Position numbers and translations under genes: made by a program. The notes below the pieces were generated by a model. The model worked only from the letters and a program-made list of their open reading frames with translations. It did not search any database and was not told the origin of the DNA. A DNA stretch of 52,397 nt. Origin: a virus. Taxonomy: Duplodnaviria > Caudoviricetes. Of this stretch, positions 1-52,397 are shown piece after piece. Where the stretch lies: positions 1 through 52,397 of IMG/VR virus record IMGVR_UViG_3300034375_000774; one strand, 5' to 3'. How positions within the stretch are numbered: position 1 is the first letter of the stretch; each line of letters starts with the position of its first letter.

Positions 1-1312
1 TAGTAATAGTTGTGGAGAAGTTAGGATCATCACCTAGAGCAGCAGCTAGTTCGTTTAGTGTATCTAGTGTCCCAGGTGCAGAGTCAACTAAGTTAGAAAT
101 AGACGTATCTACGTAACCCTTAGTTGCTGCATCGTTTGTATTAGTAGGTGATGTAAGGTTAGTGATGGTAGCTGTAGTACCAGCATTCATGTTCAACGTA
201 CCGTCGATAGTCACGTTGTTGAAGCTAGATGAACCAGTTGATGTAATGTTACCAGTTACGTCACCAGTCAAATCACCAGTTACGTTACCTGTGACATTAC
301 CAGTTACGTTGCCTGTTACTGGGCCTACAAAAGAAGCTGCTGTAACTGTCGTGCCTGTGATAGCTGCTGGAGTTGTTGTACCAATAGTAGTACCGTCAAT
401 AGTACCTCCATTAATATCAGCAGTCGCCAGTGTAGCTTGTCCAGATGTCGATACAGTTGTAAAGCTACCAGCAGCAGCACTAGAAGCACCAATAGTAGCA
501 CCATCAATAGCACCTCCGTTGATGTCTACAGTGGTAAGTGTAGATGTACCAGTTGCTGTTAGATCAGTTACTGTAGCTGCAGCAGATGTAGTTCCACCAA
601 TAATCACATCGTCTAGTGTACCACCGTTAATGTCAGCAGTAGCAGCAGTAAGACTTGTGTTAGCTGTAAGAGTTGTGAATGTACCAGCAGCAGGTGTAGC
701 AGCACCAATAGTGGTATTGTCAATAGCACCTGAGTCTAAGTCAGCAGATGTAATGTTAGCTGTGCCTAGTGTAGTTACACCAGTAACACCTAGAGTACCA
801 CCGACTGTAGTGTTACCAGTTACACCAAGTGTACCACCAACAGTAGCATTACCAGAGGCATCCATTGTGGTGAAGTCAGCTGCAGCAGGGGTAGTGCCGC
901 CAATAACAGTATTATCAATAGTACCGCCAAGAATAGTAACAGAACCAATCTCACCAATACCGTCTACATATAAGTTCTTAAACTTTAGTCCTGATGTACC
1001 AAGGTCAACATCGTTATCCGTTACAGGAACAATAGCACCGTCTTGAATACGTACCTGCTCAACTGCAGCACCAGAGACTTCAGAGTAAAAACTAATACGG
1101 TTATTTGATGTGTCTACTACTACTTTGTTGAGAGCATCGACATCAGCAATCAGAGGTATGTAAGCACCTTCTGTAGAACTACCATCGTGTTTATGTCCTC
1201 CTGAGAAAGCAAAGGCATCCCGTATCGCATTATATTCTGCGTTTACTGGTGCAGCTTTGATAACCGCATTAGCGATAATGTCAGCTACGGACTGTCTTGA
1301 ATAACCTGCCAT
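1..1312 (-). CDS. Tail fibre protein, N-terminal part (runs off the window start; not in the ORF track)
   Basis: ATG at 1312 right after the upstream stop; reads MAGYSRQSVADII...GHKHDG...; DINGGTID and GNVT repeats; ends ...DAATKGYVD...LDTLNELAAALGDDPNFSTTIT, a typical fibre motif. Confidence 0.85.
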   Translation of the reverse strand, partial: MAGYSRQSVADIIANAVIKAAPVNAEYNAIRDAFAFSGGHKHDGSSTEGAYIPLIADVDALNKVVVDTSNNRISFYSEVSGAAVEQVRIQDGAIVPVTDNDVDLGTSGLKFKNLYVDGIGEIGSVTILGGTIDNTVIGGTTPAAADFTTMDASGNATVGGTLGVTGNTTVGGTLGVTGVTTLGTANITSADLDSGAIDNTTIGAATPAAGTFTTLTANTSLTAATADINGGTLDDVIIGGTTSAAATVTDLTATGTSTLTTVDINGGAIDGATIGASSAAAGSFTTVSTSGQATLATADINGGTIDGTTIGTTTPAAITGTTVTAASFVGPVTGNVTGNVTGNVTGDLTGDVTGNITSTGSSSFNNVTIDGTLNMNAGTTATITNLTSPTNTNDAATKGYVDTSISNLVDSAPGTLDTLNELAAALGDDPNFSTTIT

Positions 1313-1313
1313 T

Positions 1314-2852
1314 TTATAACCTGTCTCCTACCCCAAATGTAACCACTAGACCTTGAATACTATGTGACGCATTGGAATCGTTAGTTACGAATTTAAATGA
1401 TGCTGACTTACCTGAACCTGATATGTTTGTACGTTTAACAGGAGCAGGGTTACCATCAAAGATTGCTGTGCTATCATACAAAGCTTCATTATAATAAGCA
1501 GCAGCACCTTCTGTTGTTAATGTGAAGTTTGTAGGGCTTAATGTGTCAACATCTTCATAGTCATACAAAACTGACATAACAATCTCGTTATCACCCTCAG
1601 CCCGTAGATATGTAGCTACAGTGTAAAAGATTTTACGTTGCTCTGGGTCTTGCATATGAAAGAACGGTGTTTGAAAAACACTAAAGATGTCATCTCCATC
1701 AAAGTCATTGCCACGTTCTTGCCTATGAACTTTACCTGCGGAATCACCGTGTATAATAAATTCGTTTTGTCCTATATAACCACTGTCAGCACAAGTAGCT
1801 GTAATACCTAGCATCTGGCTATATTCAAACTGTAGTCCGTTAGGTGTCTGTCTAAACCCACCAATAATACCTTGAGAGTCTGCTGCACCAAAGAAATAAC
1901 GGAACTGTGTTTTCTGCCTAATGACTACTGCGTTAAGACTTTCTAGGTCAATATCAAACACAATGTCAGTAAAGATAGACTGAATGTCTTTTGATACTGT
2001 CTCTAGGTTAACGTCACCAATCTTATCTGTACCACTGATAGGACGTAGACCATCTTGTGATAAAAAGAGTAGGTCACCACCTATCTCAATTACACTATCT
2101 GAAGCCATACACCCTAGATCATCTGTAACTTCTTGTAGTACAAAGTTAGAGATGTTATCGCCAACAAGCTTACGGATATTGTTAGTACCAAAGATATACA
2201 ACACATCACGGAAAGATTTGATAGCTACAACAGGAAAGCCTACGTTAATAACACCAGCACCATCAGCAGGAGCAAAGCTAGTCTCATCGTAAGGTGCACT
2301 AAAATAAAGATTCGTGTTCTCACTAGGATCACCTGCTAAGAACATATGGTTTTTATATACGTGTGAGAACTTAGGTGCGCTGGGTGCATCTGCGTGTGTA
2401 ATCTGAGTATAAGTTGTACCATCATATGTAGCTGCAGGGTTGATAGCATCAGTAAGAAGTATCTTAGAACTACCCCAGTTGTACTTAGTAAAACGTACCT
2501 TTGTCACACCAGTCATTGTAGGTGAACCAGAAGTAGTTACTGCAACCCAAGCTTCAGTAGCTGTATCCCAGTAATGTAAATAGTTAGAACCACTAGAAGG
2601 TGTACGGCAAGCTAGAATGCCATCGTTAATACCATTAGCTACACATACACCTAAGACATTACCTGTACCTGATACTGTACCGTAGTCGTTACTAAAGCCA
2701 TTGATCTTTCTGTAACCACCAGTAACAGCAGGCTCATAGTTAATCAAAGAGATAGCTGAACCAGGCTGAGTCTCACCTTGTGATAACACATCACGACTAG
2801 TGTTAAGACCACCTTGGCAGAATACTTTAAATGAGGCTAGATTGTCAGCCAT
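1314..2852 (-). CDS. Tail nozzle / stabilisation protein (tubular protein B-like)
   Basis: 512 aa, beta-rich, between adaptor and fibre; call mainly from synteny. Confidence 0.6.
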   Translation of the reverse strand: MADNLASFKVFCQGGLNTSRDVLSQGETQPGSAISLINYEPAVTGGYRKINGFSNDYGTVSGTGNVLGVCVANGINDGILACRTPSSGSNYLHYWDTATEAWVAVTTSGSPTMTGVTKVRFTKYNWGSSKILLTDAINPAATYDGTTYTQITHADAPSAPKFSHVYKNHMFLAGDPSENTNLYFSAPYDETSFAPADGAGVINVGFPVVAIKSFRDVLYIFGTNNIRKLVGDNISNFVLQEVTDDLGCMASDSVIEIGGDLLFLSQDGLRPISGTDKIGDVNLETVSKDIQSIFTDIVFDIDLESLNAVVIRQKTQFRYFFGAADSQGIIGGFRQTPNGLQFEYSQMLGITATCADSGYIGQNEFIIHGDSAGKVHRQERGNDFDGDDIFSVFQTPFFHMQDPEQRKIFYTVATYLRAEGDNEIVMSVLYDYEDVDTLSPTNFTLTTEGAAAYYNEALYDSTAIFDGNPAPVKRTNISGSGKSASFKFVTNDSNASHSIQGLVVTFGVGDRL

Positions 2853-3577
2853 TAGACACCGCCATTAAAAGAGCTTGTTCTTGACCGTGAAACTACAGTA
2901 GAGCGCACAGACAGCGGATCATCCATCAATACTCGACGCATAGACTTAATACCGTCTTCAAAGTTCTTTTGATGCATAGCGGCACTTTGTTCATTACTAC
3001 GGAAGCGCATCATAAACATCATTGCACCATCAACAACTACATGCTTGAAGCGATCAGGTATAATACACACATCATCATACAAGCTTAGATCTGCAGGGTA
3101 AGACCAGTAAGTGTACTCGATTTCATACGCAGCATTAGGTGTAGGTGTAACACCAAAAGACTCACCTAGAGTTTGATAAATACGTACAGGAGCACCATCG
3201 CCGTTTACTGTGTCACCTTCATCATCAGCTGCACGGAAGCTTTGAATGTATTCCTCATAAGACATAGCTCTCAAGTTCATTGGGCTATTGCCTACAGAGC
3301 TTAACTTCTTAAGATAGAATGTGTCCCAGTCTGCACTTGAGTAGTCTGAGGGAAAGCTATACTCACGTGTACCTACTGTAAGAGTCTGTGTATATGTAGT
3401 TTTAAGGAAAGGCCATTCTTGACCGTCCTGCAGAATAAGTCTAACGCTACTGTTTACTGCATCCTTAGCTAGTGCTTGAACGTTACGCACTGAGTCAAAG
3501 CCATCACCAGCAATGTCAAGTGTGACCTCGTTAAGTCTACGCAGTAGCTCATTTACTAGTGAAATGTAAGTAGCCAT
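2852..3577 (-). CDS. Head-tail adaptor (tail tubular protein A-like)
   Basis: 241 aa directly after the capsid gene; N-term YISLVNELLRRLNE and a WPF motif typical of podovirus adaptors. Confidence 0.65.
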   Translation of the reverse strand: MATYISLVNELLRRLNEVTLDIAGDGFDSVRNVQALAKDAVNSSVRLILQDGQEWPFLKTTYTQTLTVGTREYSFPSDYSSADWDTFYLKKLSSVGNSPMNLRAMSYEEYIQSFRAADDEGDTVNGDGAPVRIYQTLGESFGVTPTPNAAYEIEYTYWSYPADLSLYDDVCIIPDRFKHVVVDGAMMFMMRFRSNEQSAAMHQKNFEDGIKSMRRVLMDDPLSVRSTVVSRSRTSSFNGGV

Positions 3578-3604
3578 AGAGTTATCCTACTATTAGAAGT
3601 ACTA

Positions 3605-3629
3605 TAGGGCCAGCATGTAGCCAGCCCTA
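3605..3629 (-). terminator. Stem-loop after the major capsid gene (probably a leaky terminator)
   Basis: Minus strand TAGGGCTGGC-TACAT-GCTGGCCCTA with G-U pairs; weak U tract. Confidence 0.55.
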
Positions 3630-3645
3630 CAGATTGTGTCACTTA

Positions 3646-4704
3646 CTACGCAGCGTTGTAACGTGTTGTGATAAGCGCTTCTGGGCGTAGAATCTTACGT
3701 CCATACAAGTGCATACCACGAACGATGTCTGCGAATGAATCAGGGTCACGGTAGTTCTCAACTTTGTTGATCTGTTCCGCTGAAGCTACTGCTTCTTCCT
3801 GACCTGCAACGATAACACCGTAGTTGTCGTTCTGTGCTGTAGTACCAGAAGTACCTGCGCCAGTGCCTTTTGCTGGTAGGTTGTTTGAAACATAAACACG
3901 GAAGCCGTGTAGGTTGTTCATAACCAAACCATTCATCAAGCCTGATCCACCGAAGTCTGCATTTAGAAGACGTGAATCTTCATCTTTTAGCATTTCAATG
4001 AATACTGGGTCAACAACGATCCAACGTCCACGTGAGTCAACATTCTCTGTGTCCATCTTACGAGCCATACGAGCTACGACTGTTAGAGGAGATACAGTTG
4101 TTGCTGACAATGCAGTTGCGCCTGGTAGACGTGGTGCTAGAGGAACTGAGTCACCTGCTGTCGCTGTAGCAGAGATAGTCAAGTTTGAGAAATCAGTTGC
4201 GTCTAGGTGGTTCGCTGTTAGGAACTCGCCTGTTAGGTTAGCTGGAGTGTCATGCTGTGCATCACCAGATGTTGCAGTTGAATACTCACCTGCTGATGTG
4301 TGGCCTGACAAGTACTGCATCACGTCTGTGTCCATAGCGTCTGCCATTTTATAAGCAGCACGGTCAGCAGCAAGTGATACATAATCAACGTTTGCGAACT
4401 GATCTTCGATGTCATCCATTTTGAATGCGAAGTAGTTAGCTTTGTCGATTGTCAGTGAGAAGTCTTCGTTTGCAAGCTTCTCTACAGAAATACCTGTGTG
4501 ACGCTCTAGTGCGTTAACAGTTACATCTGGCTCTTTTTGAATGCGAACCACATCACCTTGGTTGGCGATCTCACCGAAGTAAGAGTTGTTTGTGATTGCG
4601 TTTGTGACAGCAGATTTACGTAGAGCAATCTGTGCCTGTTTGGAGTAGATAATAGGAGACCAGTTGGTTCCTGTAAATCCACCCGATGCGGAAGTAATAG
4701 CCAT
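3646..4704 (-). CDS. Major capsid protein
   Basis: 352 aa; NWSPIIYSK, GDVVRI, LTIDKANYFAFKMDDIE, FADIVRGMHLYGRKILRPE motifs; strong AAGGAG RBS. Confidence 0.92.
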   Translation of the reverse strand: MAITSASGGFTGTNWSPIIYSKQAQIALRKSAVTNAITNNSYFGEIANQGDVVRIQKEPDVTVNALERHTGISVEKLANEDFSLTIDKANYFAFKMDDIEDQFANVDYVSLAADRAAYKMADAMDTDVMQYLSGHTSAGEYSTATSGDAQHDTPANLTGEFLTANHLDATDFSNLTISATATAGDSVPLAPRLPGATALSATTVSPLTVVARMARKMDTENVDSRGRWIVVDPVFIEMLKDEDSRLLNADFGGSGLMNGLVMNNLHGFRVYVSNNLPAKGTGAGTSGTTAQNDNYGVIVAGQEEAVASAEQINKVENYRDPDSFADIVRGMHLYGRKILRPEALITTRYNAA

Positions 4705-4900
4705 AGTTAATTCTCCTTATAGATATGGCGTGATATTGTTACACTACATATCCACTAAAGAGGCCATTCATTCTAGGGTAGTCAGCGTAGCTCAATCAGA
4801 TTGGCCTATCTTTTTAGAGCGCTGGGCCTATATGTTTGGGTAGTTCTTTGTGTGGCTAGTGCTAATTAAAGCATACACACTGTTTTTTGTGTATATACTA

Positions 4901-4930
4901 TAGTTTTACTTATGTGAACAAGAATGTCAA
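4901..4930 (-). promoter_or_regulatory. Sigma70-like promoter for the capsid gene
   Basis: TTGACA(4930-4925)-N16-TAAAAC-TA. Confidence 0.55.
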
Positions 4931-4933
4931 GCA

Positions 4934-5884
4934 TTACTTTGTCATATCATAAATAAATTTACCTGAGCGTTGCGCATCAAGGATTTCCTCTTGGCGCTTC
5001 TCATATTCTTTGATAGACATCTTAGCTATCTGTGATTCACGTAAGTAGTTCGATGCATCATCTTGTTGAACTTGTGTGTTACGTTTAGTACGAACTGAAG
5101 ATGCAGCATCCTTGTCGTTATTCACAGGACGAGAGTCTTTGATGCCTTTATCTACTTTATACATATCAATAACACGTCCGACTGACTTTGCGTCTTCTGC
5201 GTTCTCGTATAAAGCATCTTGAATTACTTTCGGCTGTGACTCTGCCCACGTATGGAAAGCATCATCAGCACGAATCTCTTCAAAGTCTGGATGCATCTGT
5301 AGTAGCTCTGCTTCTGCACGTTGACGTTTAGCATCTACACGTAGCTCTTCGATTTCCTTCAAACGCTTATCAATATCTGATGCACGTTCTTCAGCTTTAC
5401 GATCAGCGATAGCTTCTACGATACCAGCTACGTCAGGGTACTTACTTGCCCAAGCTTCGATCTCTTCAGTAGTCTTAGGTAGTACCAACTCGTTCTTAGT
5501 GGCTTTGTCTAGTTGAGACTGTAGCTTCTCAAACTTAACTTTCCACTCTTGTTCTTTCTCTTGAACGTGACGACGAAGATCACCATAGCGCTTCTTGAAG
5601 TTCTTCTCTTCTGCGCTTAGCTCAGCATCATCTCCTTCTTGGGATGCTTCAGCTTTGCTTGCTTCTTCTTGTTTGGTACTACTCTCTGCCTGTACTGGTT
5701 CTGAGACAGGCTCTTCGCTACGGGGTTCAGCTTCAGTAGTTTGTTTTTCTTCGGGCGGTTCATCTTCTTTAGCCATCCCAGCTTGTTTCATTAGTTCTTG
5801 TAACTCTTGTTCGTCACGACTAATACGTGCAGCGTTACGTTGATGTGCAGGTGAGTTCACCTCTAGTTGTTCTACTTCAGCCAT
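4934..5884 (-). CDS. Capsid scaffolding protein
   Basis: Acidic coiled coil upstream of the capsid gene; EEKNFKKRYGDLRRH and HPDF motifs; AAGGAG RBS. Confidence 0.75.
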   Translation of the reverse strand: MAEVEQLEVNSPAHQRNAARISRDEQELQELMKQAGMAKEDEPPEEKQTTEAEPRSEEPVSEPVQAESSTKQEEASKAEASQEGDDAELSAEEKNFKKRYGDLRRHVQEKEQEWKVKFEKLQSQLDKATKNELVLPKTTEEIEAWASKYPDVAGIVEAIADRKAEERASDIDKRLKEIEELRVDAKRQRAEAELLQMHPDFEEIRADDAFHTWAESQPKVIQDALYENAEDAKSVGRVIDMYKVDKGIKDSRPVNNDKDAASSVRTKRNTQVQQDDASNYLRESQIAKMSIKEYEKRQEEILDAQRSGKFIYDMTK

Positions 5885-5953
5885 TGTATTCTCCTTATGT
5901 TGGGGCCAGCTTCATGCGCTGGGTGGCCTTATTGTTATATGGATTGAGAGTTG

Positions 5954-7432
5954 TTATGTGTACATCCAGCCTAAGCCAGCAGCGTTTGCTTCGTCAACGG
6001 CTTTTTGCATTTCTGGTGGAAGAGCAGAACCTGCTTTACGATAAGCTGTAACCAAATCTTTAGGCGCTACTGCTCTAGCTTGTGAAGCAATAGCATTCAA
6101 ACGAGCTTGTTCACTTCTGCTTGCACCAATACCTCTCGCTTTTACTGCCTCTAGAGCAGCGTTCTTTGGTTCTTCTTCTACCGCTGGTGCTTCAGCTGTT
6201 TCAGTTTCTTCAGGTGCTTTATATTCTTGATCACGGCGGTCACCTGCCCAAGAACGTTTGAGAGTTAATAGGTTACCTTCATCATCTTTAGCTTGAATAC
6301 CCGACTGACCATCAAATCCTAATAGATCACCTAACCAAGTGTCACCAAAGTCTGTGCCTTTTTTGTTACCTTCAACTTGATCGCTAAAGTCTCTCAAGCC
6401 ACCATACAAGGTAGCCTCGCCACCAAAGATACTACCTCTACGCTCAAGATCTGTTTTAATACCTTCAGACTCCATACGCTCAACAATATCGTTATAACGT
6501 GCTACTGCACCTGTGTTAACTAAGGCAGATATAGGAGCACCAATAGCACCTGCTAGACCTGCTGCTATGTTAGCCATTGTAGATAGACCTCTAGCTGTCT
6601 TCTCTAAGTCTTCACTCTTAATTTTTGATACTTCAATAGGGGCAGGAGCAAGTGCCTGTGATTGCTGTCCAATGTCATCTAAGCGTCTGGAATAACCGCT
6701 TTCACCAGAGGTCACTGCTGGAGCAACACTTGGTGCCACACCTGAAGAAGGTGCACCCACTGTTGTAGCTGTAGTTGTAGCTACTGGTGTTTGTGTGTAG
6801 CCTTGCTGTATAAGAGTGTCATACTCAGTTTGTTGTGCTGGTAAGCTCAGTGTACGTACTTCTCCGTTAGGCCCATACAGAGTCACAACTGTGATACCTG
6901 GAGTAGGAGCCGTTGTTTGCGCTAAGAAGCCAGGAGCAAAAGACATTCCTGTAGCTTGTGTAAACTGAGGAGCGTTAGGATCTACAGTACCGCCTTCAGC
7001 GTAACCTACAGTATTGCCTACAGCTTGAGGAGCAGGCTGCAAGTAAGGGTCAGCTTGAACAGAACCGCCCATAGCCATACCCGTTACTTGCTCTAATGCG
7101 GCGACTTCTTCAGGGGTTAAGTCACCGACATCTCCTTCAGACATTTCGACAGGCTCACCACCGATACGTCCGTTAGCTTCCATCTCCATCATACCACGTT
7201 TAGCTTCCTCACGCAAGTCCTCAAAGAACTTTACACCATAGAAGCGTACTACATCAGCAGGTACAACGTATTCACCTTCACTAAGTTGCGCTGGGATATC
7301 GTCACGCACTTCTTCAGCTAATGACCCAGGAGGTACTTCGTTTCCGCTTACAGGATCTACAGTAGCCCCATCATCAGTGAGACCACCTTCCTCCATCATA
7401 AACGCCATTTCCATCTGCTTAGCTGTGTCCAT
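5954..7432 (-). CDS. Putative internal virion protein
   Basis: 492 aa; DDIPAQLSEGEYVVPADVV motif; low-complexity middle; lies in the head module. Confidence 0.55.
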   Translation of the reverse strand: MDTAKQMEMAFMMEEGGLTDDGATVDPVSGNEVPPGSLAEEVRDDIPAQLSEGEYVVPADVVRFYGVKFFEDLREEAKRGMMEMEANGRIGGEPVEMSEGDVGDLTPEEVAALEQVTGMAMGGSVQADPYLQPAPQAVGNTVGYAEGGTVDPNAPQFTQATGMSFAPGFLAQTTAPTPGITVVTLYGPNGEVRTLSLPAQQTEYDTLIQQGYTQTPVATTTATTVGAPSSGVAPSVAPAVTSGESGYSRRLDDIGQQSQALAPAPIEVSKIKSEDLEKTARGLSTMANIAAGLAGAIGAPISALVNTGAVARYNDIVERMESEGIKTDLERRGSIFGGEATLYGGLRDFSDQVEGNKKGTDFGDTWLGDLLGFDGQSGIQAKDDEGNLLTLKRSWAGDRRDQEYKAPEETETAEAPAVEEEPKNAALEAVKARGIGASRSEQARLNAIASQARAVAPKDLVTAYRKAGSALPPEMQKAVDEANAAGLGWMYT

Positions 7433-7622
7433 TAACTTCTTCCCTCATAAGTTTTAGTCTACGTAGTGCAGCTATCTCACCTTGTATGCGATACATTGCC
7501 TCTGCGTCATTGCTTTGCTCTATACGGACATGCGCTGCACCAATCTTACTATCTAGGTACTCTACATAAGCATCCCATAGAGGCTTGTCGTTTGTTATTT
7601 TCTTTAGTGCGCCTAAACTCAT
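7419..7622 (-). CDS. Small head-module protein
   Basis: 67 aa helical protein (MYRIQGEIAALRRL), coupled to both neighbours. Confidence 0.7.
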   Translation of the reverse strand: MSLGALKKITNDKPLWDAYVEYLDSKIGAAHVRIEQSNDAEAMYRIQGEIAALRRLKLMREEVNGHS

Positions 7623-9502
7623 TTAGTTGGTCTCTCTACTAATCCACCTTTGTTGAAGCGTAGTTTAATATTTGTTGGATCAATAGTCAAGTTAGAAATG
7701 TCTAGGAGTGTACCTTCAACTGTTTTATTTAACTGATTATTATAATCATAGTCTGGGTTACTTACATCTCTATAAACAAGTTTTTTCTTACCTATCTCTA
7801 CTTGATTACCTAGCTCAGCTTTTAACTGTTTAAGTGCTTTATTGTAAGCAGTTACATATGTATTATAGAAAGCAGAACCTTTAGAGATTTTTTCGGATAC
7901 CTCATCTGCTCTAAAACGTTTCTCTGCAAGCTGCTCTACAGGAGGTAATACAATTTCATCTATACCTTTTGCTTTAGCGTCCGCTATAATAGCCTGTAAA
8001 GATAGACGTACTGTATCGGTTAGTTTTTGTATAGGCAAGTCTTTTTTAGTTATAGCTGTAGTAAGGCTACCTAAGTAAGTTTCTACACTGTTGTACATAG
8101 CATCACTTATAGCGTCTATCTCATAGTCACTACCATCATACTCTTTTCTTAACAAAGCCCCTGCTACTCTTGAAATACTACCTGTATCTCCAAATAAGTA
8201 TTCCTCTTTTACACCACGCTCTTTAGCGGCTTTCTTAAATACATCAATGCGATCTTCTCTGCTTAATTTTTTATTAAGTCTTGTAGGTATAACTACGTCT
8301 TCAATGTAACTTTTTAGTTCTTTAATAGGTTTATCAGGAAAACCACTACCTTCAGTCTCAATTAAGTATTCAGCCTCTCTATAAAGACGGTTTAAATCTG
8401 TATCTAAGGTCTTTCTTTGTTTCTTCTTAAATTTAGGTAAATCGTCTACAACATTCTGTAGAGGGTCCGACTGAAGTTCTTCAATTAAGATGTAAGGTTT
8501 CCTTGACCCTCTTATGACTGTAGGATGTGCCATTTTAGGCATAGGGACGCTAATTTCACCCTTTTCTTGAATTAGGTAAGAAGGAAGCTTATCTACATAA
8601 TCAAAACTAGTAGGGTCATTTTGTTGGCCCCAACGAATAGCAGGTCCGTCACCTCCTTGACTTACTAATCTAACAGGCATAGTTTGAACCCCTATTTTCT
8701 TTAAGGCCCAAGCTCTATGCCTACCATCGTGACCTGTTACTTTTGCTGTACCGTCACCGTTATTCTTAAAGGTTAAAGAAGGAATAGAGTCAAACTTAGT
8801 TCCTTTCTCAGCCAACTCTACAGTGTTTTTTAGTTTTCTTATTTCAATTCCATCTTCAGCTGCCTTTAAGAAATGCTTAATAGGCATATCAACGACTATC
8901 TCTCTTGACTTGTCGTTTTGTTTCTTAGCGACTTCTAGTGCCTCTTCACTAAACTGAGGATAAGTTTTTAAGGCTGGTTGTTCAATACCTCTAACGCTGT
9001 ACCTTGTATGTGCAAGATTAGAAGGGCCAAAGTGGGTAAATAAGCCTAAATCATCTTCTGATTCAATACTAAGCTCAACGTAGTCTGTTTCTTTATCTTC
9101 TAAAAAACTCTGTCTTTGTGTTGTTTTGTATTTAATAGGAGTGACTTTAGTGGCCTTAACCTCTAACCCACCTAGACCTTCTTTAGCACTCTCAGCTGTG
9201 TATAACTCACCAGGCTCTAGTCCTAACCCACGATACTCCATCTCACCTTGTGTGACTTTAGGTGCACGTTTACGTACAAACGCTTCGATGTTCTCACCAC
9301 GTGTACCTTCTTTACCGATAGGCGCTTCGTCAATAGCACTCTCTAGTGGGCTATAGAATCGTGCCACTGTAGGGTCACTAGGATCAGCTACATCCGTCAG
9401 TACCTCTTCTGTTTGTTTAAACATAGGGTTGTACTTGGGGTTGTCAATGATGCCAAGCGCTGAGCTTAGCTCTTTAGCTATCATACGAGAGATACCTGAC
9501 AT
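7619..9502 (-). CDS. Putative virion protein with an internal ParB/Srx-like domain
   Basis: 627 aa; FYSPLE, AHTRY and IEELQSD motifs; central VTGHDGRHRAWALKKIG resembles the ParB-N DGxHR motif. Confidence 0.6.
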   Translation of the reverse strand: MSGISRMIAKELSSALGIIDNPKYNPMFKQTEEVLTDVADPSDPTVARFYSPLESAIDEAPIGKEGTRGENIEAFVRKRAPKVTQGEMEYRGLGLEPGELYTAESAKEGLGGLEVKATKVTPIKYKTTQRQSFLEDKETDYVELSIESEDDLGLFTHFGPSNLAHTRYSVRGIEQPALKTYPQFSEEALEVAKKQNDKSREIVVDMPIKHFLKAAEDGIEIRKLKNTVELAEKGTKFDSIPSLTFKNNGDGTAKVTGHDGRHRAWALKKIGVQTMPVRLVSQGGDGPAIRWGQQNDPTSFDYVDKLPSYLIQEKGEISVPMPKMAHPTVIRGSRKPYILIEELQSDPLQNVVDDLPKFKKKQRKTLDTDLNRLYREAEYLIETEGSGFPDKPIKELKSYIEDVVIPTRLNKKLSREDRIDVFKKAAKERGVKEEYLFGDTGSISRVAGALLRKEYDGSDYEIDAISDAMYNSVETYLGSLTTAITKKDLPIQKLTDTVRLSLQAIIADAKAKGIDEIVLPPVEQLAEKRFRADEVSEKISKGSAFYNTYVTAYNKALKQLKAELGNQVEIGKKKLVYRDVSNPDYDYNNQLNKTVEGTLLDISNLTIDPTNIKLRFNKGGLVERPTK

Positions 9503-11616
9503 TAGCCTACGTTCCCACTAAATCCTTGTTCGCCTGGTTGTGGTGCTGTACCTGTACCCATCTGCCCACCACCTGAGCCAGTTGTGTCTTGTACTTGTGC
9601 ACCTGCTGGAGCTTGACCCTCTGGACCTGGCGCTGGGCCTGGTTGAGGAGGCTGTTGTGGTGTGAACTTCTTGAATAACTCAGCTTGGATAGCTGCGTCT
9701 TGCATAGAGTTAGTCACCTTGTCTGGGTCTAGGTCCATGCTCTTAGCGATCTCACGAATGATATAGTCCATCTTAGCGAAAGGTGCAAGCATCGGGTTAG
9801 ACGCTACCTGTAAGAACTGCATTAGGCGCTGGGAGCGTACCTCGTTAGACATCAAGCTTTCTGTACCTGATGCTTTGACTTCTAAGTCGCCCTTGATTGA
9901 CTCATCAAAGTCAAACTGCATGTTGAAGCTAAAGAATGCTTTACCTAGAGGCCCAAGCAAGTAGTCGTCTACATTTTTAACTACTGAACGGATAGAGCCG
10001 TTGGCAGCAGACATAAGCATAGAAATACCAGAGGCAGTACGACCAACTCCCGATACGCCTGTCTGACCATGTGCGAAGGAAGGGAAACCAGTTGATTCAT
10101 CAGCTAAGACCCTAGCTTTGTCAAATAGTTGCATATTCTCTTGGGCAACGTTGGGGAACTTTGTACCGAAGAGGGCTTGTCCAGGTGCACCACCTTGTCG
10201 CCTAAACACCTTCCCTGGGTACACTGACATATCTTGTCCTGGCACCAAGTTGGTTTCGTCCACTTCGATGATAAGGTTGCCAGATAAAGCAGCATTGTCG
10301 ATAGCCATCCGCATAAAGCCATTCATTAATGTCTGTGTATCGTCCATGTTCTCTGCGATACCGACACCAAAAAACGAGTAGGGGTTATGTTCATAAGGTG
10401 TTGCGTAGTAAGGAATACGTGCAGGCTTGAATGGGTTTAGTACCATACGTAGTACTTCACCGTTACAGATCCAGATGTTACAGCTGATCTCAACTAAATC
10501 TTTAAACTCTTTAGGGATCTTGACACCATTATCTTCTAGGATATCTATATCTACAAAACCCCAGAACTCTAACACTTCCCAGCGCTCTGACTCAGATAGT
10601 GTGTCGTCGTCTTCCATCTTCATTTCCCAGTGCTTACGTACATAGTCTGGGCTTTGAGCAATAGCTGTTTCGATAGCTTCGTCACGGAAGTAAGGACGAC
10701 CTTTTAGTGCACGAAGCTGGTTACGTGACATCTTGTGACGTTCAACTACATACTCTGCGTCATCCATTGATGTAGCTTCTGGGTCAGGATAAAAGTTCCA
10801 AACTGAGACATTGTTACACTCAGGTACAGTCTTAACTAGAGGTTCATACTCACCGCTTTCATTCCAGTTAGGGTACTCTTTATCTACAGCGAATGGTCCT
10901 TTCATTACGCCTGTACCAAGTAGTGCCATCTCGAAAGCCATAGAGCGTAGATGCTTAGATGCGCCACTCTCTTGTAGCTGATCGTGGATCTTCTTTTCCA
11001 TCTTCTTAGCTGCAACAAGCGCTGGGTGGAAAGACACTGTAGTAGGAGTAGTACCGTCACCCTCAATAACCTTGTCAGCTACAGGAGCTAACTTGTTACG
11101 CATACCAGCAAGACGCTCTTGTAAGTCAATGATAGTCTCTCCTGGACGTAGCTTACCATCATCACCTAGTAGCGGAGTAGGCGCAGCAACTTGTTCTGTT
11201 ACTTGACGAGCTTCATCACCAGCTTGTTCTGCATTAGGATCTACATTGATGTGTACAGCATCAGCTACACCATCAGGTAATACTGTAGGATCTACAGACA
11301 GAGGGAACTTATTGTTACCGAATAGTACATCTACGATCTGACCATACGCAGCAAGAGTCTTAGTCTTAGTAACCTTAACAAATACACGAGACTTCTCTGT
11401 GTCTGTGAACTGTACGTCTGGACCATACAAGCCACGATAGTTACGATAGGCACGTAGCCAACGCTCTTCGTCTACTTGTCGTGCGTCCTCTGCACGTTTA
11501 TAACGCTCGTTAACATACGTTACTACGCTACTGACAGACTCGAAGAGTTTATCACTGCCATCTTCTGCAGCAACTACTTCGTCTGTGTCAAAGTTTAGAT
11601 CATCAATGTCTGCCAT
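9502..11616 (-). CDS. Portal protein
   Basis: 704 aa directly after TerL; LLGTGVMKGP, VWNFYPDP, FFGVGIAE and RTASGISML motifs. Confidence 0.9.
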   Translation of the reverse strand: MADIDDLNFDTDEVVAAEDGSDKLFESVSSVVTYVNERYKRAEDARQVDEERWLRAYRNYRGLYGPDVQFTDTEKSRVFVKVTKTKTLAAYGQIVDVLFGNNKFPLSVDPTVLPDGVADAVHINVDPNAEQAGDEARQVTEQVAAPTPLLGDDGKLRPGETIIDLQERLAGMRNKLAPVADKVIEGDGTTPTTVSFHPALVAAKKMEKKIHDQLQESGASKHLRSMAFEMALLGTGVMKGPFAVDKEYPNWNESGEYEPLVKTVPECNNVSVWNFYPDPEATSMDDAEYVVERHKMSRNQLRALKGRPYFRDEAIETAIAQSPDYVRKHWEMKMEDDDTLSESERWEVLEFWGFVDIDILEDNGVKIPKEFKDLVEISCNIWICNGEVLRMVLNPFKPARIPYYATPYEHNPYSFFGVGIAENMDDTQTLMNGFMRMAIDNAALSGNLIIEVDETNLVPGQDMSVYPGKVFRRQGGAPGQALFGTKFPNVAQENMQLFDKARVLADESTGFPSFAHGQTGVSGVGRTASGISMLMSAANGSIRSVVKNVDDYLLGPLGKAFFSFNMQFDFDESIKGDLEVKASGTESLMSNEVRSQRLMQFLQVASNPMLAPFAKMDYIIREIAKSMDLDPDKVTNSMQDAAIQAELFKKFTPQQPPQPGPAPGPEGQAPAGAQVQDTTGSGGGQMGTGTAPQPGEQGFSGNVG

Positions 11617-11619
11617 ATT

Positions 11620-13215
11620 TTAGTACCCGAATGTTGAGTCTGAAGCTTGAAAACCAGTACGACCACTTTTAGCTGGATCGTAATCCCATATAGAACTGCG
11701 TGGTCTTGTCATAATACCATAACGCAAAGCATCATACAAGTGGTCTTCTGCATTTGTGTCTACATCTTCTGGGTTTTTCTTATCCAAAGGTATAGACGGT
11801 AGTTGCGCTATCATGTTGGTGCAGGTAGAGAAGAATACGAGTCTTGGCTCCTCAGTAAACTCATCTACCTGTAATCGACGGTGTATCTCGTTCTTGCCAG
11901 AAACACGTGAGCCTCTTGAGCGATCTGAAGGACGCCATCTGCAACCCTTCATGTTCATCTGCTCTGCCAAGGATGGGCCAGTGTCTCCACGGTTGTGCCA
12001 CAAAGAAGAGTCCAACACGCCGTATCTGATTGTACCATCGTTAACCTCTTCTCGCAAGATCATATCTGCTAAATCAGAAGCTGTAACTTTAGAACAATAT
12101 AGTTCCCTGTATACAACCAGTTGTTCACTTGGGCTGACAGCGATCCAGACCACTCCAGTGAAGGAGCCGTAACCATAGTCGCAAGCTCTAAACTTAGTCC
12201 ACGACTGAGGGATATCGTATGGCTCCACCACGTGTATGTTTCTGTTAAACTCAGGAAAAGCTGCCCCTTCGTTAATATCCCAGTTACCTTCAAGCAGCTG
12301 CTTTCTTTGGTGTTCAGGCAGTGACAAAAGCATTGCTTCGTAGTCGCCACTCTCAGCTAAGTAAGGATTGTCAAACAAACTAGCTGGGATAAATCTTCTT
12401 TTAAATAGTGGTTCTCCTGCTCTACTGTGACCAGAAGGAAACGTTAGTGTCTCACCTGTTTCTATATTTGTAGCCCAGAATGACTCACCTGCAGGCGCTG
12501 GGTCAATAAACATTTTCTTTACCCAAGAGTGTCCACTGCCTCCTGGGTTAGTTGTAGCTCTCATATAGAGACCTAACTCTTTAGAGCTACTACGTAGACG
12601 TGAACGCATGTAGTTCCACGCATAAGGACTGTTCCACTGTGTAAGCTCGTCGAAAGCTATGTAGTTGAACGCTTGCCCTTGATAGCGCATAACGTCTGTG
12701 TCTTTGTCGAGGTAGGACATCCATAGTCGTCCTCCTCTGGGAGTAGTCCATTGAGACTTACGTTCGCTCCATTTAATCCCAGGAATTGCTTTAGGATATA
12801 ACTCTTGGCTTTTCTGAATAAGTTCACGTAGTTCTTCCGTTGTATGTCGAACAAGTAGACCACTGAAGTCTGGGTTGTTCATGTCACGTAGAGGGTCTGC
12901 TAGAGTAGCGTAAGACTTGCCGCCGCCTGCTGCCCCACCATAAAGTACTTCACGCTCTGAGGAAGCCAGATATTGAGTCTGTGGGCCTGGGTTAGGCTTA
13001 AAGACTACCTCTTGTGCAGCTATGGGGTCAAACTCTGCTGGTTTAACTTCAGCGGGTACAAACTCTTCAGGCTGCGTCTTCTCCGCTATCTTCTTCGTAG
13101 GTGTAGTAGCCGAGTCTTTCTTTTTCGAGGATCTCGTACTGCTTAAGCGCTTTTTCGTACCTTTCGGTAAGCTTGCGTTTAATTGCAGCAAGTGATTTAC
13201 GTTTTCTTTCGACAT
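11620..13215 (-). CDS. terL: Terminase large subunit (start uncertain)
   Basis: Walker A YGGAAGGGKS, Walker B IAFDE, coupling motif ATTNPGG, nuclease DYGY and DHLYDALRY. Confidence 0.95.
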   Translation of the reverse strand: MSKENVNHLLQLNASLPKGTKKRLSSTRSSKKKDSATTPTKKIAEKTQPEEFVPAEVKPAEFDPIAAQEVVFKPNPGPQTQYLASSEREVLYGGAAGGGKSYATLADPLRDMNNPDFSGLLVRHTTEELRELIQKSQELYPKAIPGIKWSERKSQWTTPRGGRLWMSYLDKDTDVMRYQGQAFNYIAFDELTQWNSPYAWNYMRSRLRSSSKELGLYMRATTNPGGSGHSWVKKMFIDPAPAGESFWATNIETGETLTFPSGHSRAGEPLFKRRFIPASLFDNPYLAESGDYEAMLLSLPEHQRKQLLEGNWDINEGAAFPEFNRNIHVVEPYDIPQSWTKFRACDYGYGSFTGVVWIAVSPSEQLVVYRELYCSKVTASDLADMILREEVNDGTIRYGVLDSSLWHNRGDTGPSLAEQMNMKGCRWRPSDRSRGSRVSGKNEIHRRLQVDEFTEEPRLVFFSTCTNMIAQLPSIPLDKKNPEDVDTNAEDHLYDALRYGIMTRPRSSIWDYDPAKSGRTGFQASDSTFGY

Positions 13216-13510
13216 CTATACGCTTTCTTAACCCTGAGTGAGATATACGCCGACCTGACTGTGTAGATAACCAAGCAGCTACTTCTCTATAACTATACTG
13301 CTTTAAGTGTTTCTTTGCAAGATCTAATAGTTCTAATTCTTTAGAGATGGGCTTTAGCCAGTCGTCATCTTCAGGATCAATCTCGTACCCGAAAGGTATC
13401 TGATGTGTTAGACGTGGGATTCGCTCCCATCTTTTTACTTTGAAGTCAGGCTTAGGCAACATCCAGTAACCTAAGCTCTCACGTTCTTTTGCTTTAGTTA
13501 TCCGTATCAT
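13067..13510 (-). CDS. DNA-binding protein with a recombinase-domain-like HTH (packaging associated)
   Basis: IPFGY ... SYREVAAWL ... ISHSGLRKRI; likely ATG at 13510. Confidence 0.6.
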   Translation of the reverse strand: MIRITKAKERESLGYWMLPKPDFKVKRWERIPRLTHQIPFGYEIDPEDDDWLKPISKELELLDLAKKHLKQYSYREVAAWLSTQSGRRISHSGLRKRIDVERKRKSLAAIKRKLTERYEKALKQYEILEKERLGYYTYEEDSGEDAA

Positions 13511-13868
13511 TACTATCTTTAGGTGGTAGAATAAACAACCCACCCGAAGATTGCACTTCTACTCGTTCTGTTTTCACGATACCTGCACGGTCAAGTACTT
13601 CTTTTGCTGCATGCATCTTTTCTTTTACGCCTAGCTCAGTAGGGTCAACTAGAGCTTGACCAAATGCTACGGCTGCTTTAGGTCCAATACGTGACATGTA
13701 TGTTTTAGTTGCATCGAAGATCTCATCTTTAAGAGCATCAACAATCAAACGGGTAGGCGTGTTGTCACTGTAACCTGCAAGCTTCTTAGCTTTAACTACG
13801 TCACCACCAGCTTCATCGAATAGTACTTCGAGAAACTTTAGTTGGTTTTCTGTTAGATTTTTTGCCAT
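13494..13868 (-). CDS. Terminase small subunit-like protein
   Basis: LTENQLKFL...AKKLAGYS N-terminal HTH and AAKEVLDRAG motif; upstream of terL; likely ATG at 13868. Confidence 0.65.
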   Translation of the reverse strand: MAKNLTENQLKFLEVLFDEAGGDVVKAKKLAGYSDNTPTRLIVDALKDEIFDATKTYMSRIGPKAAVAFGQALVDPTELGVKEKMHAAKEVLDRAGIVKTERVEVQSSGGLFILPPKDSNDTDN

Positions 13869-13967
13869 TAGCTTTCCTGTCGATATTCTCTGCAATCTTT
13901 TTGTAGCTTGTTATTATAAGTATCCTACCTTGCTTATCGTAGGCATAATACTTACCGTCCCTTTTAA

Positions 13968-14423
13968 CTACGTAGTTAGATATATGATAAACCCCAATAC
14001 ACCAAACCCTACTAATAATAAAAGACCTGATACAGTCCAAGTTATTATAGCTTCTTGTAGCTCAGCTTTGCGATACTCTTGCTCTTTCTTTTGCTTTCGT
14101 ATTTTAGCTTCTGTAGCTACAAGCTCATCCCAAGCTGACGGACCCATTGTAAAACTTATGTAGTCCTTTAGCTCTTTACGCATTTGCTCTGCTTTACGCT
14201 TAGCTGCAAACACTTCCATCGCTTCAGCTTCTACAGAACCTCCTAGTGTCTTCCACCAGGGAGGGTTCTTTACTTGCTTCTCAGCTTGTCCTAAGTCAGA
14301 CATATGCCCAGCCCATTTAGTTAATTGGCTAGACATGTCTTGCAGATCTTTACCTACTGCAAAGCCTTTCTTAAGAGCGTTAAAGGCGACAGTGGCCCCA
14401 CTTATTATTGTTACTGGGTCCAT
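13968..14423 (-). CDS. Membrane-anchored hypothetical protein
   Basis: 151 aa, GAGGAGG RBS, coiled coil plus C-terminal TM helix. Confidence 0.75.
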   Translation of the reverse strand: MDPVTIISGATVAFNALKKGFAVGKDLQDMSSQLTKWAGHMSDLGQAEKQVKNPPWWKTLGGSVEAEAMEVFAAKRKAEQMRKELKDYISFTMGPSAWDELVATEAKIRKQKKEQEYRKAELQEAIITWTVSGLLLLVGFGVLGFIIYLTT

Positions 14424-14450
14424 ACTGCCTCCTCAAACAAGTATAGAACA

Positions 14451-14660
14451 TTACTTACCTTCTTTTACGATACGCTTGATGTCTCCACGTCCAATACCAA
14501 TATCGTTTAACTCACGGTCAGACATACGGTATAGGTGCATCTCAGCGATACGGCGGTTAGCTTCTGCTTGACGAGCTTCGATTAGTGCTTCTAGTGCACG
14601 TACAAACCAAGCTTTAATGTTGTAGGCCCACTTTGATGATTCAGAAATTACTAGTTCCAT
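14451..14660 (-). CDS. DUF1127 (YjiS-like) small protein
   Basis: LYRMSDRELNDIGIGRGDI matches the DUF1127 signature; AAGGAG RBS. Confidence 0.85.
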   Translation of the reverse strand: MELVISESSKWAYNIKAWFVRALEALIEARQAEANRRIAEMHLYRMSDRELNDIGIGRGDIKRIVKEGK

Positions 14661-14777
14661 TATATATGTACTCCTTGTGTGTTTTAATGGATGTACATAT
14701 AGTTATACTATAATACTGGGCCTTTTAAAATAACTAATTAGGAATACCCGTTATGCGTCAATGTCAACTAACTGTGC

Positions 14778-15143
14778 TTAACCAACAGGTACAAAGGTCT
14801 CAGTTACAGTGCACATAAAGTCTAGTTCAGGTGAAGAATTACCAGACGCAATGCATTTAATAGTATCTCCTGGTTCTAATACAAGAGTGGCACCTGTAAG
14901 CAAAACGTTCTCTCCTAAACCTAAGTTTTTACCTCCAATAAGCCTGAACTCAGCAGAGTCACTTGCTCTTACCCACTTAGCCAAAGCAGTCGTAGTACCA
15001 TTTGCATTCACACAAAAAAGCATAGTTACTTCTGCACGACAATTAGCAGGACAGGTATAGAGAGTCTCTACTGCATCCTGAGTGTCACACACGACACCTT
15101 TACTGACTGAACGTGCAGATTTGCCTTGGTTAAAAAGTGTCAT
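14778..15143 (-). CDS. Hypothetical virion protein (beta-sandwich)
   Basis: TLYTCPAN ... LVLEPGDTI pattern common in marine phage structural proteins. Confidence 0.65.
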   Translation of the reverse strand: MTLFNQGKSARSVSKGVVCDTQDAVETLYTCPANCRAEVTMLFCVNANGTTTALAKWVRASDSAEFRLIGGKNLGLGENVLLTGATLVLEPGDTIKCIASGNSSPELDFMCTVTETFVPVG

Positions 15144-15511
15144 TACTTATTCTTTTTACTTTTAACTACGTAAGCTTCATTCACATCAGGTGTAGAGGGA
15201 TCATCAGCGATGAAATGTCCATTCTCATCACGAGCACGTACAATCTCAAGATCATCTTTCTTCACTGCCTTTGCTTTAGGTGCTACTTTCTTAACTACCT
15301 TTTTAACTGCAGCTTTAGCTTTAGTAGCTAAACTCATCTCAGCTTCTTGACAGATAGCGTTTACGTTAGGGTCTTTACTTTGTACGTTACCGTAGTTGTC
15401 TTCACCTGCAGCTTGATTCCCCATAGAATCCCACACATAGCCGTGCTCATCTACACGATAACCTTTAGCTTCTAGAGCGTCTTGATACTTATGGTAATAC
15501 TTCTGTGCCAT
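15143..15511 (-). CDS. Hypothetical protein
   Basis: Lys/Ala-rich linker and RARDENGHFIADDPSTPDVNEAY motif; coupled to neighbours. Confidence 0.75.
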   Translation of the reverse strand: MAQKYYHKYQDALEAKGYRVDEHGYVWDSMGNQAAGEDNYGNVQSKDPNVNAICQEAEMSLATKAKAAVKKVVKKVAPKAKAVKKDDLEIVRARDENGHFIADDPSTPDVNEAYVVKSKKNK

Positions 15512-15741
15512 TACTTACTCGTTTTCATTGGACGCTCAGCAGGGTTAGATGCACCACAAGCTAGTCCACCGTATGCGTATCCACGCTTCTTAGTCATACC
15601 GCCGCCATACATCCCAGCGCCCATCATGTCTGGTTTCTTTTTTGTCATACCGCCTGCAGCCATACCTGTCTTTTCTTTTTGACAGCCTTCTTTAGCGCAT
15701 TTAGCTGGGGTCTTACACCCTGGACAAGGTTTAAATTTCAT
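15511..15741 (-). CDS. Small basic protein with Cys cluster and three xxGG motifs
   Basis: Likely ATG at 15741 (MKFKPCPGCKTPAKCAKEGC). Confidence 0.65.
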   Translation of the reverse strand: MKFKPCPGCKTPAKCAKEGCQKEKTGMAAGGMTKKKPDMMGAGMYGGGMTKKRGYAYGGLACGASNPAERPMKTSK

Positions 15742-15743
15742 AA

Positions 15744-16025
15744 CTAAGTTCTCTTTCTTCCTGATGCTGTTGTTGACCAATTAACTTTAGATGGTCCTGT
15801 CTTTTTCTGTGCCTCTTTTTTGGATATTTTTGAGGCAACTTCTTTCGGCCTACACGCTGGGTATGGGCGACTTGAGTCACTGGCTGAACTGCGCCCACAT
15901 TCTTTACCTGTCTTAACGTCAGTCCATTCTTCACCAAACCACTTACCTAAGCCTCCTTCAGAAAAACCTCTACGTTGACTTTGTAATACATGTTTGCTAC
16001 GTGACCTTGTTCTTTGTTGTGCCAC
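15744..16025 (-). CDS. Basic hypothetical protein (DUF5872-like region)
   Basis: GLGKWFGEEWTDVKTGKECGR...YPACRP motif; start uncertain. Confidence 0.6.
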   Translation of the reverse strand: MAQQRTRSRSKHVLQSQRRGFSEGGLGKWFGEEWTDVKTGKECGRSSASDSSRPYPACRPKEVASKISKKEAQKKTGPSKVNWSTTASGRKRT

Positions 16026-16284
16026 TATACTTGCCTCCAGCTTTCTTGTACTCTTTCACTACCCAAGCTGAAGCGTATGCGCTGGGCCACACGTCAAACT
16101 TTTGTTTAGCTTGTGCTACCTTGCTATTGTATAACTTCTTATTAGTTGGAGTAGGAGTGCTACCACCTTCACTGTAACCACTCGCATAGATTGCTTTACC
16201 TTGACGTTCAGCTGCAGCTTTAGTTTTGTAGACTTTACCAGTCTTACCCCAACGATAACCACCTGCTACTTTTTGTACTGGCAT
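15997..16284 (-). CDS. Basic hypothetical protein (DUF5872-like region)
   Basis: YRWGKTGKVY and KFDVWPSAYASAWVVKEYKKAGGKY motifs. Confidence 0.65.
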   Translation of the reverse strand: MPVQKVAGGYRWGKTGKVYKTKAAAERQGKAIYASGYSEGGSTPTPTNKKLYNSKVAQAKQKFDVWPSAYASAWVVKEYKKAGGKYSGTTKNKVT

Positions 16285-16472
16285 TATGCGCTATCACCTT
16301 CTACTTTATGACAGTGTGGTGTAGCGTAAGCACCGCCTTGTCTTATGTTTGTAGCTACTTGTCCTGCTTCCTCTAAGCAAGCCTGCTCACTGTAAAACGG
16401 TTCAGGCTTAGCTATGATCTTACACGATAGTGCCATAGGATCAAAACAAACTAGCAGTATTCCTATCCACAT
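16284..16472 (-). CDS. Small Cys-containing, possibly exported protein
   Basis: Likely ATG at 16472 (MWIGILLVC...C...C...C), 62 aa. Confidence 0.6.
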   Translation of the reverse strand: MWIGILLVCFDPMALSCKIIAKPEPFYSEQACLEEAGQVATNIRQGGAYATPHCHKVEGDSA

Positions 16473-16473
16473 A

Positions 16474-16758
16474 TCACCAAGCCTTACAGGACCAGTAACG
16501 TGCAGTAAACTTATCCGTTGCTGTATCACAGTTATGTCTAGCTCTGAAGCTAGCACGACGACCTGGCTGATCTTTCTTGATAGTCATGTTAGGGTCACCA
16601 AAGCGTACAATCTTTACTTGGTCACCCTTCTTAGCTAATACAGCTGACTTCTTAGATTCACCAGGAGTACGTTTAGGTTTGTTGTACCCAGGGAATGTCT
16701 CACCACGATACTTGAGCTTTCCGCTAGGTAAACGTTCTACGTCTTTAGTTGTAGCCAT
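16474..16758 (-). CDS. Conserved basic phage protein
   Basis: VRFGD...RRASFRARHNC...ARYWSCKAW motif widespread in marine viruses. Confidence 0.75.
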   Translation of the reverse strand: MATTKDVERLPSGKLKYRGETFPGYNKPKRTPGESKKSAVLAKKGDQVKIVRFGDPNMTIKKDQPGRRASFRARHNCDTATDKFTARYWSCKAW

Positions 16759-17131
16759 CTAGTTTCTCTTTCAATGTTTTACGCCTAAAGGGTGCAGTCA
16801 CAGCGTGATATATAGCACGACCTATTTGCGTAGGGGTAGGTAGTATCCACCCAAGTAGTAACACAAGTAAAACCCAAGGAGGTATATTCGTGTTGTTAAT
16901 CTTCAAAGTATCTACAGGACCAGCTTCTACTTCTTTGAGAACCTCTGTAGTTATAACGTCCCGCCCAGCGCTTGTAGTTTCTTCTTGTTCGTATGTAACT
17001 ACAGCTTGCTTATTCTCTTTACCTATCTGAGCGTTACTGTTTACTGTAGGACCGCTACCACCACCGCTAAAGAAAGGTAACCCTGTTAAGCCACAGCTAG
17101 ATAATAGTAGGGTCAGGACTAGCCATCTCAT
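16745..17131 (-). CDS. Lipoprotein with C-terminal TM (possible unimolecular spanin)
   Basis: Lipobox LLLSSC, beta-rich middle, TM PPWVLLVLLLGWIL; lies in the lysis cluster. Confidence 0.55.
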   Translation of the reverse strand: MRWLVLTLLLSSCGLTGLPFFSGGGSGPTVNSNAQIGKENKQAVVTYEQEETTSAGRDVITTEVLKEVEAGPVDTLKINNTNIPPWVLLVLLLGWILPTPTQIGRAIYHAVTAPFRRKTLKEKLDGYN

Positions 17132-17268
17132 TTTACCATTGCATCATTCAAAAGAATGATCTCCAACCTTTGTACAGACAGTTGCAACTCATTCGTAGTC
17201 TTAATGTTCCAACCTATGAGGCCCATTACTGCAGCAAACAAAACAGAGATTATAGCTTTCTGATCCAT
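17128..17268 (-). CDS. 46-aa membrane protein (not in the ORF track)
   Basis: MDQKAIISVLFAAVMGLIGWNIKTTNELQLSVQRLEIILLNDAMVK; fills the gap exactly. Confidence 0.7.
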   Translation of the reverse strand: MDQKAIISVLFAAVMGLIGWNIKTTNELQLSVQRLEIILLNDAMVK

Positions 17269-17499
17269 CTACCTATCTCTAAGAGCTTGCTCTATACTGT
17301 CTAACTTATTAAAGATAGCCTTAATAGTCTCTTTCATTTCTTTCATCTCTCTGTCGTGAGATATAGCTCTAGACTCATGCTGAGCTTGAATAACTGCAAT
17401 ATCTTTTTCGTTCTTGTTGACCTTGTTGTAAAGAAACCAAACAGTAACTACAATAGGTGCAACTAACCACTGCATAAATATGTCAATCATCTCATACAT
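17269..17499 (-). CDS. Single-TM coiled-coil protein (holin-like)
   Basis: N-terminal TM plus coiled coil, directly after the endolysin. Confidence 0.6.
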   Translation of the reverse strand: MYEMIDIFMQWLVAPIVVTVWFLYNKVNKNEKDIAVIQAQHESRAISHDREMKEMKETIKAIFNKLDSIEQALRDR

Positions 17500-17506
17500 A
17501 ATACTA

Positions 17507-17980
17507 TTAGACCATCATTTCAAAGTGTGGAGCATCAATAAAAGGACGACGACCTTGAGATCTACGTAAGTCAATGTATGCATTCATTGCATCTTCAGCT
17601 GTATCATCGTAGTAACGGATGTCACCCTCTGACCAAGCTGCACCCCATTTGATAGGTACTTCTAGCTCTTCAGCTGCTGTAGCCATAGCGTCACATATAT
17701 TATCGTAGACATTAAGTTCCCACGATACGTTAGAACCAAAGTACGCTACAAGGTCTACAGCGTGACTATAACCGTCACCTTGGATCAAGTGCTTACTTTT
17801 CATAGTCTGTGACCGCCCAGAGTTATACAACTCCTTCTGCTCAGCTAAAGTTCTGACTCCATAAGTCACACCGAAGTCTACATCTGTAAGCTCAATAGCA
17901 CGTTTAACTACAGCCACAAGATCTGGGTGTACTCCATCTAGTTTATCTAAAGAGCGCTGGGATAGTTTAAACACAGCCAT
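17507..17980 (-). CDS. Endolysin, peptidase M15 family
   Basis: LSQRS..KLDGVHPDL, GVRT..EQ, SKHL...AVDL, WGAAW and DAPHFE motifs. Confidence 0.9.
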   Translation of the reverse strand: MAVFKLSQRSLDKLDGVHPDLVAVVKRAIELTDVDFGVTYGVRTLAEQKELYNSGRSQTMKSKHLIQGDGYSHAVDLVAYFGSNVSWELNVYDNICDAMATAAEELEVPIKWGAAWSEGDIRYYDDTAEDAMNAYIDLRRSQGRRPFIDAPHFEMMV

Positions 17981-18301
17981 TTAACGCATATCCTTTGTCT
18001 TAGCACCCATAGGCTTACCAGCCATATAAGCTGTAGCACCCATGTATGCAGCTACAATACCTGTCTGTGCAATATAGAAAAGACCCAGTAGATCAGCTAA
18101 AGCTGCTACACGAGTCTCACTAATAATGTCACTAAACAACAAACCTGTGAAGCCAATCATCATAAGCATAGCTATCCAAGCCATGCGCTTCTGAGACTGT
18201 GCTTTCTCTTCACGTAGCTCTATCTCAAGCATACGCTCTTTACGTGCTATCTCACTTTCAGTGATGACTCCATCGCCATCCATGTCGAAGTCAACTACCA
18301 T
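17981..18301 (-). CDS. Two-TM holin-like protein with N-terminal EF-hand-like loop
   Basis: DMDGDGVITESE loop, two hydrophobic helices, upstream of the endolysin; ATG 18301 or GTG 18316. Confidence 0.6.
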   Translation of the reverse strand: MVVDFDMDGDGVITESEIARKERMLEIELREEKAQSQKRMAWIAMLMMIGFTGLLFSDIISETRVAALADLLGLFYIAQTGIVAAYMGATAYMAGKPMGAKTKDMR

Positions 18302-18333
18302 GTTCGCTGCGCTCACTCGTAAGCAAGCTTACT
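18301..18333 (-). repeat. 33-bp repeat, copy A
   Basis: AGTAAGCTTGCTTACGAGTGAGCGCAGCGAACA on the minus strand; 31/33 identical to 21351-21383. Confidence 0.9.
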
Positions 18334-18341
18334 CCTGTTTA

Positions 18342-18455
18342 TTATACTACGTAATGATACACTTCATGTGCTACAGCTAGAGCTACAATACCTAGAATAG
18401 CTGTCTTAGGGTTTGACTTAGCACAAGTCCATACTTTTTTAAGTTTATCTACCAT
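18342..18455 (-). CDS. 37-aa membrane peptide (not in the ORF track)
   Basis: MVDKLKKVWTCAKSNPKTAILGIVALAVAHEVYHYVV; AGAGAGAG upstream. Confidence 0.55.
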   Translation of the reverse strand: MVDKLKKVWTCAKSNPKTAILGIVALAVAHEVYHYVV

Positions 18456-18484
18456 AAGGTCTCTCTCTATTTCGTTCTAAACAC

Positions 18485-18748
18485 TCATCCGTACTCTCGT
18501 ACTCTATCTGGGTCTAACACTTCGTTACGCTTTAAGTGACCCTCAAGGTACATAGCTCTCTCTACGTGATCCAATGTGTACCACACACCAGTGTCTTGAT
18601 AGATAGCTTGACGTACATAGAATACGTCAGACTTAGGGATGTGTACTTTCTGTAAACTACGAGGGTTATTAGAGGCTAATGCTTCGTAAAATTCTTCAAT
18701 TACACTATCTGTTGCATATAGTTTTACGTCTTTTTTCATAACTGTCAA
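18485..18748 (-). CDS. Hypothetical protein
   Basis: 87-aa ORF; first gene after the late-side promoters. Confidence 0.7.
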   Translation of the reverse strand: MTVMKKDVKLYATDSVIEEFYEALASNNPRSLQKVHIPKSDVFYVRQAIYQDTGVWYTLDHVERAMYLEGHLKRNEVLDPDRVREYG

Positions 18749-18792
18749 GTGTTAATTTCATTATGTAACTACAAATGTAGGAATACTTCCCC

Positions 18793-19047
18793 TATAGTTT
18801 AACTATAAGAGTTCTAACTTACATAGATTACTAAGGATAAGTATAGGTTAGTTAAACTGTGTAGTAGTTTAAACGCTTGAGTGAGGAGGAGACTAAGAGG
18901 GAGTTTAACTCTACTCTAGTTTAACTAACCTTAAGTATAACTATATAGTAGTTTTAACACTGTGTCAAGCTATATCTTTAGTTAAACTAATTTATTTTAA
19001 CTATTGTAGTTATACTATACCTATGTCCAAACACTTATAGTTTAACT
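18793..19047. repeat. Array of AGTTWAACT-type 9-bp palindromes in an AT-rich intergenic region
   Basis: Exact copies at 18796, 18850, 18902, 18918, 18980 and 19039; variants at 18810, 18866, 18934, 18950, 18994 and 19008. Confidence 0.8.
18940..18968 (-). promoter_or_regulatory. Sigma70-like promoter (late arm)
   Basis: TTGACA-N17-TATAGT. Confidence 0.7.
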
Positions 19048-19065
19048 TAAGCCCCCTTACCCCCG

Positions 19066-19096
19066 TAGTTATGCACAAAAAGTGGGGGTTTGTCAA
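19066..19096 (-). promoter_or_regulatory. Sigma70-like promoter (late arm)
   Basis: TTGACA-N17-CATAAC-TA. Confidence 0.55.
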
Positions 19097-19188
19097 GCCC
19101 ATAAAAGTGTCGCATGTGTAAAAAACTTTATATGTGTTGCATATAAGTCACATAATAGAGTAGATACTTAGTGAGTGTTGCATAAATG

Positions 19189-19833
19189 TCACACTATAGA
19201 GTTAGATTTGTTTATGTTAACGTAAGCAGGTAGAACTTGTAAGTTCCAAGGCACGTGTAGCCCACAAATGTTTTCACCTCTAAGAGGTACTATATGATCT
19301 ACGTGATAGTCTTCACCAGTAACAGTTCTACAGTCACGCATTAGCTCATACATATTAACTATCTGTTGTTTATGCTCTTTGGTTAGCCACTTAGGTGTGG
19401 CTTGTTTATTACGGCTAACACGTAACGATCTGCTCTTTTTCTTGCTAGCTTTGCCATTAGGGGTCTTATCGTATGACTTATTATAATTAAGAACACAAGT
19501 TTTACATTGAAAGTAAGGAGATTTGTATGTACTGCCATCTTTACGTGTTCTTTTGCGTATACGATACTGCGATAAAGGTTTAACTTCCTTGCAAGTCTTG
19601 CATTTTTTAGTGCCTGAGTTCAAAAGAGCCTCACGTTCTTGTTCAGCTTTCTTGCGCCACTCTTCTTTCATACTCTCTATGGCACCACTTTCTTTGTATT
19701 TAGCCCACCAAGCATCCCATTTAGCTTTACCTAGTTGTTCTTTTTCTTTGTTTAAATATTGAGGTTCACTTTTTAAGTCCATATAGTCAGGGTCTTTAAG
19801 TCCAGTTTTAGGGTTGCTGCTTAGTTCGTCCAT
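19189..19833 (-). CDS. HNH endonuclease
   Basis: CxxC pairs plus YHVDHIVPL..ENICGLHVPWNLQVL...N..KSN. Confidence 0.9.
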   Translation of the reverse strand: MDELSSNPKTGLKDPDYMDLKSEPQYLNKEKEQLGKAKWDAWWAKYKESGAIESMKEEWRKKAEQEREALLNSGTKKCKTCKEVKPLSQYRIRKRTRKDGSTYKSPYFQCKTCVLNYNKSYDKTPNGKASKKKSRSLRVSRNKQATPKWLTKEHKQQIVNMYELMRDCRTVTGEDYHVDHIVPLRGENICGLHVPWNLQVLPAYVNINKSNSIV

Positions 19834-19879
19834 CTATTAAGTCTTTCTTTTTGTAATTTTCTTAGCGTGTGCCTGTATA

Positions 19880-19910
19880 TAGTTATAACATAACAAAACA
19901 TATATGTAAA
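19880..19910 (-). promoter_or_regulatory. Sigma70-like promoter for the HNH gene
   Basis: TTTACA-N17-TATAAC-TA. Confidence 0.55.
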
Positions 19911-20044
19911 TAGGGGGTATGGCCTTTTTTGAAAAACCACTTCTGTTGCAGAGTACATATATACGTAACGGTATAGGGGTGGGTGGCTCCTGCGCCCCCA
20001 TGTTTAACGTGTGCGTGGCGTATGCGAGGCGCGAGATGGGGTGC

Positions 20045-20057
20045 TAAGTCGTTGAAA
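20045..20057 (-). promoter_or_regulatory. Putative IHF-binding site
   Basis: TTTCAACGACTTA, one mismatch to WATCAANNNNTTR, with adjacent A/T tract. Confidence 0.45.
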
Positions 20058-20210
20058 ATAAAGGGTTTTTCTAGTGATATGACATCACAAAATCACCAAA
20101 ATAGCGATTCACACGGGCATATGCGACATGTGCGCACAGATCCGCAATTCATGCATGTAAACACCTATCCCCCCTTGCATGTTGCACACAGGCATACCGC
20201 CCCTAGTAGG

Positions 20211-20290
20211 CGCATCATACGCATCACGCTCTCGCATCACATCACGTCAGGCGCATCAGGCAGGCACATCACGTTGCGCTATCCGCATCA
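20211..20290 (+). repeat. Cluster of CATCA short repeats
   Basis: CGCATCA at 20211, 20220, 20233, 20252 and 20284; ACATCAC at 20239 and 20266. Confidence 0.75.
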
Positions 20291-20305
20291 CACGAAGCTC
20301 TCAAC

Positions 20306-20420
20306 TGATTCGTTTTGCCCTGCCGATGTCCAAAAAAGTGATTCGTTTTGATCTATTTTCGGACCGTCCGAAGATAAACACCCTAAAGGGTGAAAAAAGT
20401 GTTTGACAAAAAACGAATCA
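20306..20420. promoter_or_regulatory. Three TGATTCGTTTT boxes (contain GANTC)
   Basis: Direct copies at 20306 and 20339; inverted copy at 20410-20420. Confidence 0.75.
20354..20376. repeat. 23-bp palindrome, copy 1
   Basis: TATTTTCGGACCGTCCGAAGATA. Confidence 0.9.
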
Positions 20421-20431
20421 CCTGCCAAGTT
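20403..20431 (+). promoter_or_regulatory. First early promoter
   Basis: TTGACA-N17-CAAGTT upstream of the first plus-strand gene. Confidence 0.55.
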
Positions 20432-20482
20432 AAATGCATCGAAACGGCGACAATCGCCACACAGCAAAAAAGGAAATTCGAT

Positions 20483-21034
20483 ATGACAAACGCAAAAACA
20501 CAAAACGCAGTAGCAAAAGCACACGTCGACATGACAGTGACACATGACGGTCAGACATTCACAGTTGCAGAAACATGTGAACACATCAGCCACCTATTCG
20601 ATCAGCGTGATGACACCGCAGAACTTGTTCTGTTCCAGACCCGTGATATTGGCTTATGGTTGCTTCAGCTTCGCTCAATCTATCCATCCAATAAGCAATT
20701 CGGTGCCGCTATCGCCGCCACACCCCTAAGCAAGCGCTCAGCACAGGACCGCAATGATGCAATGTTTGTCGCTGAAAACTGGGACAAAGTAGCGAAGCTA
20801 AACAAAGGCGGCGAACTCAATTCCCTTGGTGCTTCTGCGGTCCGTAAGCGTGTCAAAAAAGCGCAATCTGCAGGTAACACATCCAAAGGCAAGCGAGCGG
20901 ATAAGCCTGCAGAGGCAGAGGCAGCACCCATCACAGCGGATAGCCTAGCGAAAGCAACGCTCAAGCTGCTAGCGGATAACGACATCACCCTTGCCGATTT
21001 CCGCAAGGCATTGACCAAAGCGTCAAAAGCGTAA
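20483..21034 (+). CDS. First early protein, DUF3102-like putative DNA-binding protein
   Basis: AAGGAA RBS then ATG 20483; IGLWLLQLR..YPSNKQFG....LSKRSAQ...AMFVAENW pattern; basic C-terminus. Confidence 0.6.
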   Translation: MTNAKTQNAVAKAHVDMTVTHDGQTFTVAETCEHISHLFDQRDDTAELVLFQTRDIGLWLLQLRSIYPSNKQFGAAIAATPLSKRSAQDRNDAMFVAENWDKVAKLNKGGELNSLGASAVRKRVKKAQSAGNTSKGKRADKPAEAEAAPITADSLAKATLKLLADNDITLADFRKALTKASKA

Positions 21035-21045
21035 TAACATCACAC

Positions 21046-21065
21046 AGCCCGCTTAACGGCGGGCT
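21046..21065 (+). terminator. Stem-loop after the first early gene
   Basis: AGCCCGC-TTAACG-GCGGGCT; poor U tract. Confidence 0.55.
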
Positions 21066-21099
21066 TCACTCTCACTCACAAACACAAGGACACACACCT

Positions 21100-21276
21100 A
21101 TGAGAGAACTTTTGAAAGCATTGTCATATATCGGCGTTAGTGATTATTACAACGTAGTTGATCTGATCATTCAGGAGCAGCACGAACAAGGCACACACGA
21201 TTATGACGCTGCCCTAGCAGAAGCGGTTAAGCGCATTAATGCAGACCCGCATAGGTACATAGAGGACTATGCATAA
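21100..21276 (+). CDS. 58-aa early protein (not in the ORF track)
   Basis: AAGGA RBS; MRELLKALSYIG...RYIEDYA. Confidence 0.7.
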   Translation: MRELLKALSYIGVSDYYNVVDLIIQEQHEQGTHDYDAALAEAVKRINADPHRYIEDYA

Positions 21277-21285
21277 ACATCACAC

Positions 21286-21313
21286 AGCCACCCTTCGGGG
21301 TGGTTTTTCTTTT
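21286..21313 (+). terminator. Rho-independent terminator
   Basis: AGCCACCC-TTCG-GGGTGGTT followed by TTTCTTTT. Confidence 0.9.
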
Positions 21314-21318
21314 CCCTC

Positions 21319-21341
21319 TATCTTCGGACCGTCCGAGGATA
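21319..21341. repeat. 23-bp palindrome, copy 2
   Basis: TATCTTCGGACCGTCCGAGGATA. Confidence 0.9.
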
Positions 21342-21350
21342 ACAACACAC

Positions 21351-21383
21351 AGTAAGCTTGCTTACGAGTAAGCGAAGCGAACA
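21351..21383 (+). repeat. 33-bp repeat, copy B
   Basis: AGTAAGCTTGCTTACGAGTAAGCGAAGCGAACA. Confidence 0.9.
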
Positions 21384-21400
21384 CATTGGAGATTTTTGAT

Positions 21401-21523
21401 ATGACTAGCAAACAACGCAAAGCGCAGCAGCGCACACACACCCTTATGATCCTACTCAACATGCTATGCTTGGGACTATTCGGCTTTGTGCTAGGCTATG
21501 CTGTGGGATCTGGGCTGCTGTGA
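21401..21523 (+). CDS. 40-aa single-TM early protein (not in the ORF track)
   Basis: GGAG RBS; MTSKQRKAQQRTHTLMILLNMLCLGLFGFVLGYAVGSGLL. Confidence 0.7.
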   Translation: MTSKQRKAQQRTHTLMILLNMLCLGLFGFVLGYAVGSGLL

Positions 21524-21603
21524 TATGGGACGGCGCAAGTTCCCACTACGCAAGCGTATACTGATGCGACCTATGAAGTTTCGTTGGCCTCATTATGGTG
21601 GGG

Positions 21604-21632
21604 TTGACAAACATTTTATGGGGTGTCATTCT
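21604..21632 (+). promoter_or_regulatory. Sigma70-like early promoter
   Basis: TTGACA-N17-CATTCT. Confidence 0.5.
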
Positions 21633-21657
21633 TATATACATACGAGATCGAAACCGC

Positions 21658-21680
21658 TATCTTCGGACAGTCCGATGACA
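21658..21680. repeat. 23-bp palindrome, copy 3
   Basis: TATCTTCGGACAGTCCGATGACA. Confidence 0.85.
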
Positions 21681-21708
21681 GCACAACCCACAAACAGGAG
21701 AAAATGAT

Positions 21709-22152
21709 ATGGGTGAATATGTAATCTTTGCAATCGACAATGACGATAACGTACATACTAACGCTAAGTTCTTACGCTATGTAGATGAGCGTGAAGTGAT
21801 GGGTAAAACCAAAGGCAAGATGAAGTTGTGCATCGGTTCATACAAGGGCAAGCTTGAACGCTCATACATAATGAGATGGGATGACTTTATGGAACACATC
21901 GCTGAGTCTGGATATGTAGACAATCAAGAGTCTGTACTGATCCTGCGTGATGGGTACTATGGCAAGGTGTACGCTACGCTCAAGTTCAACAACGATGAAA
22001 GCAAGTTCCCAAATGTAGGACATAATGACCTATTCTTGGGTGTGTTCAGATCCATCCCTGCACATGAGGCACAGTATGAGGAGGCGTGGACCTATCGTCC
22101 AGACCTGGATACATACTATGTATGTGAAGAGATCACAGAGGAGGTGGCTTAG
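21709..22152 (+). CDS. Early hypothetical protein
   Basis: AGGAG RBS; GSYKGKLERSY and AWTY motifs, loosely recalling the T3 SAM-lyase-like fold (weak). Confidence 0.7.
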   Translation: MGEYVIFAIDNDDNVHTNAKFLRYVDEREVMGKTKGKMKLCIGSYKGKLERSYIMRWDDFMEHIAESGYVDNQESVLILRDGYYGKVYATLKFNNDESKFPNVGHNDLFLGVFRSIPAHEAQYEEAWTYRPDLDTYYVCEEITEEVA

Positions 22153-22166
22153 GCCATCTCTTTCTT
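22141..22166 (+). terminator. Probable terminator abutting palindrome copy 4
   Basis: GAGGTGGC-TTAG-GCCATCTC followed by TTTCTT. Confidence 0.6.
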
Positions 22167-22183
22167 CGGACCGTCCGTAAATA
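22161..22183. repeat. 23-bp palindrome, copy 4
   Basis: TTTCTTCGGACCGTCCGTAAATA. Confidence 0.85.
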
Positions 22184-22197
22184 GAGGAGTTGACACT

Positions 22198-22356
22198 ATG
22201 GACAAGATTAAACTACAAGGTGGTATGCATTGGTCTGACGATGAGATCGTGCATTACTTCGACACACATTGGGGTGTCACTATTCGTAAGCTGAGCGCTA
22301 TGTCTGGACGCTCAGTAGGTTACGTCAAAGCTTTGCTAATGGGGGAGCAACACTAA
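22198..22356 (+). CDS. 52-aa helix-turn-helix protein (not in the ORF track)
   Basis: GAGGAG RBS; MDKIKLQGGMHWSDDEIVHYFDTHWGVTIRKLSAMSGRSVGYVKALLMGEQH. Confidence 0.7.
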   Translation: MDKIKLQGGMHWSDDEIVHYFDTHWGVTIRKLSAMSGRSVGYVKALLMGEQH

Positions 22357-22514
22357 TGAAAACAGTAACATTGACAGACTTTACTAACCGAGAGTTTGAT
22401 TTCTTAGCAGAAATGATCCACGAAAAGTTAACTGATATGGGATACGAAACAGATGGCAGCTTTTCTTTTGATCTTGTAGTCTCATTTACACCTGAAGAGG
22501 AGAACTCACAATGA
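22356..22514 (+). CDS. 52-aa acidic protein (not in the ORF track)
   Basis: TAATG coupling; MKTVTLTDFTNREFDFLAEMI...TPEEENSQ. Confidence 0.65.
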   Translation: MKTVTLTDFTNREFDFLAEMIHEKLTDMGYETDGSFSFDLVVSFTPEEENSQ

Positions 22515-22777
22515 AACGTCACGCTAAATCTGCATACACTAAACTCAAGAACATAGGTGTGCCTATGTATATCCACGAAGGTGAGAGCTATCACTTCCTC
22601 ATCAGCGCAGAGGAGAACTACGATACAGTATGGGCTGACTATTGGGCTATGTCTGATGGATCGTATGGTGATCTGGATGACTTCGGTGTAAACAAAAAGA
22701 TCCAAGCTATTCTAGATGACTATGGTCTATTCTCTGAATGGCAGAACCCTGGTGCGTTAGGAGTGTATGACCAATGA
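22511..22777 (+). CDS. Early hypothetical protein
   Basis: GAGGAG RBS; ATGA overlaps at both ends. Confidence 0.75.
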   Translation: MKRHAKSAYTKLKNIGVPMYIHEGESYHFLISAEENYDTVWADYWAMSDGSYGDLDDFGVNKKIQAILDDYGLFSEWQNPGALGVYDQ

Positions 22778-22998
22778 AACACTATGACATAATAGGTAAT
22801 CTATGTGCGTTTGAATCAGGAGACTTAGACGAAAAAGAAACGCTTGACTTGTTTCAGGAGCTAGTGAATACTGGTATGGCTTGGACCTTACAGGGAAGCT
22901 ATGGACGTACAGCTAAGATTTTCATTGATGAGGGTTTAATCTCGGATGGTCCGAAGGTAGAGGAGAACAACAATGCGTATACGAATAGGAGTATGTAA
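22774..22998 (+). CDS. Early hypothetical protein
   Basis: LFQELVNTGMAWTLQGSYGRTA conserved phage motif. Confidence 0.75.
   Translation: MKHYDIIGNLCAFESGDLDEKETLDLFQELVNTGMAWTLQGSYGRTAKIFIDEGLISDGPKVEENNNAYTNRSM
22937..22959. repeat. 23-bp palindrome, copy 5 (intragenic)
   Basis: TAATCTCGGATGGTCCGAAGGTA. Confidence 0.7.
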
Positions 22999-23000
22999 AG

Positions 23001-23150
23001 ATGACTGAGCAAGAAAAGCTAGAACTTGTAAGAGAAAGCCTGCAGTATGTACGAGAGTGCATCAAGCAGACGATAAAAACAAATGACGTATCACATCTGA
23101 GTGGTACGCTTCTTGTCCTTGGCCTACTGGATGGCACAGAAAAAGTATAA
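23001..23150 (+). CDS. 49-aa protein (not in the ORF track)
   Basis: AGGAG RBS; MTEQEKLELVRESLQY... Confidence 0.6.
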   Translation: MTEQEKLELVRESLQYVRECIKQTIKTNDVSHLSGTLLVLGLLDGTEKV

Positions 23151-23172
23151 CGATACGAGAGGAGACTTCACA

Positions 23173-23787
23173 ATGTATCAACGTGACTGCAACACTATTG
23201 CTCAATACGCTATGGCATCAGCCGATGGATTGTATGACGTGATAGAGTTCACCCTATGCACAATCAACATGCCACTCTCACGTGTCATACAGCAGCGTGT
23301 ATCTATTAAAGCGGAGGGCATCCACAGCAAGTGGGTGTCCCGTACTAAGGCGCAAGGCATAGAGTATGCCAAGGCTAACGCCCAGCGCTTGCACAAAGAG
23401 ATCAACGCCATCGCTCAGCAGTATGGCACAGACACTATTGATGGCGCTCAAGAGGCTGTGGATCTGTTTGTGTCTATTCCGTCTATCGGTATGGTCAAGG
23501 CAGGTTTCATTGCACAGATGTGCGGCTTCGAGGTGGCTTGTCTGGATCGCCACAACATTCGTATGCTCGGACGGTCCGAAGATAGCTTGCTGCTTAACAA
23601 GAAGGTCAAGCCTGAGCTACGCCGCCGCAAGATACGTGACTACGTTAAGCTGTGTAGACGCAAGGGTGCTGAGTACTGGTGGAACACCTGGTGTAACTAC
23701 GTAGCTGACAAGGGCGGTATGAATAAGTCCTTGCCAACTGGTGATGCTGTGTCTAAGTATCACGTCACTGCAATTATGGAGATGTAA
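23173..23787 (+). CDS. HhH-GPD superfamily DNA glycosylase-like protein
   Basis: AGGAG RBS then ATG 23173; HhH SIPSIGMVKAGF followed by VACLDRHNIR. Confidence 0.7.
   Translation: MYQRDCNTIAQYAMASADGLYDVIEFTLCTINMPLSRVIQQRVSIKAEGIHSKWVSRTKAQGIEYAKANAQRLHKEINAIAQQYGTDTIDGAQEAVDLFVSIPSIGMVKAGFIAQMCGFEVACLDRHNIRMLGRSEDSLLLNKKVKPELRRRKIRDYVKLCRRKGAEYWWNTWCNYVADKGGMNKSLPTGDAVSKYHVTAIMEM
23562..23584. repeat. 23-bp palindrome, copy 6 (intragenic)
   Basis: TATGCTCGGACGGTCCGAAGATA. Confidence 0.88.
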
Positions 23788-23789
23788 TA

Positions 23790-24005
23790 ATGCTAGATCA
23801 AAACTTCATAAGAGTAGAACACAAAGGGCAAACTGTGTCTATTGTACAGCACAAGTACAAAGACAGAATAGAGTGTCAAGAGGTTGCAATAGTACCACAA
23901 TCAGGGGCGCAAGCTATTGAGACAATTATTCATTACAGTGGCAGCTTGGATAGTCTTATAGGTACCTTGCAATTAATCAAAGAGGAAATAGAAAATAGAT
24001 GCTGA
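23790..24005 (+). CDS. Early hypothetical protein
   Basis: GGAG RBS; 71 aa. Confidence 0.65.
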   Translation: MLDQNFIRVEHKGQTVSIVQHKYKDRIECQEVAIVPQSGAQAIETIIHYSGSLDSLIGTLQLIKEEIENRC

Positions 24006-24041
24006 GTTCAACTACACTTATGAGTACAAGGAGATGAACCA

Positions 24042-24389
24042 ATGAGTAACGATGTAGCATACAAGATGATGAACGATGTGATTACACACACTGAGTGTGT
24101 AGTGGCTGTGTATGTAGATGATGAGATAGACTACGTAGGCCGTGACATAGATAAGATATGGGATGCAGCTACTGCGTGTGACGAGGTAGAGATAGGTCTA
24201 TTGAGAGAAGTAGAAGTAGTTGAACACATCTACGAAAGTGAGCCTGTAGACTGGGCATACCTAGTGCACGGTAACGCACCTGATGAGACTATCAGTGACT
24301 GCTTGCACGGCAAGTGGATTGACAACTGGTGTAACGTTACCGACTTTGGTAGCAAGCCTTATGTAATGGAGTTAGAACAATGCCCTTAA
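24042..24389 (+). CDS. Acidic early hypothetical protein
   Basis: AAGGAG RBS; 115 aa. Confidence 0.75.
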   Translation: MSNDVAYKMMNDVITHTECVVAVYVDDEIDYVGRDIDKIWDAATACDEVEIGLLREVEVVEHIYESEPVDWAYLVHGNAPDETISDCLHGKWIDNWCNVTDFGSKPYVMELEQCP

Positions 24390-24637
24390 TATGTAGAGCA
24401 ACACGAACAGAACTAGTAGCTGAGATTGCAGGTGCAGTGCTAGAGAATATGTACTACGCTAATGTGACTGCACCAGAGGACTTGTACTTTCACGATAAGG
24501 TGCACGACTGTATGATGTATACAGATGATGCACAGGATAGATTCAATACGCTGTTCGATATAGTCGAGGAGACTATCGGTAGCTACTTACTTAATGAGGA
24601 GATGAGTGATGTACACTGTGACAATTCTGTGGGGTGA
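24380..24637 (+). CDS. Acidic early hypothetical protein
   Basis: GGAG RBS; YTDDAQDRFN motif. Confidence 0.7.
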   Translation: MPLICRATRTELVAEIAGAVLENMYYANVTAPEDLYFHDKVHDCMMYTDDAQDRFNTLFDIVEETIGSYLLNEEMSDVHCDNSVG

Positions 24638-24773
24638 GTACCCTGAAGATTCAGCAACAACAGCTGAGACATATGAGTTCAGCACTAATGCTGAGCGTGA
24701 GGCATTCCTGTGGGGTGTCGAGGAGATGCACGGATGGTTAGGCTATCAGATATTGGAGCAAGTCGATGAGTAA
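24609..24773 (+). CDS. 54-aa protein (not in the ORF track)
   Basis: GAGGAG RBS; MYTVTILWGE...YEFSTNAEREAFLWGVEEMHGW. Confidence 0.7.
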   Translation: MYTVTILWGEYPEDSATTAETYEFSTNAEREAFLWGVEEMHGWLGYQILEQVDE

Positions 24774-25050
24774 ATACTACAAGATTCACCTGAGCATTAC
24801 AGAGTTGGTAGCACTAGAAGCTATACTGAAAGCCGCTGACTCTTGGGTATTGAAAGATCTTACTGATGAGGTTATAGCTTTTATTGAGGAGCAAGACTTG
24901 AGCTTTCCGCTAGGTAAACGTAGTAGATTTATTATGGAGTACGAATGTCCATGTGGTGAGGTGTGGTTTATGCAGCATGACTGTGCTTGCAATGATCGCT
25001 GCCCATCGTGTAACAAAGAGAATGAACCAGTAAGCGTGGAGGATGTGTGA
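24766..25050 (+). CDS. Zn-ribbon-containing protein
   Basis: YECPCGEVW...CACNDRCPSC. Confidence 0.7.
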   Translation: MSKYYKIHLSITELVALEAILKAADSWVLKDLTDEVIAFIEEQDLSFPLGKRSRFIMEYECPCGEVWFMQHDCACNDRCPSCNKENEPVSVEDV

Positions 25051-25199
25051 TGAAATATAAAGTAGCAGTGGTTTTATATGAACGGGTTGAGGCTGACAGT
25101 GAGGAGCAAGCTAAGCAGAAGTTTAAGGATGACTTTGAATTTCAAGACTTAAACTATGCGGAGTATAACATTGAGGAGATCTATGATGCCCAGAGTTAG
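25050..25199 (+). CDS. 49-aa acidic protein (not in the ORF track)
   Basis: GGAGG RBS, TGATG coupling; VEADSEEQA motif. Confidence 0.65.
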   Translation: MKYKVAVVLYERVEADSEEQAKQKFKDDFEFQDLNYAEYNIEEIYDAQS

Positions 25200-25380
25200 A
25201 TCGACAGCACAGATGATTAGCTTCTTGGATTGGGAGGGTTATGTACCTGATGACATTCCAGAGGACGAATGGTGGCGTTGGATCAAGGACAACGTTGACG
25301 GTGGAGAGTTCAACGACAGCGGTGTAGGTGATTGGATATGGGAAACAGACGTGGAGGTATTGGACGATGAAACGAGTTGA
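25183..25380 (+). CDS. Acidic Trp-rich protein
   Basis: GAGGAG RBS before ATG 25183/25186. Confidence 0.65.
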   Translation: MMPRVRSTAQMISFLDWEGYVPDDIPEDEWWRWIKDNVDGGEFNDSGVGDWIWETDVEVLDDETS

Positions 25381-25774
25381 GGTATACTTTAATCTGCACA
25401 AGAAGCTATTCAGTGTGCGTGACTGTAAGACAGGGCGTGTGATCGACCACACTAATCATGTGGCTATCGCTAACCCACAGTTCGTAGTACGTAAGGCAGG
25501 ACGTGAGCGTGTACTGCGTGAGCGTAAGAAGAATGTGCATGCATTTGTGCGTGGTTACATCTTGCCTGAGGATGACGAGGCTTGTGCTCGTAACTACTTC
25601 CACACTGTGTGGCACGGCAAAGAGGTGACGTATAACCCATACAAGTACAGCAGCTTTGTAGTTAAGGACACAGAAGAACCTATTGACAAAGCTACAGTGG
25701 CTGTGCTAACAGGTGGTGGTGACCAGAAGGTTAAGACAAAGGTAATGCTAGGAGCAGGGTATGAATATATATAA
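25367..25774 (+). CDS. Conserved phage protein
   Basis: GGAGG RBS; VYFNLHK, RERVLRERKKNVHAFVRG and YNPYK motifs. Confidence 0.8.
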   Translation: MKRVEVYFNLHKKLFSVRDCKTGRVIDHTNHVAIANPQFVVRKAGRERVLRERKKNVHAFVRGYILPEDDEACARNYFHTVWHGKEVTYNPYKYSSFVVKDTEEPIDKATVAVLTGGGDQKVKTKVMLGAGYEYI

Positions 25775-25786
25775 GGAGACACAACA

Positions 25787-26089
25787 ATGACTATAGCTAC
25801 ACTAGACGAGACAGACGAGGATACACGCTACCTGTGCGAAGTGATAGACGACAGCAAGTATTTGATTACGGCATGCAAGACTGAGCAGTCAGGCATACGT
25901 ATGCTTGCATTGCTTGAGACACTATTCAACTTTGCTTGGTTCGATCTATCTTCGGACCGTCCGAAGTTAAGACTTGATGAGTATGACTACGACAGGTTCC
26001 TTGAGTACAGACATGAACTCATACGTCCTGTACCTAACGTGCAACGCAAACCAAAACTTATTGTCATAGACGGAGGGCTTGACAAATGA
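25787..26089 (+). CDS. Hypothetical protein
   Basis: AAGGAG RBS; ends KPKLIVIDGG. Confidence 0.7.
   Translation: MTIATLDETDEDTRYLCEVIDDSKYLITACKTEQSGIRMLALLETLFNFAWFDLSSDRPKLRLDEYDYDRFLEYRHELIRPVPNVQRKPKLIVIDGGLDK
25947..25969. repeat. 23-bp palindrome, copy 7 (intragenic)
   Basis: TATCTTCGGACCGTCCGAAGTTA. Confidence 0.9.
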
Positions 26090-26107
26090 TTACTAAACAA
26101 CTAAACC
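26079..26107 (+). promoter_or_regulatory. Sigma70-like promoter
   Basis: TTGACA-N17-TAAACC. Confidence 0.5.
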
Positions 26108-26219
26108 TGAAGATACTTACTATGTGTGAGAAGATCTTGCCTGACACTCGTATGGCAAACAACAAAGAACTAAAGAACTTACTATCAGAAATTCGTACAG
26201 CACTAGAGGAGACAAAATA

Positions 26220-26444
26220 ATGTTTGTATGTTTCGCAACTAAATCACTTAACGATGGCACACGTGGCTTCCGCTTCAACTTCGCAGGCATCAAGGGCTTG
26301 ACCCGCAAGCGCCAGTCTATCAAACGCTTTGGCGTAACACGTGGTGCTTGTATGACTGCATACCACATCGGTAAGCGCAGCGTGTACATCGAACAGTCTG
26401 GCAACAAGCGTGGCTCACGTAAGGTGCGTCACTTTGCAGGCTAA
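26220..26444 (+). CDS. Small basic protein
   Basis: GAGGAG RBS; apparently has its own promoter and terminator. Confidence 0.75.
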   Translation: MFVCFATKSLNDGTRGFRFNFAGIKGLTRKRQSIKRFGVTRGACMTAYHIGKRSVYIEQSGNKRGSRKVRHFAG

Positions 26445-26454
26445 CACACACATT

Positions 26455-26484
26455 GGTGGGGCTACATGGCCCCGCCTTTACTTT
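26455..26484 (+). terminator. Rho-independent terminator
   Basis: GGTGGGGC-TACATG-GCCCCGCC followed by TTTACTTT. Confidence 0.75.
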
Positions 26485-26503
26485 ACATGAGGAGACAAAC
26501 AAT

Positions 26504-26806
26504 ATGTTACAAGACAAGACATACGAAGTTAAAACATGGAACCACAATGACGCTGTGATCTATGTCACAGAGACTAACTCTTACTTGAAGAGTGATCCTG
26601 ACGTAAAGGATGGCACAGGTAAGTGGGTCACAGAGACAGACGTTGTAGCTGTGATACCTGTGAACAATAATGAGGGTGTAGATGATGACTTCATCGTCAA
26701 GGTAAACGAAGCTGCAGCTAGCCTTGCTGCATTATATGAAGGGTCACCTGATGCTGAGATCAAGATCCATTACACAATCAACTCACACCCATATGTGAAC
26801 TTATAA
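26504..26806 (+). CDS. Hypothetical protein
   Basis: GAGGAG RBS then ATG 26504. Confidence 0.7.
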   Translation: MLQDKTYEVKTWNHNDAVIYVTETNSYLKSDPDVKDGTGKWVTETDVVAVIPVNNNEGVDDDFIVKVNEAAASLAALYEGSPDAEIKIHYTINSHPYVNL

Positions 26807-26819
26807 TAGGAGAACAACA

Positions 26820-27305
26820 ATGCCTAACTGGTGTATGAATACAATCACTGTCAGTGGAACCAAAGAGAAGATGGATGCTTTGGTTGCTGCTGCTCAAGAA
26901 GATAAACTACTAGAGTTCCTTAACCCTATCGGTGAGTGGGACTACAACACAGCACTCGAAGAGTGGGGTACTAAGTGGGAGATCAGTGACGCTACTGTCG
27001 ATGGGCCTGAAAAGATTGAAGGTGACTACTGGGCTTACCTAAGCTTTGATAGTGCGTGGGGTCCACCCATCGAAGCCTATAAAAATGGAATAGCTAATCA
27101 CGACATCAAAATATCTGCATCGTACTACGAGCCAGGTATGTGCTTCGTAGGTCTGTATGATTTAGAAGAGGACAGTTGCTACGAAGTAGACTTTACAGAT
27201 GATGACTGGTCTGATAATATACCTAGTGATCTAATCTCTGAGTGGAGTTTAGATGATGAGTATGAGAACTGGAAAGAGTATCAAGAGGAGTATGAAGATG
27301 CCTAG
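26820..27305 (+). CDS. YubB/DUF1281 ferredoxin-like domain protein
   Basis: MPNWC, WGTKWE, FDSAWGPP and YYEPG signature. Confidence 0.85.
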   Translation: MPNWCMNTITVSGTKEKMDALVAAAQEDKLLEFLNPIGEWDYNTALEEWGTKWEISDATVDGPEKIEGDYWAYLSFDSAWGPPIEAYKNGIANHDIKISASYYEPGMCFVGLYDLEEDSCYEVDFTDDDWSDNIPSDLISEWSLDDEYENWKEYQEEYEDA

Positions 27306-27480
27306 TTATAACGACGATCCAAGACTGTCACCCCTCAACGAGGAACGTAATCGTGTAGCACGTGCTATTGATGACTACGAATGGGAGGGTGACTTCGATG
27401 ACGCTGACTCTCTACGTCACGAGCTACGCCACCTTGACGCACTACGTGACAACGGAGATGTGTATGTTCCAAATTTTTAA
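27298..27480 (+). CDS. Small hypothetical protein
   Basis: GAGGAG RBS; MPSYNDDPRL...YVPNF. Confidence 0.65.
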   Translation: MPSYNDDPRLSPLNEERNRVARAIDDYEWEGDFDDADSLRHELRHLDALRDNGDVYVPNF

Positions 27481-27559
27481 AGACCTACTACTGTACTGCG
27501 CCATCGCACTGATGGCGTGGGTTACATTTGGTTTAGGCTTTGGAGTGTTTTAATTATGA

Positions 27560-27820
27560 GTGAGACTGGAGAAAAAGAAGATGATCCGACTGATGACGTT
27601 ACGCACTGGGTTGGTAACTTACCTGAGTCGAGTAATGACAGCGCTGAGCGTACTGATCAACGTACTACTGGGAGGCCAGAACAATCAGACGTTCAGCGCA
27701 AGAAACTACCAGTGGCAAAAGGAAAAGAAGCCTAACATTGTATACTTTATAGATCTTGCGCTGGGTCAGGGTCATTGTGTAGAGTGTTGGGCATACTGGA
27801 AAGTGAGGAGAAAATGGTGA
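27560..27820 (+). CDS. Hypothetical protein (start uncertain)
   Basis: LINVLLGG..NQTFSAR...HC motif. Confidence 0.6.
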   Translation: MRLEKKKMIRLMTLRTGLVTYLSRVMTALSVLINVLLGGQNNQTFSARNYQWQKEKKPNIVYFIDLALGQGHCVECWAYWKVRRKW

Positions 27821-28743
27821 AACGTAAACAGCTAGACCTCAAGGGTACTAACAAGCTGCGTGATGCAGTGGACGCTTACCTACACAGCCCTTCCTTTGCT
27901 GAGCTAACTGGTCCGACACAGAAACAGTACGAGACCCGACTAGCTGTAGTGTGTGACACAACAGTGCAGAAGGGTAAGATGTTAGGCAACATCAAGCTAC
28001 GTGACATCAGTGTCAAGCATGTGACCTACGCTTACGACACATGGGTAAATCAGAGAGGTCCACGTGCAGCTAACTACAACGCTTCGTGCCTGAGCATAGT
28101 ACTTAACCTGGCTCGTCGGCACGAGGCTCTCTTGTACAACCCTGTGTCCCTACTCAAACGTAAGACTGATAAGCCACGCAGTGTGAAGTGGACGACTGAT
28201 GATGTGCGTTTGTTCTTAGACACAGCGTACATACAATGGAAGTATCGTAGCATTGGTCTTATCGTGCACATGTCATACGAGTGGGGCCAACGTATAGGTG
28301 ACATGCGCCTACTTAAATGGGATGCTATAGACTTCGACCAAGAACGTGTAGACATTACACAGTCTAAGCGTGGGGCTGAGGTACACCTGCCTATTGACGA
28401 TGGGCTACTTGTTATGCTCAAGAAACAGAAGGAGGACTTCGGGTTTCAACCTTACGTAGCACCACACGTCAAACCTAAGAGTGGCAGCTACAACCCATAC
28501 TCTGAGACAGACATACATCACTACGTCAATCGTGTTAAGGATGAGGCAGGACTAGATCCTGACTTACAAGCACGTGACCTACGCCGCACAGCTATCACTG
28601 AGATGGTAGAGGCAGGCGTTGATCTTGTAGGCATCATGCAGGTGAGTGGACACCAGAACCCTGCCAGTGTTAAGCCTTACCTAGTCAACACACTCAGCGG
28701 TGCATCAGCTGCACTAGCTAAACGCAAAGGAATTACTGAATGA
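27814..28743 (+). CDS. Tyrosine integrase/recombinase
   Basis: GQRIGD (R), QSKR (K), RDLRRT (HxxR variant), SGH and PY (Y); GAGGAG RBS. Confidence 0.9.
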   Translation: MVKRKQLDLKGTNKLRDAVDAYLHSPSFAELTGPTQKQYETRLAVVCDTTVQKGKMLGNIKLRDISVKHVTYAYDTWVNQRGPRAANYNASCLSIVLNLARRHEALLYNPVSLLKRKTDKPRSVKWTTDDVRLFLDTAYIQWKYRSIGLIVHMSYEWGQRIGDMRLLKWDAIDFDQERVDITQSKRGAEVHLPIDDGLLVMLKKQKEDFGFQPYVAPHVKPKSGSYNPYSETDIHHYVNRVKDEAGLDPDLQARDLRRTAITEMVEAGVDLVGIMQVSGHQNPASVKPYLVNTLSGASAALAKRKGITE

Positions 28744-29531
28744 ATATCAGAGGCTTCCTAGATACACTTAACTTAAAGGATGGAGATTCGCTACGCACGA
28801 ACTGTCCTAGCTGCAAGTCACGTAACACATTCACTTGCTATAAGGATGGTGGTGACTACGTGTACAACTGCTTCAAGCTTAGCTGTTCACTCAAGGGTGC
28901 ATACGCTACAGACATGACAGTCGAAGAGCTTAAGCTTCGTATGGCTAAGCCTAGAAACACTAATGAAAACAAAGAGTTACAGCCCTTAGTTTATCCAGAA
29001 TATGTAGTGCAACCTACGTCTGATCACGTTCTGTTACATAAGTTCATTGATCAGTATGACTTACACAACGAGGGCTTGATGTATGACGTGAAGGACAGAC
29101 GTGCTGTGTTCCCTATACATTACAACGGTAGGCTACTGGATGCTGTGGGCCGTGCACTTGATGGTGCTATACCTAAATGGTATCGCTACTCAGGCCAGGC
29201 TGACTTCTTTACTAAGCGAGTGAACCCTGATGCAGATGTAGCTGTGGTAGTTGAGGATGTGATAAGTGCGATAAAAGTGTCACACTTTGTACCCAGCGCA
29301 GTAGGGTTTGCCATACTAGGTACATCACTTAATGTTACAATAATGAAACACTTAGGTGAGTTTCGTGAGGTAGTCATAGCGTTAGACAGGGATGCCACAC
29401 ACAAGACCTTGCAATACAAACGAGAGGTAGAGCTATGGACGGGCCTACCTACAAGAGCATTACTACTTGACGACGACATCAAGTATGGTGTACAAGATGA
29501 TATAATGAGACTTAAGGAGATGATACATTGA
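28740..29531 (+). CDS. DNA primase
   Basis: CPSC...NCF Zn finger; TOPRIM VVVED and ALDRD. Confidence 0.88.
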   Translation: MNIRGFLDTLNLKDGDSLRTNCPSCKSRNTFTCYKDGGDYVYNCFKLSCSLKGAYATDMTVEELKLRMAKPRNTNENKELQPLVYPEYVVQPTSDHVLLHKFIDQYDLHNEGLMYDVKDRRAVFPIHYNGRLLDAVGRALDGAIPKWYRYSGQADFFTKRVNPDADVAVVVEDVISAIKVSHFVPSAVGFAILGTSLNVTIMKHLGEFREVVIALDRDATHKTLQYKREVELWTGLPTRALLLDDDIKYGVQDDIMRLKEMIH

Positions 29532-30196
29532 TAGATGTAACTTACATTAACCACATGGGTGATGACTTATCTGTAGTTAATGCTGCACGTGTGTCGTTTG
29601 GTAAGAAGAGCGAACTTGTGGAAGGCACAGTAAAACAGGACGAACAAGGTGATTACCTTGAGATGGTTCTGTCTGATCGTGACACCAAGCTGATCCGTTA
29701 CCTAGCCAAACACAAACACATTAGCCCATTCGGTCATGCCTTTGCGTCCTTCCACGTCAAGGCTCCGATATTCGTCGCACGTCAGCTAGTGAAGCACAAG
29801 TTCCTACGTTGGAACGAGATAAGCAGACGCTATGTGGATGAAGACCCTGAGTTTTACTTTCCTCTTACGTGGAGAGGACGAAGTGCTGACAAGAAACAAG
29901 GTAGCGAGGGTGAGGTAAAGAGCAACTTCAACATCAACTATCACACTATGGCAGCATTGAAAGGATACCAACAAATGTTAGATGAAGGTGTAGCACCAGA
30001 GCAAGCACGTATGGTATTGCCACAGTCGATGATGACTGAGTGGTACTGGTCAGGTAGCTTGGATGCATTCGCTGACATGTGCAACCTACGCTGTAAGCCT
30101 GACACACAAGCAGAGACACGTGAGGTAGCAGATAAGATTAGTGCAGAGATGGCTAAGCTGTTTCCTGTATCGTGGGAGGCGTTATCAAATGAGTGA
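29528..30196 (+). CDS. thyX: FAD-dependent thymidylate synthase
   Basis: AARVS, HISPF, RQLVKHK...NEISRRY, EQARMVLP and TQAE motifs. Confidence 0.93.
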   Translation: MIDVTYINHMGDDLSVVNAARVSFGKKSELVEGTVKQDEQGDYLEMVLSDRDTKLIRYLAKHKHISPFGHAFASFHVKAPIFVARQLVKHKFLRWNEISRRYVDEDPEFYFPLTWRGRSADKKQGSEGEVKSNFNINYHTMAALKGYQQMLDEGVAPEQARMVLPQSMMTEWYWSGSLDAFADMCNLRCKPDTQAETREVADKISAEMAKLFPVSWEALSNE

Positions 30197-30425
30197 TGAC
30201 ATAGGAAAGATTGGTGTCGAAACTGTAGAGGAACACGAGGATGGTAGTGCAACTTATCAGTTTCACATGGATGCACATGCTCGTGGGTTACTGGCAGAGG
30301 AAGGGCTGAAGCTAGTACTCTACTGTGCCGCTGCTGGTTTAGACATACAGGTAGTGTATGACTTTATCCAAGATCATATTGAATATGAGAAAGAGGAATA
30401 CAAGTTTGGAGACTTAAATGAGTAA
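30189..30425 (+). CDS. Hypothetical protein
   Basis: GGGAGG RBS; EHEDGSAT motif. Confidence 0.7.
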   Translation: MSDDIGKIGVETVEEHEDGSATYQFHMDAHARGLLAEEGLKLVLYCAAAGLDIQVVYDFIQDHIEYEKEEYKFGDLNE

Positions 30426-30582
30426 GCTACCAGAAGGGCGCAAGCCACTACCTAATGAGTGGTTCATTGATAGAGCTAAGATTATTCAACCAGACAAACC
30501 AAAGAAAGAAAAGAAGTGTGTAGGCTGTGGTGGCCCAGCGCACAAAGATGACTGGTGCAGCTTCTGCTTGGAGGAGGAATAG
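30418..30582 (+). CDS. 54-aa Zn-finger protein (not in the ORF track)
   Basis: GGAG RBS; CVGC...WCSFC. Confidence 0.65.
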   Translation: MSKLPEGRKPLPNEWFIDRAKIIQPDKPKKEKKCVGCGGPAHKDDWCSFCLEEE

Positions 30583-30782
30583 TGGTAGATACACATTTCA
30601 TTTACGGTATGCTAGTCATGTATGGACTAGGTGCTATACTATTGCTGTACATTACAGATGCAGCAGAGGAAGACAGACCTAACGCACATATATGGTTGGC
30701 ACTTACGTGGCCTTTCATTACTGTGCTGACTGTGATTGAAGACCTAGTGTTAGGCGCAAGAGGAGACTATGACGATGAGTGA
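30582..30782 (+). CDS. Small two-TM protein
   Basis: GGAGGAGG RBS then GTG; two hydrophobic helices. Confidence 0.65.
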   Translation: MVDTHFIYGMLVMYGLGAILLLYITDAAEEDRPNAHIWLALTWPFITVLTVIEDLVLGARGDYDDE

Positions 30783-32004
30783 GACAGCGTTACTACGCAC
30801 TCTGTTAGACAAAGAGTTCTATGACAACCACAAGGGCATACGTTGTCCTGATGAGTTGTTCACTAAAGACATGCGTAAGATCAAGCAATCCCTAGATCAA
30901 GCAATGGAAGTGTACGACAAGTCAGTCACACCTGCTGAGCTAGAGTCATTGTTCTTTACAGCTAATCGTACTATGACTACAGCAAACAAGGAGACATACA
31001 AGCAGCTGTTCAAGAAGATTGAGAACGAGCAGCCTATGCATCAAGAGATAGCTACTGAGGTTATGTCTCGTTTGTTTCAACAACACGTAGGTGAGAAGGT
31101 AGCTAACCTTGGCTTCAAGTATGTCAACGGTGAAGAGAACAACCTTGAGTCATTACGTACTTTGCTTGATGACTACAAGGATAACTTCACACCTAACCTC
31201 AACATCAAGTTCGAGGACATTGAGCTAGACACTGTGCTTGAGGGTATCCAGATTGAGAGTCAGTGGAAGATGAACATACCTAGCCTGCGACAACGTGTCG
31301 AGGGCATCAGTGGTGGTCACTTAGTGATGGTGGGTGCACGTCCTAACACAGGTAAGACTACGTTCCACGCATCTCTTATCGCTGCGCCTGGGGGCTTTGC
31401 TCATCAGGGTGCTAAATGTCTTGTGCTTACTAACGAAGAGAAGTATGTACGTGTAGCTGCACGTTACGTACAGGCATCGTCAGGTATGACTATCAAGCAG
31501 ATCGTAGAGAACAAAGCTCTAGCGTTGAAGCGATACAACGAAGTCAAGAAGAACGTACAGATGAAGGACAGTACAGGCAAGGACATGAACTGGGTTGAGG
31601 CTGTAGTGAAGAGCTACCGTCCTGACATTGTAGTTCTGGACATGGGTGACAAGTTCGCCAATCGTACTGGTGATAAGTCAGACATCTACTTGAAGGATGC
31701 AGCTATCCACGCACGTAACATCGCTAAGCTGTACGATTGTGCAGTGATCTGGATGTCGCAGCTGAGTGCTGTAGCTGAGGGTGTAGTACAACCTGACATG
31801 TCAATGATGGAGGGCAGTAAGACAGGCAAGGCTGCTGAGGCTGATCTGATGGTACTGATCTCTAAGAACAGACAAGTTGAGGGTGTTGACTCAGATGAAG
31901 ACTTGACAAGGTACTTAACTATTGCTAAGAACAAGCTCGACGGTGGATGGCACGGACGCATTACGTGTGAACTAGACGGTGACATCGCACAGTACAGCGC
32001 ATAA
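30769..32004 (+). CDS. Replicative SF4 (DnaB-like) helicase
   Basis: GARPNTGKT, IVVLD, MSQL and IAKNK motifs. Confidence 0.92.
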   Translation: MTMSETALLRTLLDKEFYDNHKGIRCPDELFTKDMRKIKQSLDQAMEVYDKSVTPAELESLFFTANRTMTTANKETYKQLFKKIENEQPMHQEIATEVMSRLFQQHVGEKVANLGFKYVNGEENNLESLRTLLDDYKDNFTPNLNIKFEDIELDTVLEGIQIESQWKMNIPSLRQRVEGISGGHLVMVGARPNTGKTTFHASLIAAPGGFAHQGAKCLVLTNEEKYVRVAARYVQASSGMTIKQIVENKALALKRYNEVKKNVQMKDSTGKDMNWVEAVVKSYRPDIVVLDMGDKFANRTGDKSDIYLKDAAIHARNIAKLYDCAVIWMSQLSAVAEGVVQPDMSMMEGSKTGKAAEADLMVLISKNRQVEGVDSDEDLTRYLTIAKNKLDGGWHGRITCELDGDIAQYSA

Positions 32005-32018
32005 AGAGGAGAGCTAGA

Positions 32019-34067
32019 GTGAGGACAGTACTAGACGTAGAGAACAACTCTCTTGTACGAGAGGGTAAAAAGATAATGGACCCTTGGGAGCCAAGCAACC
32101 ATCTTGTGCAGGTAGGTACAATTAACGTGGATAACCCTGATGAGATGCACTTGCTTACGTTTGATCACCAAGAGAAGAAGGACACGACAGGAGGTGCTGC
32201 GTTCGTACTGCAAGCTGTACTGGACGAGACAACCTTGTTGATACTACACAACGCACGTCACGATATGCCGTGGCTATGGGAGTCAGGCTTCCGCTATGAT
32301 GGGCCAATCTATGACACAATGATCGGTGAGTATCTGCTACTGCGTGGCGTGAAGCGTAACATCAGCTTAGCTCACTGTGCAGAAGAGCGTCAGCTACCTT
32401 CACGTAAACTAGACGTACTCAAGGAGTACTACAAGAAAGGCTACAACACAGATGAGATACCACTGGCTGAACTACTAGAGTATCTTATTGGTGACTTATA
32501 CGTCACACGTGAGTTGTTCCTAGCACAAGAGCACGACTTCTCTCAGCCAGAGAGCCAATCAATGATACGTGTACGTGACATCAGCATGAAGGTGTGCATG
32601 ACATTGTGTCGCATGTATCAGCGTGGGTTCAAGGTAGACCGTGATGCACTTGAGGAAGTTCGTGTTGAGTTTGAGCAGGAGAAAGCAGAGCTAGAGACAC
32701 GCATCAACACAAAGGTACGTGAGCTTATGGGTGACACACCTATCAACATGTCATCACCAGAGCAGAAGTCTCAAGTTATCTACAGCATGAAGCCTAACGA
32801 TAAGAAGGAGTGGGCTGAGCTATTCGAGTATGTCAATACGGCTGACGAGTATCGCTCTACTGTCAACGCTAACACACAGCGTGTGATGAAGACTAAGGCT
32901 TACACATGCCCTACATGTAATGGCACAGGTAACACGTACAAGATCAAGAAAGATGGTACACGTTACGCTAAGCCTAACAAGTGCAAGGACTGTGAAGCAC
33001 GTGGCTACAAACTAGAAGAGACTAACCAAGTAGCAGGGCTTAAGTTCTTCCCGCCTAACAAAGAATGGGTCAGCGATGCAGGCTTCACTACATCTAAGTC
33101 TAACTTGGATCTGCTTATCGCTACAGCTAGATCAAAAGGTATGGATGAGGCTGAAGCATTCTTGTCTGACATTCGTAGGTTAAACGCTATCAAGAGCTAC
33201 TTGAATAACTTTGTGGGTGGTATCGACTTGTTCACTAAGCCTGATGGTTTCTTACATGTGGATCTATCACAGACTACTGCAGCTACAGGCCGCTTTAGTG
33301 GGCGTAACCCTAACATGCAGAACATGCCACGAGGTAACACATTCCCTATCAAGAAAGTATTTGTGTCACGCTTCGATGGTGGCTACGTAATGGAGGCAGA
33401 CTTTGCACAACTTGAGTTCCGCACGGCTGCGTTCCTTGCACAGGACAAGACAGCAATGGAAGAGATCGCTACAGGGTTCGACGTACACAGCTACACCGCC
33501 AAGGTTATCACTGATGCTGGTCAGCCAACGACACGCCAGGAAGCTAAGGAACACACCTTCGCACCCCTCTTTGGCGCAACTGGTTTCGGAAGACCCAAAG
33601 CTGTGGCTGCGTACTACGAACACTTCACACAGAAGTACACAGGTGTAGCCAAGTGGCACAAGAAGTTAGCCAAGGAAGCAGTCAACCTACTAAAGATTAC
33701 TAACGTAAGTGGTAGGCAGTATGCATTCCCTGACTGCCACCGCAGAGAGAATGGTAGCGTGAGTCACATGACTAACATCAAGAACTATCCAGTGCAGGGG
33801 TTTGCTACTGGCGATGTTGTACCTGTTGTATTGATGGAGATTGAGGAGAGGTTGAAGCCTTTGAAGTCTTGCCTAGTCAATACCGTACATGACTCAGCTG
33901 TTATAGATATTCACCCAGACGAGAAGGAGTATGTAATTGCAATGATAAATACACTCAACGATGATCTCAATCGTATCATCGAAGAAGCCTACGGAGTAGA
34001 GATGAATGTGCCTCTGTTATTAGAAGCAAAGATTGGTCCGAATTGGCTTGACACTAAGGACGTTTAG
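32019..34067 (+). CDS. DNA polymerase family A with DnaJ-type Zn-finger insertion
   Basis: Exo DVE, HNARHD; CPTCNGTG...CKDCEARG; TGRFS, ADFAQLE, RQEAKEHTFAPLFG, NYPVQG and VHDS. Confidence 0.95.
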   Translation: MRTVLDVENNSLVREGKKIMDPWEPSNHLVQVGTINVDNPDEMHLLTFDHQEKKDTTGGAAFVLQAVLDETTLLILHNARHDMPWLWESGFRYDGPIYDTMIGEYLLLRGVKRNISLAHCAEERQLPSRKLDVLKEYYKKGYNTDEIPLAELLEYLIGDLYVTRELFLAQEHDFSQPESQSMIRVRDISMKVCMTLCRMYQRGFKVDRDALEEVRVEFEQEKAELETRINTKVRELMGDTPINMSSPEQKSQVIYSMKPNDKKEWAELFEYVNTADEYRSTVNANTQRVMKTKAYTCPTCNGTGNTYKIKKDGTRYAKPNKCKDCEARGYKLEETNQVAGLKFFPPNKEWVSDAGFTTSKSNLDLLIATARSKGMDEAEAFLSDIRRLNAIKSYLNNFVGGIDLFTKPDGFLHVDLSQTTAATGRFSGRNPNMQNMPRGNTFPIKKVFVSRFDGGYVMEADFAQLEFRTAAFLAQDKTAMEEIATGFDVHSYTAKVITDAGQPTTRQEAKEHTFAPLFGATGFGRPKAVAAYYEHFTQKYTGVAKWHKKLAKEAVNLLKITNVSGRQYAFPDCHRRENGSVSHMTNIKNYPVQGFATGDVVPVVLMEIEERLKPLKSCLVNTVHDSAVIDIHPDEKEYVIAMINTLNDDLNRIIEEAYGVEMNVPLLLEAKIGPNWLDTKDV

Positions 34068-34078
34068 TGTTATAACTA
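34048..34078 (+). promoter_or_regulatory. Sigma70-like promoter
   Basis: TTGACA-N17-TATAAC-TA. Confidence 0.7.
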
Positions 34079-34116
34079 CGACTCTTTGAAACTGTGTAAA
34101 TGTGAAAGGATACACA

Positions 34117-34998
34117 ATGAGTAATACACAAATCGCTTTGGCAACTGATGGTAAGTCTATCGCAGAGATGATGGGCTTGGCTGAGAACTCAAGTGGTAAG
34201 CGTTCAATGCTGCCTCGCTTCAGTCAGATCCATAGTCCAATCAAAGGCCAGATCGAAGTCAACGGCAAGACAGTTAAAGTAGATGCTGTTCCTGCAGGTT
34301 CGTACAAACTAACCCAGTCAGACGACAAGGTAGTGTACGCTACAAACCCTAAGATCCGCATCTTCGCCCAGCGCCAGCAGTGGACACGGTGGGACTCTCA
34401 AGCTAACGAGATGATCAAGACTGTTCTAGTTAACAACTTGAATGGTGACTTGAAAGACAATGCAGGTGGGTTCAACGCAGGCCGCCCATCAGGTTACGTT
34501 GAAGACTTCAAGTCTCTACCTAAAGAGACACAGGAGTTAATGCGTAGCACTAAGCGCACTAAGGTAGTGTTTGGTACTGTCGTCATGCAAGGTGCTATGG
34601 ATGAGCAAGGTAATCCTATTGAGGATACAGCTTTGACTAGTCAAGAGATTCCATTTGTTATGGACGTTAAGAGCCGTGGCTCAATCAAGGCTATTGATGA
34701 TTCACTTAAGGCAATCTCTCGCAAGAACGCACTGCCTATCCAGTACCACATGACGATGGGTGCAGAGCTACACGAGATGCCTAACGGTAGTGAGTACGCT
34801 ACGTTCACTCTTGATCTAGCTGACAAGCATGAACTGGATGAGTCAGACAAAGATATCTTGGACAGCTTTATGGACTGGATCGCAGGCATGAATGGCTACA
34901 TCAATGACCTACACGAAGAGCGTAGTGGTGGTACTATGTCAGCTAAGGCTGAGGCTGTGATCAATGATATCGTAGACGTTGAGGTTGCAGCAGAATGA
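34117..34998 (+). CDS. Putative ssDNA-binding/annealing protein
   Basis: AAGGA RBS; follows the polymerase; acidic C-terminus; function inferred from synteny. Confidence 0.5.
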   Translation: MSNTQIALATDGKSIAEMMGLAENSSGKRSMLPRFSQIHSPIKGQIEVNGKTVKVDAVPAGSYKLTQSDDKVVYATNPKIRIFAQRQQWTRWDSQANEMIKTVLVNNLNGDLKDNAGGFNAGRPSGYVEDFKSLPKETQELMRSTKRTKVVFGTVVMQGAMDEQGNPIEDTALTSQEIPFVMDVKSRGSIKAIDDSLKAISRKNALPIQYHMTMGAELHEMPNGSEYATFTLDLADKHELDESDKDILDSFMDWIAGMNGYINDLHEERSGGTMSAKAEAVINDIVDVEVAAE

Positions 34999-35867
34999 AC
35001 CACACAGCTGAGCTAGCCTTACACACATTCCTACAGAAAGCACTTGCAGGTGAGACTACAGTTGATGAAGCTGTGATTGAGCAGGTAGGTAAAGACGTAG
35101 CGGATGCAGTGCGTAAGCAGTTCAGCAGCGGTCCACGTGACAAGTTTAAACTACGGATGTCCAACCTTGGACGTCCGACTTGTCAGCTGTGGTTCGAGAA
35201 GAATGACCCTGAGGATAAGACACCATTCCCTCCACAGTTCCTAGTGAATATGATGCTAGGCGATATTGTTGAGGCGGTATTCAAAGGGCTTCTTCGTGCT
35301 GCTGATGTAGAGTTTACGGATAACGAAAAGGTTGTACTCACTTTGTCTGATGGCACAGAGATCAGTGGTGAGTACGACATGGTTCTTGATGGTAAGGTAG
35401 ATGACGTTAAGTCTGCGTCACCTTGGTCTTACCAGAATAAGTTCAAGGACTTTGAGACCTTAGCTAAAGGTGATAGCTTTGGTTATGTAAGCCAGTTAGT
35501 TGGTTACGCTAAAGCTGCAGACAAAGAAGTCGGTGGTTGGTGGGTAGTCAACAAAGCTAATGGGGAGTTCAAATATGTTGACGCTTCTGGTGTTGATGTC
35601 GATGCGGAACTACATAAGATCGAAGAGACAGTCGAGTACATACAATCAGACAAACCGTTTGAGCGTTGCTTCGAGGCTATCCCTGAGACATACTTCAAGA
35701 AGCCTAGCGGTAACTTGAAGCTGAACGCAACGTGTGGCTTCTGTGCTTACAAACATAAGTGTTGGCCTAACCTACAGACACTACCCTCTCGTGTGTCTAA
35801 GGCGGCTGATAAACCGATGATCGACTACGTATTCATAGGAGATGAAAGTGCCAGCGAAGAGACATAA
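34995..35867 (+). CDS. PD-(D/E)XK exonuclease (Cas4-like)
   Basis: LRMSNLG..C, GEYD..LDGKVDDVKS, Y..QL.GY and C..C....C motifs. Confidence 0.85.
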   Translation: MNHTAELALHTFLQKALAGETTVDEAVIEQVGKDVADAVRKQFSSGPRDKFKLRMSNLGRPTCQLWFEKNDPEDKTPFPPQFLVNMMLGDIVEAVFKGLLRAADVEFTDNEKVVLTLSDGTEISGEYDMVLDGKVDDVKSASPWSYQNKFKDFETLAKGDSFGYVSQLVGYAKAADKEVGGWWVVNKANGEFKYVDASGVDVDAELHKIEETVEYIQSDKPFERCFEAIPETYFKKPSGNLKLNATCGFCAYKHKCWPNLQTLPSRVSKAADKPMIDYVFIGDESASEET

Positions 35868-36285
35868 CTCTCGTAGATATCGTAGCGGCTTAGAAAAGAC
35901 TGTAGCTGAGTTCTTGAAAGTTAATCAAAAGAGATTACGTTATGAGGACTTAAAGATTGAGTGGAAGGATCTCAGGTACAGGACTTACACACCAGACTTT
36001 GTGTTAGATAATGGCATCGTAATTGAAACCAAGGGCATCTTCGATAACGAAGACAGACGTAAGCATATAGCTGTACGAGAACAACACCCTGAGTTAGATA
36101 TACGGTTTGTCTTCAGTAACGCTAACGCTAAGTTATACAAAGGAGCTAAGTCTACTTATGCTGCTTGGTGTGAGAAGCATGGCTTCTTGTACTCGCACAG
36201 GACTATACCTCTTGAGTGGCTGCAAGAAGAAGGTACACCACTCAGGACTAGCTTGATAGAACTTAAGGAGGAAAAGCATGGGTGA
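35842..36285 (+). CDS. Endonuclease I (T7 gp3-like resolvase)
   Basis: YRSGLE, YTPDF, IETKG, HPELDIRFVF and WCEKHGF. Confidence 0.92.
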   Translation: MKVPAKRHNSRRYRSGLEKTVAEFLKVNQKRLRYEDLKIEWKDLRYRTYTPDFVLDNGIVIETKGIFDNEDRRKHIAVREQHPELDIRFVFSNANAKLYKGAKSTYAAWCEKHGFLYSHRTIPLEWLQEEGTPLRTSLIELKEEKHG

Positions 36286-36574
36286 GATAGGCAAAGACGA
36301 GTTCGCAGTAGTACTCAAGCCAACAGGATTAGTTGACGGACAATACACTACTGTGTCTGTCTACTTGATGACACACGACGATAGCACACTAGATGAGAGC
36401 AACTTCAATCGGTTGTTTCATGCGGGTAGTTTGATGGCTACGTTCCTTGAACTTGTAGAAGAGCACCCAGCGCTTATGCGATTAGCTATAGAGAAGAGGG
36501 ATGAGATAGCACAATCAGACTTCTTAGACACAGACATGCTAACACCTTTCAGTAAAACTTATGGGAGTGCCTGA
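36278..36574 (+). CDS. Hypothetical protein
   Basis: AGGAGG RBS; ends FSKTYGSA. Confidence 0.7.
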   Translation: MGEIGKDEFAVVLKPTGLVDGQYTTVSVYLMTHDDSTLDESNFNRLFHAGSLMATFLELVEEHPALMRLAIEKRDEIAQSDFLDTDMLTPFSKTYGSA

Positions 36575-36576
36575 CC

Positions 36577-36747
36577 GTGAATAAAAAGTTTAGTGTAACT
36601 TTTGTTCTAGAAGTAGATGAGGACAACAACATACTGTCCTCTTTAGAAGAAGCACATGTTGATGATGTGTTTGATTTAGTAAAGGATATCTTCTACGATG
36701 TGGATGATGTCGAAGTAGATAACTTAAATGTTAAGGAGAGACTATGA
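36577..36747 (+). CDS. 56-aa highly acidic protein (not in the ORF track)
   Basis: GGGAG RBS then GTG; ATGA overlap with mazG. Confidence 0.7.
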   Translation: MNKKFSVTFVLEVDEDNNILSSLEEAHVDDVFDLVKDIFYDVDDVEVDNLNVKERL

Positions 36748-37124
36748 GTACATTAAGTGATGGTGACTTAGAAGCCTGGGAATACTACAGTGAGACATAT
36801 AGCAAGAAAGAGATGGGTTTAAATGCGTACCAAAAAGCAGCAGCCAAGACTGCCATTTACAAAGCCGAGCATTCTATTCTGTATCCTGCGCTGGGCTTGG
36901 CAGGTGAAGCAGGGGAAGTCGCAAACAAAGTAAAGAAGATGCTGCGTGATGGTAACTTTGACCGTCAAGCTATTGCAGCTGAAGTAGGTGACGTGTTGTG
37001 GTACATTGCTGCACTATCACGAGATTTAAACTTAGACATGCATGACCTTGCTATGAAAAATCTAGAGAAGTTATATGGACGCAAGGCACGAGGTACACTT
37101 TCAGGTTCAGGAGACAACAGATGA
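36744..37124 (+). CDS. mazG: MazG-like nucleotide pyrophosphohydrolase
   Basis: LGLAGEAGEVANKVKK...EVGDVLWY...NLEKL. Confidence 0.9.
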   Translation: MSTLSDGDLEAWEYYSETYSKKEMGLNAYQKAAAKTAIYKAEHSILYPALGLAGEAGEVANKVKKMLRDGNFDRQAIAAEVGDVLWYIAALSRDLNLDMHDLAMKNLEKLYGRKARGTLSGSGDNR

Positions 37125-37273
37125 AGATTAGGCGTTTTTACTTTACGAAAGAAAGTGAATGGTCTCGAAATGTCCGTAGAGAGGACAAGGATGGGCCTTG
37201 GTGTCGTTATGAAGATGTAGAGAAACTACTGGAACGCATCGAAGAACTGGAAAAAGGAAAAACAGATGAATAA
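37121..37273 (+). CDS. 50-aa protein (not in the ORF track)
   Basis: AGGAG RBS; DGPWCRYEDV motif. Confidence 0.65.
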   Translation: MKIRRFYFTKESEWSRNVRREDKDGPWCRYEDVEKLLERIEELEKGKTDE

Positions 37274-39161
37274 CTTTTTACCAACAGACTACCAAGCATT
37301 TATTCACAAGTCACGCTACGCTAAGTACTTCGATGGGTATGGGCGTGAGTCTTGGGATGACACAGTAGCACGTTACGCTACCAATGTAATCGCTGACAAG
37401 GTTGACGCAGAGACACGCTTCGAGATTGAGCAAGCTATCCTTGGCTTAGAGATCATGCCATCTATGAGAGCTATGATGACTGCAGGCCCAGCACTAGATC
37501 GTGATAACACAGCAGGGTACAACTGTTCATATCTCCCCGTAGATGACCCTAAGAGCTTCGACGAAGCGATGTACATCCTCCTCTGCGGTACTGGTGTCGG
37601 CTTCTCTGTTGAACGACAGTACGTATCTAAGCTTCCCGAAGTGCCTGTCCTCTATGATAGTGACACTACCGTTGTCGTTAAAGATAGTAAGGAAGGGTGG
37701 GCTAAGGCTTTCCGTCAAGTGTTGGCACTCCTATGGGCTGGTGAGATTCCTAAATGGGACGTGTCTAAGGTACGCCCTGCAGGTGCACGACTAAAGACAT
37801 TCGGTGGACGTGCCAGTGGCCCAGCGCCTTTAGTTGAACTGTTTAACTTTGCTGTGTCTACATTCAAGAACGCACAAGGACGTAAGCTATCTTCACTAGA
37901 GTGTCACGACTTGATGTGCTTCATTGGTCAGATCGTTGTGGTTGGTGGTGTACGCCGCAGTGCTATGATCTCTTTGTCTAACTTGAGTGATGATCGTATG
38001 CGTCACGCTAAGTCAGGACAATGGTGGGAAACTGCAGCGCACCGTGCATTGGCTAACAACAGCGTCAGCTACACGGAGAAGCCTGACGTAGAGACATTCA
38101 TGCGTGAGTGGACTGCGCTAGTAGAAAGTAAATCAGGTGAACGTGGAGTGTTTAACCGTGAAGCATCTAAGAAACAGGCAGCTAAGTTTGGTAGACGTAA
38201 TCCTGACTTTGACTTCGGGACTAACCCGTGTAGTGAGATCATCTTGCGCCCTTATCAGTTCTGTAATCTTACAGAGTGTGTTGTCCGTGCTACGGATAGC
38301 ATCGACGATCTTATTCGCAAGGTACGATTGGCTACAATCCTTGGGACCATCCAGTCAACCTACACAAAGTTCCCATACCTACGTAAAGTCTGGCAGAACA
38401 ACACAGAAGAAGAACGACTGCTAGGTGTCTCCTTGACAGGGATTATGGATAACCCTCTGATGACATCTCAGAATGCAGGATTGGAGAAGACCCTTGAACG
38501 TCTACGTGAAGTGGCTGTTGATACTAATACTGAGTGGGCTAATAAACTTGGTATTCCTGTATCTGCTTCTATTACATGTGTTAAACCTAGCGGCACAGTA
38601 TCTCAGCTTGTTGATTCTGCATCTGGTATCCATGCCCGACATTCAGACTATTATATCCGCACTGTACGAGGCGATAACAAAGACCCTCTCACTCAGTTTA
38701 TGAAGGATCAAGGTATTCCATATGAGCCTTGCGTCTTCAAGGGTGACACTACTACAGTGTTCAGCTTCCCTCAGAAGTCCCCAGACAATGCGGTAACACG
38801 TAATGACATGACTGCTATCGAACAGCTAGAGACATGGCTAACGTATCAGCGTCATTGGTGTGAGCATAAACCATCGGTGACTATATCAGTCCGTGAATCG
38901 GAATGGCTAGACGTGGGTGCGTTTGTCTACAAGCACTTCGATGAAATGTCAGGTGTGTCATTTTTGCCACACTCAGATCATACTTATCAGCAAGCACCAT
39001 ATCAGGATTGCACAAAGGATGAGTATGAGGTATTGCTAGCTAAGATGCCAGAGCGTATCGACTGGGCTAAGCTGTCTGAGTATGAACAAGAAGACAACAC
39101 TGTAGCTATGCAGACGATGGCTTGCTCTGGTGACTCGTGCGAAATCGTAGACCTAACATAG
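37266..39161 (+). CDS. nrdJ: Class II (B12-dependent) ribonucleotide reductase
   Basis: YNCSY, GGVRRSA, GTNPCSEI, FCNL, TCVKPSGT and C-terminal ACSGDSC; no beta subunit gene. Confidence 0.92.
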   Translation: MNNFLPTDYQAFIHKSRYAKYFDGYGRESWDDTVARYATNVIADKVDAETRFEIEQAILGLEIMPSMRAMMTAGPALDRDNTAGYNCSYLPVDDPKSFDEAMYILLCGTGVGFSVERQYVSKLPEVPVLYDSDTTVVVKDSKEGWAKAFRQVLALLWAGEIPKWDVSKVRPAGARLKTFGGRASGPAPLVELFNFAVSTFKNAQGRKLSSLECHDLMCFIGQIVVVGGVRRSAMISLSNLSDDRMRHAKSGQWWETAAHRALANNSVSYTEKPDVETFMREWTALVESKSGERGVFNREASKKQAAKFGRRNPDFDFGTNPCSEIILRPYQFCNLTECVVRATDSIDDLIRKVRLATILGTIQSTYTKFPYLRKVWQNNTEEERLLGVSLTGIMDNPLMTSQNAGLEKTLERLREVAVDTNTEWANKLGIPVSASITCVKPSGTVSQLVDSASGIHARHSDYYIRTVRGDNKDPLTQFMKDQGIPYEPCVFKGDTTTVFSFPQKSPDNAVTRNDMTAIEQLETWLTYQRHWCEHKPSVTISVRESEWLDVGAFVYKHFDEMSGVSFLPHSDHTYQQAPYQDCTKDEYEVLLAKMPERIDWAKLSEYEQEDNTVAMQTMACSGDSCEIVDLT

Positions 39162-39337
39162 GGTCTACACCATCGCCCTGCGTAAAGGTCTGTCGCATAC
39201 GTGATGATGGGTACTGCGCAGGGTGCATGAGGACCATAGATGAAATACGTGATTGGATGATAATGTCCGACTACGAGCAGAAGAAACTTTTGTTTGAACT
39301 TAAATGGAGACAAGATGTACACAATCATCAGTCGTAA
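39137..39337 (+). CDS. DUF1289 protein
   Basis: SPCVKVC....GYCAGCMRTIDEIRDW. Confidence 0.85.
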   Translation: MRNRRPNIGSTPSPCVKVCRIRDDGYCAGCMRTIDEIRDWMIMSDYEQKKLLFELKWRQDVHNHQS

Positions 39338-39560
39338 CCAGTGTAACTTTTGTGATCAAGCTAAGGCACTACTAGAAGGGGCTAACAAAGAGTACGTAGA
39401 GTACAACATACAAGAAGAGACTAGTGCATGGCTGCTGTATGTGCTTAAGCATTCAAGCATTACAACAGTACCACAAGTGTTCAGTGAGAACGGTAGTTAC
39501 ATTGGTGGGTATAGTGAACTAAAAGAATGGTTGGAGAGTAATGCAGCTAGACCTCTTTAA
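39315..39560 (+). CDS. Glutaredoxin
   Basis: CNFC, TVPQVF and IGGY; GGAG RBS. Confidence 0.9.
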   Translation: MYTIISRNQCNFCDQAKALLEGANKEYVEYNIQEETSAWLLYVLKHSSITTVPQVFSENGSYIGGYSELKEWLESNAARPL

Positions 39561-39936
39561 AGAACCTGTAGTGTCTAACCTTAACCCTGAGCTACGTCTA
39601 TGCAAGAAGTGTGGCGAAGAGAAATCACTAGATGAGTTCAACGCTATATACTACAGGAAGAATGGTGAAGCTACAAAAGGTTACAGGTGTGCAGCCTGTC
39701 AGAAAGAACACTCTCGTACAGTAAGCACACTAAAGAAGATGCACCCTAAGCCTGTTGATAATGTGTGTGAATCATGCGGTGATGTAGCAGAGAAGATTTG
39801 TTTAGATCATAGCCACAAGACAGGAGAGTTTAGGGGGTGGCTCTGTGAGGGGTGTAACCACAGTGCAGGTAAGTCTAATGATGATCCTGTTAAGTTAGAA
39901 AAGCTAGCGGAGTATTTACGTGAACGATCCAGTTAA
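39541..39936 (+). CDS. Endonuclease VII-like HNH nuclease
   Basis: CESC...LDHSHKTGEFRGWLCEGCN. Confidence 0.85.
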   Translation: MQLDLFKEPVVSNLNPELRLCKKCGEEKSLDEFNAIYYRKNGEATKGYRCAACQKEHSRTVSTLKKMHPKPVDNVCESCGDVAEKICLDHSHKTGEFRGWLCEGCNHSAGKSNDDPVKLEKLAEYLRERSS

Positions 39937-40147
39937 CAAACCAGTGCACTACAACCAAGCAGGTATAGAGTGCATCGAAGCTATTGAAGCTATGACAGAG
40001 AACATGTCAGGCGCTATAGCACCACACGCAGCTAACGTACTGAAGTACATGTGGCGGTGTGAATACAAGAATGGTCTAGAGGATATTGATAAAGCTATCT
40101 GGTATCTAACTAGGCTACGTCAGCGCTGGGTAGAAACACATAAATAG
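39920..40147 (+). CDS. DUF3310 protein (T7 gp1.7 nucleotide-kinase-like)
   Basis: DPVNKPVHY..IECIEAI..NVLKYMWR..KNGLEDIDKAIWYL. Confidence 0.88.
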   Translation: MNDPVNKPVHYNQAGIECIEAIEAMTENMSGAIAPHAANVLKYMWRCEYKNGLEDIDKAIWYLTRLRQRWVETHK

Positions 40148-40150
40148 GTG

Positions 40151-40179
40151 TTGACACTGTGTTTTACTTATGGTAGAAT
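40151..40179 (+). promoter_or_regulatory. Strong sigma70-like promoter
   Basis: TTGACA-N17-TAGAAT with extended TG. Confidence 0.8.
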
Positions 40180-40210
40180 ACACGCACATGCCAAACAACG
40201 GAGTAGTTAT

Positions 40211-40420
40211 GTGGCTTTCAGTATAGAAGAAGAAGCTAAGCGTTTCATTGAACATAAGCGTGTACAGTTTATTCAAGGGCTAGACGATGCAGCGTCTGAC
40301 TTGATACATTACATAGATGATAACTTACACAATGCTGATGAGAAAGACTACGCTATCAAGGCTCTAAAGGAAGCTGTGTTGTGGTCTCGAAGTTGTGCAA
40401 CCAAACATGGCATAAAGTAG
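40211..40420 (+). CDS. Small helical-hairpin protein, Acb2/Tad1-like
   Basis: GGAG RBS then GTG 40211; EKDYAIKALKEAVLWS. Confidence 0.55.
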   Translation: MAFSIEEEAKRFIEHKRVQFIQGLDDAASDLIHYIDDNLHNADEKDYAIKALKEAVLWSRSCATKHGIK

Positions 40421-40428
40421 AACTAGAA

Positions 40429-40456
40429 AGGGGGGCTTAGTTGCCCCCCTCTTTTT
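40429..40456. terminator. Terminator between the convergent arms (likely bidirectional)
   Basis: AGGGGGGC-TTAGTT-GCCCCCCT followed by CTTTTT. Confidence 0.85.
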
Positions 40457-40457
40457 A

Positions 40458-43400
40458 TTATCTCAAACCTAATAGTTTCTGTTGTTTCTTTTCAACCTCT
40501 TTGTCTAGCTCTATGTAGCCGACAAGGAGTTGTATCTGTTCCGTGTCTAGCTTCGACGGATCTTGATCAAAGCCCATATCTTTTAAGTACTGAGCTAGGT
40601 CTTTCTTATTAACGAAGCTACCTTCCCCTAACTTAAATAATAATGATGTACGTGTATCCTCAGGGTTAAACGAGTTCTCAAGTAAAGAGCGTATCTCTTT
40701 TTTAGCCTCACTGATTACACGAGAGATCATATCCTTCTTACCGCTTGCAGAGGCAGACTTCCAAGCATATGTGTCAAGTAGCTCAGCTGCTTTGTAGTTA
40801 AGGATAGGCGTAATCATACTGTTGACATCGTTGAGTGGTTCTGCAATAGATGAACGAATATTAGTACGCCACTGTGCTAGGCCAGCTTGGTTAAACATTT
40901 CTTGTATAGGACTCTGTGCTAGCTCTTCACGGAAACCAAAGATACGCCCAATAGGAAGACGATCCTTGCTTGATGTGAGCGCACGTTCTTTCTGCTCAGG
41001 CTTAGTGTACAGCTGCATAGCGCTTAGTAGCTCATCAGTGTAACGTACAGAGTTGTTCAACCACTCACTACCTTGACGACGATCAGGTGACACATACTCG
41101 TCACCCTTCATTAGTGAAGCTGTGATGTTCACTGGATCAAGTGGACGAGAGTAGCCTGACAAATACATAGCTGCAGACTTTTGTACAACCTCAGTAAGGA
41201 CACGCTTAGTTTCAATGTCATCAGATGTAGCAATGTCGATAAGCATGTCGTATGAAGCTTGGATACTATCGCCTAGCTGACGTGTAAGTTGTTGTGGTCC
41301 AAACGTAGCCGCTACCTCTTCAATAGTCGCACGAGGTATCTCACCATCACGTACAACGTAAGCAGCCATACGACCAATAGCTTTGTAGAAGCTGTAAGGG
41401 AAGTCATATTGTCTGTTACGTATAGTACCATCTGAACTGCGCTCTTGGAAGATGCCAAGCCCTTCCTCTAAGTAGTCCTTCTCATACGTATAAGCTGCGC
41501 CAATAAAGCTTAGACCTACAGCAGACTTAGTTAGCAGTTCCATAGGGTCACGTGTAGTACCAGCCAGATACTTATGCACTAAGCTGATGCCTGTGTGGTC
41601 CATCATGTGGCCTAGTGTGTTATTAAAGAACTGTCCAAACGGAACCATCGCACCAACCACAGGGTACTTACGAATATCCTCGACAATCTTAGCAGCAAAC
41701 TGTAGTGTACCCTTTGTGCCACCATAAGGCTTAGCGAACACAGCACGTAAAGCATCATCAGCTGACTCACTAACAATCTGTGCGTACTTGTCACCCTGCA
41801 TATTCTTCCACAAGTTAGGGTCACGAATAAACTCAGAGTAAGTTACACCATATTCAGCACGAATACGTTTATCTACAGAGTACATGAACTCTTGTGTCTT
41901 AGTGAGCATGTCTTGTGCTTTAACGCCGTAGATAGTTTGCAGTCCATCCATAGCTTTACTGAATAGACCCTCATTCTGAGATAGCTTCTCAGCGTCAGTA
42001 ACGCCAATCTCTTTAGCCATCTTACCAAAGTCTTGGAAGCCAATGTCTTTAGCTACTTCTTCTAGCTCAATACCACCAGACAAGTAGCGGAACATCTTCT
42101 TCTGTGCTTCAGGGTTATACGCAGCAAAGTCCATAAATGCTTCGTATGTCATGTGTGTGTCCAGAAGGTTACGCATCTTCTGTTTCTGCAACGTGAACAT
42201 CAACCCTGCACGTTTAGCATACTTAGCTGCACCTTCTTTGTTGAACATAGCAGTCTGTAAGATAGCGTTACCACCATACAAAGTGCCACGTACAATGTCA
42301 GACATACTTTGCATAGAGCTAGCAGTCTGCCAACCAATCAAGTTGAGCGCTGTAGTACCAGGGTGTGTAACAAGCATACGAATAAGGTTACGCTGCAAGA
42401 AGCTAGTCTTAGCTGCAAAAGCCTCACGCACTCGTGTAGACACAGGCGGTAGTTCTGCCTTGAGTAGTTCAGGTAGTACCTCATCATCAGCTACCTTAGG
42501 TATGTAACGCAATGTACGTGCAGCTTGTGACAAGATGTTAAGCTGTTGACCTGCTACGCTGAACTCTTTAGCATCCATATCTAAGGCTTGCAGTAGAGAC
42601 TTACCTTTGTAGTCAGGCACAGCTTTACCTAAGGTGTTACGGAAGACATCATCTAACTGATCTTGTACATTCTGAGGCATCTCACGAATAAGATCATGCA
42701 TCCAGTTAGAGAAGTTGTCATCGTCTGTACGCTTAGTCCAGTTACGTACACCATTCTCAGCTAAGATATCAGCAACACCCTTGAAGCCTAGCTTCTCGTC
42801 ACCCAAGTAGAAAGCTTTACGTATTTGTGTTTCTTTAGATACACGCTGTCCGTTGCCTAACAAACGCAGTAATCCACCACGTTCTACTTTATCAGCAAAG
42901 TCTTCCATATTCTTCTTAAAGTCAGGTAGACTATCTTGGAAGCCACGTAAGTCTAGCTTCTCCTTAACTGACTTAGTTACATCCCCAGCTATCTCACGAG
43001 CACGAGCTAGGTCTGTGTTAGCTCTATCAAAGTAGAACGCAGCTAGCATATCTGAGTCAGCATCAAAGCTACGTCCTAACATAGACAAGCCCATAGATAA
43101 GCCTGTACCAAACGCACCACCGACTGCAGCCACAGAGCCTTGTACTAAGTCGTACTCACTCTGTAGTCCTACCTCTTGCATAGCTTGCTGATACACAGCA
43201 TCCATAGACACACCAGCTACAGTGTCAGTCGCACCTGTGTACAGCGCTTCCTTTACAGCCAGACCTTTAGAGGCTTTCTTAAACGCTTCACTACGTAAGG
43301 TCTCACCTATAAGCTTACGCTCTACTTGCTTGGCTGCTTGCTTAGCGCTTTGAGTCAAGCCTTGCTTCTGAATAATCTTAGCTACTTCACGCTTAACACC

Positions 43401-43967
43401 TTCTTTGGCTAGCTGTGCTGCAGCCTTAGAGCCGCCGCCTGTAATAAGCTTACCTACACCAAGAGATACAACGTTAACTGGATCAACAATAAGCGCTCTA
43501 CCGTAGTCGTACACAGCGTCCAGCTTCTCCATGCCAGACGTACCCTCAGCAAAGGCACCCTTCATAGAGTCAAACGTCTGGTAAGCTGCAGCAGCCTCAG
43601 CTTTCTGTGCTTCTGTGGCACCATTAAGATATGATAGTTCACCTACAGTAACGACAGACTGACCAAAGTTAAACTTACGCATGTGGTTAACGTAGGCATC
43701 AGCTATCTCTTGACGATCAAACTTATCCTCAGTCATACCAAACTTAGACTTCATGTAAGGCGCATACTTTTGGAACACGTCATCACGAGTAAGGTCACGC
43801 ACACCTTCAGGGTCTAAGTAGGAATCTACTTGTTGTTCTACTTTCGGACGGTCCGAAGATACGTCTTCAGCAGTACCAAGAAAGGCATCTAAAGGGCTTA
43901 CTGTCTTTTGTTTTTCTTCTTTCTCAGGTGTAATAGGATCACCCAAGAACATATCTAAGTTAGCCAT
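40458..43967 (-). CDS. Large internal virion (ejection) protein
   Basis: 1169 aa, helical, last gene of the core-protein cluster; DPVN motif. Confidence 0.65.
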   Translation of the reverse strand: MANLDMFLGDPITPEKEEKQKTVSPLDAFLGTAEDVSSDRPKVEQQVDSYLDPEGVRDLTRDDVFQKYAPYMKSKFGMTEDKFDRQEIADAYVNHMRKFNFGQSVVTVGELSYLNGATEAQKAEAAAAYQTFDSMKGAFAEGTSGMEKLDAVYDYGRALIVDPVNVVSLGVGKLITGGGSKAAAQLAKEGVKREVAKIIQKQGLTQSAKQAAKQVERKLIGETLRSEAFKKASKGLAVKEALYTGATDTVAGVSMDAVYQQAMQEVGLQSEYDLVQGSVAAVGGAFGTGLSMGLSMLGRSFDADSDMLAAFYFDRANTDLARAREIAGDVTKSVKEKLDLRGFQDSLPDFKKNMEDFADKVERGGLLRLLGNGQRVSKETQIRKAFYLGDEKLGFKGVADILAENGVRNWTKRTDDDNFSNWMHDLIREMPQNVQDQLDDVFRNTLGKAVPDYKGKSLLQALDMDAKEFSVAGQQLNILSQAARTLRYIPKVADDEVLPELLKAELPPVSTRVREAFAAKTSFLQRNLIRMLVTHPGTTALNLIGWQTASSMQSMSDIVRGTLYGGNAILQTAMFNKEGAAKYAKRAGLMFTLQKQKMRNLLDTHMTYEAFMDFAAYNPEAQKKMFRYLSGGIELEEVAKDIGFQDFGKMAKEIGVTDAEKLSQNEGLFSKAMDGLQTIYGVKAQDMLTKTQEFMYSVDKRIRAEYGVTYSEFIRDPNLWKNMQGDKYAQIVSESADDALRAVFAKPYGGTKGTLQFAAKIVEDIRKYPVVGAMVPFGQFFNNTLGHMMDHTGISLVHKYLAGTTRDPMELLTKSAVGLSFIGAAYTYEKDYLEEGLGIFQERSSDGTIRNRQYDFPYSFYKAIGRMAAYVVRDGEIPRATIEEVAATFGPQQLTRQLGDSIQASYDMLIDIATSDDIETKRVLTEVVQKSAAMYLSGYSRPLDPVNITASLMKGDEYVSPDRRQGSEWLNNSVRYTDELLSAMQLYTKPEQKERALTSSKDRLPIGRIFGFREELAQSPIQEMFNQAGLAQWRTNIRSSIAEPLNDVNSMITPILNYKAAELLDTYAWKSASASGKKDMISRVISEAKKEIRSLLENSFNPEDTRTSLLFKLGEGSFVNKKDLAQYLKDMGFDQDPSKLDTEQIQLLVGYIELDKEVEKKQQKLLGLR
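43839..43861. repeat. 23-bp palindrome, copy 8 (intragenic, isolated)
   Basis: TACTTTCGGACGGTCCGAAGATA. Confidence 0.88.
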
Positions 43968-43976
43968 AGCTCTACC

Positions 43977-46607
43977 TTATCGTTTATTCAGTGCGTCACG
44001 TAAGTCGAATAGAGAGTCCAGTAGTTTTCCTCTTGATGTTGTTTTAGGTAGTTTACGTGTAGCTTTGATCAAACGTGTTATATCAGCTGGTTTCATAGTA
44101 CCAGAAGATATTTTCTTTTCAAAGTCCTTGAATGTTTTAGATCCTGAACCGTGGGCAGTTTCAATGTTATTCATTAATTCTGGATCAGCAAAGGTAGCAA
44201 GATCACCTACGTTTACTTTACGTGTGTCCTTATCAGGAGACATCAAGCCTGAAGGTCTAGCACTAGTGTCTACTGCAGAGATAGAAGGTACAGTTGCATC
44301 AGGCTCAGTACGAGTATCACCTAGTGGTGCTCTTGTTCTGGTCTGTGCGTCAGGCTCTCTATTACGAGGTGGACGTACATCATCAGTAGTATCACGTAGT
44401 CCTAGATCACGGAAGCCTACAGTACCTACTGCACGAGGATCATACTCAGGCTCTTCACTAGTATAGAAGTTCCAGATGTCATCAAGTTTTTCTACTAAGG
44501 TTTTACCTGAGATAGGGCCACGATATAGTTCGTCTGTAGATGTGTCGATCTCTTGGTTTAACTCTAGTGTCGTCTTGAGGTCTTCAATATCTTTAGGGCT
44601 AGGGGTCTCACCTTTATTGTTTAGCTGCTGCACGACACGTGTTACTTCCCTGTCAACTTTAGCTTCCTCTACTACATCATCTGCTAAAGTGTCTATCACA
44701 ATACGAGGTAGTGGTTGCGGGAAGCTCTTCTCATCTTGCAAGAACTGTCGTGCATCATCACGAATACGTTCTTCCATATCCGCTTTTTCCTGAGTATTGA
44801 CACGGTTCTCATACCAAGCAAGAATCTCTTCTTGAGTATATGATTTAGGAGCTTCTGTAGGCACAGTTGCAGTCAATTTACGCCAAGCATCCATACCTTG
44901 TTCGCCAAGTTTCTCTACATGATCTGGCAGTCTCTGTAATGCAGCGTCTAACTCGTTAGTCTCATCACGGAAGCCTGGAGCACCAGTCATATCACCTAAG
45001 TCTGTAGTTCCAGTAGAACCTCCATAGTATTTAGGGTCTAAGAAGAACAGCGGATCAGCAAACTTTTCTGCTAAGGTAAGGTCTGATCTAACTCCACGGA
45101 AGTTTTTAATGTAGTCCATCACAGACGGTACATCTTCAGACTCAAACTTCTTAAGTTCTTCTTGTAGGTCTTCAGGAAGAGGTTCATTAGCTAGAATACT
45201 ATTAAACATTAGAGCGCCACCATCTTCATTTATGAAGGTGTCAAACTCTGCTTGTAAATCTTCTGGCAGAGACTCTTTAAGAGAAGTAGCTGCTTGTTGT
45301 ACCTCTTGAGTCATAGCAACAGAGACATCATCACGCTTACGGAACCCAGGAGCACCAGACATGTCGCCTAAGTCTGTAGTTTTAGGTGCAGCTTTAGCTT
45401 CAACTGCCTCAGGTAACTTAAGAACGGAGCGAGGTGGGTTATTACCTATCTGCAATGTATCACCTAATTTGACTGTACCACTCTTAAGTAGATCCATTGC
45501 CTCTGCTTCAGTTTCTACTACGTGTGCAGTTACAGTAGGGGGAGTAGTTGTATCTGCTGCTGCAGTAGTAGAACTAGTAGCAGCTAGATCATCACGTTCA
45601 CGGAAACCAGGAGCACCAGACATATCTACTTTATCAGTTTCAGCTACTTCAGCTTCTTTATCAGTTTCAGCTACTTCAGCTACTTTAGCTTCATCTTCTT
45701 GATCTGCAAAATAGTCCGTAAATGCAGACGCAAACATGAGAAGATTAGTATTACCCTCAATATTACGAGGATCTTCATCATAAAGAGCCTTGGCATAATC
45801 GAATATACTAGTATCGTATTTATTTGCATAAGGTCCAATACCAGCAATACCTTGACCTTTAAAAGTTTCTAGCTCTTCTTTCTCTTTTACTATTTCTAAT
45901 CTTCTATCTGCATCTGCTGTTTGCCATTCTGTATCTTTCTTAGCTAACTGCGCATCTACAGAAGACTCGAATTTATCAGTAATCATCAAAGCAATATTAC
46001 GTTGTACCTGGGAAGACAATGGCTTAAGAGGTAAGTCTAAATCAAGAGGTGAACCTGGAGTAGGACCAGCACTGCCCATAATACGATAAACGTCACGGCC
46101 TGTGTAGCCATTGATGTACAGATCATCCATCACCTCGTCTTCCATCATACGAGAGTCAAGACCTAAGATAGAACCAAACAAGCTACGCTCACGCTTAACT
46201 GGGTTGTCAGAGCTTTTATACAGACCATAAGCACGTTTAACTACAGTGTTAAGATCTTCGTCAGGGTTCTCAGCTACATAATCTTTGGCTTTCTTTACGA
46301 GGCTAGACTTTTCATCAGCTGTAAGATCAGTACGTGAATCAATAGTAGCTTTAAGCTGAGCCAGTCCTTGCACACCGCTTGTGTCTACTACATAGCGTAC
46401 ATCGTCTTTAGAGATACCGTTAGTGATTAGGTAGTTAGCTACACCCAGCGCAGCATTAGCTTTACCTTCACGATCAGCTACTGCACGTGTACCGTAAGTT
46501 TGTAGATACTCTTGACGCTTAGCTGCACGGTCACGATAGTACTTACGATCTTCTTCAATTAGCTCTGAGAACTTAGTCCCAAAACCTGCCATAAAACCTG
46601 CTGCCAT
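43977..46607 (-). CDS. Internal virion protein with peptide repeats
   Basis: 876 aa; MAAGFMAGFG start; DM(S/T)GAPGFR x3; AEVAETDK x2. Confidence 0.65.
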   Translation of the reverse strand: MAAGFMAGFGTKFSELIEEDRKYYRDRAAKRQEYLQTYGTRAVADREGKANAALGVANYLITNGISKDDVRYVVDTSGVQGLAQLKATIDSRTDLTADEKSSLVKKAKDYVAENPDEDLNTVVKRAYGLYKSSDNPVKRERSLFGSILGLDSRMMEDEVMDDLYINGYTGRDVYRIMGSAGPTPGSPLDLDLPLKPLSSQVQRNIALMITDKFESSVDAQLAKKDTEWQTADADRRLEIVKEKEELETFKGQGIAGIGPYANKYDTSIFDYAKALYDEDPRNIEGNTNLLMFASAFTDYFADQEDEAKVAEVAETDKEAEVAETDKVDMSGAPGFRERDDLAATSSTTAAADTTTPPTVTAHVVETEAEAMDLLKSGTVKLGDTLQIGNNPPRSVLKLPEAVEAKAAPKTTDLGDMSGAPGFRKRDDVSVAMTQEVQQAATSLKESLPEDLQAEFDTFINEDGGALMFNSILANEPLPEDLQEELKKFESEDVPSVMDYIKNFRGVRSDLTLAEKFADPLFFLDPKYYGGSTGTTDLGDMTGAPGFRDETNELDAALQRLPDHVEKLGEQGMDAWRKLTATVPTEAPKSYTQEEILAWYENRVNTQEKADMEERIRDDARQFLQDEKSFPQPLPRIVIDTLADDVVEEAKVDREVTRVVQQLNNKGETPSPKDIEDLKTTLELNQEIDTSTDELYRGPISGKTLVEKLDDIWNFYTSEEPEYDPRAVGTVGFRDLGLRDTTDDVRPPRNREPDAQTRTRAPLGDTRTEPDATVPSISAVDTSARPSGLMSPDKDTRKVNVGDLATFADPELMNNIETAHGSGSKTFKDFEKKISSGTMKPADITRLIKATRKLPKTTSRGKLLDSLFDLRDALNKR

Positions 46608-46611
46608 GCTA

Positions 46612-47181
46612 CTAACCTCTCGCCATTAAGCCACGTTGTTGCATCTGTGGCATCTCTTGTTCTGCTTCTACATCCATCATCTCTGGCGCTGGGCCTTCAA
46701 TAGGTTCTTCCTCACTATTAGCCATCATATCAGCAGTCTGACGCATAAGCTCAGTGCCTGCGTCTTCCTCTTTGATGTCTCTTAGTTTACGGCGTAGTAG
46801 AGCTACAGTCTCTTGCTCTTCTTTAAGCTCTACTTCAGCTTGGTCAGGCTCATCACCCATCTTGTAGTCGATACCTGCTTCTTCAGCAATACTGATAAGC
46901 TCTTCGTTGATAACATTACCAATGATAAGGCTTACATCTATAGAGTGAATACCTTCCATCTGTGCTGTAGTAAGTGCAGTCTGTGTAATAGCGTTAACAG
47001 GTACACCTAGCTGTAACATCTCTACGATATTATCTAGTGCCTCAGGCTCAGTTAAACCATCTAAGTGAAACTTAATAGCTTCACGAGGGTCAACAATCTC
47101 AGGAGGTCTTTCCCAAGGGTAGTTCTTTGGTGAGTCTGTAAGCGACTGCCCAGGGATAGGAGCGTTAAGTAGATCTGCCAT
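46612..47181 (-). CDS. Putative internal virion protein
   Basis: PIPGQSLT..P..YPWERPP motif; ends RGLMARG. Confidence 0.7.
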   Translation of the reverse strand: MADLLNAPIPGQSLTDSPKNYPWERPPEIVDPREAIKFHLDGLTEPEALDNIVEMLQLGVPVNAITQTALTTAQMEGIHSIDVSLIIGNVINEELISIAEEAGIDYKMGDEPDQAEVELKEEQETVALLRRKLRDIKEEDAGTELMRQTADMMANSEEEPIEGPAPEMMDVEAEQEMPQMQQRGLMARG

Positions 47182-47198
47182 TGGTACTCTCTTTGTTA

Positions 47199-48068
47199 TT
47201 ATTGATAGTAGCTCTTAAGGCTACCTAGTGTGATTGGTCCTGTCTTATTGTTGCTACGCCAGTTAGGGTTTGCAGCCCATGCATCATCTGATTGTGTATA
47301 TACGACAGTAGAGTCAGGCTTACCTTTAAGACGTTTAGCTAAGCTTGGTGCGGCTTGCATTAGAGCTAGAGGTACGCTACCATCATAGTCCCAGCGCTCT
47401 AGGTACTTATCGTAAGCTTCTACCTGTTGAGTAGGTGTCATGTTAGTTATGTTAGCGTAGTCAATACCAGCTTCAGTTGCAGGGTCTTCACCAAACTGGA
47501 ACAAACCTTTGTAGCCTAAGCTGTTAGTAGTATTCCAAGACCAGTCTTTGTTTTCACCATTAATAACAGCGTAGATCTCGTTAACTGTAATGCCGTACTT
47601 GTCAGCTAGCTTTCTTACTGCAGGTACAAACCCAGGGTCATTAGCTTCCTTAGCCATAGCTTCAGCGTTCTTAGTGAACTTAGATGTATAATCAGCTTCT
47701 GTCTCATCAGCATCTGTAGGATAACTAAACGTAGCATCAGCTGAGTCAATCATACGATCTGCTTGAGTTTGTACAGCCTCTTCAGTTGCAGCTAAGTCAT
47801 CCTCTGCAGTAATCTGTACGTTCTCTTCAAAGAAGTCAGGCGTACTGGAGCTAGCTGGCTTACGCTCTTCTCTGATAGTTCTAATCATATCACCTAGATA
47901 CGTAGGAAGCAGATCTACTGGGTCTGTAGGAATAGGAGCAGAAGCAGCTTTCTCTACTGCTTGAGCCATAAGACCTTTAGTTCTAATGTTAGTACTGCTA
48001 GCTGTAGGTACTGAGGTAGCTTTACCTACAATCACATCAGCTAGGCTCATCTCTTGTTCTGCCGCCAT
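47199..48068 (-). CDS. Virion-associated lytic transglycosylase-like protein
   Basis: LADKYGI...YAVINGEN...GLFQF...MTPTQQV...KYL, an SLT-like pattern. Confidence 0.7.
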   Translation of the reverse strand: MAAEQEMSLADVIVGKATSVPTASSTNIRTKGLMAQAVEKAASAPIPTDPVDLLPTYLGDMIRTIREERKPASSSTPDFFEENVQITAEDDLAATEEAVQTQADRMIDSADATFSYPTDADETEADYTSKFTKNAEAMAKEANDPGFVPAVRKLADKYGITVNEIYAVINGENKDWSWNTTNSLGYKGLFQFGEDPATEAGIDYANITNMTPTQQVEAYDKYLERWDYDGSVPLALMQAAPSLAKRLKGKPDSTVVYTQSDDAWAANPNWRSNNKTGPITLGSLKSYYQ

Positions 48069-48090
48069 TAGTTATACCTTTAGGTGTTTA

Positions 48091-50022
48091 TTAAAAGAAG
48101 TTAAAACCAGTTTTAGATCCGAGAGCCTTAGATGCTAGGTAATTAAGGCCACCCTTAAGAAGTGTAGCTGTCAATGAACCTTTACCCATCTCATCAGCTA
48201 AGTTAGCTTGGCTCTCTGATGACATCTTTTGTAATAGCGTAGATGACATACGGTCTGCAGCATTCTCAGCTGACGTAAACGCAAAGCTCATAATGTCACG
48301 CTCACGTTGCCAGTACGCATCTAAGTTAGTAGCTGTAAAGGCATTAAGAGTTTTAGCTGCAAGCATGTTACTCTCGTTAGCTGCAGCTGTGTTTAGTGTA
48401 GCTAAGTTCTGTCGCCACTGAGCATTAGCTTGTGCTACAACTAGACCATTCTGTGCGTTAAACAAGTCACGCTGCTGTTGTAGATCTGCATTGAACTCAC
48501 GCAAGGCGTTAATGCTATTCACGTTAAACTGTGCCATAGCGTTCTGCTGAGTAGAGTTGAACTGTGATACTTGAGAACCCAGGTTAGCAAAGAACTGATC
48601 AGTCTGATTCTCACTTGTAGCGTTAAACTGTGCAGCTGCATTCTGTGCTGCTTGATCAGTAAACAATGCTTGGATATTCTGTTGTGCCTTAAACATAGCA
48701 GTCTGCTGTGCGTTAGACAAGTTAGCCATATCCATCTGCAAGAAGTTCTGAGCGTTCTGTACTGCAGTCTGCTGACGGTTGTTTAAGTTAGCCATGTCTA
48801 GCTGAGATAGTGCAGCTGCCTCAGCCATAACCATTGCTTGACGATTAGATAGATTGTTTAGATTTACTGTGTTAGCTGCACGAGCATTCTCTAAAGCTAC
48901 CTGCTGTTCAGCTGTGAAGTTCATATTAGCTATATCACCAATACGTGCTGAGTTAGCTACACGTGCTTGGAACGCTTGGTCAAACTCCATGCCCATAAAT
49001 GTAGCACGTTGTTGTGCAGCAAGCATAGCACGTTGCTGACGGTTTGTCAAGTTCTGTGACTCAAACTGAGCCATAATAGATGCATCAGCTTGTGCGATAG
49101 GTAGTGCAGCTTCCATTGCTGCTTGTACTACAGCTTGACCAGCAAGACTAGAAGCACCTAAACCACGTGCAGCTAGTGTTTGCATTGCTGTACGCATAGA
49201 CCCAGCAGCCCATGCAGGTGTTTCACCGCCCTCAAAGTCAGCCATAAGTTTATCTAGTTGACCTGCTACAGTAGCTTGCTTAGTAGGTGTAGCTTGTGCA
49301 GCTTCAATTTGTTCAGTGAACTGTGCAGCTTTCTCAGCATCAGCCTCACCAGAGATAAGCTCACCCTGTTGTATCTCACGTTGAACAGGGTTGTTCATCA
49401 TAATAGCTGTACCTTGAGCAGCTTCCATACCACTCACAGAGGTAGTAGCTTGCTGTGCAGCCTGTGCTTGTGCTTGCTGTGACACTTGACCTTGTGCAGC
49501 TTGAGTAGCGGCTGTTTCAGCTTGTACAGCATCTGCCACAGTAGTTGGAGCCACAGTAGCTGCCTGTGTAGGTGTAGGCGTAGCAGCTGTAGCAACAGTA
49601 GGTACAACAGAAGCAGGTGCTTGGGGTGCCATATATCCAGCTTGACCAGCTGTAGGAGAAACCATTTGTCCTGCTTCAGGTTGAATCATAGCTACGTCAG
49701 ATTGGTATGGCTGCATAGTTTGACCAATTAGGTCTTGTGTTTGTTGACCTAGCTGTTGTGTGAAAGCTAAGCCAGTTGTATCTGTAGGAGTATTAATGGG
49801 GGTAGGTGCAGCTACACCGCCAACAGCATAACCTTTTTGTTGTACCATACCCCCACGATATAGAGCAACTCCTACGGCACGTGCTTTGGCTTTCAGAGCA
49901 TCACTACTATTAAAGAAAGCCTTAAGAGGCGTACTAGACTTAGGGCCATTGTAGCCATTCATCTTAGCAATGGTGTATAAAGCCTCTGTTTGCTTACCTG
50001 TTTGAGTCATCTCTTCAGCCAT
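48091..50022 (-). CDS. Gln/Asn/Ala-rich ejection (pilot-like) protein
   Basis: 643 aa with N.SN.QQ-type helical repeats. Confidence 0.65.
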   Translation of the reverse strand: MAEEMTQTGKQTEALYTIAKMNGYNGPKSSTPLKAFFNSSDALKAKARAVGVALYRGGMVQQKGYAVGGVAAPTPINTPTDTTGLAFTQQLGQQTQDLIGQTMQPYQSDVAMIQPEAGQMVSPTAGQAGYMAPQAPASVVPTVATAATPTPTQAATVAPTTVADAVQAETAATQAAQGQVSQQAQAQAAQQATTSVSGMEAAQGTAIMMNNPVQREIQQGELISGEADAEKAAQFTEQIEAAQATPTKQATVAGQLDKLMADFEGGETPAWAAGSMRTAMQTLAARGLGASSLAGQAVVQAAMEAALPIAQADASIMAQFESQNLTNRQQRAMLAAQQRATFMGMEFDQAFQARVANSARIGDIANMNFTAEQQVALENARAANTVNLNNLSNRQAMVMAEAAALSQLDMANLNNRQQTAVQNAQNFLQMDMANLSNAQQTAMFKAQQNIQALFTDQAAQNAAAQFNATSENQTDQFFANLGSQVSQFNSTQQNAMAQFNVNSINALREFNADLQQQRDLFNAQNGLVVAQANAQWRQNLATLNTAAANESNMLAAKTLNAFTATNLDAYWQRERDIMSFAFTSAENAADRMSSTLLQKMSSESQANLADEMGKGSLTATLLKGGLNYLASKALGSKTGFNFF

Positions 50023-50056
50023 TACACTGTACCTTATTAGTTATATTATTATAAAC

Positions 50057-50287
50057 TTAAGCTGCCGCTTCTGCTTCTTCTTCTTCGGTAACTTCTACAG
50101 ACTTAGCAAGCATATTTACAAATGCATCACGACCAATGCTTAGCTGATCTAAGTTAAAACGTGCACTAGACAGTTTACGATCTAGGTCATTAATGTGATT
50201 CAACATAGTCTGTTGGTCTTGTGTTAAGTCTTCAACGAAGTATTCTTTGTCGTTGATAGTAATAGGTGTCTTTTCATTTTTACCCAT
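50057..50287 (-). CDS. Small tail-fibre-associated protein
   Basis: ITINDKEY.VEDL plus coiled coil; AAGGAG RBS. Confidence 0.7.
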   Translation of the reverse strand: MGKNEKTPITINDKEYFVEDLTQDQQTMLNHINDLDRKLSSARFNLDQLSIGRDAFVNMLAKSVEVTEEEEAEAAA

Positions 50288-50339
50288 AACTTTCTCCTTT
50301 GTTTGTTATTGAGATTAGCACCAGAATTAGTGCTATATA

Positions 50340-50367
50340 ATTATAGCTAATTTAGCTAAAATGTCAA
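50340..50367 (-). promoter_or_regulatory. Sigma70-like promoter
   Basis: TTGACA-N16-TATAAT. Confidence 0.7.
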
Positions 50368-50589
50368 CTATGAATTAGCTGCAATAGCTGCATTAACCGC
50401 TGTCATATCTTCTGTAGTCCAGAAGTCTTTAGCAACCATTAGCTGTAGATGCTCTACGTTGCGTGACACAGTGTCAGCCCATTCAGCATCTTCCATGCCC
50501 TCTGGTTGTCCAGCGTTTAGCAAGTCAACAGAGTGACCCATTGCTGTGTAGTGTTGTGCGATTTCTTCCGCAGTTGGTGTATCAGTCAT
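50368..50589 (-). CDS. Small tail-fibre-associated protein
   Basis: AAGGA RBS; RNVEHL...KDFWTTEDMT motif. Confidence 0.7.
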   Translation of the reverse strand: MTDTPTAEEIAQHYTAMGHSVDLLNAGQPEGMEDAEWADTVSRNVEHLQLMVAKDFWTTEDMTAVNAAIAANS

Positions 50590-50613
50590 GTCTTTATCCT
50601 TTTCTGACTAATG

Positions 50614-52397
50614 TTAAGCGTTTTCTAGGGCAGTGATCCGTGCCTCTAGTTCTTTGATTGTAGCGACCAAGAGTGGCACTAGCTTGCTTTGGTCAATGCC
50701 TTGGTAAACAGGGTTGCCATCATCATCGACCTCGTTGTGTGTGCCTGTGATTGCTTCTGGTACGACTGATTGAACCTCGTGAGCAATAAAGCCATCAACA
50801 GTTGTGTCTGCGTCTGCAATAAAGTTGAACCGCTTAGGCTCTAGTTGCTTGAGGCGATCTGTTGCATTAGTTAGTTCAACTACGTTTTCTTTTAGGCGGT
50901 AGTCTGAAGAAGTGTTGTAAGCTACACTTGAAGTTCCGCTAGTGATGTTCCCTATATTTGTACTGTTGTACCAAAAGGCAAACATTGTTCCTGTTGCATT
51001 GTTTTTTCGTGCAAAGAAGTTATTGCCTGTAAGAGAACTTGTTACACCTAAAGTTTCACCACCGTTTTCTACCTGAGTGCCGTCAAGCGTCCAACTTACT
51101 GAGGTTTTGCCCAATAGGAAGTTGCCGTTACCGTCAATATGCAGCCTAGGATTACCATCCCCATCCGACAGCACGATGTTGTTGCTTGAGGTGCGGATGT
51201 CCAAGCCGCCTTGGTTGCCGTTGTAGCGGCCTAAGATGGTGTTGTTAGTACCAGTAGTAATAAATGTTCCAGATTGTTGACCTACAAAGGTATTATTTGA
51301 TCCTGTTGTTGAACGCCCAGAGTACTCACCGACAAAAGTGCTAAGATTGCCTGTAGTGTAACTAAGCCCTGCGTCCTTGCCTACAAATACATTATATGCG
51401 CCTGTAGTATTACTATACCCTGCCTGATACCCAATGGCTGTGTTGTCTCTGGCGGTGGTGTTGTTGTAGAGAGCCATAAAGCCAACCCCAACATTATAAC
51501 TACCTGTCGTATTAGAGTAGAAACTATCCTGCCCCAAACCAGTGTTTTGTGCGCCTGTAGTGTTTTGGTATAGAGAACGGTATCCTACCCCAGTGTTGTT
51601 GCTGGCGGTATTAGAGTAAAGCGCAAGACGACCGATCCCAACGTTAGCAGAGCCAGCACCACCAGCCCGCATCGCAGAAGAACCGATAGCGGTGTTTTCA
51701 TTTCCTAACCCAGCTAAACCTGCGTACGTTCCAATTACAGTGTTGTGTACTGATGCCGTGGAAACTTTTAGTGCTTCGGCACCTATGGCAATATTTTCGT
51801 AACCAGTCGTGTTAGCTGAAAATGCTTGATAACCAATGGCAATATTTTGGTTCCCAGTCGTGTTCGCATATCCAGCCTGATACCCCAACCCCACAATCTG
51901 TGTACCAGTAGTATTACTGTAAAGAGACCGAAATCCTACTGCCGTGTTGTTGCTTGCAGTAGTGTTGTTGCTTAGTGCCTCCATACCCAAAGCTACGTTG
52001 TAACTGCCCGAAGTATTTGAGAAGAAAGCAAGGCCACCAAGTGCTAAGTTTTGTTCTCCAGTGGTAGTACTATACGCAGCCTGTCGGCCCATAACCGTAT
52101 TGTAATTGGCTGTGCTATTGTAGAGAGCAGCAGACCCAACCACTGTATTGTAATTAGCCCCTGTCGCAGATGCTAATGCATCCGTTCCCAAAGCTGTGTT
52201 ATTAGAACCGCTATTTATTGATGGTGCAGCACCATACCCCACCGCTGTGTTTGACCCCCCAGTTGTCATTGCAGTCAAAGCATTGGTTCCGATGGCGACA
52301 GAATAGCCATTAGCGCCGCTTGCAGTATCAAGCGCAGCATTACCTAATGCTACGTTATTAACACCGTTTGGATAGTTCCCATCCAGCTTGATCGTGC
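50614..52397 (-). CDS. Tail fibre/spike C-terminal part with peptidase S74 intramolecular chaperone (5' truncated)
   Basis: Frame is open to the window end; many NT(T)G..N.A.G repeats; SDYRLKEN...GFIAHEV...KLVPLLV..IKEL. Confidence 0.9.
   Translation of the reverse strand, partial: TIKLDGNYPNGVNNVALGNAALDTASGANGYSVAIGTNALTAMTTGGSNTAVGYGAAPSINSGSNNTALGTDALASATGANYNTVVGSAALYNSTANYNTVMGRQAAYSTTTGEQNLALGGLAFFSNTSGSYNVALGMEALSNNTTASNNTAVGFRSLYSNTTGTQIVGLGYQAGYANTTGNQNIAIGYQAFSANTTGYENIAIGAEALKVSTASVHNTVIGTYAGLAGLGNENTAIGSSAMRAGGAGSANVGIGRLALYSNTASNNTGVGYRSLYQNTTGAQNTGLGQDSFYSNTTGSYNVGVGFMALYNNTTARDNTAIGYQAGYSNTTGAYNVFVGKDAGLSYTTGNLSTFVGEYSGRSTTGSNNTFVGQQSGTFITTGTNNTILGRYNGNQGGLDIRTSSNNIVLSDGDGNPRLHIDGNGNFLLGKTSVSWTLDGTQVENGGETLGVTSSLTGNNFFARKNNATGTMFAFWYNSTNIGNITSGTSSVAYNTSSDYRLKENVVELTNATDRLKQLEPKRFNFIADADTTVDGFIAHEVQSVVPEAITGTHNEVDDDGNPVYQGIDQSKLVPLLVATIKELEARITALENA

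Follow-up and report, generated by a model that had tools for sequence, protein, structure and literature searches.

Dispersed palindromes in the early arm of an HMO-2011-type podovirus as candidate operators for the product of the first early gene

The window analysed here, a stretch of 52,397 nucleotides, is the complete record of an HMO-2011-type podovirus, an uncultured phage genome of marine type. A sequence-only reading had proposed that eight dispersed copies of a 23-bp palindrome are binding sites of an undescribed system. The palindromes are real: at up to one mismatch, their 13-bp core (TCGGACNGTCCGA) matches the window eight times (starts at 20359, 21324, 21663, 22166, 22942, 23567, 25952 and 43844) against 0.01 expected, and none of 100 shuffles attained eight matches. 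Recounting gave the same six perfect cores and two with one mismatch. A search with the 23-mer at up to three mismatches recovered seven of the eight copies (0.00 expected), the copy at 22937 having five mismatches to the 23-mer as first proposed. The consensus, TA-NYY-TCGGAC-N-GTCCGA-RRN-TA, is symmetric and bipartite, a half-site consisting of TA, three free bases and TCGGAC. As described, the first 5.6 kb of the early arm (20354-25969) contains seven of the copies, and the remaining one is in a late gene. Literature searches found no published description of this palindrome system, in agreement with its being called undescribed.

Copy 1 (TATTTTCGGACCGTCCGAAGATA, 20354..20376) is intergenic, 106 nt 5' of the gp1 start, with its centre 38 bp ahead of a TTGACA hexamer (20403-20408). 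Between the two is a conserved minus-strand hairpin (CACCCTAAAGGGTG, 20379..20392), terminator-like on that strand, whose structure is kept by compensatory changes in other classes of the palindrome system (ACCCTTTAGGGT, ACTCTAAAGAGT). The first early gene, gp1 (20483..21034, plus strand), encodes a protein of 183 aa, the candidate dimeric DNA-binding reader of the palindromes. Copy 2 (TATCTTCGGACCGTCCGAGGATA, 21319..21341) is intergenic, directly behind a plus-strand intrinsic-terminator-like hairpin (21286..21305) and 61 nt before the next start; it forms a conserved island whose flanking segments have no homology to the related genome G002. Copy 3 (TATCTTCGGACAGTCCGATGACA, 21658..21680), also intergenic, lies 3' of a TTGACA at 21605 and an AT-rich TATATA, 28 nt ahead of an ORF (21709-22152) whose product is weakly SAM-lyase-like. 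Copy 4 (TTTCTTCGGACCGTCCGTAAATA, 22161..22183) is intercistronic and adjoins the GAGGAG ribosome-binding site of the ORF at 22198. Four early copies are thus wholly intergenic, in a block that is itself just 9.7% intergenic. In an RNA-library contig from a relative, the sequence switches within copy 4 (joint 22177>22510).

Four copies had been placed in coding sequence, and they are there. Those at 22937, 23562 and 25947 lie wholly within ORFs: copy 5 (TAATCTCGGATGGTCCGAAGGTA, 22937..22959), the most degenerate of the eight, in the final codons of a DUF7417 ORF, where it adjoins a GAGGAG ribosome-binding site; copy 6 (TATGCTCGGACGGTCCGAAGATA, 23562..23584) inside a 204-aa ORF (23173-23787); and copy 7 (TATCTTCGGACCGTCCGAAGTTA, 25947..25969) inside the ORF of p100, where it codes for SSDRPK. 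The product p100 (25787..26089, plus strand) is an acidic protein of 100 aa with a conserved C-terminal KLIVIDGG tail, inherited together with gp1 and the palindromes in the IMG/VR set, and next to it lies a 44-aa ORF (26086..26220, plus strand) that is co-inherited with gp1. Copy 8 (TACTTTCGGACGGTCCGAAGATA, 43839..43861) occupies codons 36-43 of a 1169-aa late ORF on the minus strand (40458-43967). The transcription signals assigned to the copies held in part. Two copies had been said to follow terminators; only the one at 21319 comes directly after a plus-strand terminator-like hairpin, and that at 20354 abuts the minus-strand hairpin. The TTGACA hexamers at 20403 and 21605 exist, but neither passes a two-hexamer promoter test, and a sigma-70 scan found no promoter beside any copy (17 found, 16.2 expected). 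CGGWCCG, the RsrII site, occurs seven times in the window, six of them within palindromes. The class D and HMO-2011 motifs described below lack it, so the overlap is incidental, as had been suspected.

We next compared the array among relatives, where the same motif recurs at similar spacing: genomes G001 to G004 have six, eight, seven and three copies, and G009 (70-79% identical) has five. All synonymous positions of copy 8 are identical in three lineages (the window phage, G002/G004 and G012/G013) whose flanks of this copy cannot be aligned to one another. In copy 7, the codons GAC/GAT CGT CCG are kept across lineages in a protein that is 55-58% identical; the same codons are found in classes A, A' and E and are absent in class D. 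Copy 6 is present only in the window phage and G002, where it arose through substitutions that changed LGL[ASP]ETA to LGRSEDS with no indel, altering the protein, and in G009, L142, L145 and L220 a copy is located just upstream of this gene instead of inside it. Synonymous positions are thus kept and one copy was made at an amino-acid cost, so that, judged by these alignments, selection on the palindromes acts at the DNA level, as the intragenic copies had been taken to indicate.

Homologues of gp1 were found in 36 viral loci at 29-85% identity. The core CGGA-N3-TCCG occurs in 33 of these 36 loci, with at least two copies in the same layout in 30, and palindromes flank gp1 on both sides in 30 of the 36. 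Across 400,269 bases the core matched 168 times, whereas two control patterns gave 15 matches and 0, and all but one of the core matches begin about 120-190 bp 5' of gp1 or lie downstream of it; an orthologue of copy 1 lies 120-190 bp upstream of gp1 in the 33 core-carrying loci. Five specificity classes were seen: A (TATCTTCGGAC-N-), B (ATCTGTCGGAY-N-), C (TASTGACGGAY-N-), D (TAATCWCGGAA-N-) and E (TACTGTCGGAC-N-). Arrays comprise 5-11 copies per genome, mostly between early genes. In class D genomes that are complete or nearly so, the early arm begins with a stretch of about 4.5-5.4 kb that contains all 7-8 sites, and in G015 all eight are intergenic and in the first 5.4 kb.

To relate sites to gene content, we sampled loci that carry a neighbouring 74-aa gene and at least 5 kb upstream. 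At least two sites were present in 14 loci with gp1 and fewer in one, whereas none of the loci lacking gp1 had two or more and 29 had fewer (Fisher p = 1.3e-10, computed on related, non-independent lineages, so that the counts overstate independence). The gp1-like locus L210 has just one core site. Two other proposed binders did not follow this pattern. Motif-bearing lineages lack the HTH-like ORF at 22198, CRP-2 has it but no sites, and the integrase occurs in 17 of the 29 related phages without sites. A third, a ParB-like domain protein, was not found when 72 ORFs were scanned with Pfam.

The cultured phage HMO-2011 has a palindrome of its own. Its first plus-strand early gene encodes gp74 (205 aa), a remote homologue of gp1 with 28% identity over 202 aa (pairwise E-value of 5.5e-4). 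Where the early arm begins, a 3.4-kb stretch contains five exact TAGTCCG-ACAG-CGGACTA sites. One precedes gp74 by 289 bp, another follows its stop by 23 bp, and the remainder are immediately 5' of ribosome-binding sites. No further site at 0-1 mismatch was found in the rest of the 55,282 bp, and homologues of p100 and of the 74-aa protein were not detected. From these sequences, gp74 and its palindrome appear to be an independent case of a gp1-type system.

The gp1 protein matched no Pfam, PHROG or NCBIfam family and has no recognisable HTH. Its AF2 model is all-helical (pLDDT 77.5). A homodimer was predicted at 0.72, where the best of three controls reached 0.00, and the runs agreed in at least 81% of contacts with a partner pLDDT of at least 71; 20 of 30 proteins solved as one-chain pairs attained the mark used for homodimers, as did 1 of 23 with single-chain structures. 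Helix 87-98 lies mostly away from the predicted dimer interface. The residues of the putative recognition helix covary with the core base: S-x-Q-D-[RY]-[NST]-D is found in the classes whose core is CGGAC, and [AS]-D-[KR]-Y in the two divergent subfamilies of class D, whose core is CGGAA, although these two subfamilies differ greatly in this helix while their site is identical. Co-occurrence, helix covariation and the predicted homodimer together make gp1 the best candidate among the four binders that had been proposed. Fold comparison gave weak matches to KorB with its operator (1r71_A, Z 5.4, rmsd 3.1, 88 aligned), ParB with parS (6s6h_B, Z 5.2, rmsd 3.5, 93 aligned) and Spo0J (1vz0_A, Z 4.7). 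Unrelated helical proteins equalled the KorB/ParB matches (Z below 8), which are not above background.

With moderate confidence, we interpret the eight palindromes as double-stranded DNA operators for a symmetric dimer of a phage protein, most likely gp1, and we infer that gp1 binds them and that early transcription is repressed as a result. This most likely makes gp1 a candidate regulator of a family not previously described. The order of the conserved core module (site, promoter region, gp1, hairpin/terminator, site) is the layout of an autoregulated cassette. Additional copies lie directly 5' of the ribosome-binding sites of small early genes or within genes, the copies inside small genes being placed where a spacer is lacking. 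As gp1 builds up, it would fill the palindromes and turn off transcription of the early host-takeover block, by promoter occlusion and/or as a roadblock to elongating RNA polymerase, in the manner of stoperators or KorB. Such a shut-off could serve lytic development and possibly also immunity to related phages. A role in lysogeny, as in the switch proposed earlier, is not favoured, because a gp1 search of genomes from 185,579 species found no prophage. Copy 8, in its late gene, has no role in the shut-off model.

Parts of this arrangement resemble known systems. According to one account of cluster A mycobacteriophages, stoperators are many sites over the genome for a phage-encoded immunity repressor, mostly in short intergenic spaces, that halt transcription elongation and repress a promoter, and they are asymmetric and read by a monomer (PMC9283540). 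Our array is like the L5 gp71-type stoperators in its candidate phage-encoded regulator and its many dispersed sites, mostly between genes, and unlike them in its symmetric palindromes and predicted dimer. The palindromes are also restricted to the early block rather than genome-wide, no sequence or family relation of gp1 to the stoperator repressor was found, and the 185,579-species search showed no sign of lysogeny for gp1 phages. KorB, a ParB-family global repressor of IncP plasmids with a dimeric helical DNA-binding domain, reads OB operators, 13-bp odd-centred palindromes in about a dozen dispersed copies, some promoter-proximal and some distant. The odd-centred 13-bp core, its dispersal and the weak KorB/ParB fold matches (Z 5.4 and 5.2) recall this system. 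However, gp1 has no Pfam-detectable ParB-type N-terminal domain, no sequence similarity and only a background fold match, and the palindrome is longer (23 bp, bipartite half-sites) and in a phage rather than a plasmid. Lambda Cro is a small dimer from the first gene of the early rightward operon that lowers early transcription through palindromic operators, the six OR/OL sites all lying at two promoters. As a small predicted dimer from the first early gene with palindromic candidate operators, gp1 is similar; unlike in lambda, its palindromes are also between and inside downstream genes, the two proteins differ in fold family, and a CI-like partner was not found.

Real operators read by a protein other than gp1 (p100, the 44-aa ORF product or a recruited host transcription factor) are an unlikely alternative. 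It draws on the absence of a recognised DNA-binding domain in gp1 and on shared phyletic patterns: in the IMG/VR set p100 and the 44-aa ORF each score 14/0 and an L5-gp82-like gene 13/0, the 44-aa count resting on homologues of the 45-aa ORF of L220 (14 of 15 loci with gp1, 0 of 29 without). Co-occurrence alone therefore cannot pick gp1, and the divergence of p100 between classes (34-36% identity) is also similar to that of gp1. Yet p100 is acidic and its model, a small alpha/beta fold, matched nothing at Z 5 or above, HMO-2011 has an array and a gp1 homologue with no p100 detected, and the L5-gp82-like gene is absent from the site-bearing G009. A host factor alone would leave unexplained why none of the 29 close phages without gp1 has sites, and two sites bracket gp1 in 30 of 36 loci. 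Possibly, p100 is a partner or target of gp1.

We consider it quite improbable that the palindromes instead act as RNA, as hairpins 5' of ribosome-binding sites in a polycistronic early mRNA that serve as translational operators, bound by gp1 or another protein, or as processing/stability signals. Placement fits an RNA-level operator, as most copies lie 0-60 nt 5' of a ribosome-binding site or start (copies 2-5 of the window phage, 8/8 in G015, 4/5 in HMO-2011). The terminal ATG of the class D site can serve as a start codon, and its CGGAG variant yields GGAG 9 nt before that ATG. A GC-rich stem with a 3-nt loop is possible, with 4 bp (CGGA/TCCG) in all classes and 5 bp (TCGGA/TCCGA) in class A. 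The arms, however, do not behave as a stem, and single-strand hairpin energies reach only -3.3 to -6.5 kcal/mol. Among 38 unique class A sites, complementarity is lost at 93 of 418 symmetric position pairs and retained in only 16 double changes, and the CGGA/TCCG stem is invariant, with no covariation, across 29% protein identity. Of 76 half-sites, 76, 69, 69 and 67 keep positions 1, 2, 6 and 11, respectively; positions 3-5 vary freely, and positions 7-10 were set by the search pattern and are hence uninformative on conservation. Since arm deviations are uncompensated and half-sites bipartite and symmetric, the sites fit a dimeric DNA-binding protein, as first supposed, rather than a hairpin. 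The consensus is symmetric whereas RNA signals have one orientation; copy 8 sits in an opposite-strand gene; the ORF-internal copies are distant from starts (205 and 116 nt); and copy 1, which precedes the first promoter-like hexamer in all lineages, is probably outside the rightward mRNA.

The least probable reading is that the palindromes have a structural or loading function on the DNA that enters first, whether in parS/KorB-like nucleation, in genome pausing or pulling, in nuclease shielding or as N4-like hairpin promoters for a virion polymerase that escaped recognition. N4 early promoters, short inverted repeats with a 3-nt loop on first-entering podovirus DNA, are directional, require the giant virion RNA polymerase and have a geometry similar to the 5-3-5 of our 13-bp core, which likewise lies near the early-arm start. 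The first 3-6 kb of that arm holds 7-8 sites in class D, five in HMO-2011 and 7/8 in the window phage, classes B and D and HMO-2011 have an unusual abundance of short hairpins in the same leading 1.5 kb, and gp1 weakly matches KorB/ParB DNA-binding folds; but the flanks are symmetric, none of the scanned ORFs gave a recognisable ParB N-terminal domain or RNA polymerase, and tight pre-gene placement with upstream/inside turnover at one gene better fits gene-by-gene regulation. The ends of G015 overlap by 127 bases, which may reflect assembly rather than a physical end.

At no more than one mismatch, TCGGACNGTCCGA, the core of the 23-bp palindrome, occurs eight times in the window (palindromes at 20354, 21319, 21658, 22161, 22937, 23562, 25947 and 43839; copies 1–8) versus 0.01 expected, and none of 100 shuffles reached eight, which bears out the number and places given in the sequence-only reading. 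The 13-bp core shared by these eight copies, TCGGAC-N-GTCCGA, is itself a short palindrome. Seven copies fall within 20354–25969; four of them are fully intergenic though only 9.7% of this block is intergenic, and three lie fully within ORFs. With copy 8, in codons 36–43 of a 1169-aa late ORF, the latter make up the four coding copies previously noted. Six copies contain CGGWCCG, the RsrII site. This overlap does look incidental, as had been suspected: it is confined to site classes with a C/G centre, and a restriction-site reading is rejected because the motifs of class D and of HMO-2011 (see below) have no such site. The placement proposed relative to transcription signals held only in part. 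Two copies had been thought to follow terminators; only one is clearly 3' of a plus-strand terminator-like hairpin, and copy 1 abuts a minus-strand one. Similarly, a TTGACA does lie downstream of copy 1, but a promoter scan of the window placed no sigma-70-like promoter at any copy.

The window spans an entire IMG/VR virus record, which is linear, 52,397 bases long and 95% complete. The window DNA polymerase shares 64–67% identity with the enzymes of Roseobacter phages CRP-603, CRP-2 and CRP-207 and 56% with the enzyme of Puniceispirillum phage HMO-2011, and the gene order is the same as in the records of these phages. The window is therefore an uncultured HMO-2011-type podovirus, with an early and replication arm on the plus strand (approximately 20.4–40.4 kb) and a structural arm on the minus strand. 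No tRNA or Rfam family was found in the window. One study describes HMO-2011-type phages as a dominant group with a broad distribution across the ocean (PMC9038755); the metagenome runs containing the window phage are labelled freshwater and estuary.

Scanning IMG/VR with a 15-mer matched 109 stretches, of which 24 were homologous to the window, including those in multi-copy contigs. Four genomes with early arms 82–98% identical to the window (G001, G002, G003 and G004) carry six, eight, seven and three copies at similar spacing, and the more distant G009 (70–79% identical) carries five; the motif is conserved among these relatives. Copy numbers per genome are eight in the window and 5–11 in relatives, restricted to the early block except for one late copy. 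That late copy 8 is kept in three lineages whose surrounding DNA is roughly 69–74% identical overall and whose immediate flanks are unalignable, with all synonymous positions of TCT TCG GAC CGT CCG identical. Copy 7 retains GAC/GAT CGT CCG although the encoded proteins are just 55–58% identical. Copy 6 is found in the window and G002 only, where LGL[ASP]ETA has become LGRSEDS, amino-acid changes without an indel; G009 and three further loci (L142, L145 and L220) have a copy directly upstream of the gene that holds copy 6 in the window. By this comparison, copy 6 is a case of site turnover under a constant requirement, not of hitch-hiking and not a mobile-element scar; insertion of a mobile element is rejected, as the copy arose without length change. 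The codons kept at copies 7 and 8 and the amino-acid changes that copy 6 cost support the earlier suggestion that the intragenic copies are selected as DNA.

Between copies 1 and 2 lies the first early gene, gp1 (20483–21034, plus strand, 183 aa), previously listed among the possible binders. No family was found for gp1 in Pfam, PHROGs or NCBIfam: no Pfam family matched at E ≤ 0.01, and 26 gp1 members matched neither a ParB family nor the Pfam model of DUF3102 (PF11300) at E ≤ 10. The link to PF11300 is a lead from the ESM Atlas only (rank 30, score 0.93, 42% of cluster members carrying PF11300), and a sequence profile search of the PDB gave four chance-level matches. Using tblastn against 50,697 phage records, we found no match for gp1 of the window, class D or class E, nor for the class E version of p100, the acidic 100-aa protein whose gene contains copy 7 (25787–26089, plus strand). 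Metagenomes contained 60 close gp1 homologues, and 100 cluster representatives were found at E ≤ 0.001. This unannotated family joins the likely DNA-binding regulators.

A locus scan with the gp1 alignment yielded 36 viral loci at 29–85% identity. The core CGGA-N3-TCCG was present in 33 of these and occurred at least twice in 30; the three single-copy loci stop less than 450 bases from where the gene begins, and the three without a core are partial matches covering residues 50–127. In total, the loci contained 168 cores in 400,269 bases, whereas two control patterns gave 15 and 0 matches, and all cores but one are either 120–190 bp upstream of the gp1 gene start or downstream of the gene. The palindrome differs among gp1 clades: TATCTTCGGAC-N-GTCCGAAGATA in class A, ATCTGTCGGAY-N-RTCCGACAGAT in class B, TASTGACGGAY-N-RTCCGTCASTA in class C, TAATCWCGGAA-N-TTCCGWGAATR in class D and TACTGTCGGAC-N-GTCCGACAGTA in class E. 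In the gp1 alignment, all classes whose core is CGGAC share S-x-Q-D-[RY]-[NST]-D in the helix at model residues 87–98, and the two divergent class D subfamilies, whose core is CGGAA, have [AS]-D-[KR]-Y there.

A control set of 80 loci was collected via the neighbouring 74-aa gene, 44 of which had at least 5 kb upstream. Two or more sites were found in 14 of the 15 loci with gp1 versus none of the 29 without it (Fisher p = 1.3 × 10−10, for lineages that are not independent), which upholds gp1 as a candidate binder. The sole exception, L210, encodes a gp1-like protein (2721–3338) with 34% identity to class B, and its single core site, TACTCACGGAAAATCCGTGACTA (3602–3624), comes right after that gene.

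Among cultured phages, HMO-2011 has its own version of this arrangement. When the gp1 model was compared with BFVD, the top match was a 205-aa viral protein (E-value of 6 × 10−4). The first plus-strand early gene of HMO-2011, gp74, encodes 205 aa with 28% identity to gp1 over 202 residues (pairwise E-value of 5.5 × 10−4), and homologues of gp74 in phage records were found in HMO-2011 only. Five exact copies of TAGTCCG-ACAG-CGGACTA are present in HMO-2011 (53878, 54807, 60, 1261 and 1926), with no further site at 0–1 mismatch in its 55,282 bases. One is 289 bp upstream of gp74, one 23 bp past its stop codon, and the others immediately precede ribosome-binding sites. As half-sites, GTCCG and CGGAC are 5-mers shared with the window, but everted; counting this arrangement, there are at least six specificity motifs. 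The first 50 kb of CRP-603, CRP-2 and CRP-207 contained no copy at up to one mismatch and 0, 0 and 1 generic cores, respectively.

The control set leaves in three other genes as possible binders, because their presence pattern resembles that of gp1: p100 and the adjacent 44-aa ORF (26086–26220, plus strand) each occur in 14 loci with gp1 and in none without, and an L5-gp82-like gene in 13 and none. The L5-gp82-like gene is nevertheless missing from G009, which has sites, and its product was rejected. As for p100, the protein is acidic and without a Pfam family, and it is modelled (pLDDT 76) as a small alpha/beta fold, for which structure comparison gave no match at Z ≥ 5 and nothing pointing to DNA binding. 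Moreover, no homologue of p100 or of the 74-aa protein was detectable in HMO-2011, and the absence of p100 despite the array favours gp1 as the constant partner of the arrays. The same control set eliminates the basic 74-aa protein, present in all 29 loci without gp1, and two binders suggested by the sequence-only reading: the integrase, present in 17 of these 29 array-less loci, and the HTH_58-like ORF at 22198, which is in just 5 of the 15 loci with gp1, absent from G009, L145 and class D, and present in the site-less CRP-2.

The sites themselves point to a dimeric reader, as had been proposed. Pooling 38 unique class A sites gave 76 half-sites of the form T (76/76), A (69), N, Y, Y, T (69), CGGA, C (67), in which CGGA was fixed by the search pattern and positions 3–5 are free. 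The sites are symmetric 11-1-11 palindromes. Of 418 symmetric position pairs, 93 lack complementarity, and only 16 double changes preserve it. Such a bipartite, sequence-specific and symmetric half-site without compensation argues for a dimeric DNA-binding protein. As single-stranded hairpins, the sites have energies of only −3.3 to −6.5 kcal/mol (z scores −0.3 to −3.6). A role at the RNA level would fit the copies placed before ribosome-binding sites. Two RNA-library runs were used, both as contigs, which give no starts, ends or strand; in run X20, 27 of the 30 bins into which the early region was divided are touched by contigs from relatives.

A dimeric protein is also what structure prediction suggests for gp1. 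The AF2 model (pLDDT 77.5) consists of a beta hairpin, one long helical hairpin, a domain of five helices, a basic and disordered linker containing an invariant AGNTSKGK, and a C-terminal helical pair. The homodimer prediction scored 0.72 versus 0.00 for the best of three controls; 20 of 30 proteins with a solved structure of one-chain pairs and 1 of 23 with a solved single-chain structure attain that mark. Contacts agreed by at least 81% across runs, with a partner pLDDT of at least 71, and the predicted interface involves helices 28–66 and the C-terminal pair, with helix 87–98 mostly free. We conclude that gp1 is the best candidate for a dimeric DNA-binding regulator reading the palindromes.

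In class A and D representatives, the order is site, hairpin, TTGACA, gp1, hairpin/terminator and site. A site pair flanks gp1 in 30 of the 36 gp1 loci, and the site centre is 38–41 bp before the hexamer (five loci, measured by eye). In the class D genome G015, all eight sites precede the integrase and fall within the initial 5.4 kb; each is intergenic, and most are 0–35 nt before a start. This layout suggests that gp1 and its flanking sites would form an autoregulated cassette, and that further sites would stand in front of early host-takeover genes, which gp1 would switch off. Given the integrase, gp1 might act in lysogeny; searching the genomes of 185,579 species for gp1 found one 4,151-base MAG contig only, which leaves that role unsupported.

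KorB with its OB sites is one of the two closest described regulatory logics. Like ParB and KorB systems, the window has a short palindromic site in several copies; unlike them, no ParB-type N-terminal (CTP-binding) domain was detected in gp1. Foldseek found no PDB match for the gp1 model at E ≤ 0.001. Structural alignment over residues 14–136 matched the KorB DNA-binding domain with operator (1r71_A, Z 5.4, rmsd 3.1, 88 aligned), the ParB DNA-binding domain with parS (6s6h_B, Z 5.2, rmsd 3.5, 93 aligned) and Spo0J (1vz0_A, Z 4.7), but these matches were tied with unrelated helical chains and are a lead only. Cluster A mycobacteriophages provide the other close logic, their stoperator system (PMC9283540). 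As with stoperators, many copies of one candidate site are dispersed on a phage genome, here mostly in the early block. However, stoperators are asymmetric, in a single orientation to transcription and read by a monomer, whereas the window site is symmetric and gp1 a predicted homodimer. The stoperator binder is the prophage immunity repressor; for gp1, the genome scan gave only the one short contig. Considering the symmetric sites, the missing ParB N-terminal domain and the lack of sequence relation, the window system belongs to neither the stoperator nor the KorB family. In a Cro/CI switch, operators overlap early promoters and a maintenance repressor is divergently encoded; here, the promoter scan placed no sigma-70-like promoter at the palindromes, and family searches found no Cro/CI-type family for any early ORF. 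In literature searches that did not extend to the first description of HMO-2011 (Kang et al. 2013), we found no account of the array. The main text of PMC9038755 contains neither 'promoter' nor 'repressor', and passages of that paper mention no such array.

The sites and gp1 thus offer a concrete, testable regulatory element and candidate regulator for the early genes of HMO-2011-type phages, a pair that has diversified into several specificity classes and, since HMO-2011 has its own version, could be tested with an existing phage–host pair. A more far-reaching and rather doubtful proposal is that gp1 and the array form an unrecognised master switch of the HMO-2011-type phages, which rank among the most abundant groups of marine phages. 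gp1 would then found a new family of dimeric DNA-binding regulators, with the classes as immunity or incompatibility groups and p100 as cognate antagonist or target. If true, rapidly diverging specificity classes would separate co-occurring phages into such groups.

Several other features were observed near the array. The very basic 74-aa ORF (26220–26444) has an invariant MFV..ATK...GFR.N..G.KG..RKR......HFAG and is 53–78% conserved across at least 120 viral loci, both those that have gp1 and those that lack it; neither a family nor a relative in the Atlas was found for it. Directly after copy 3, a 147-aa ORF (21709–22152) has a sub-threshold match to S-adenosylmethionine lyase (PF23780, E-value of 5.8 × 10−5, 23.5 bits, cut-off 28), making it a possible anti-restriction early gene. 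G015 and the window have portal, terminase, capsid, RNR and ThyX in common at 58–78% identity, as well as the integrase; G015 (L170–L172) had no tblastn match to the window primase, helicase and DNA polymerase (28740–34067), which indicates a putative swap of its replication module relative to the window.

A relative's contig from run X20 tracks the window to the middle of copy 4 (22177), continues with 26 other letters and rejoins at 22510, and copy 2 is a conserved island between segments without homology to G002. Recombination may use the palindromes as boundaries between modules. Upstream of gp1 (20200–20345), GCATCA(C) is repeated about eight times (20205–20295) and there are two directly repeated copies of GATTCGTTTT (20307 and 20341). 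The complement of GATTCGTTTT follows TTGACA at 20403 (20403–20425), and therefore copy 1 lies inside a larger inverted repeat. These repeats could belong to an origin, to a packaging signal or to sequence related to the genome ends.

Palindromes of another, unrelated family, TAGTT-N-AACTA (TAGTTTAACTA), recur several times within an AT-rich intergenic stretch of 440 bp in the leftward arm (18749–19190), with copies at 18795, 18917 and 18979; a further copy is at 50872. Relatives, including phages without gp1, have similar arrays (TAGTT-N1 or ATAGT-N3) at the matching place, which may be late-promoter or second-regulator arrays. Finally, in phages of classes B and D, L210 and HMO-2011, the early arm begins with 1.5 kb, gp1 coding sequence included, that is packed with short hairpins (6-bp stem, 3–5 nt loop); this is not so in the window and classes A and E (0–1). 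The hairpin-rich stretches are G015 (L170) 1–1500, L156 6500–8000, L152 6000–8000, L210 2500–3500 and HMO-2011 approximately 53,500–55,000. The gp1 coding sequence of these phages contains 14–26 hairpins versus approximately 0.4 in shuffles, and G015 has 49 in its first 1.5 kb versus roughly one per 500 bases elsewhere.
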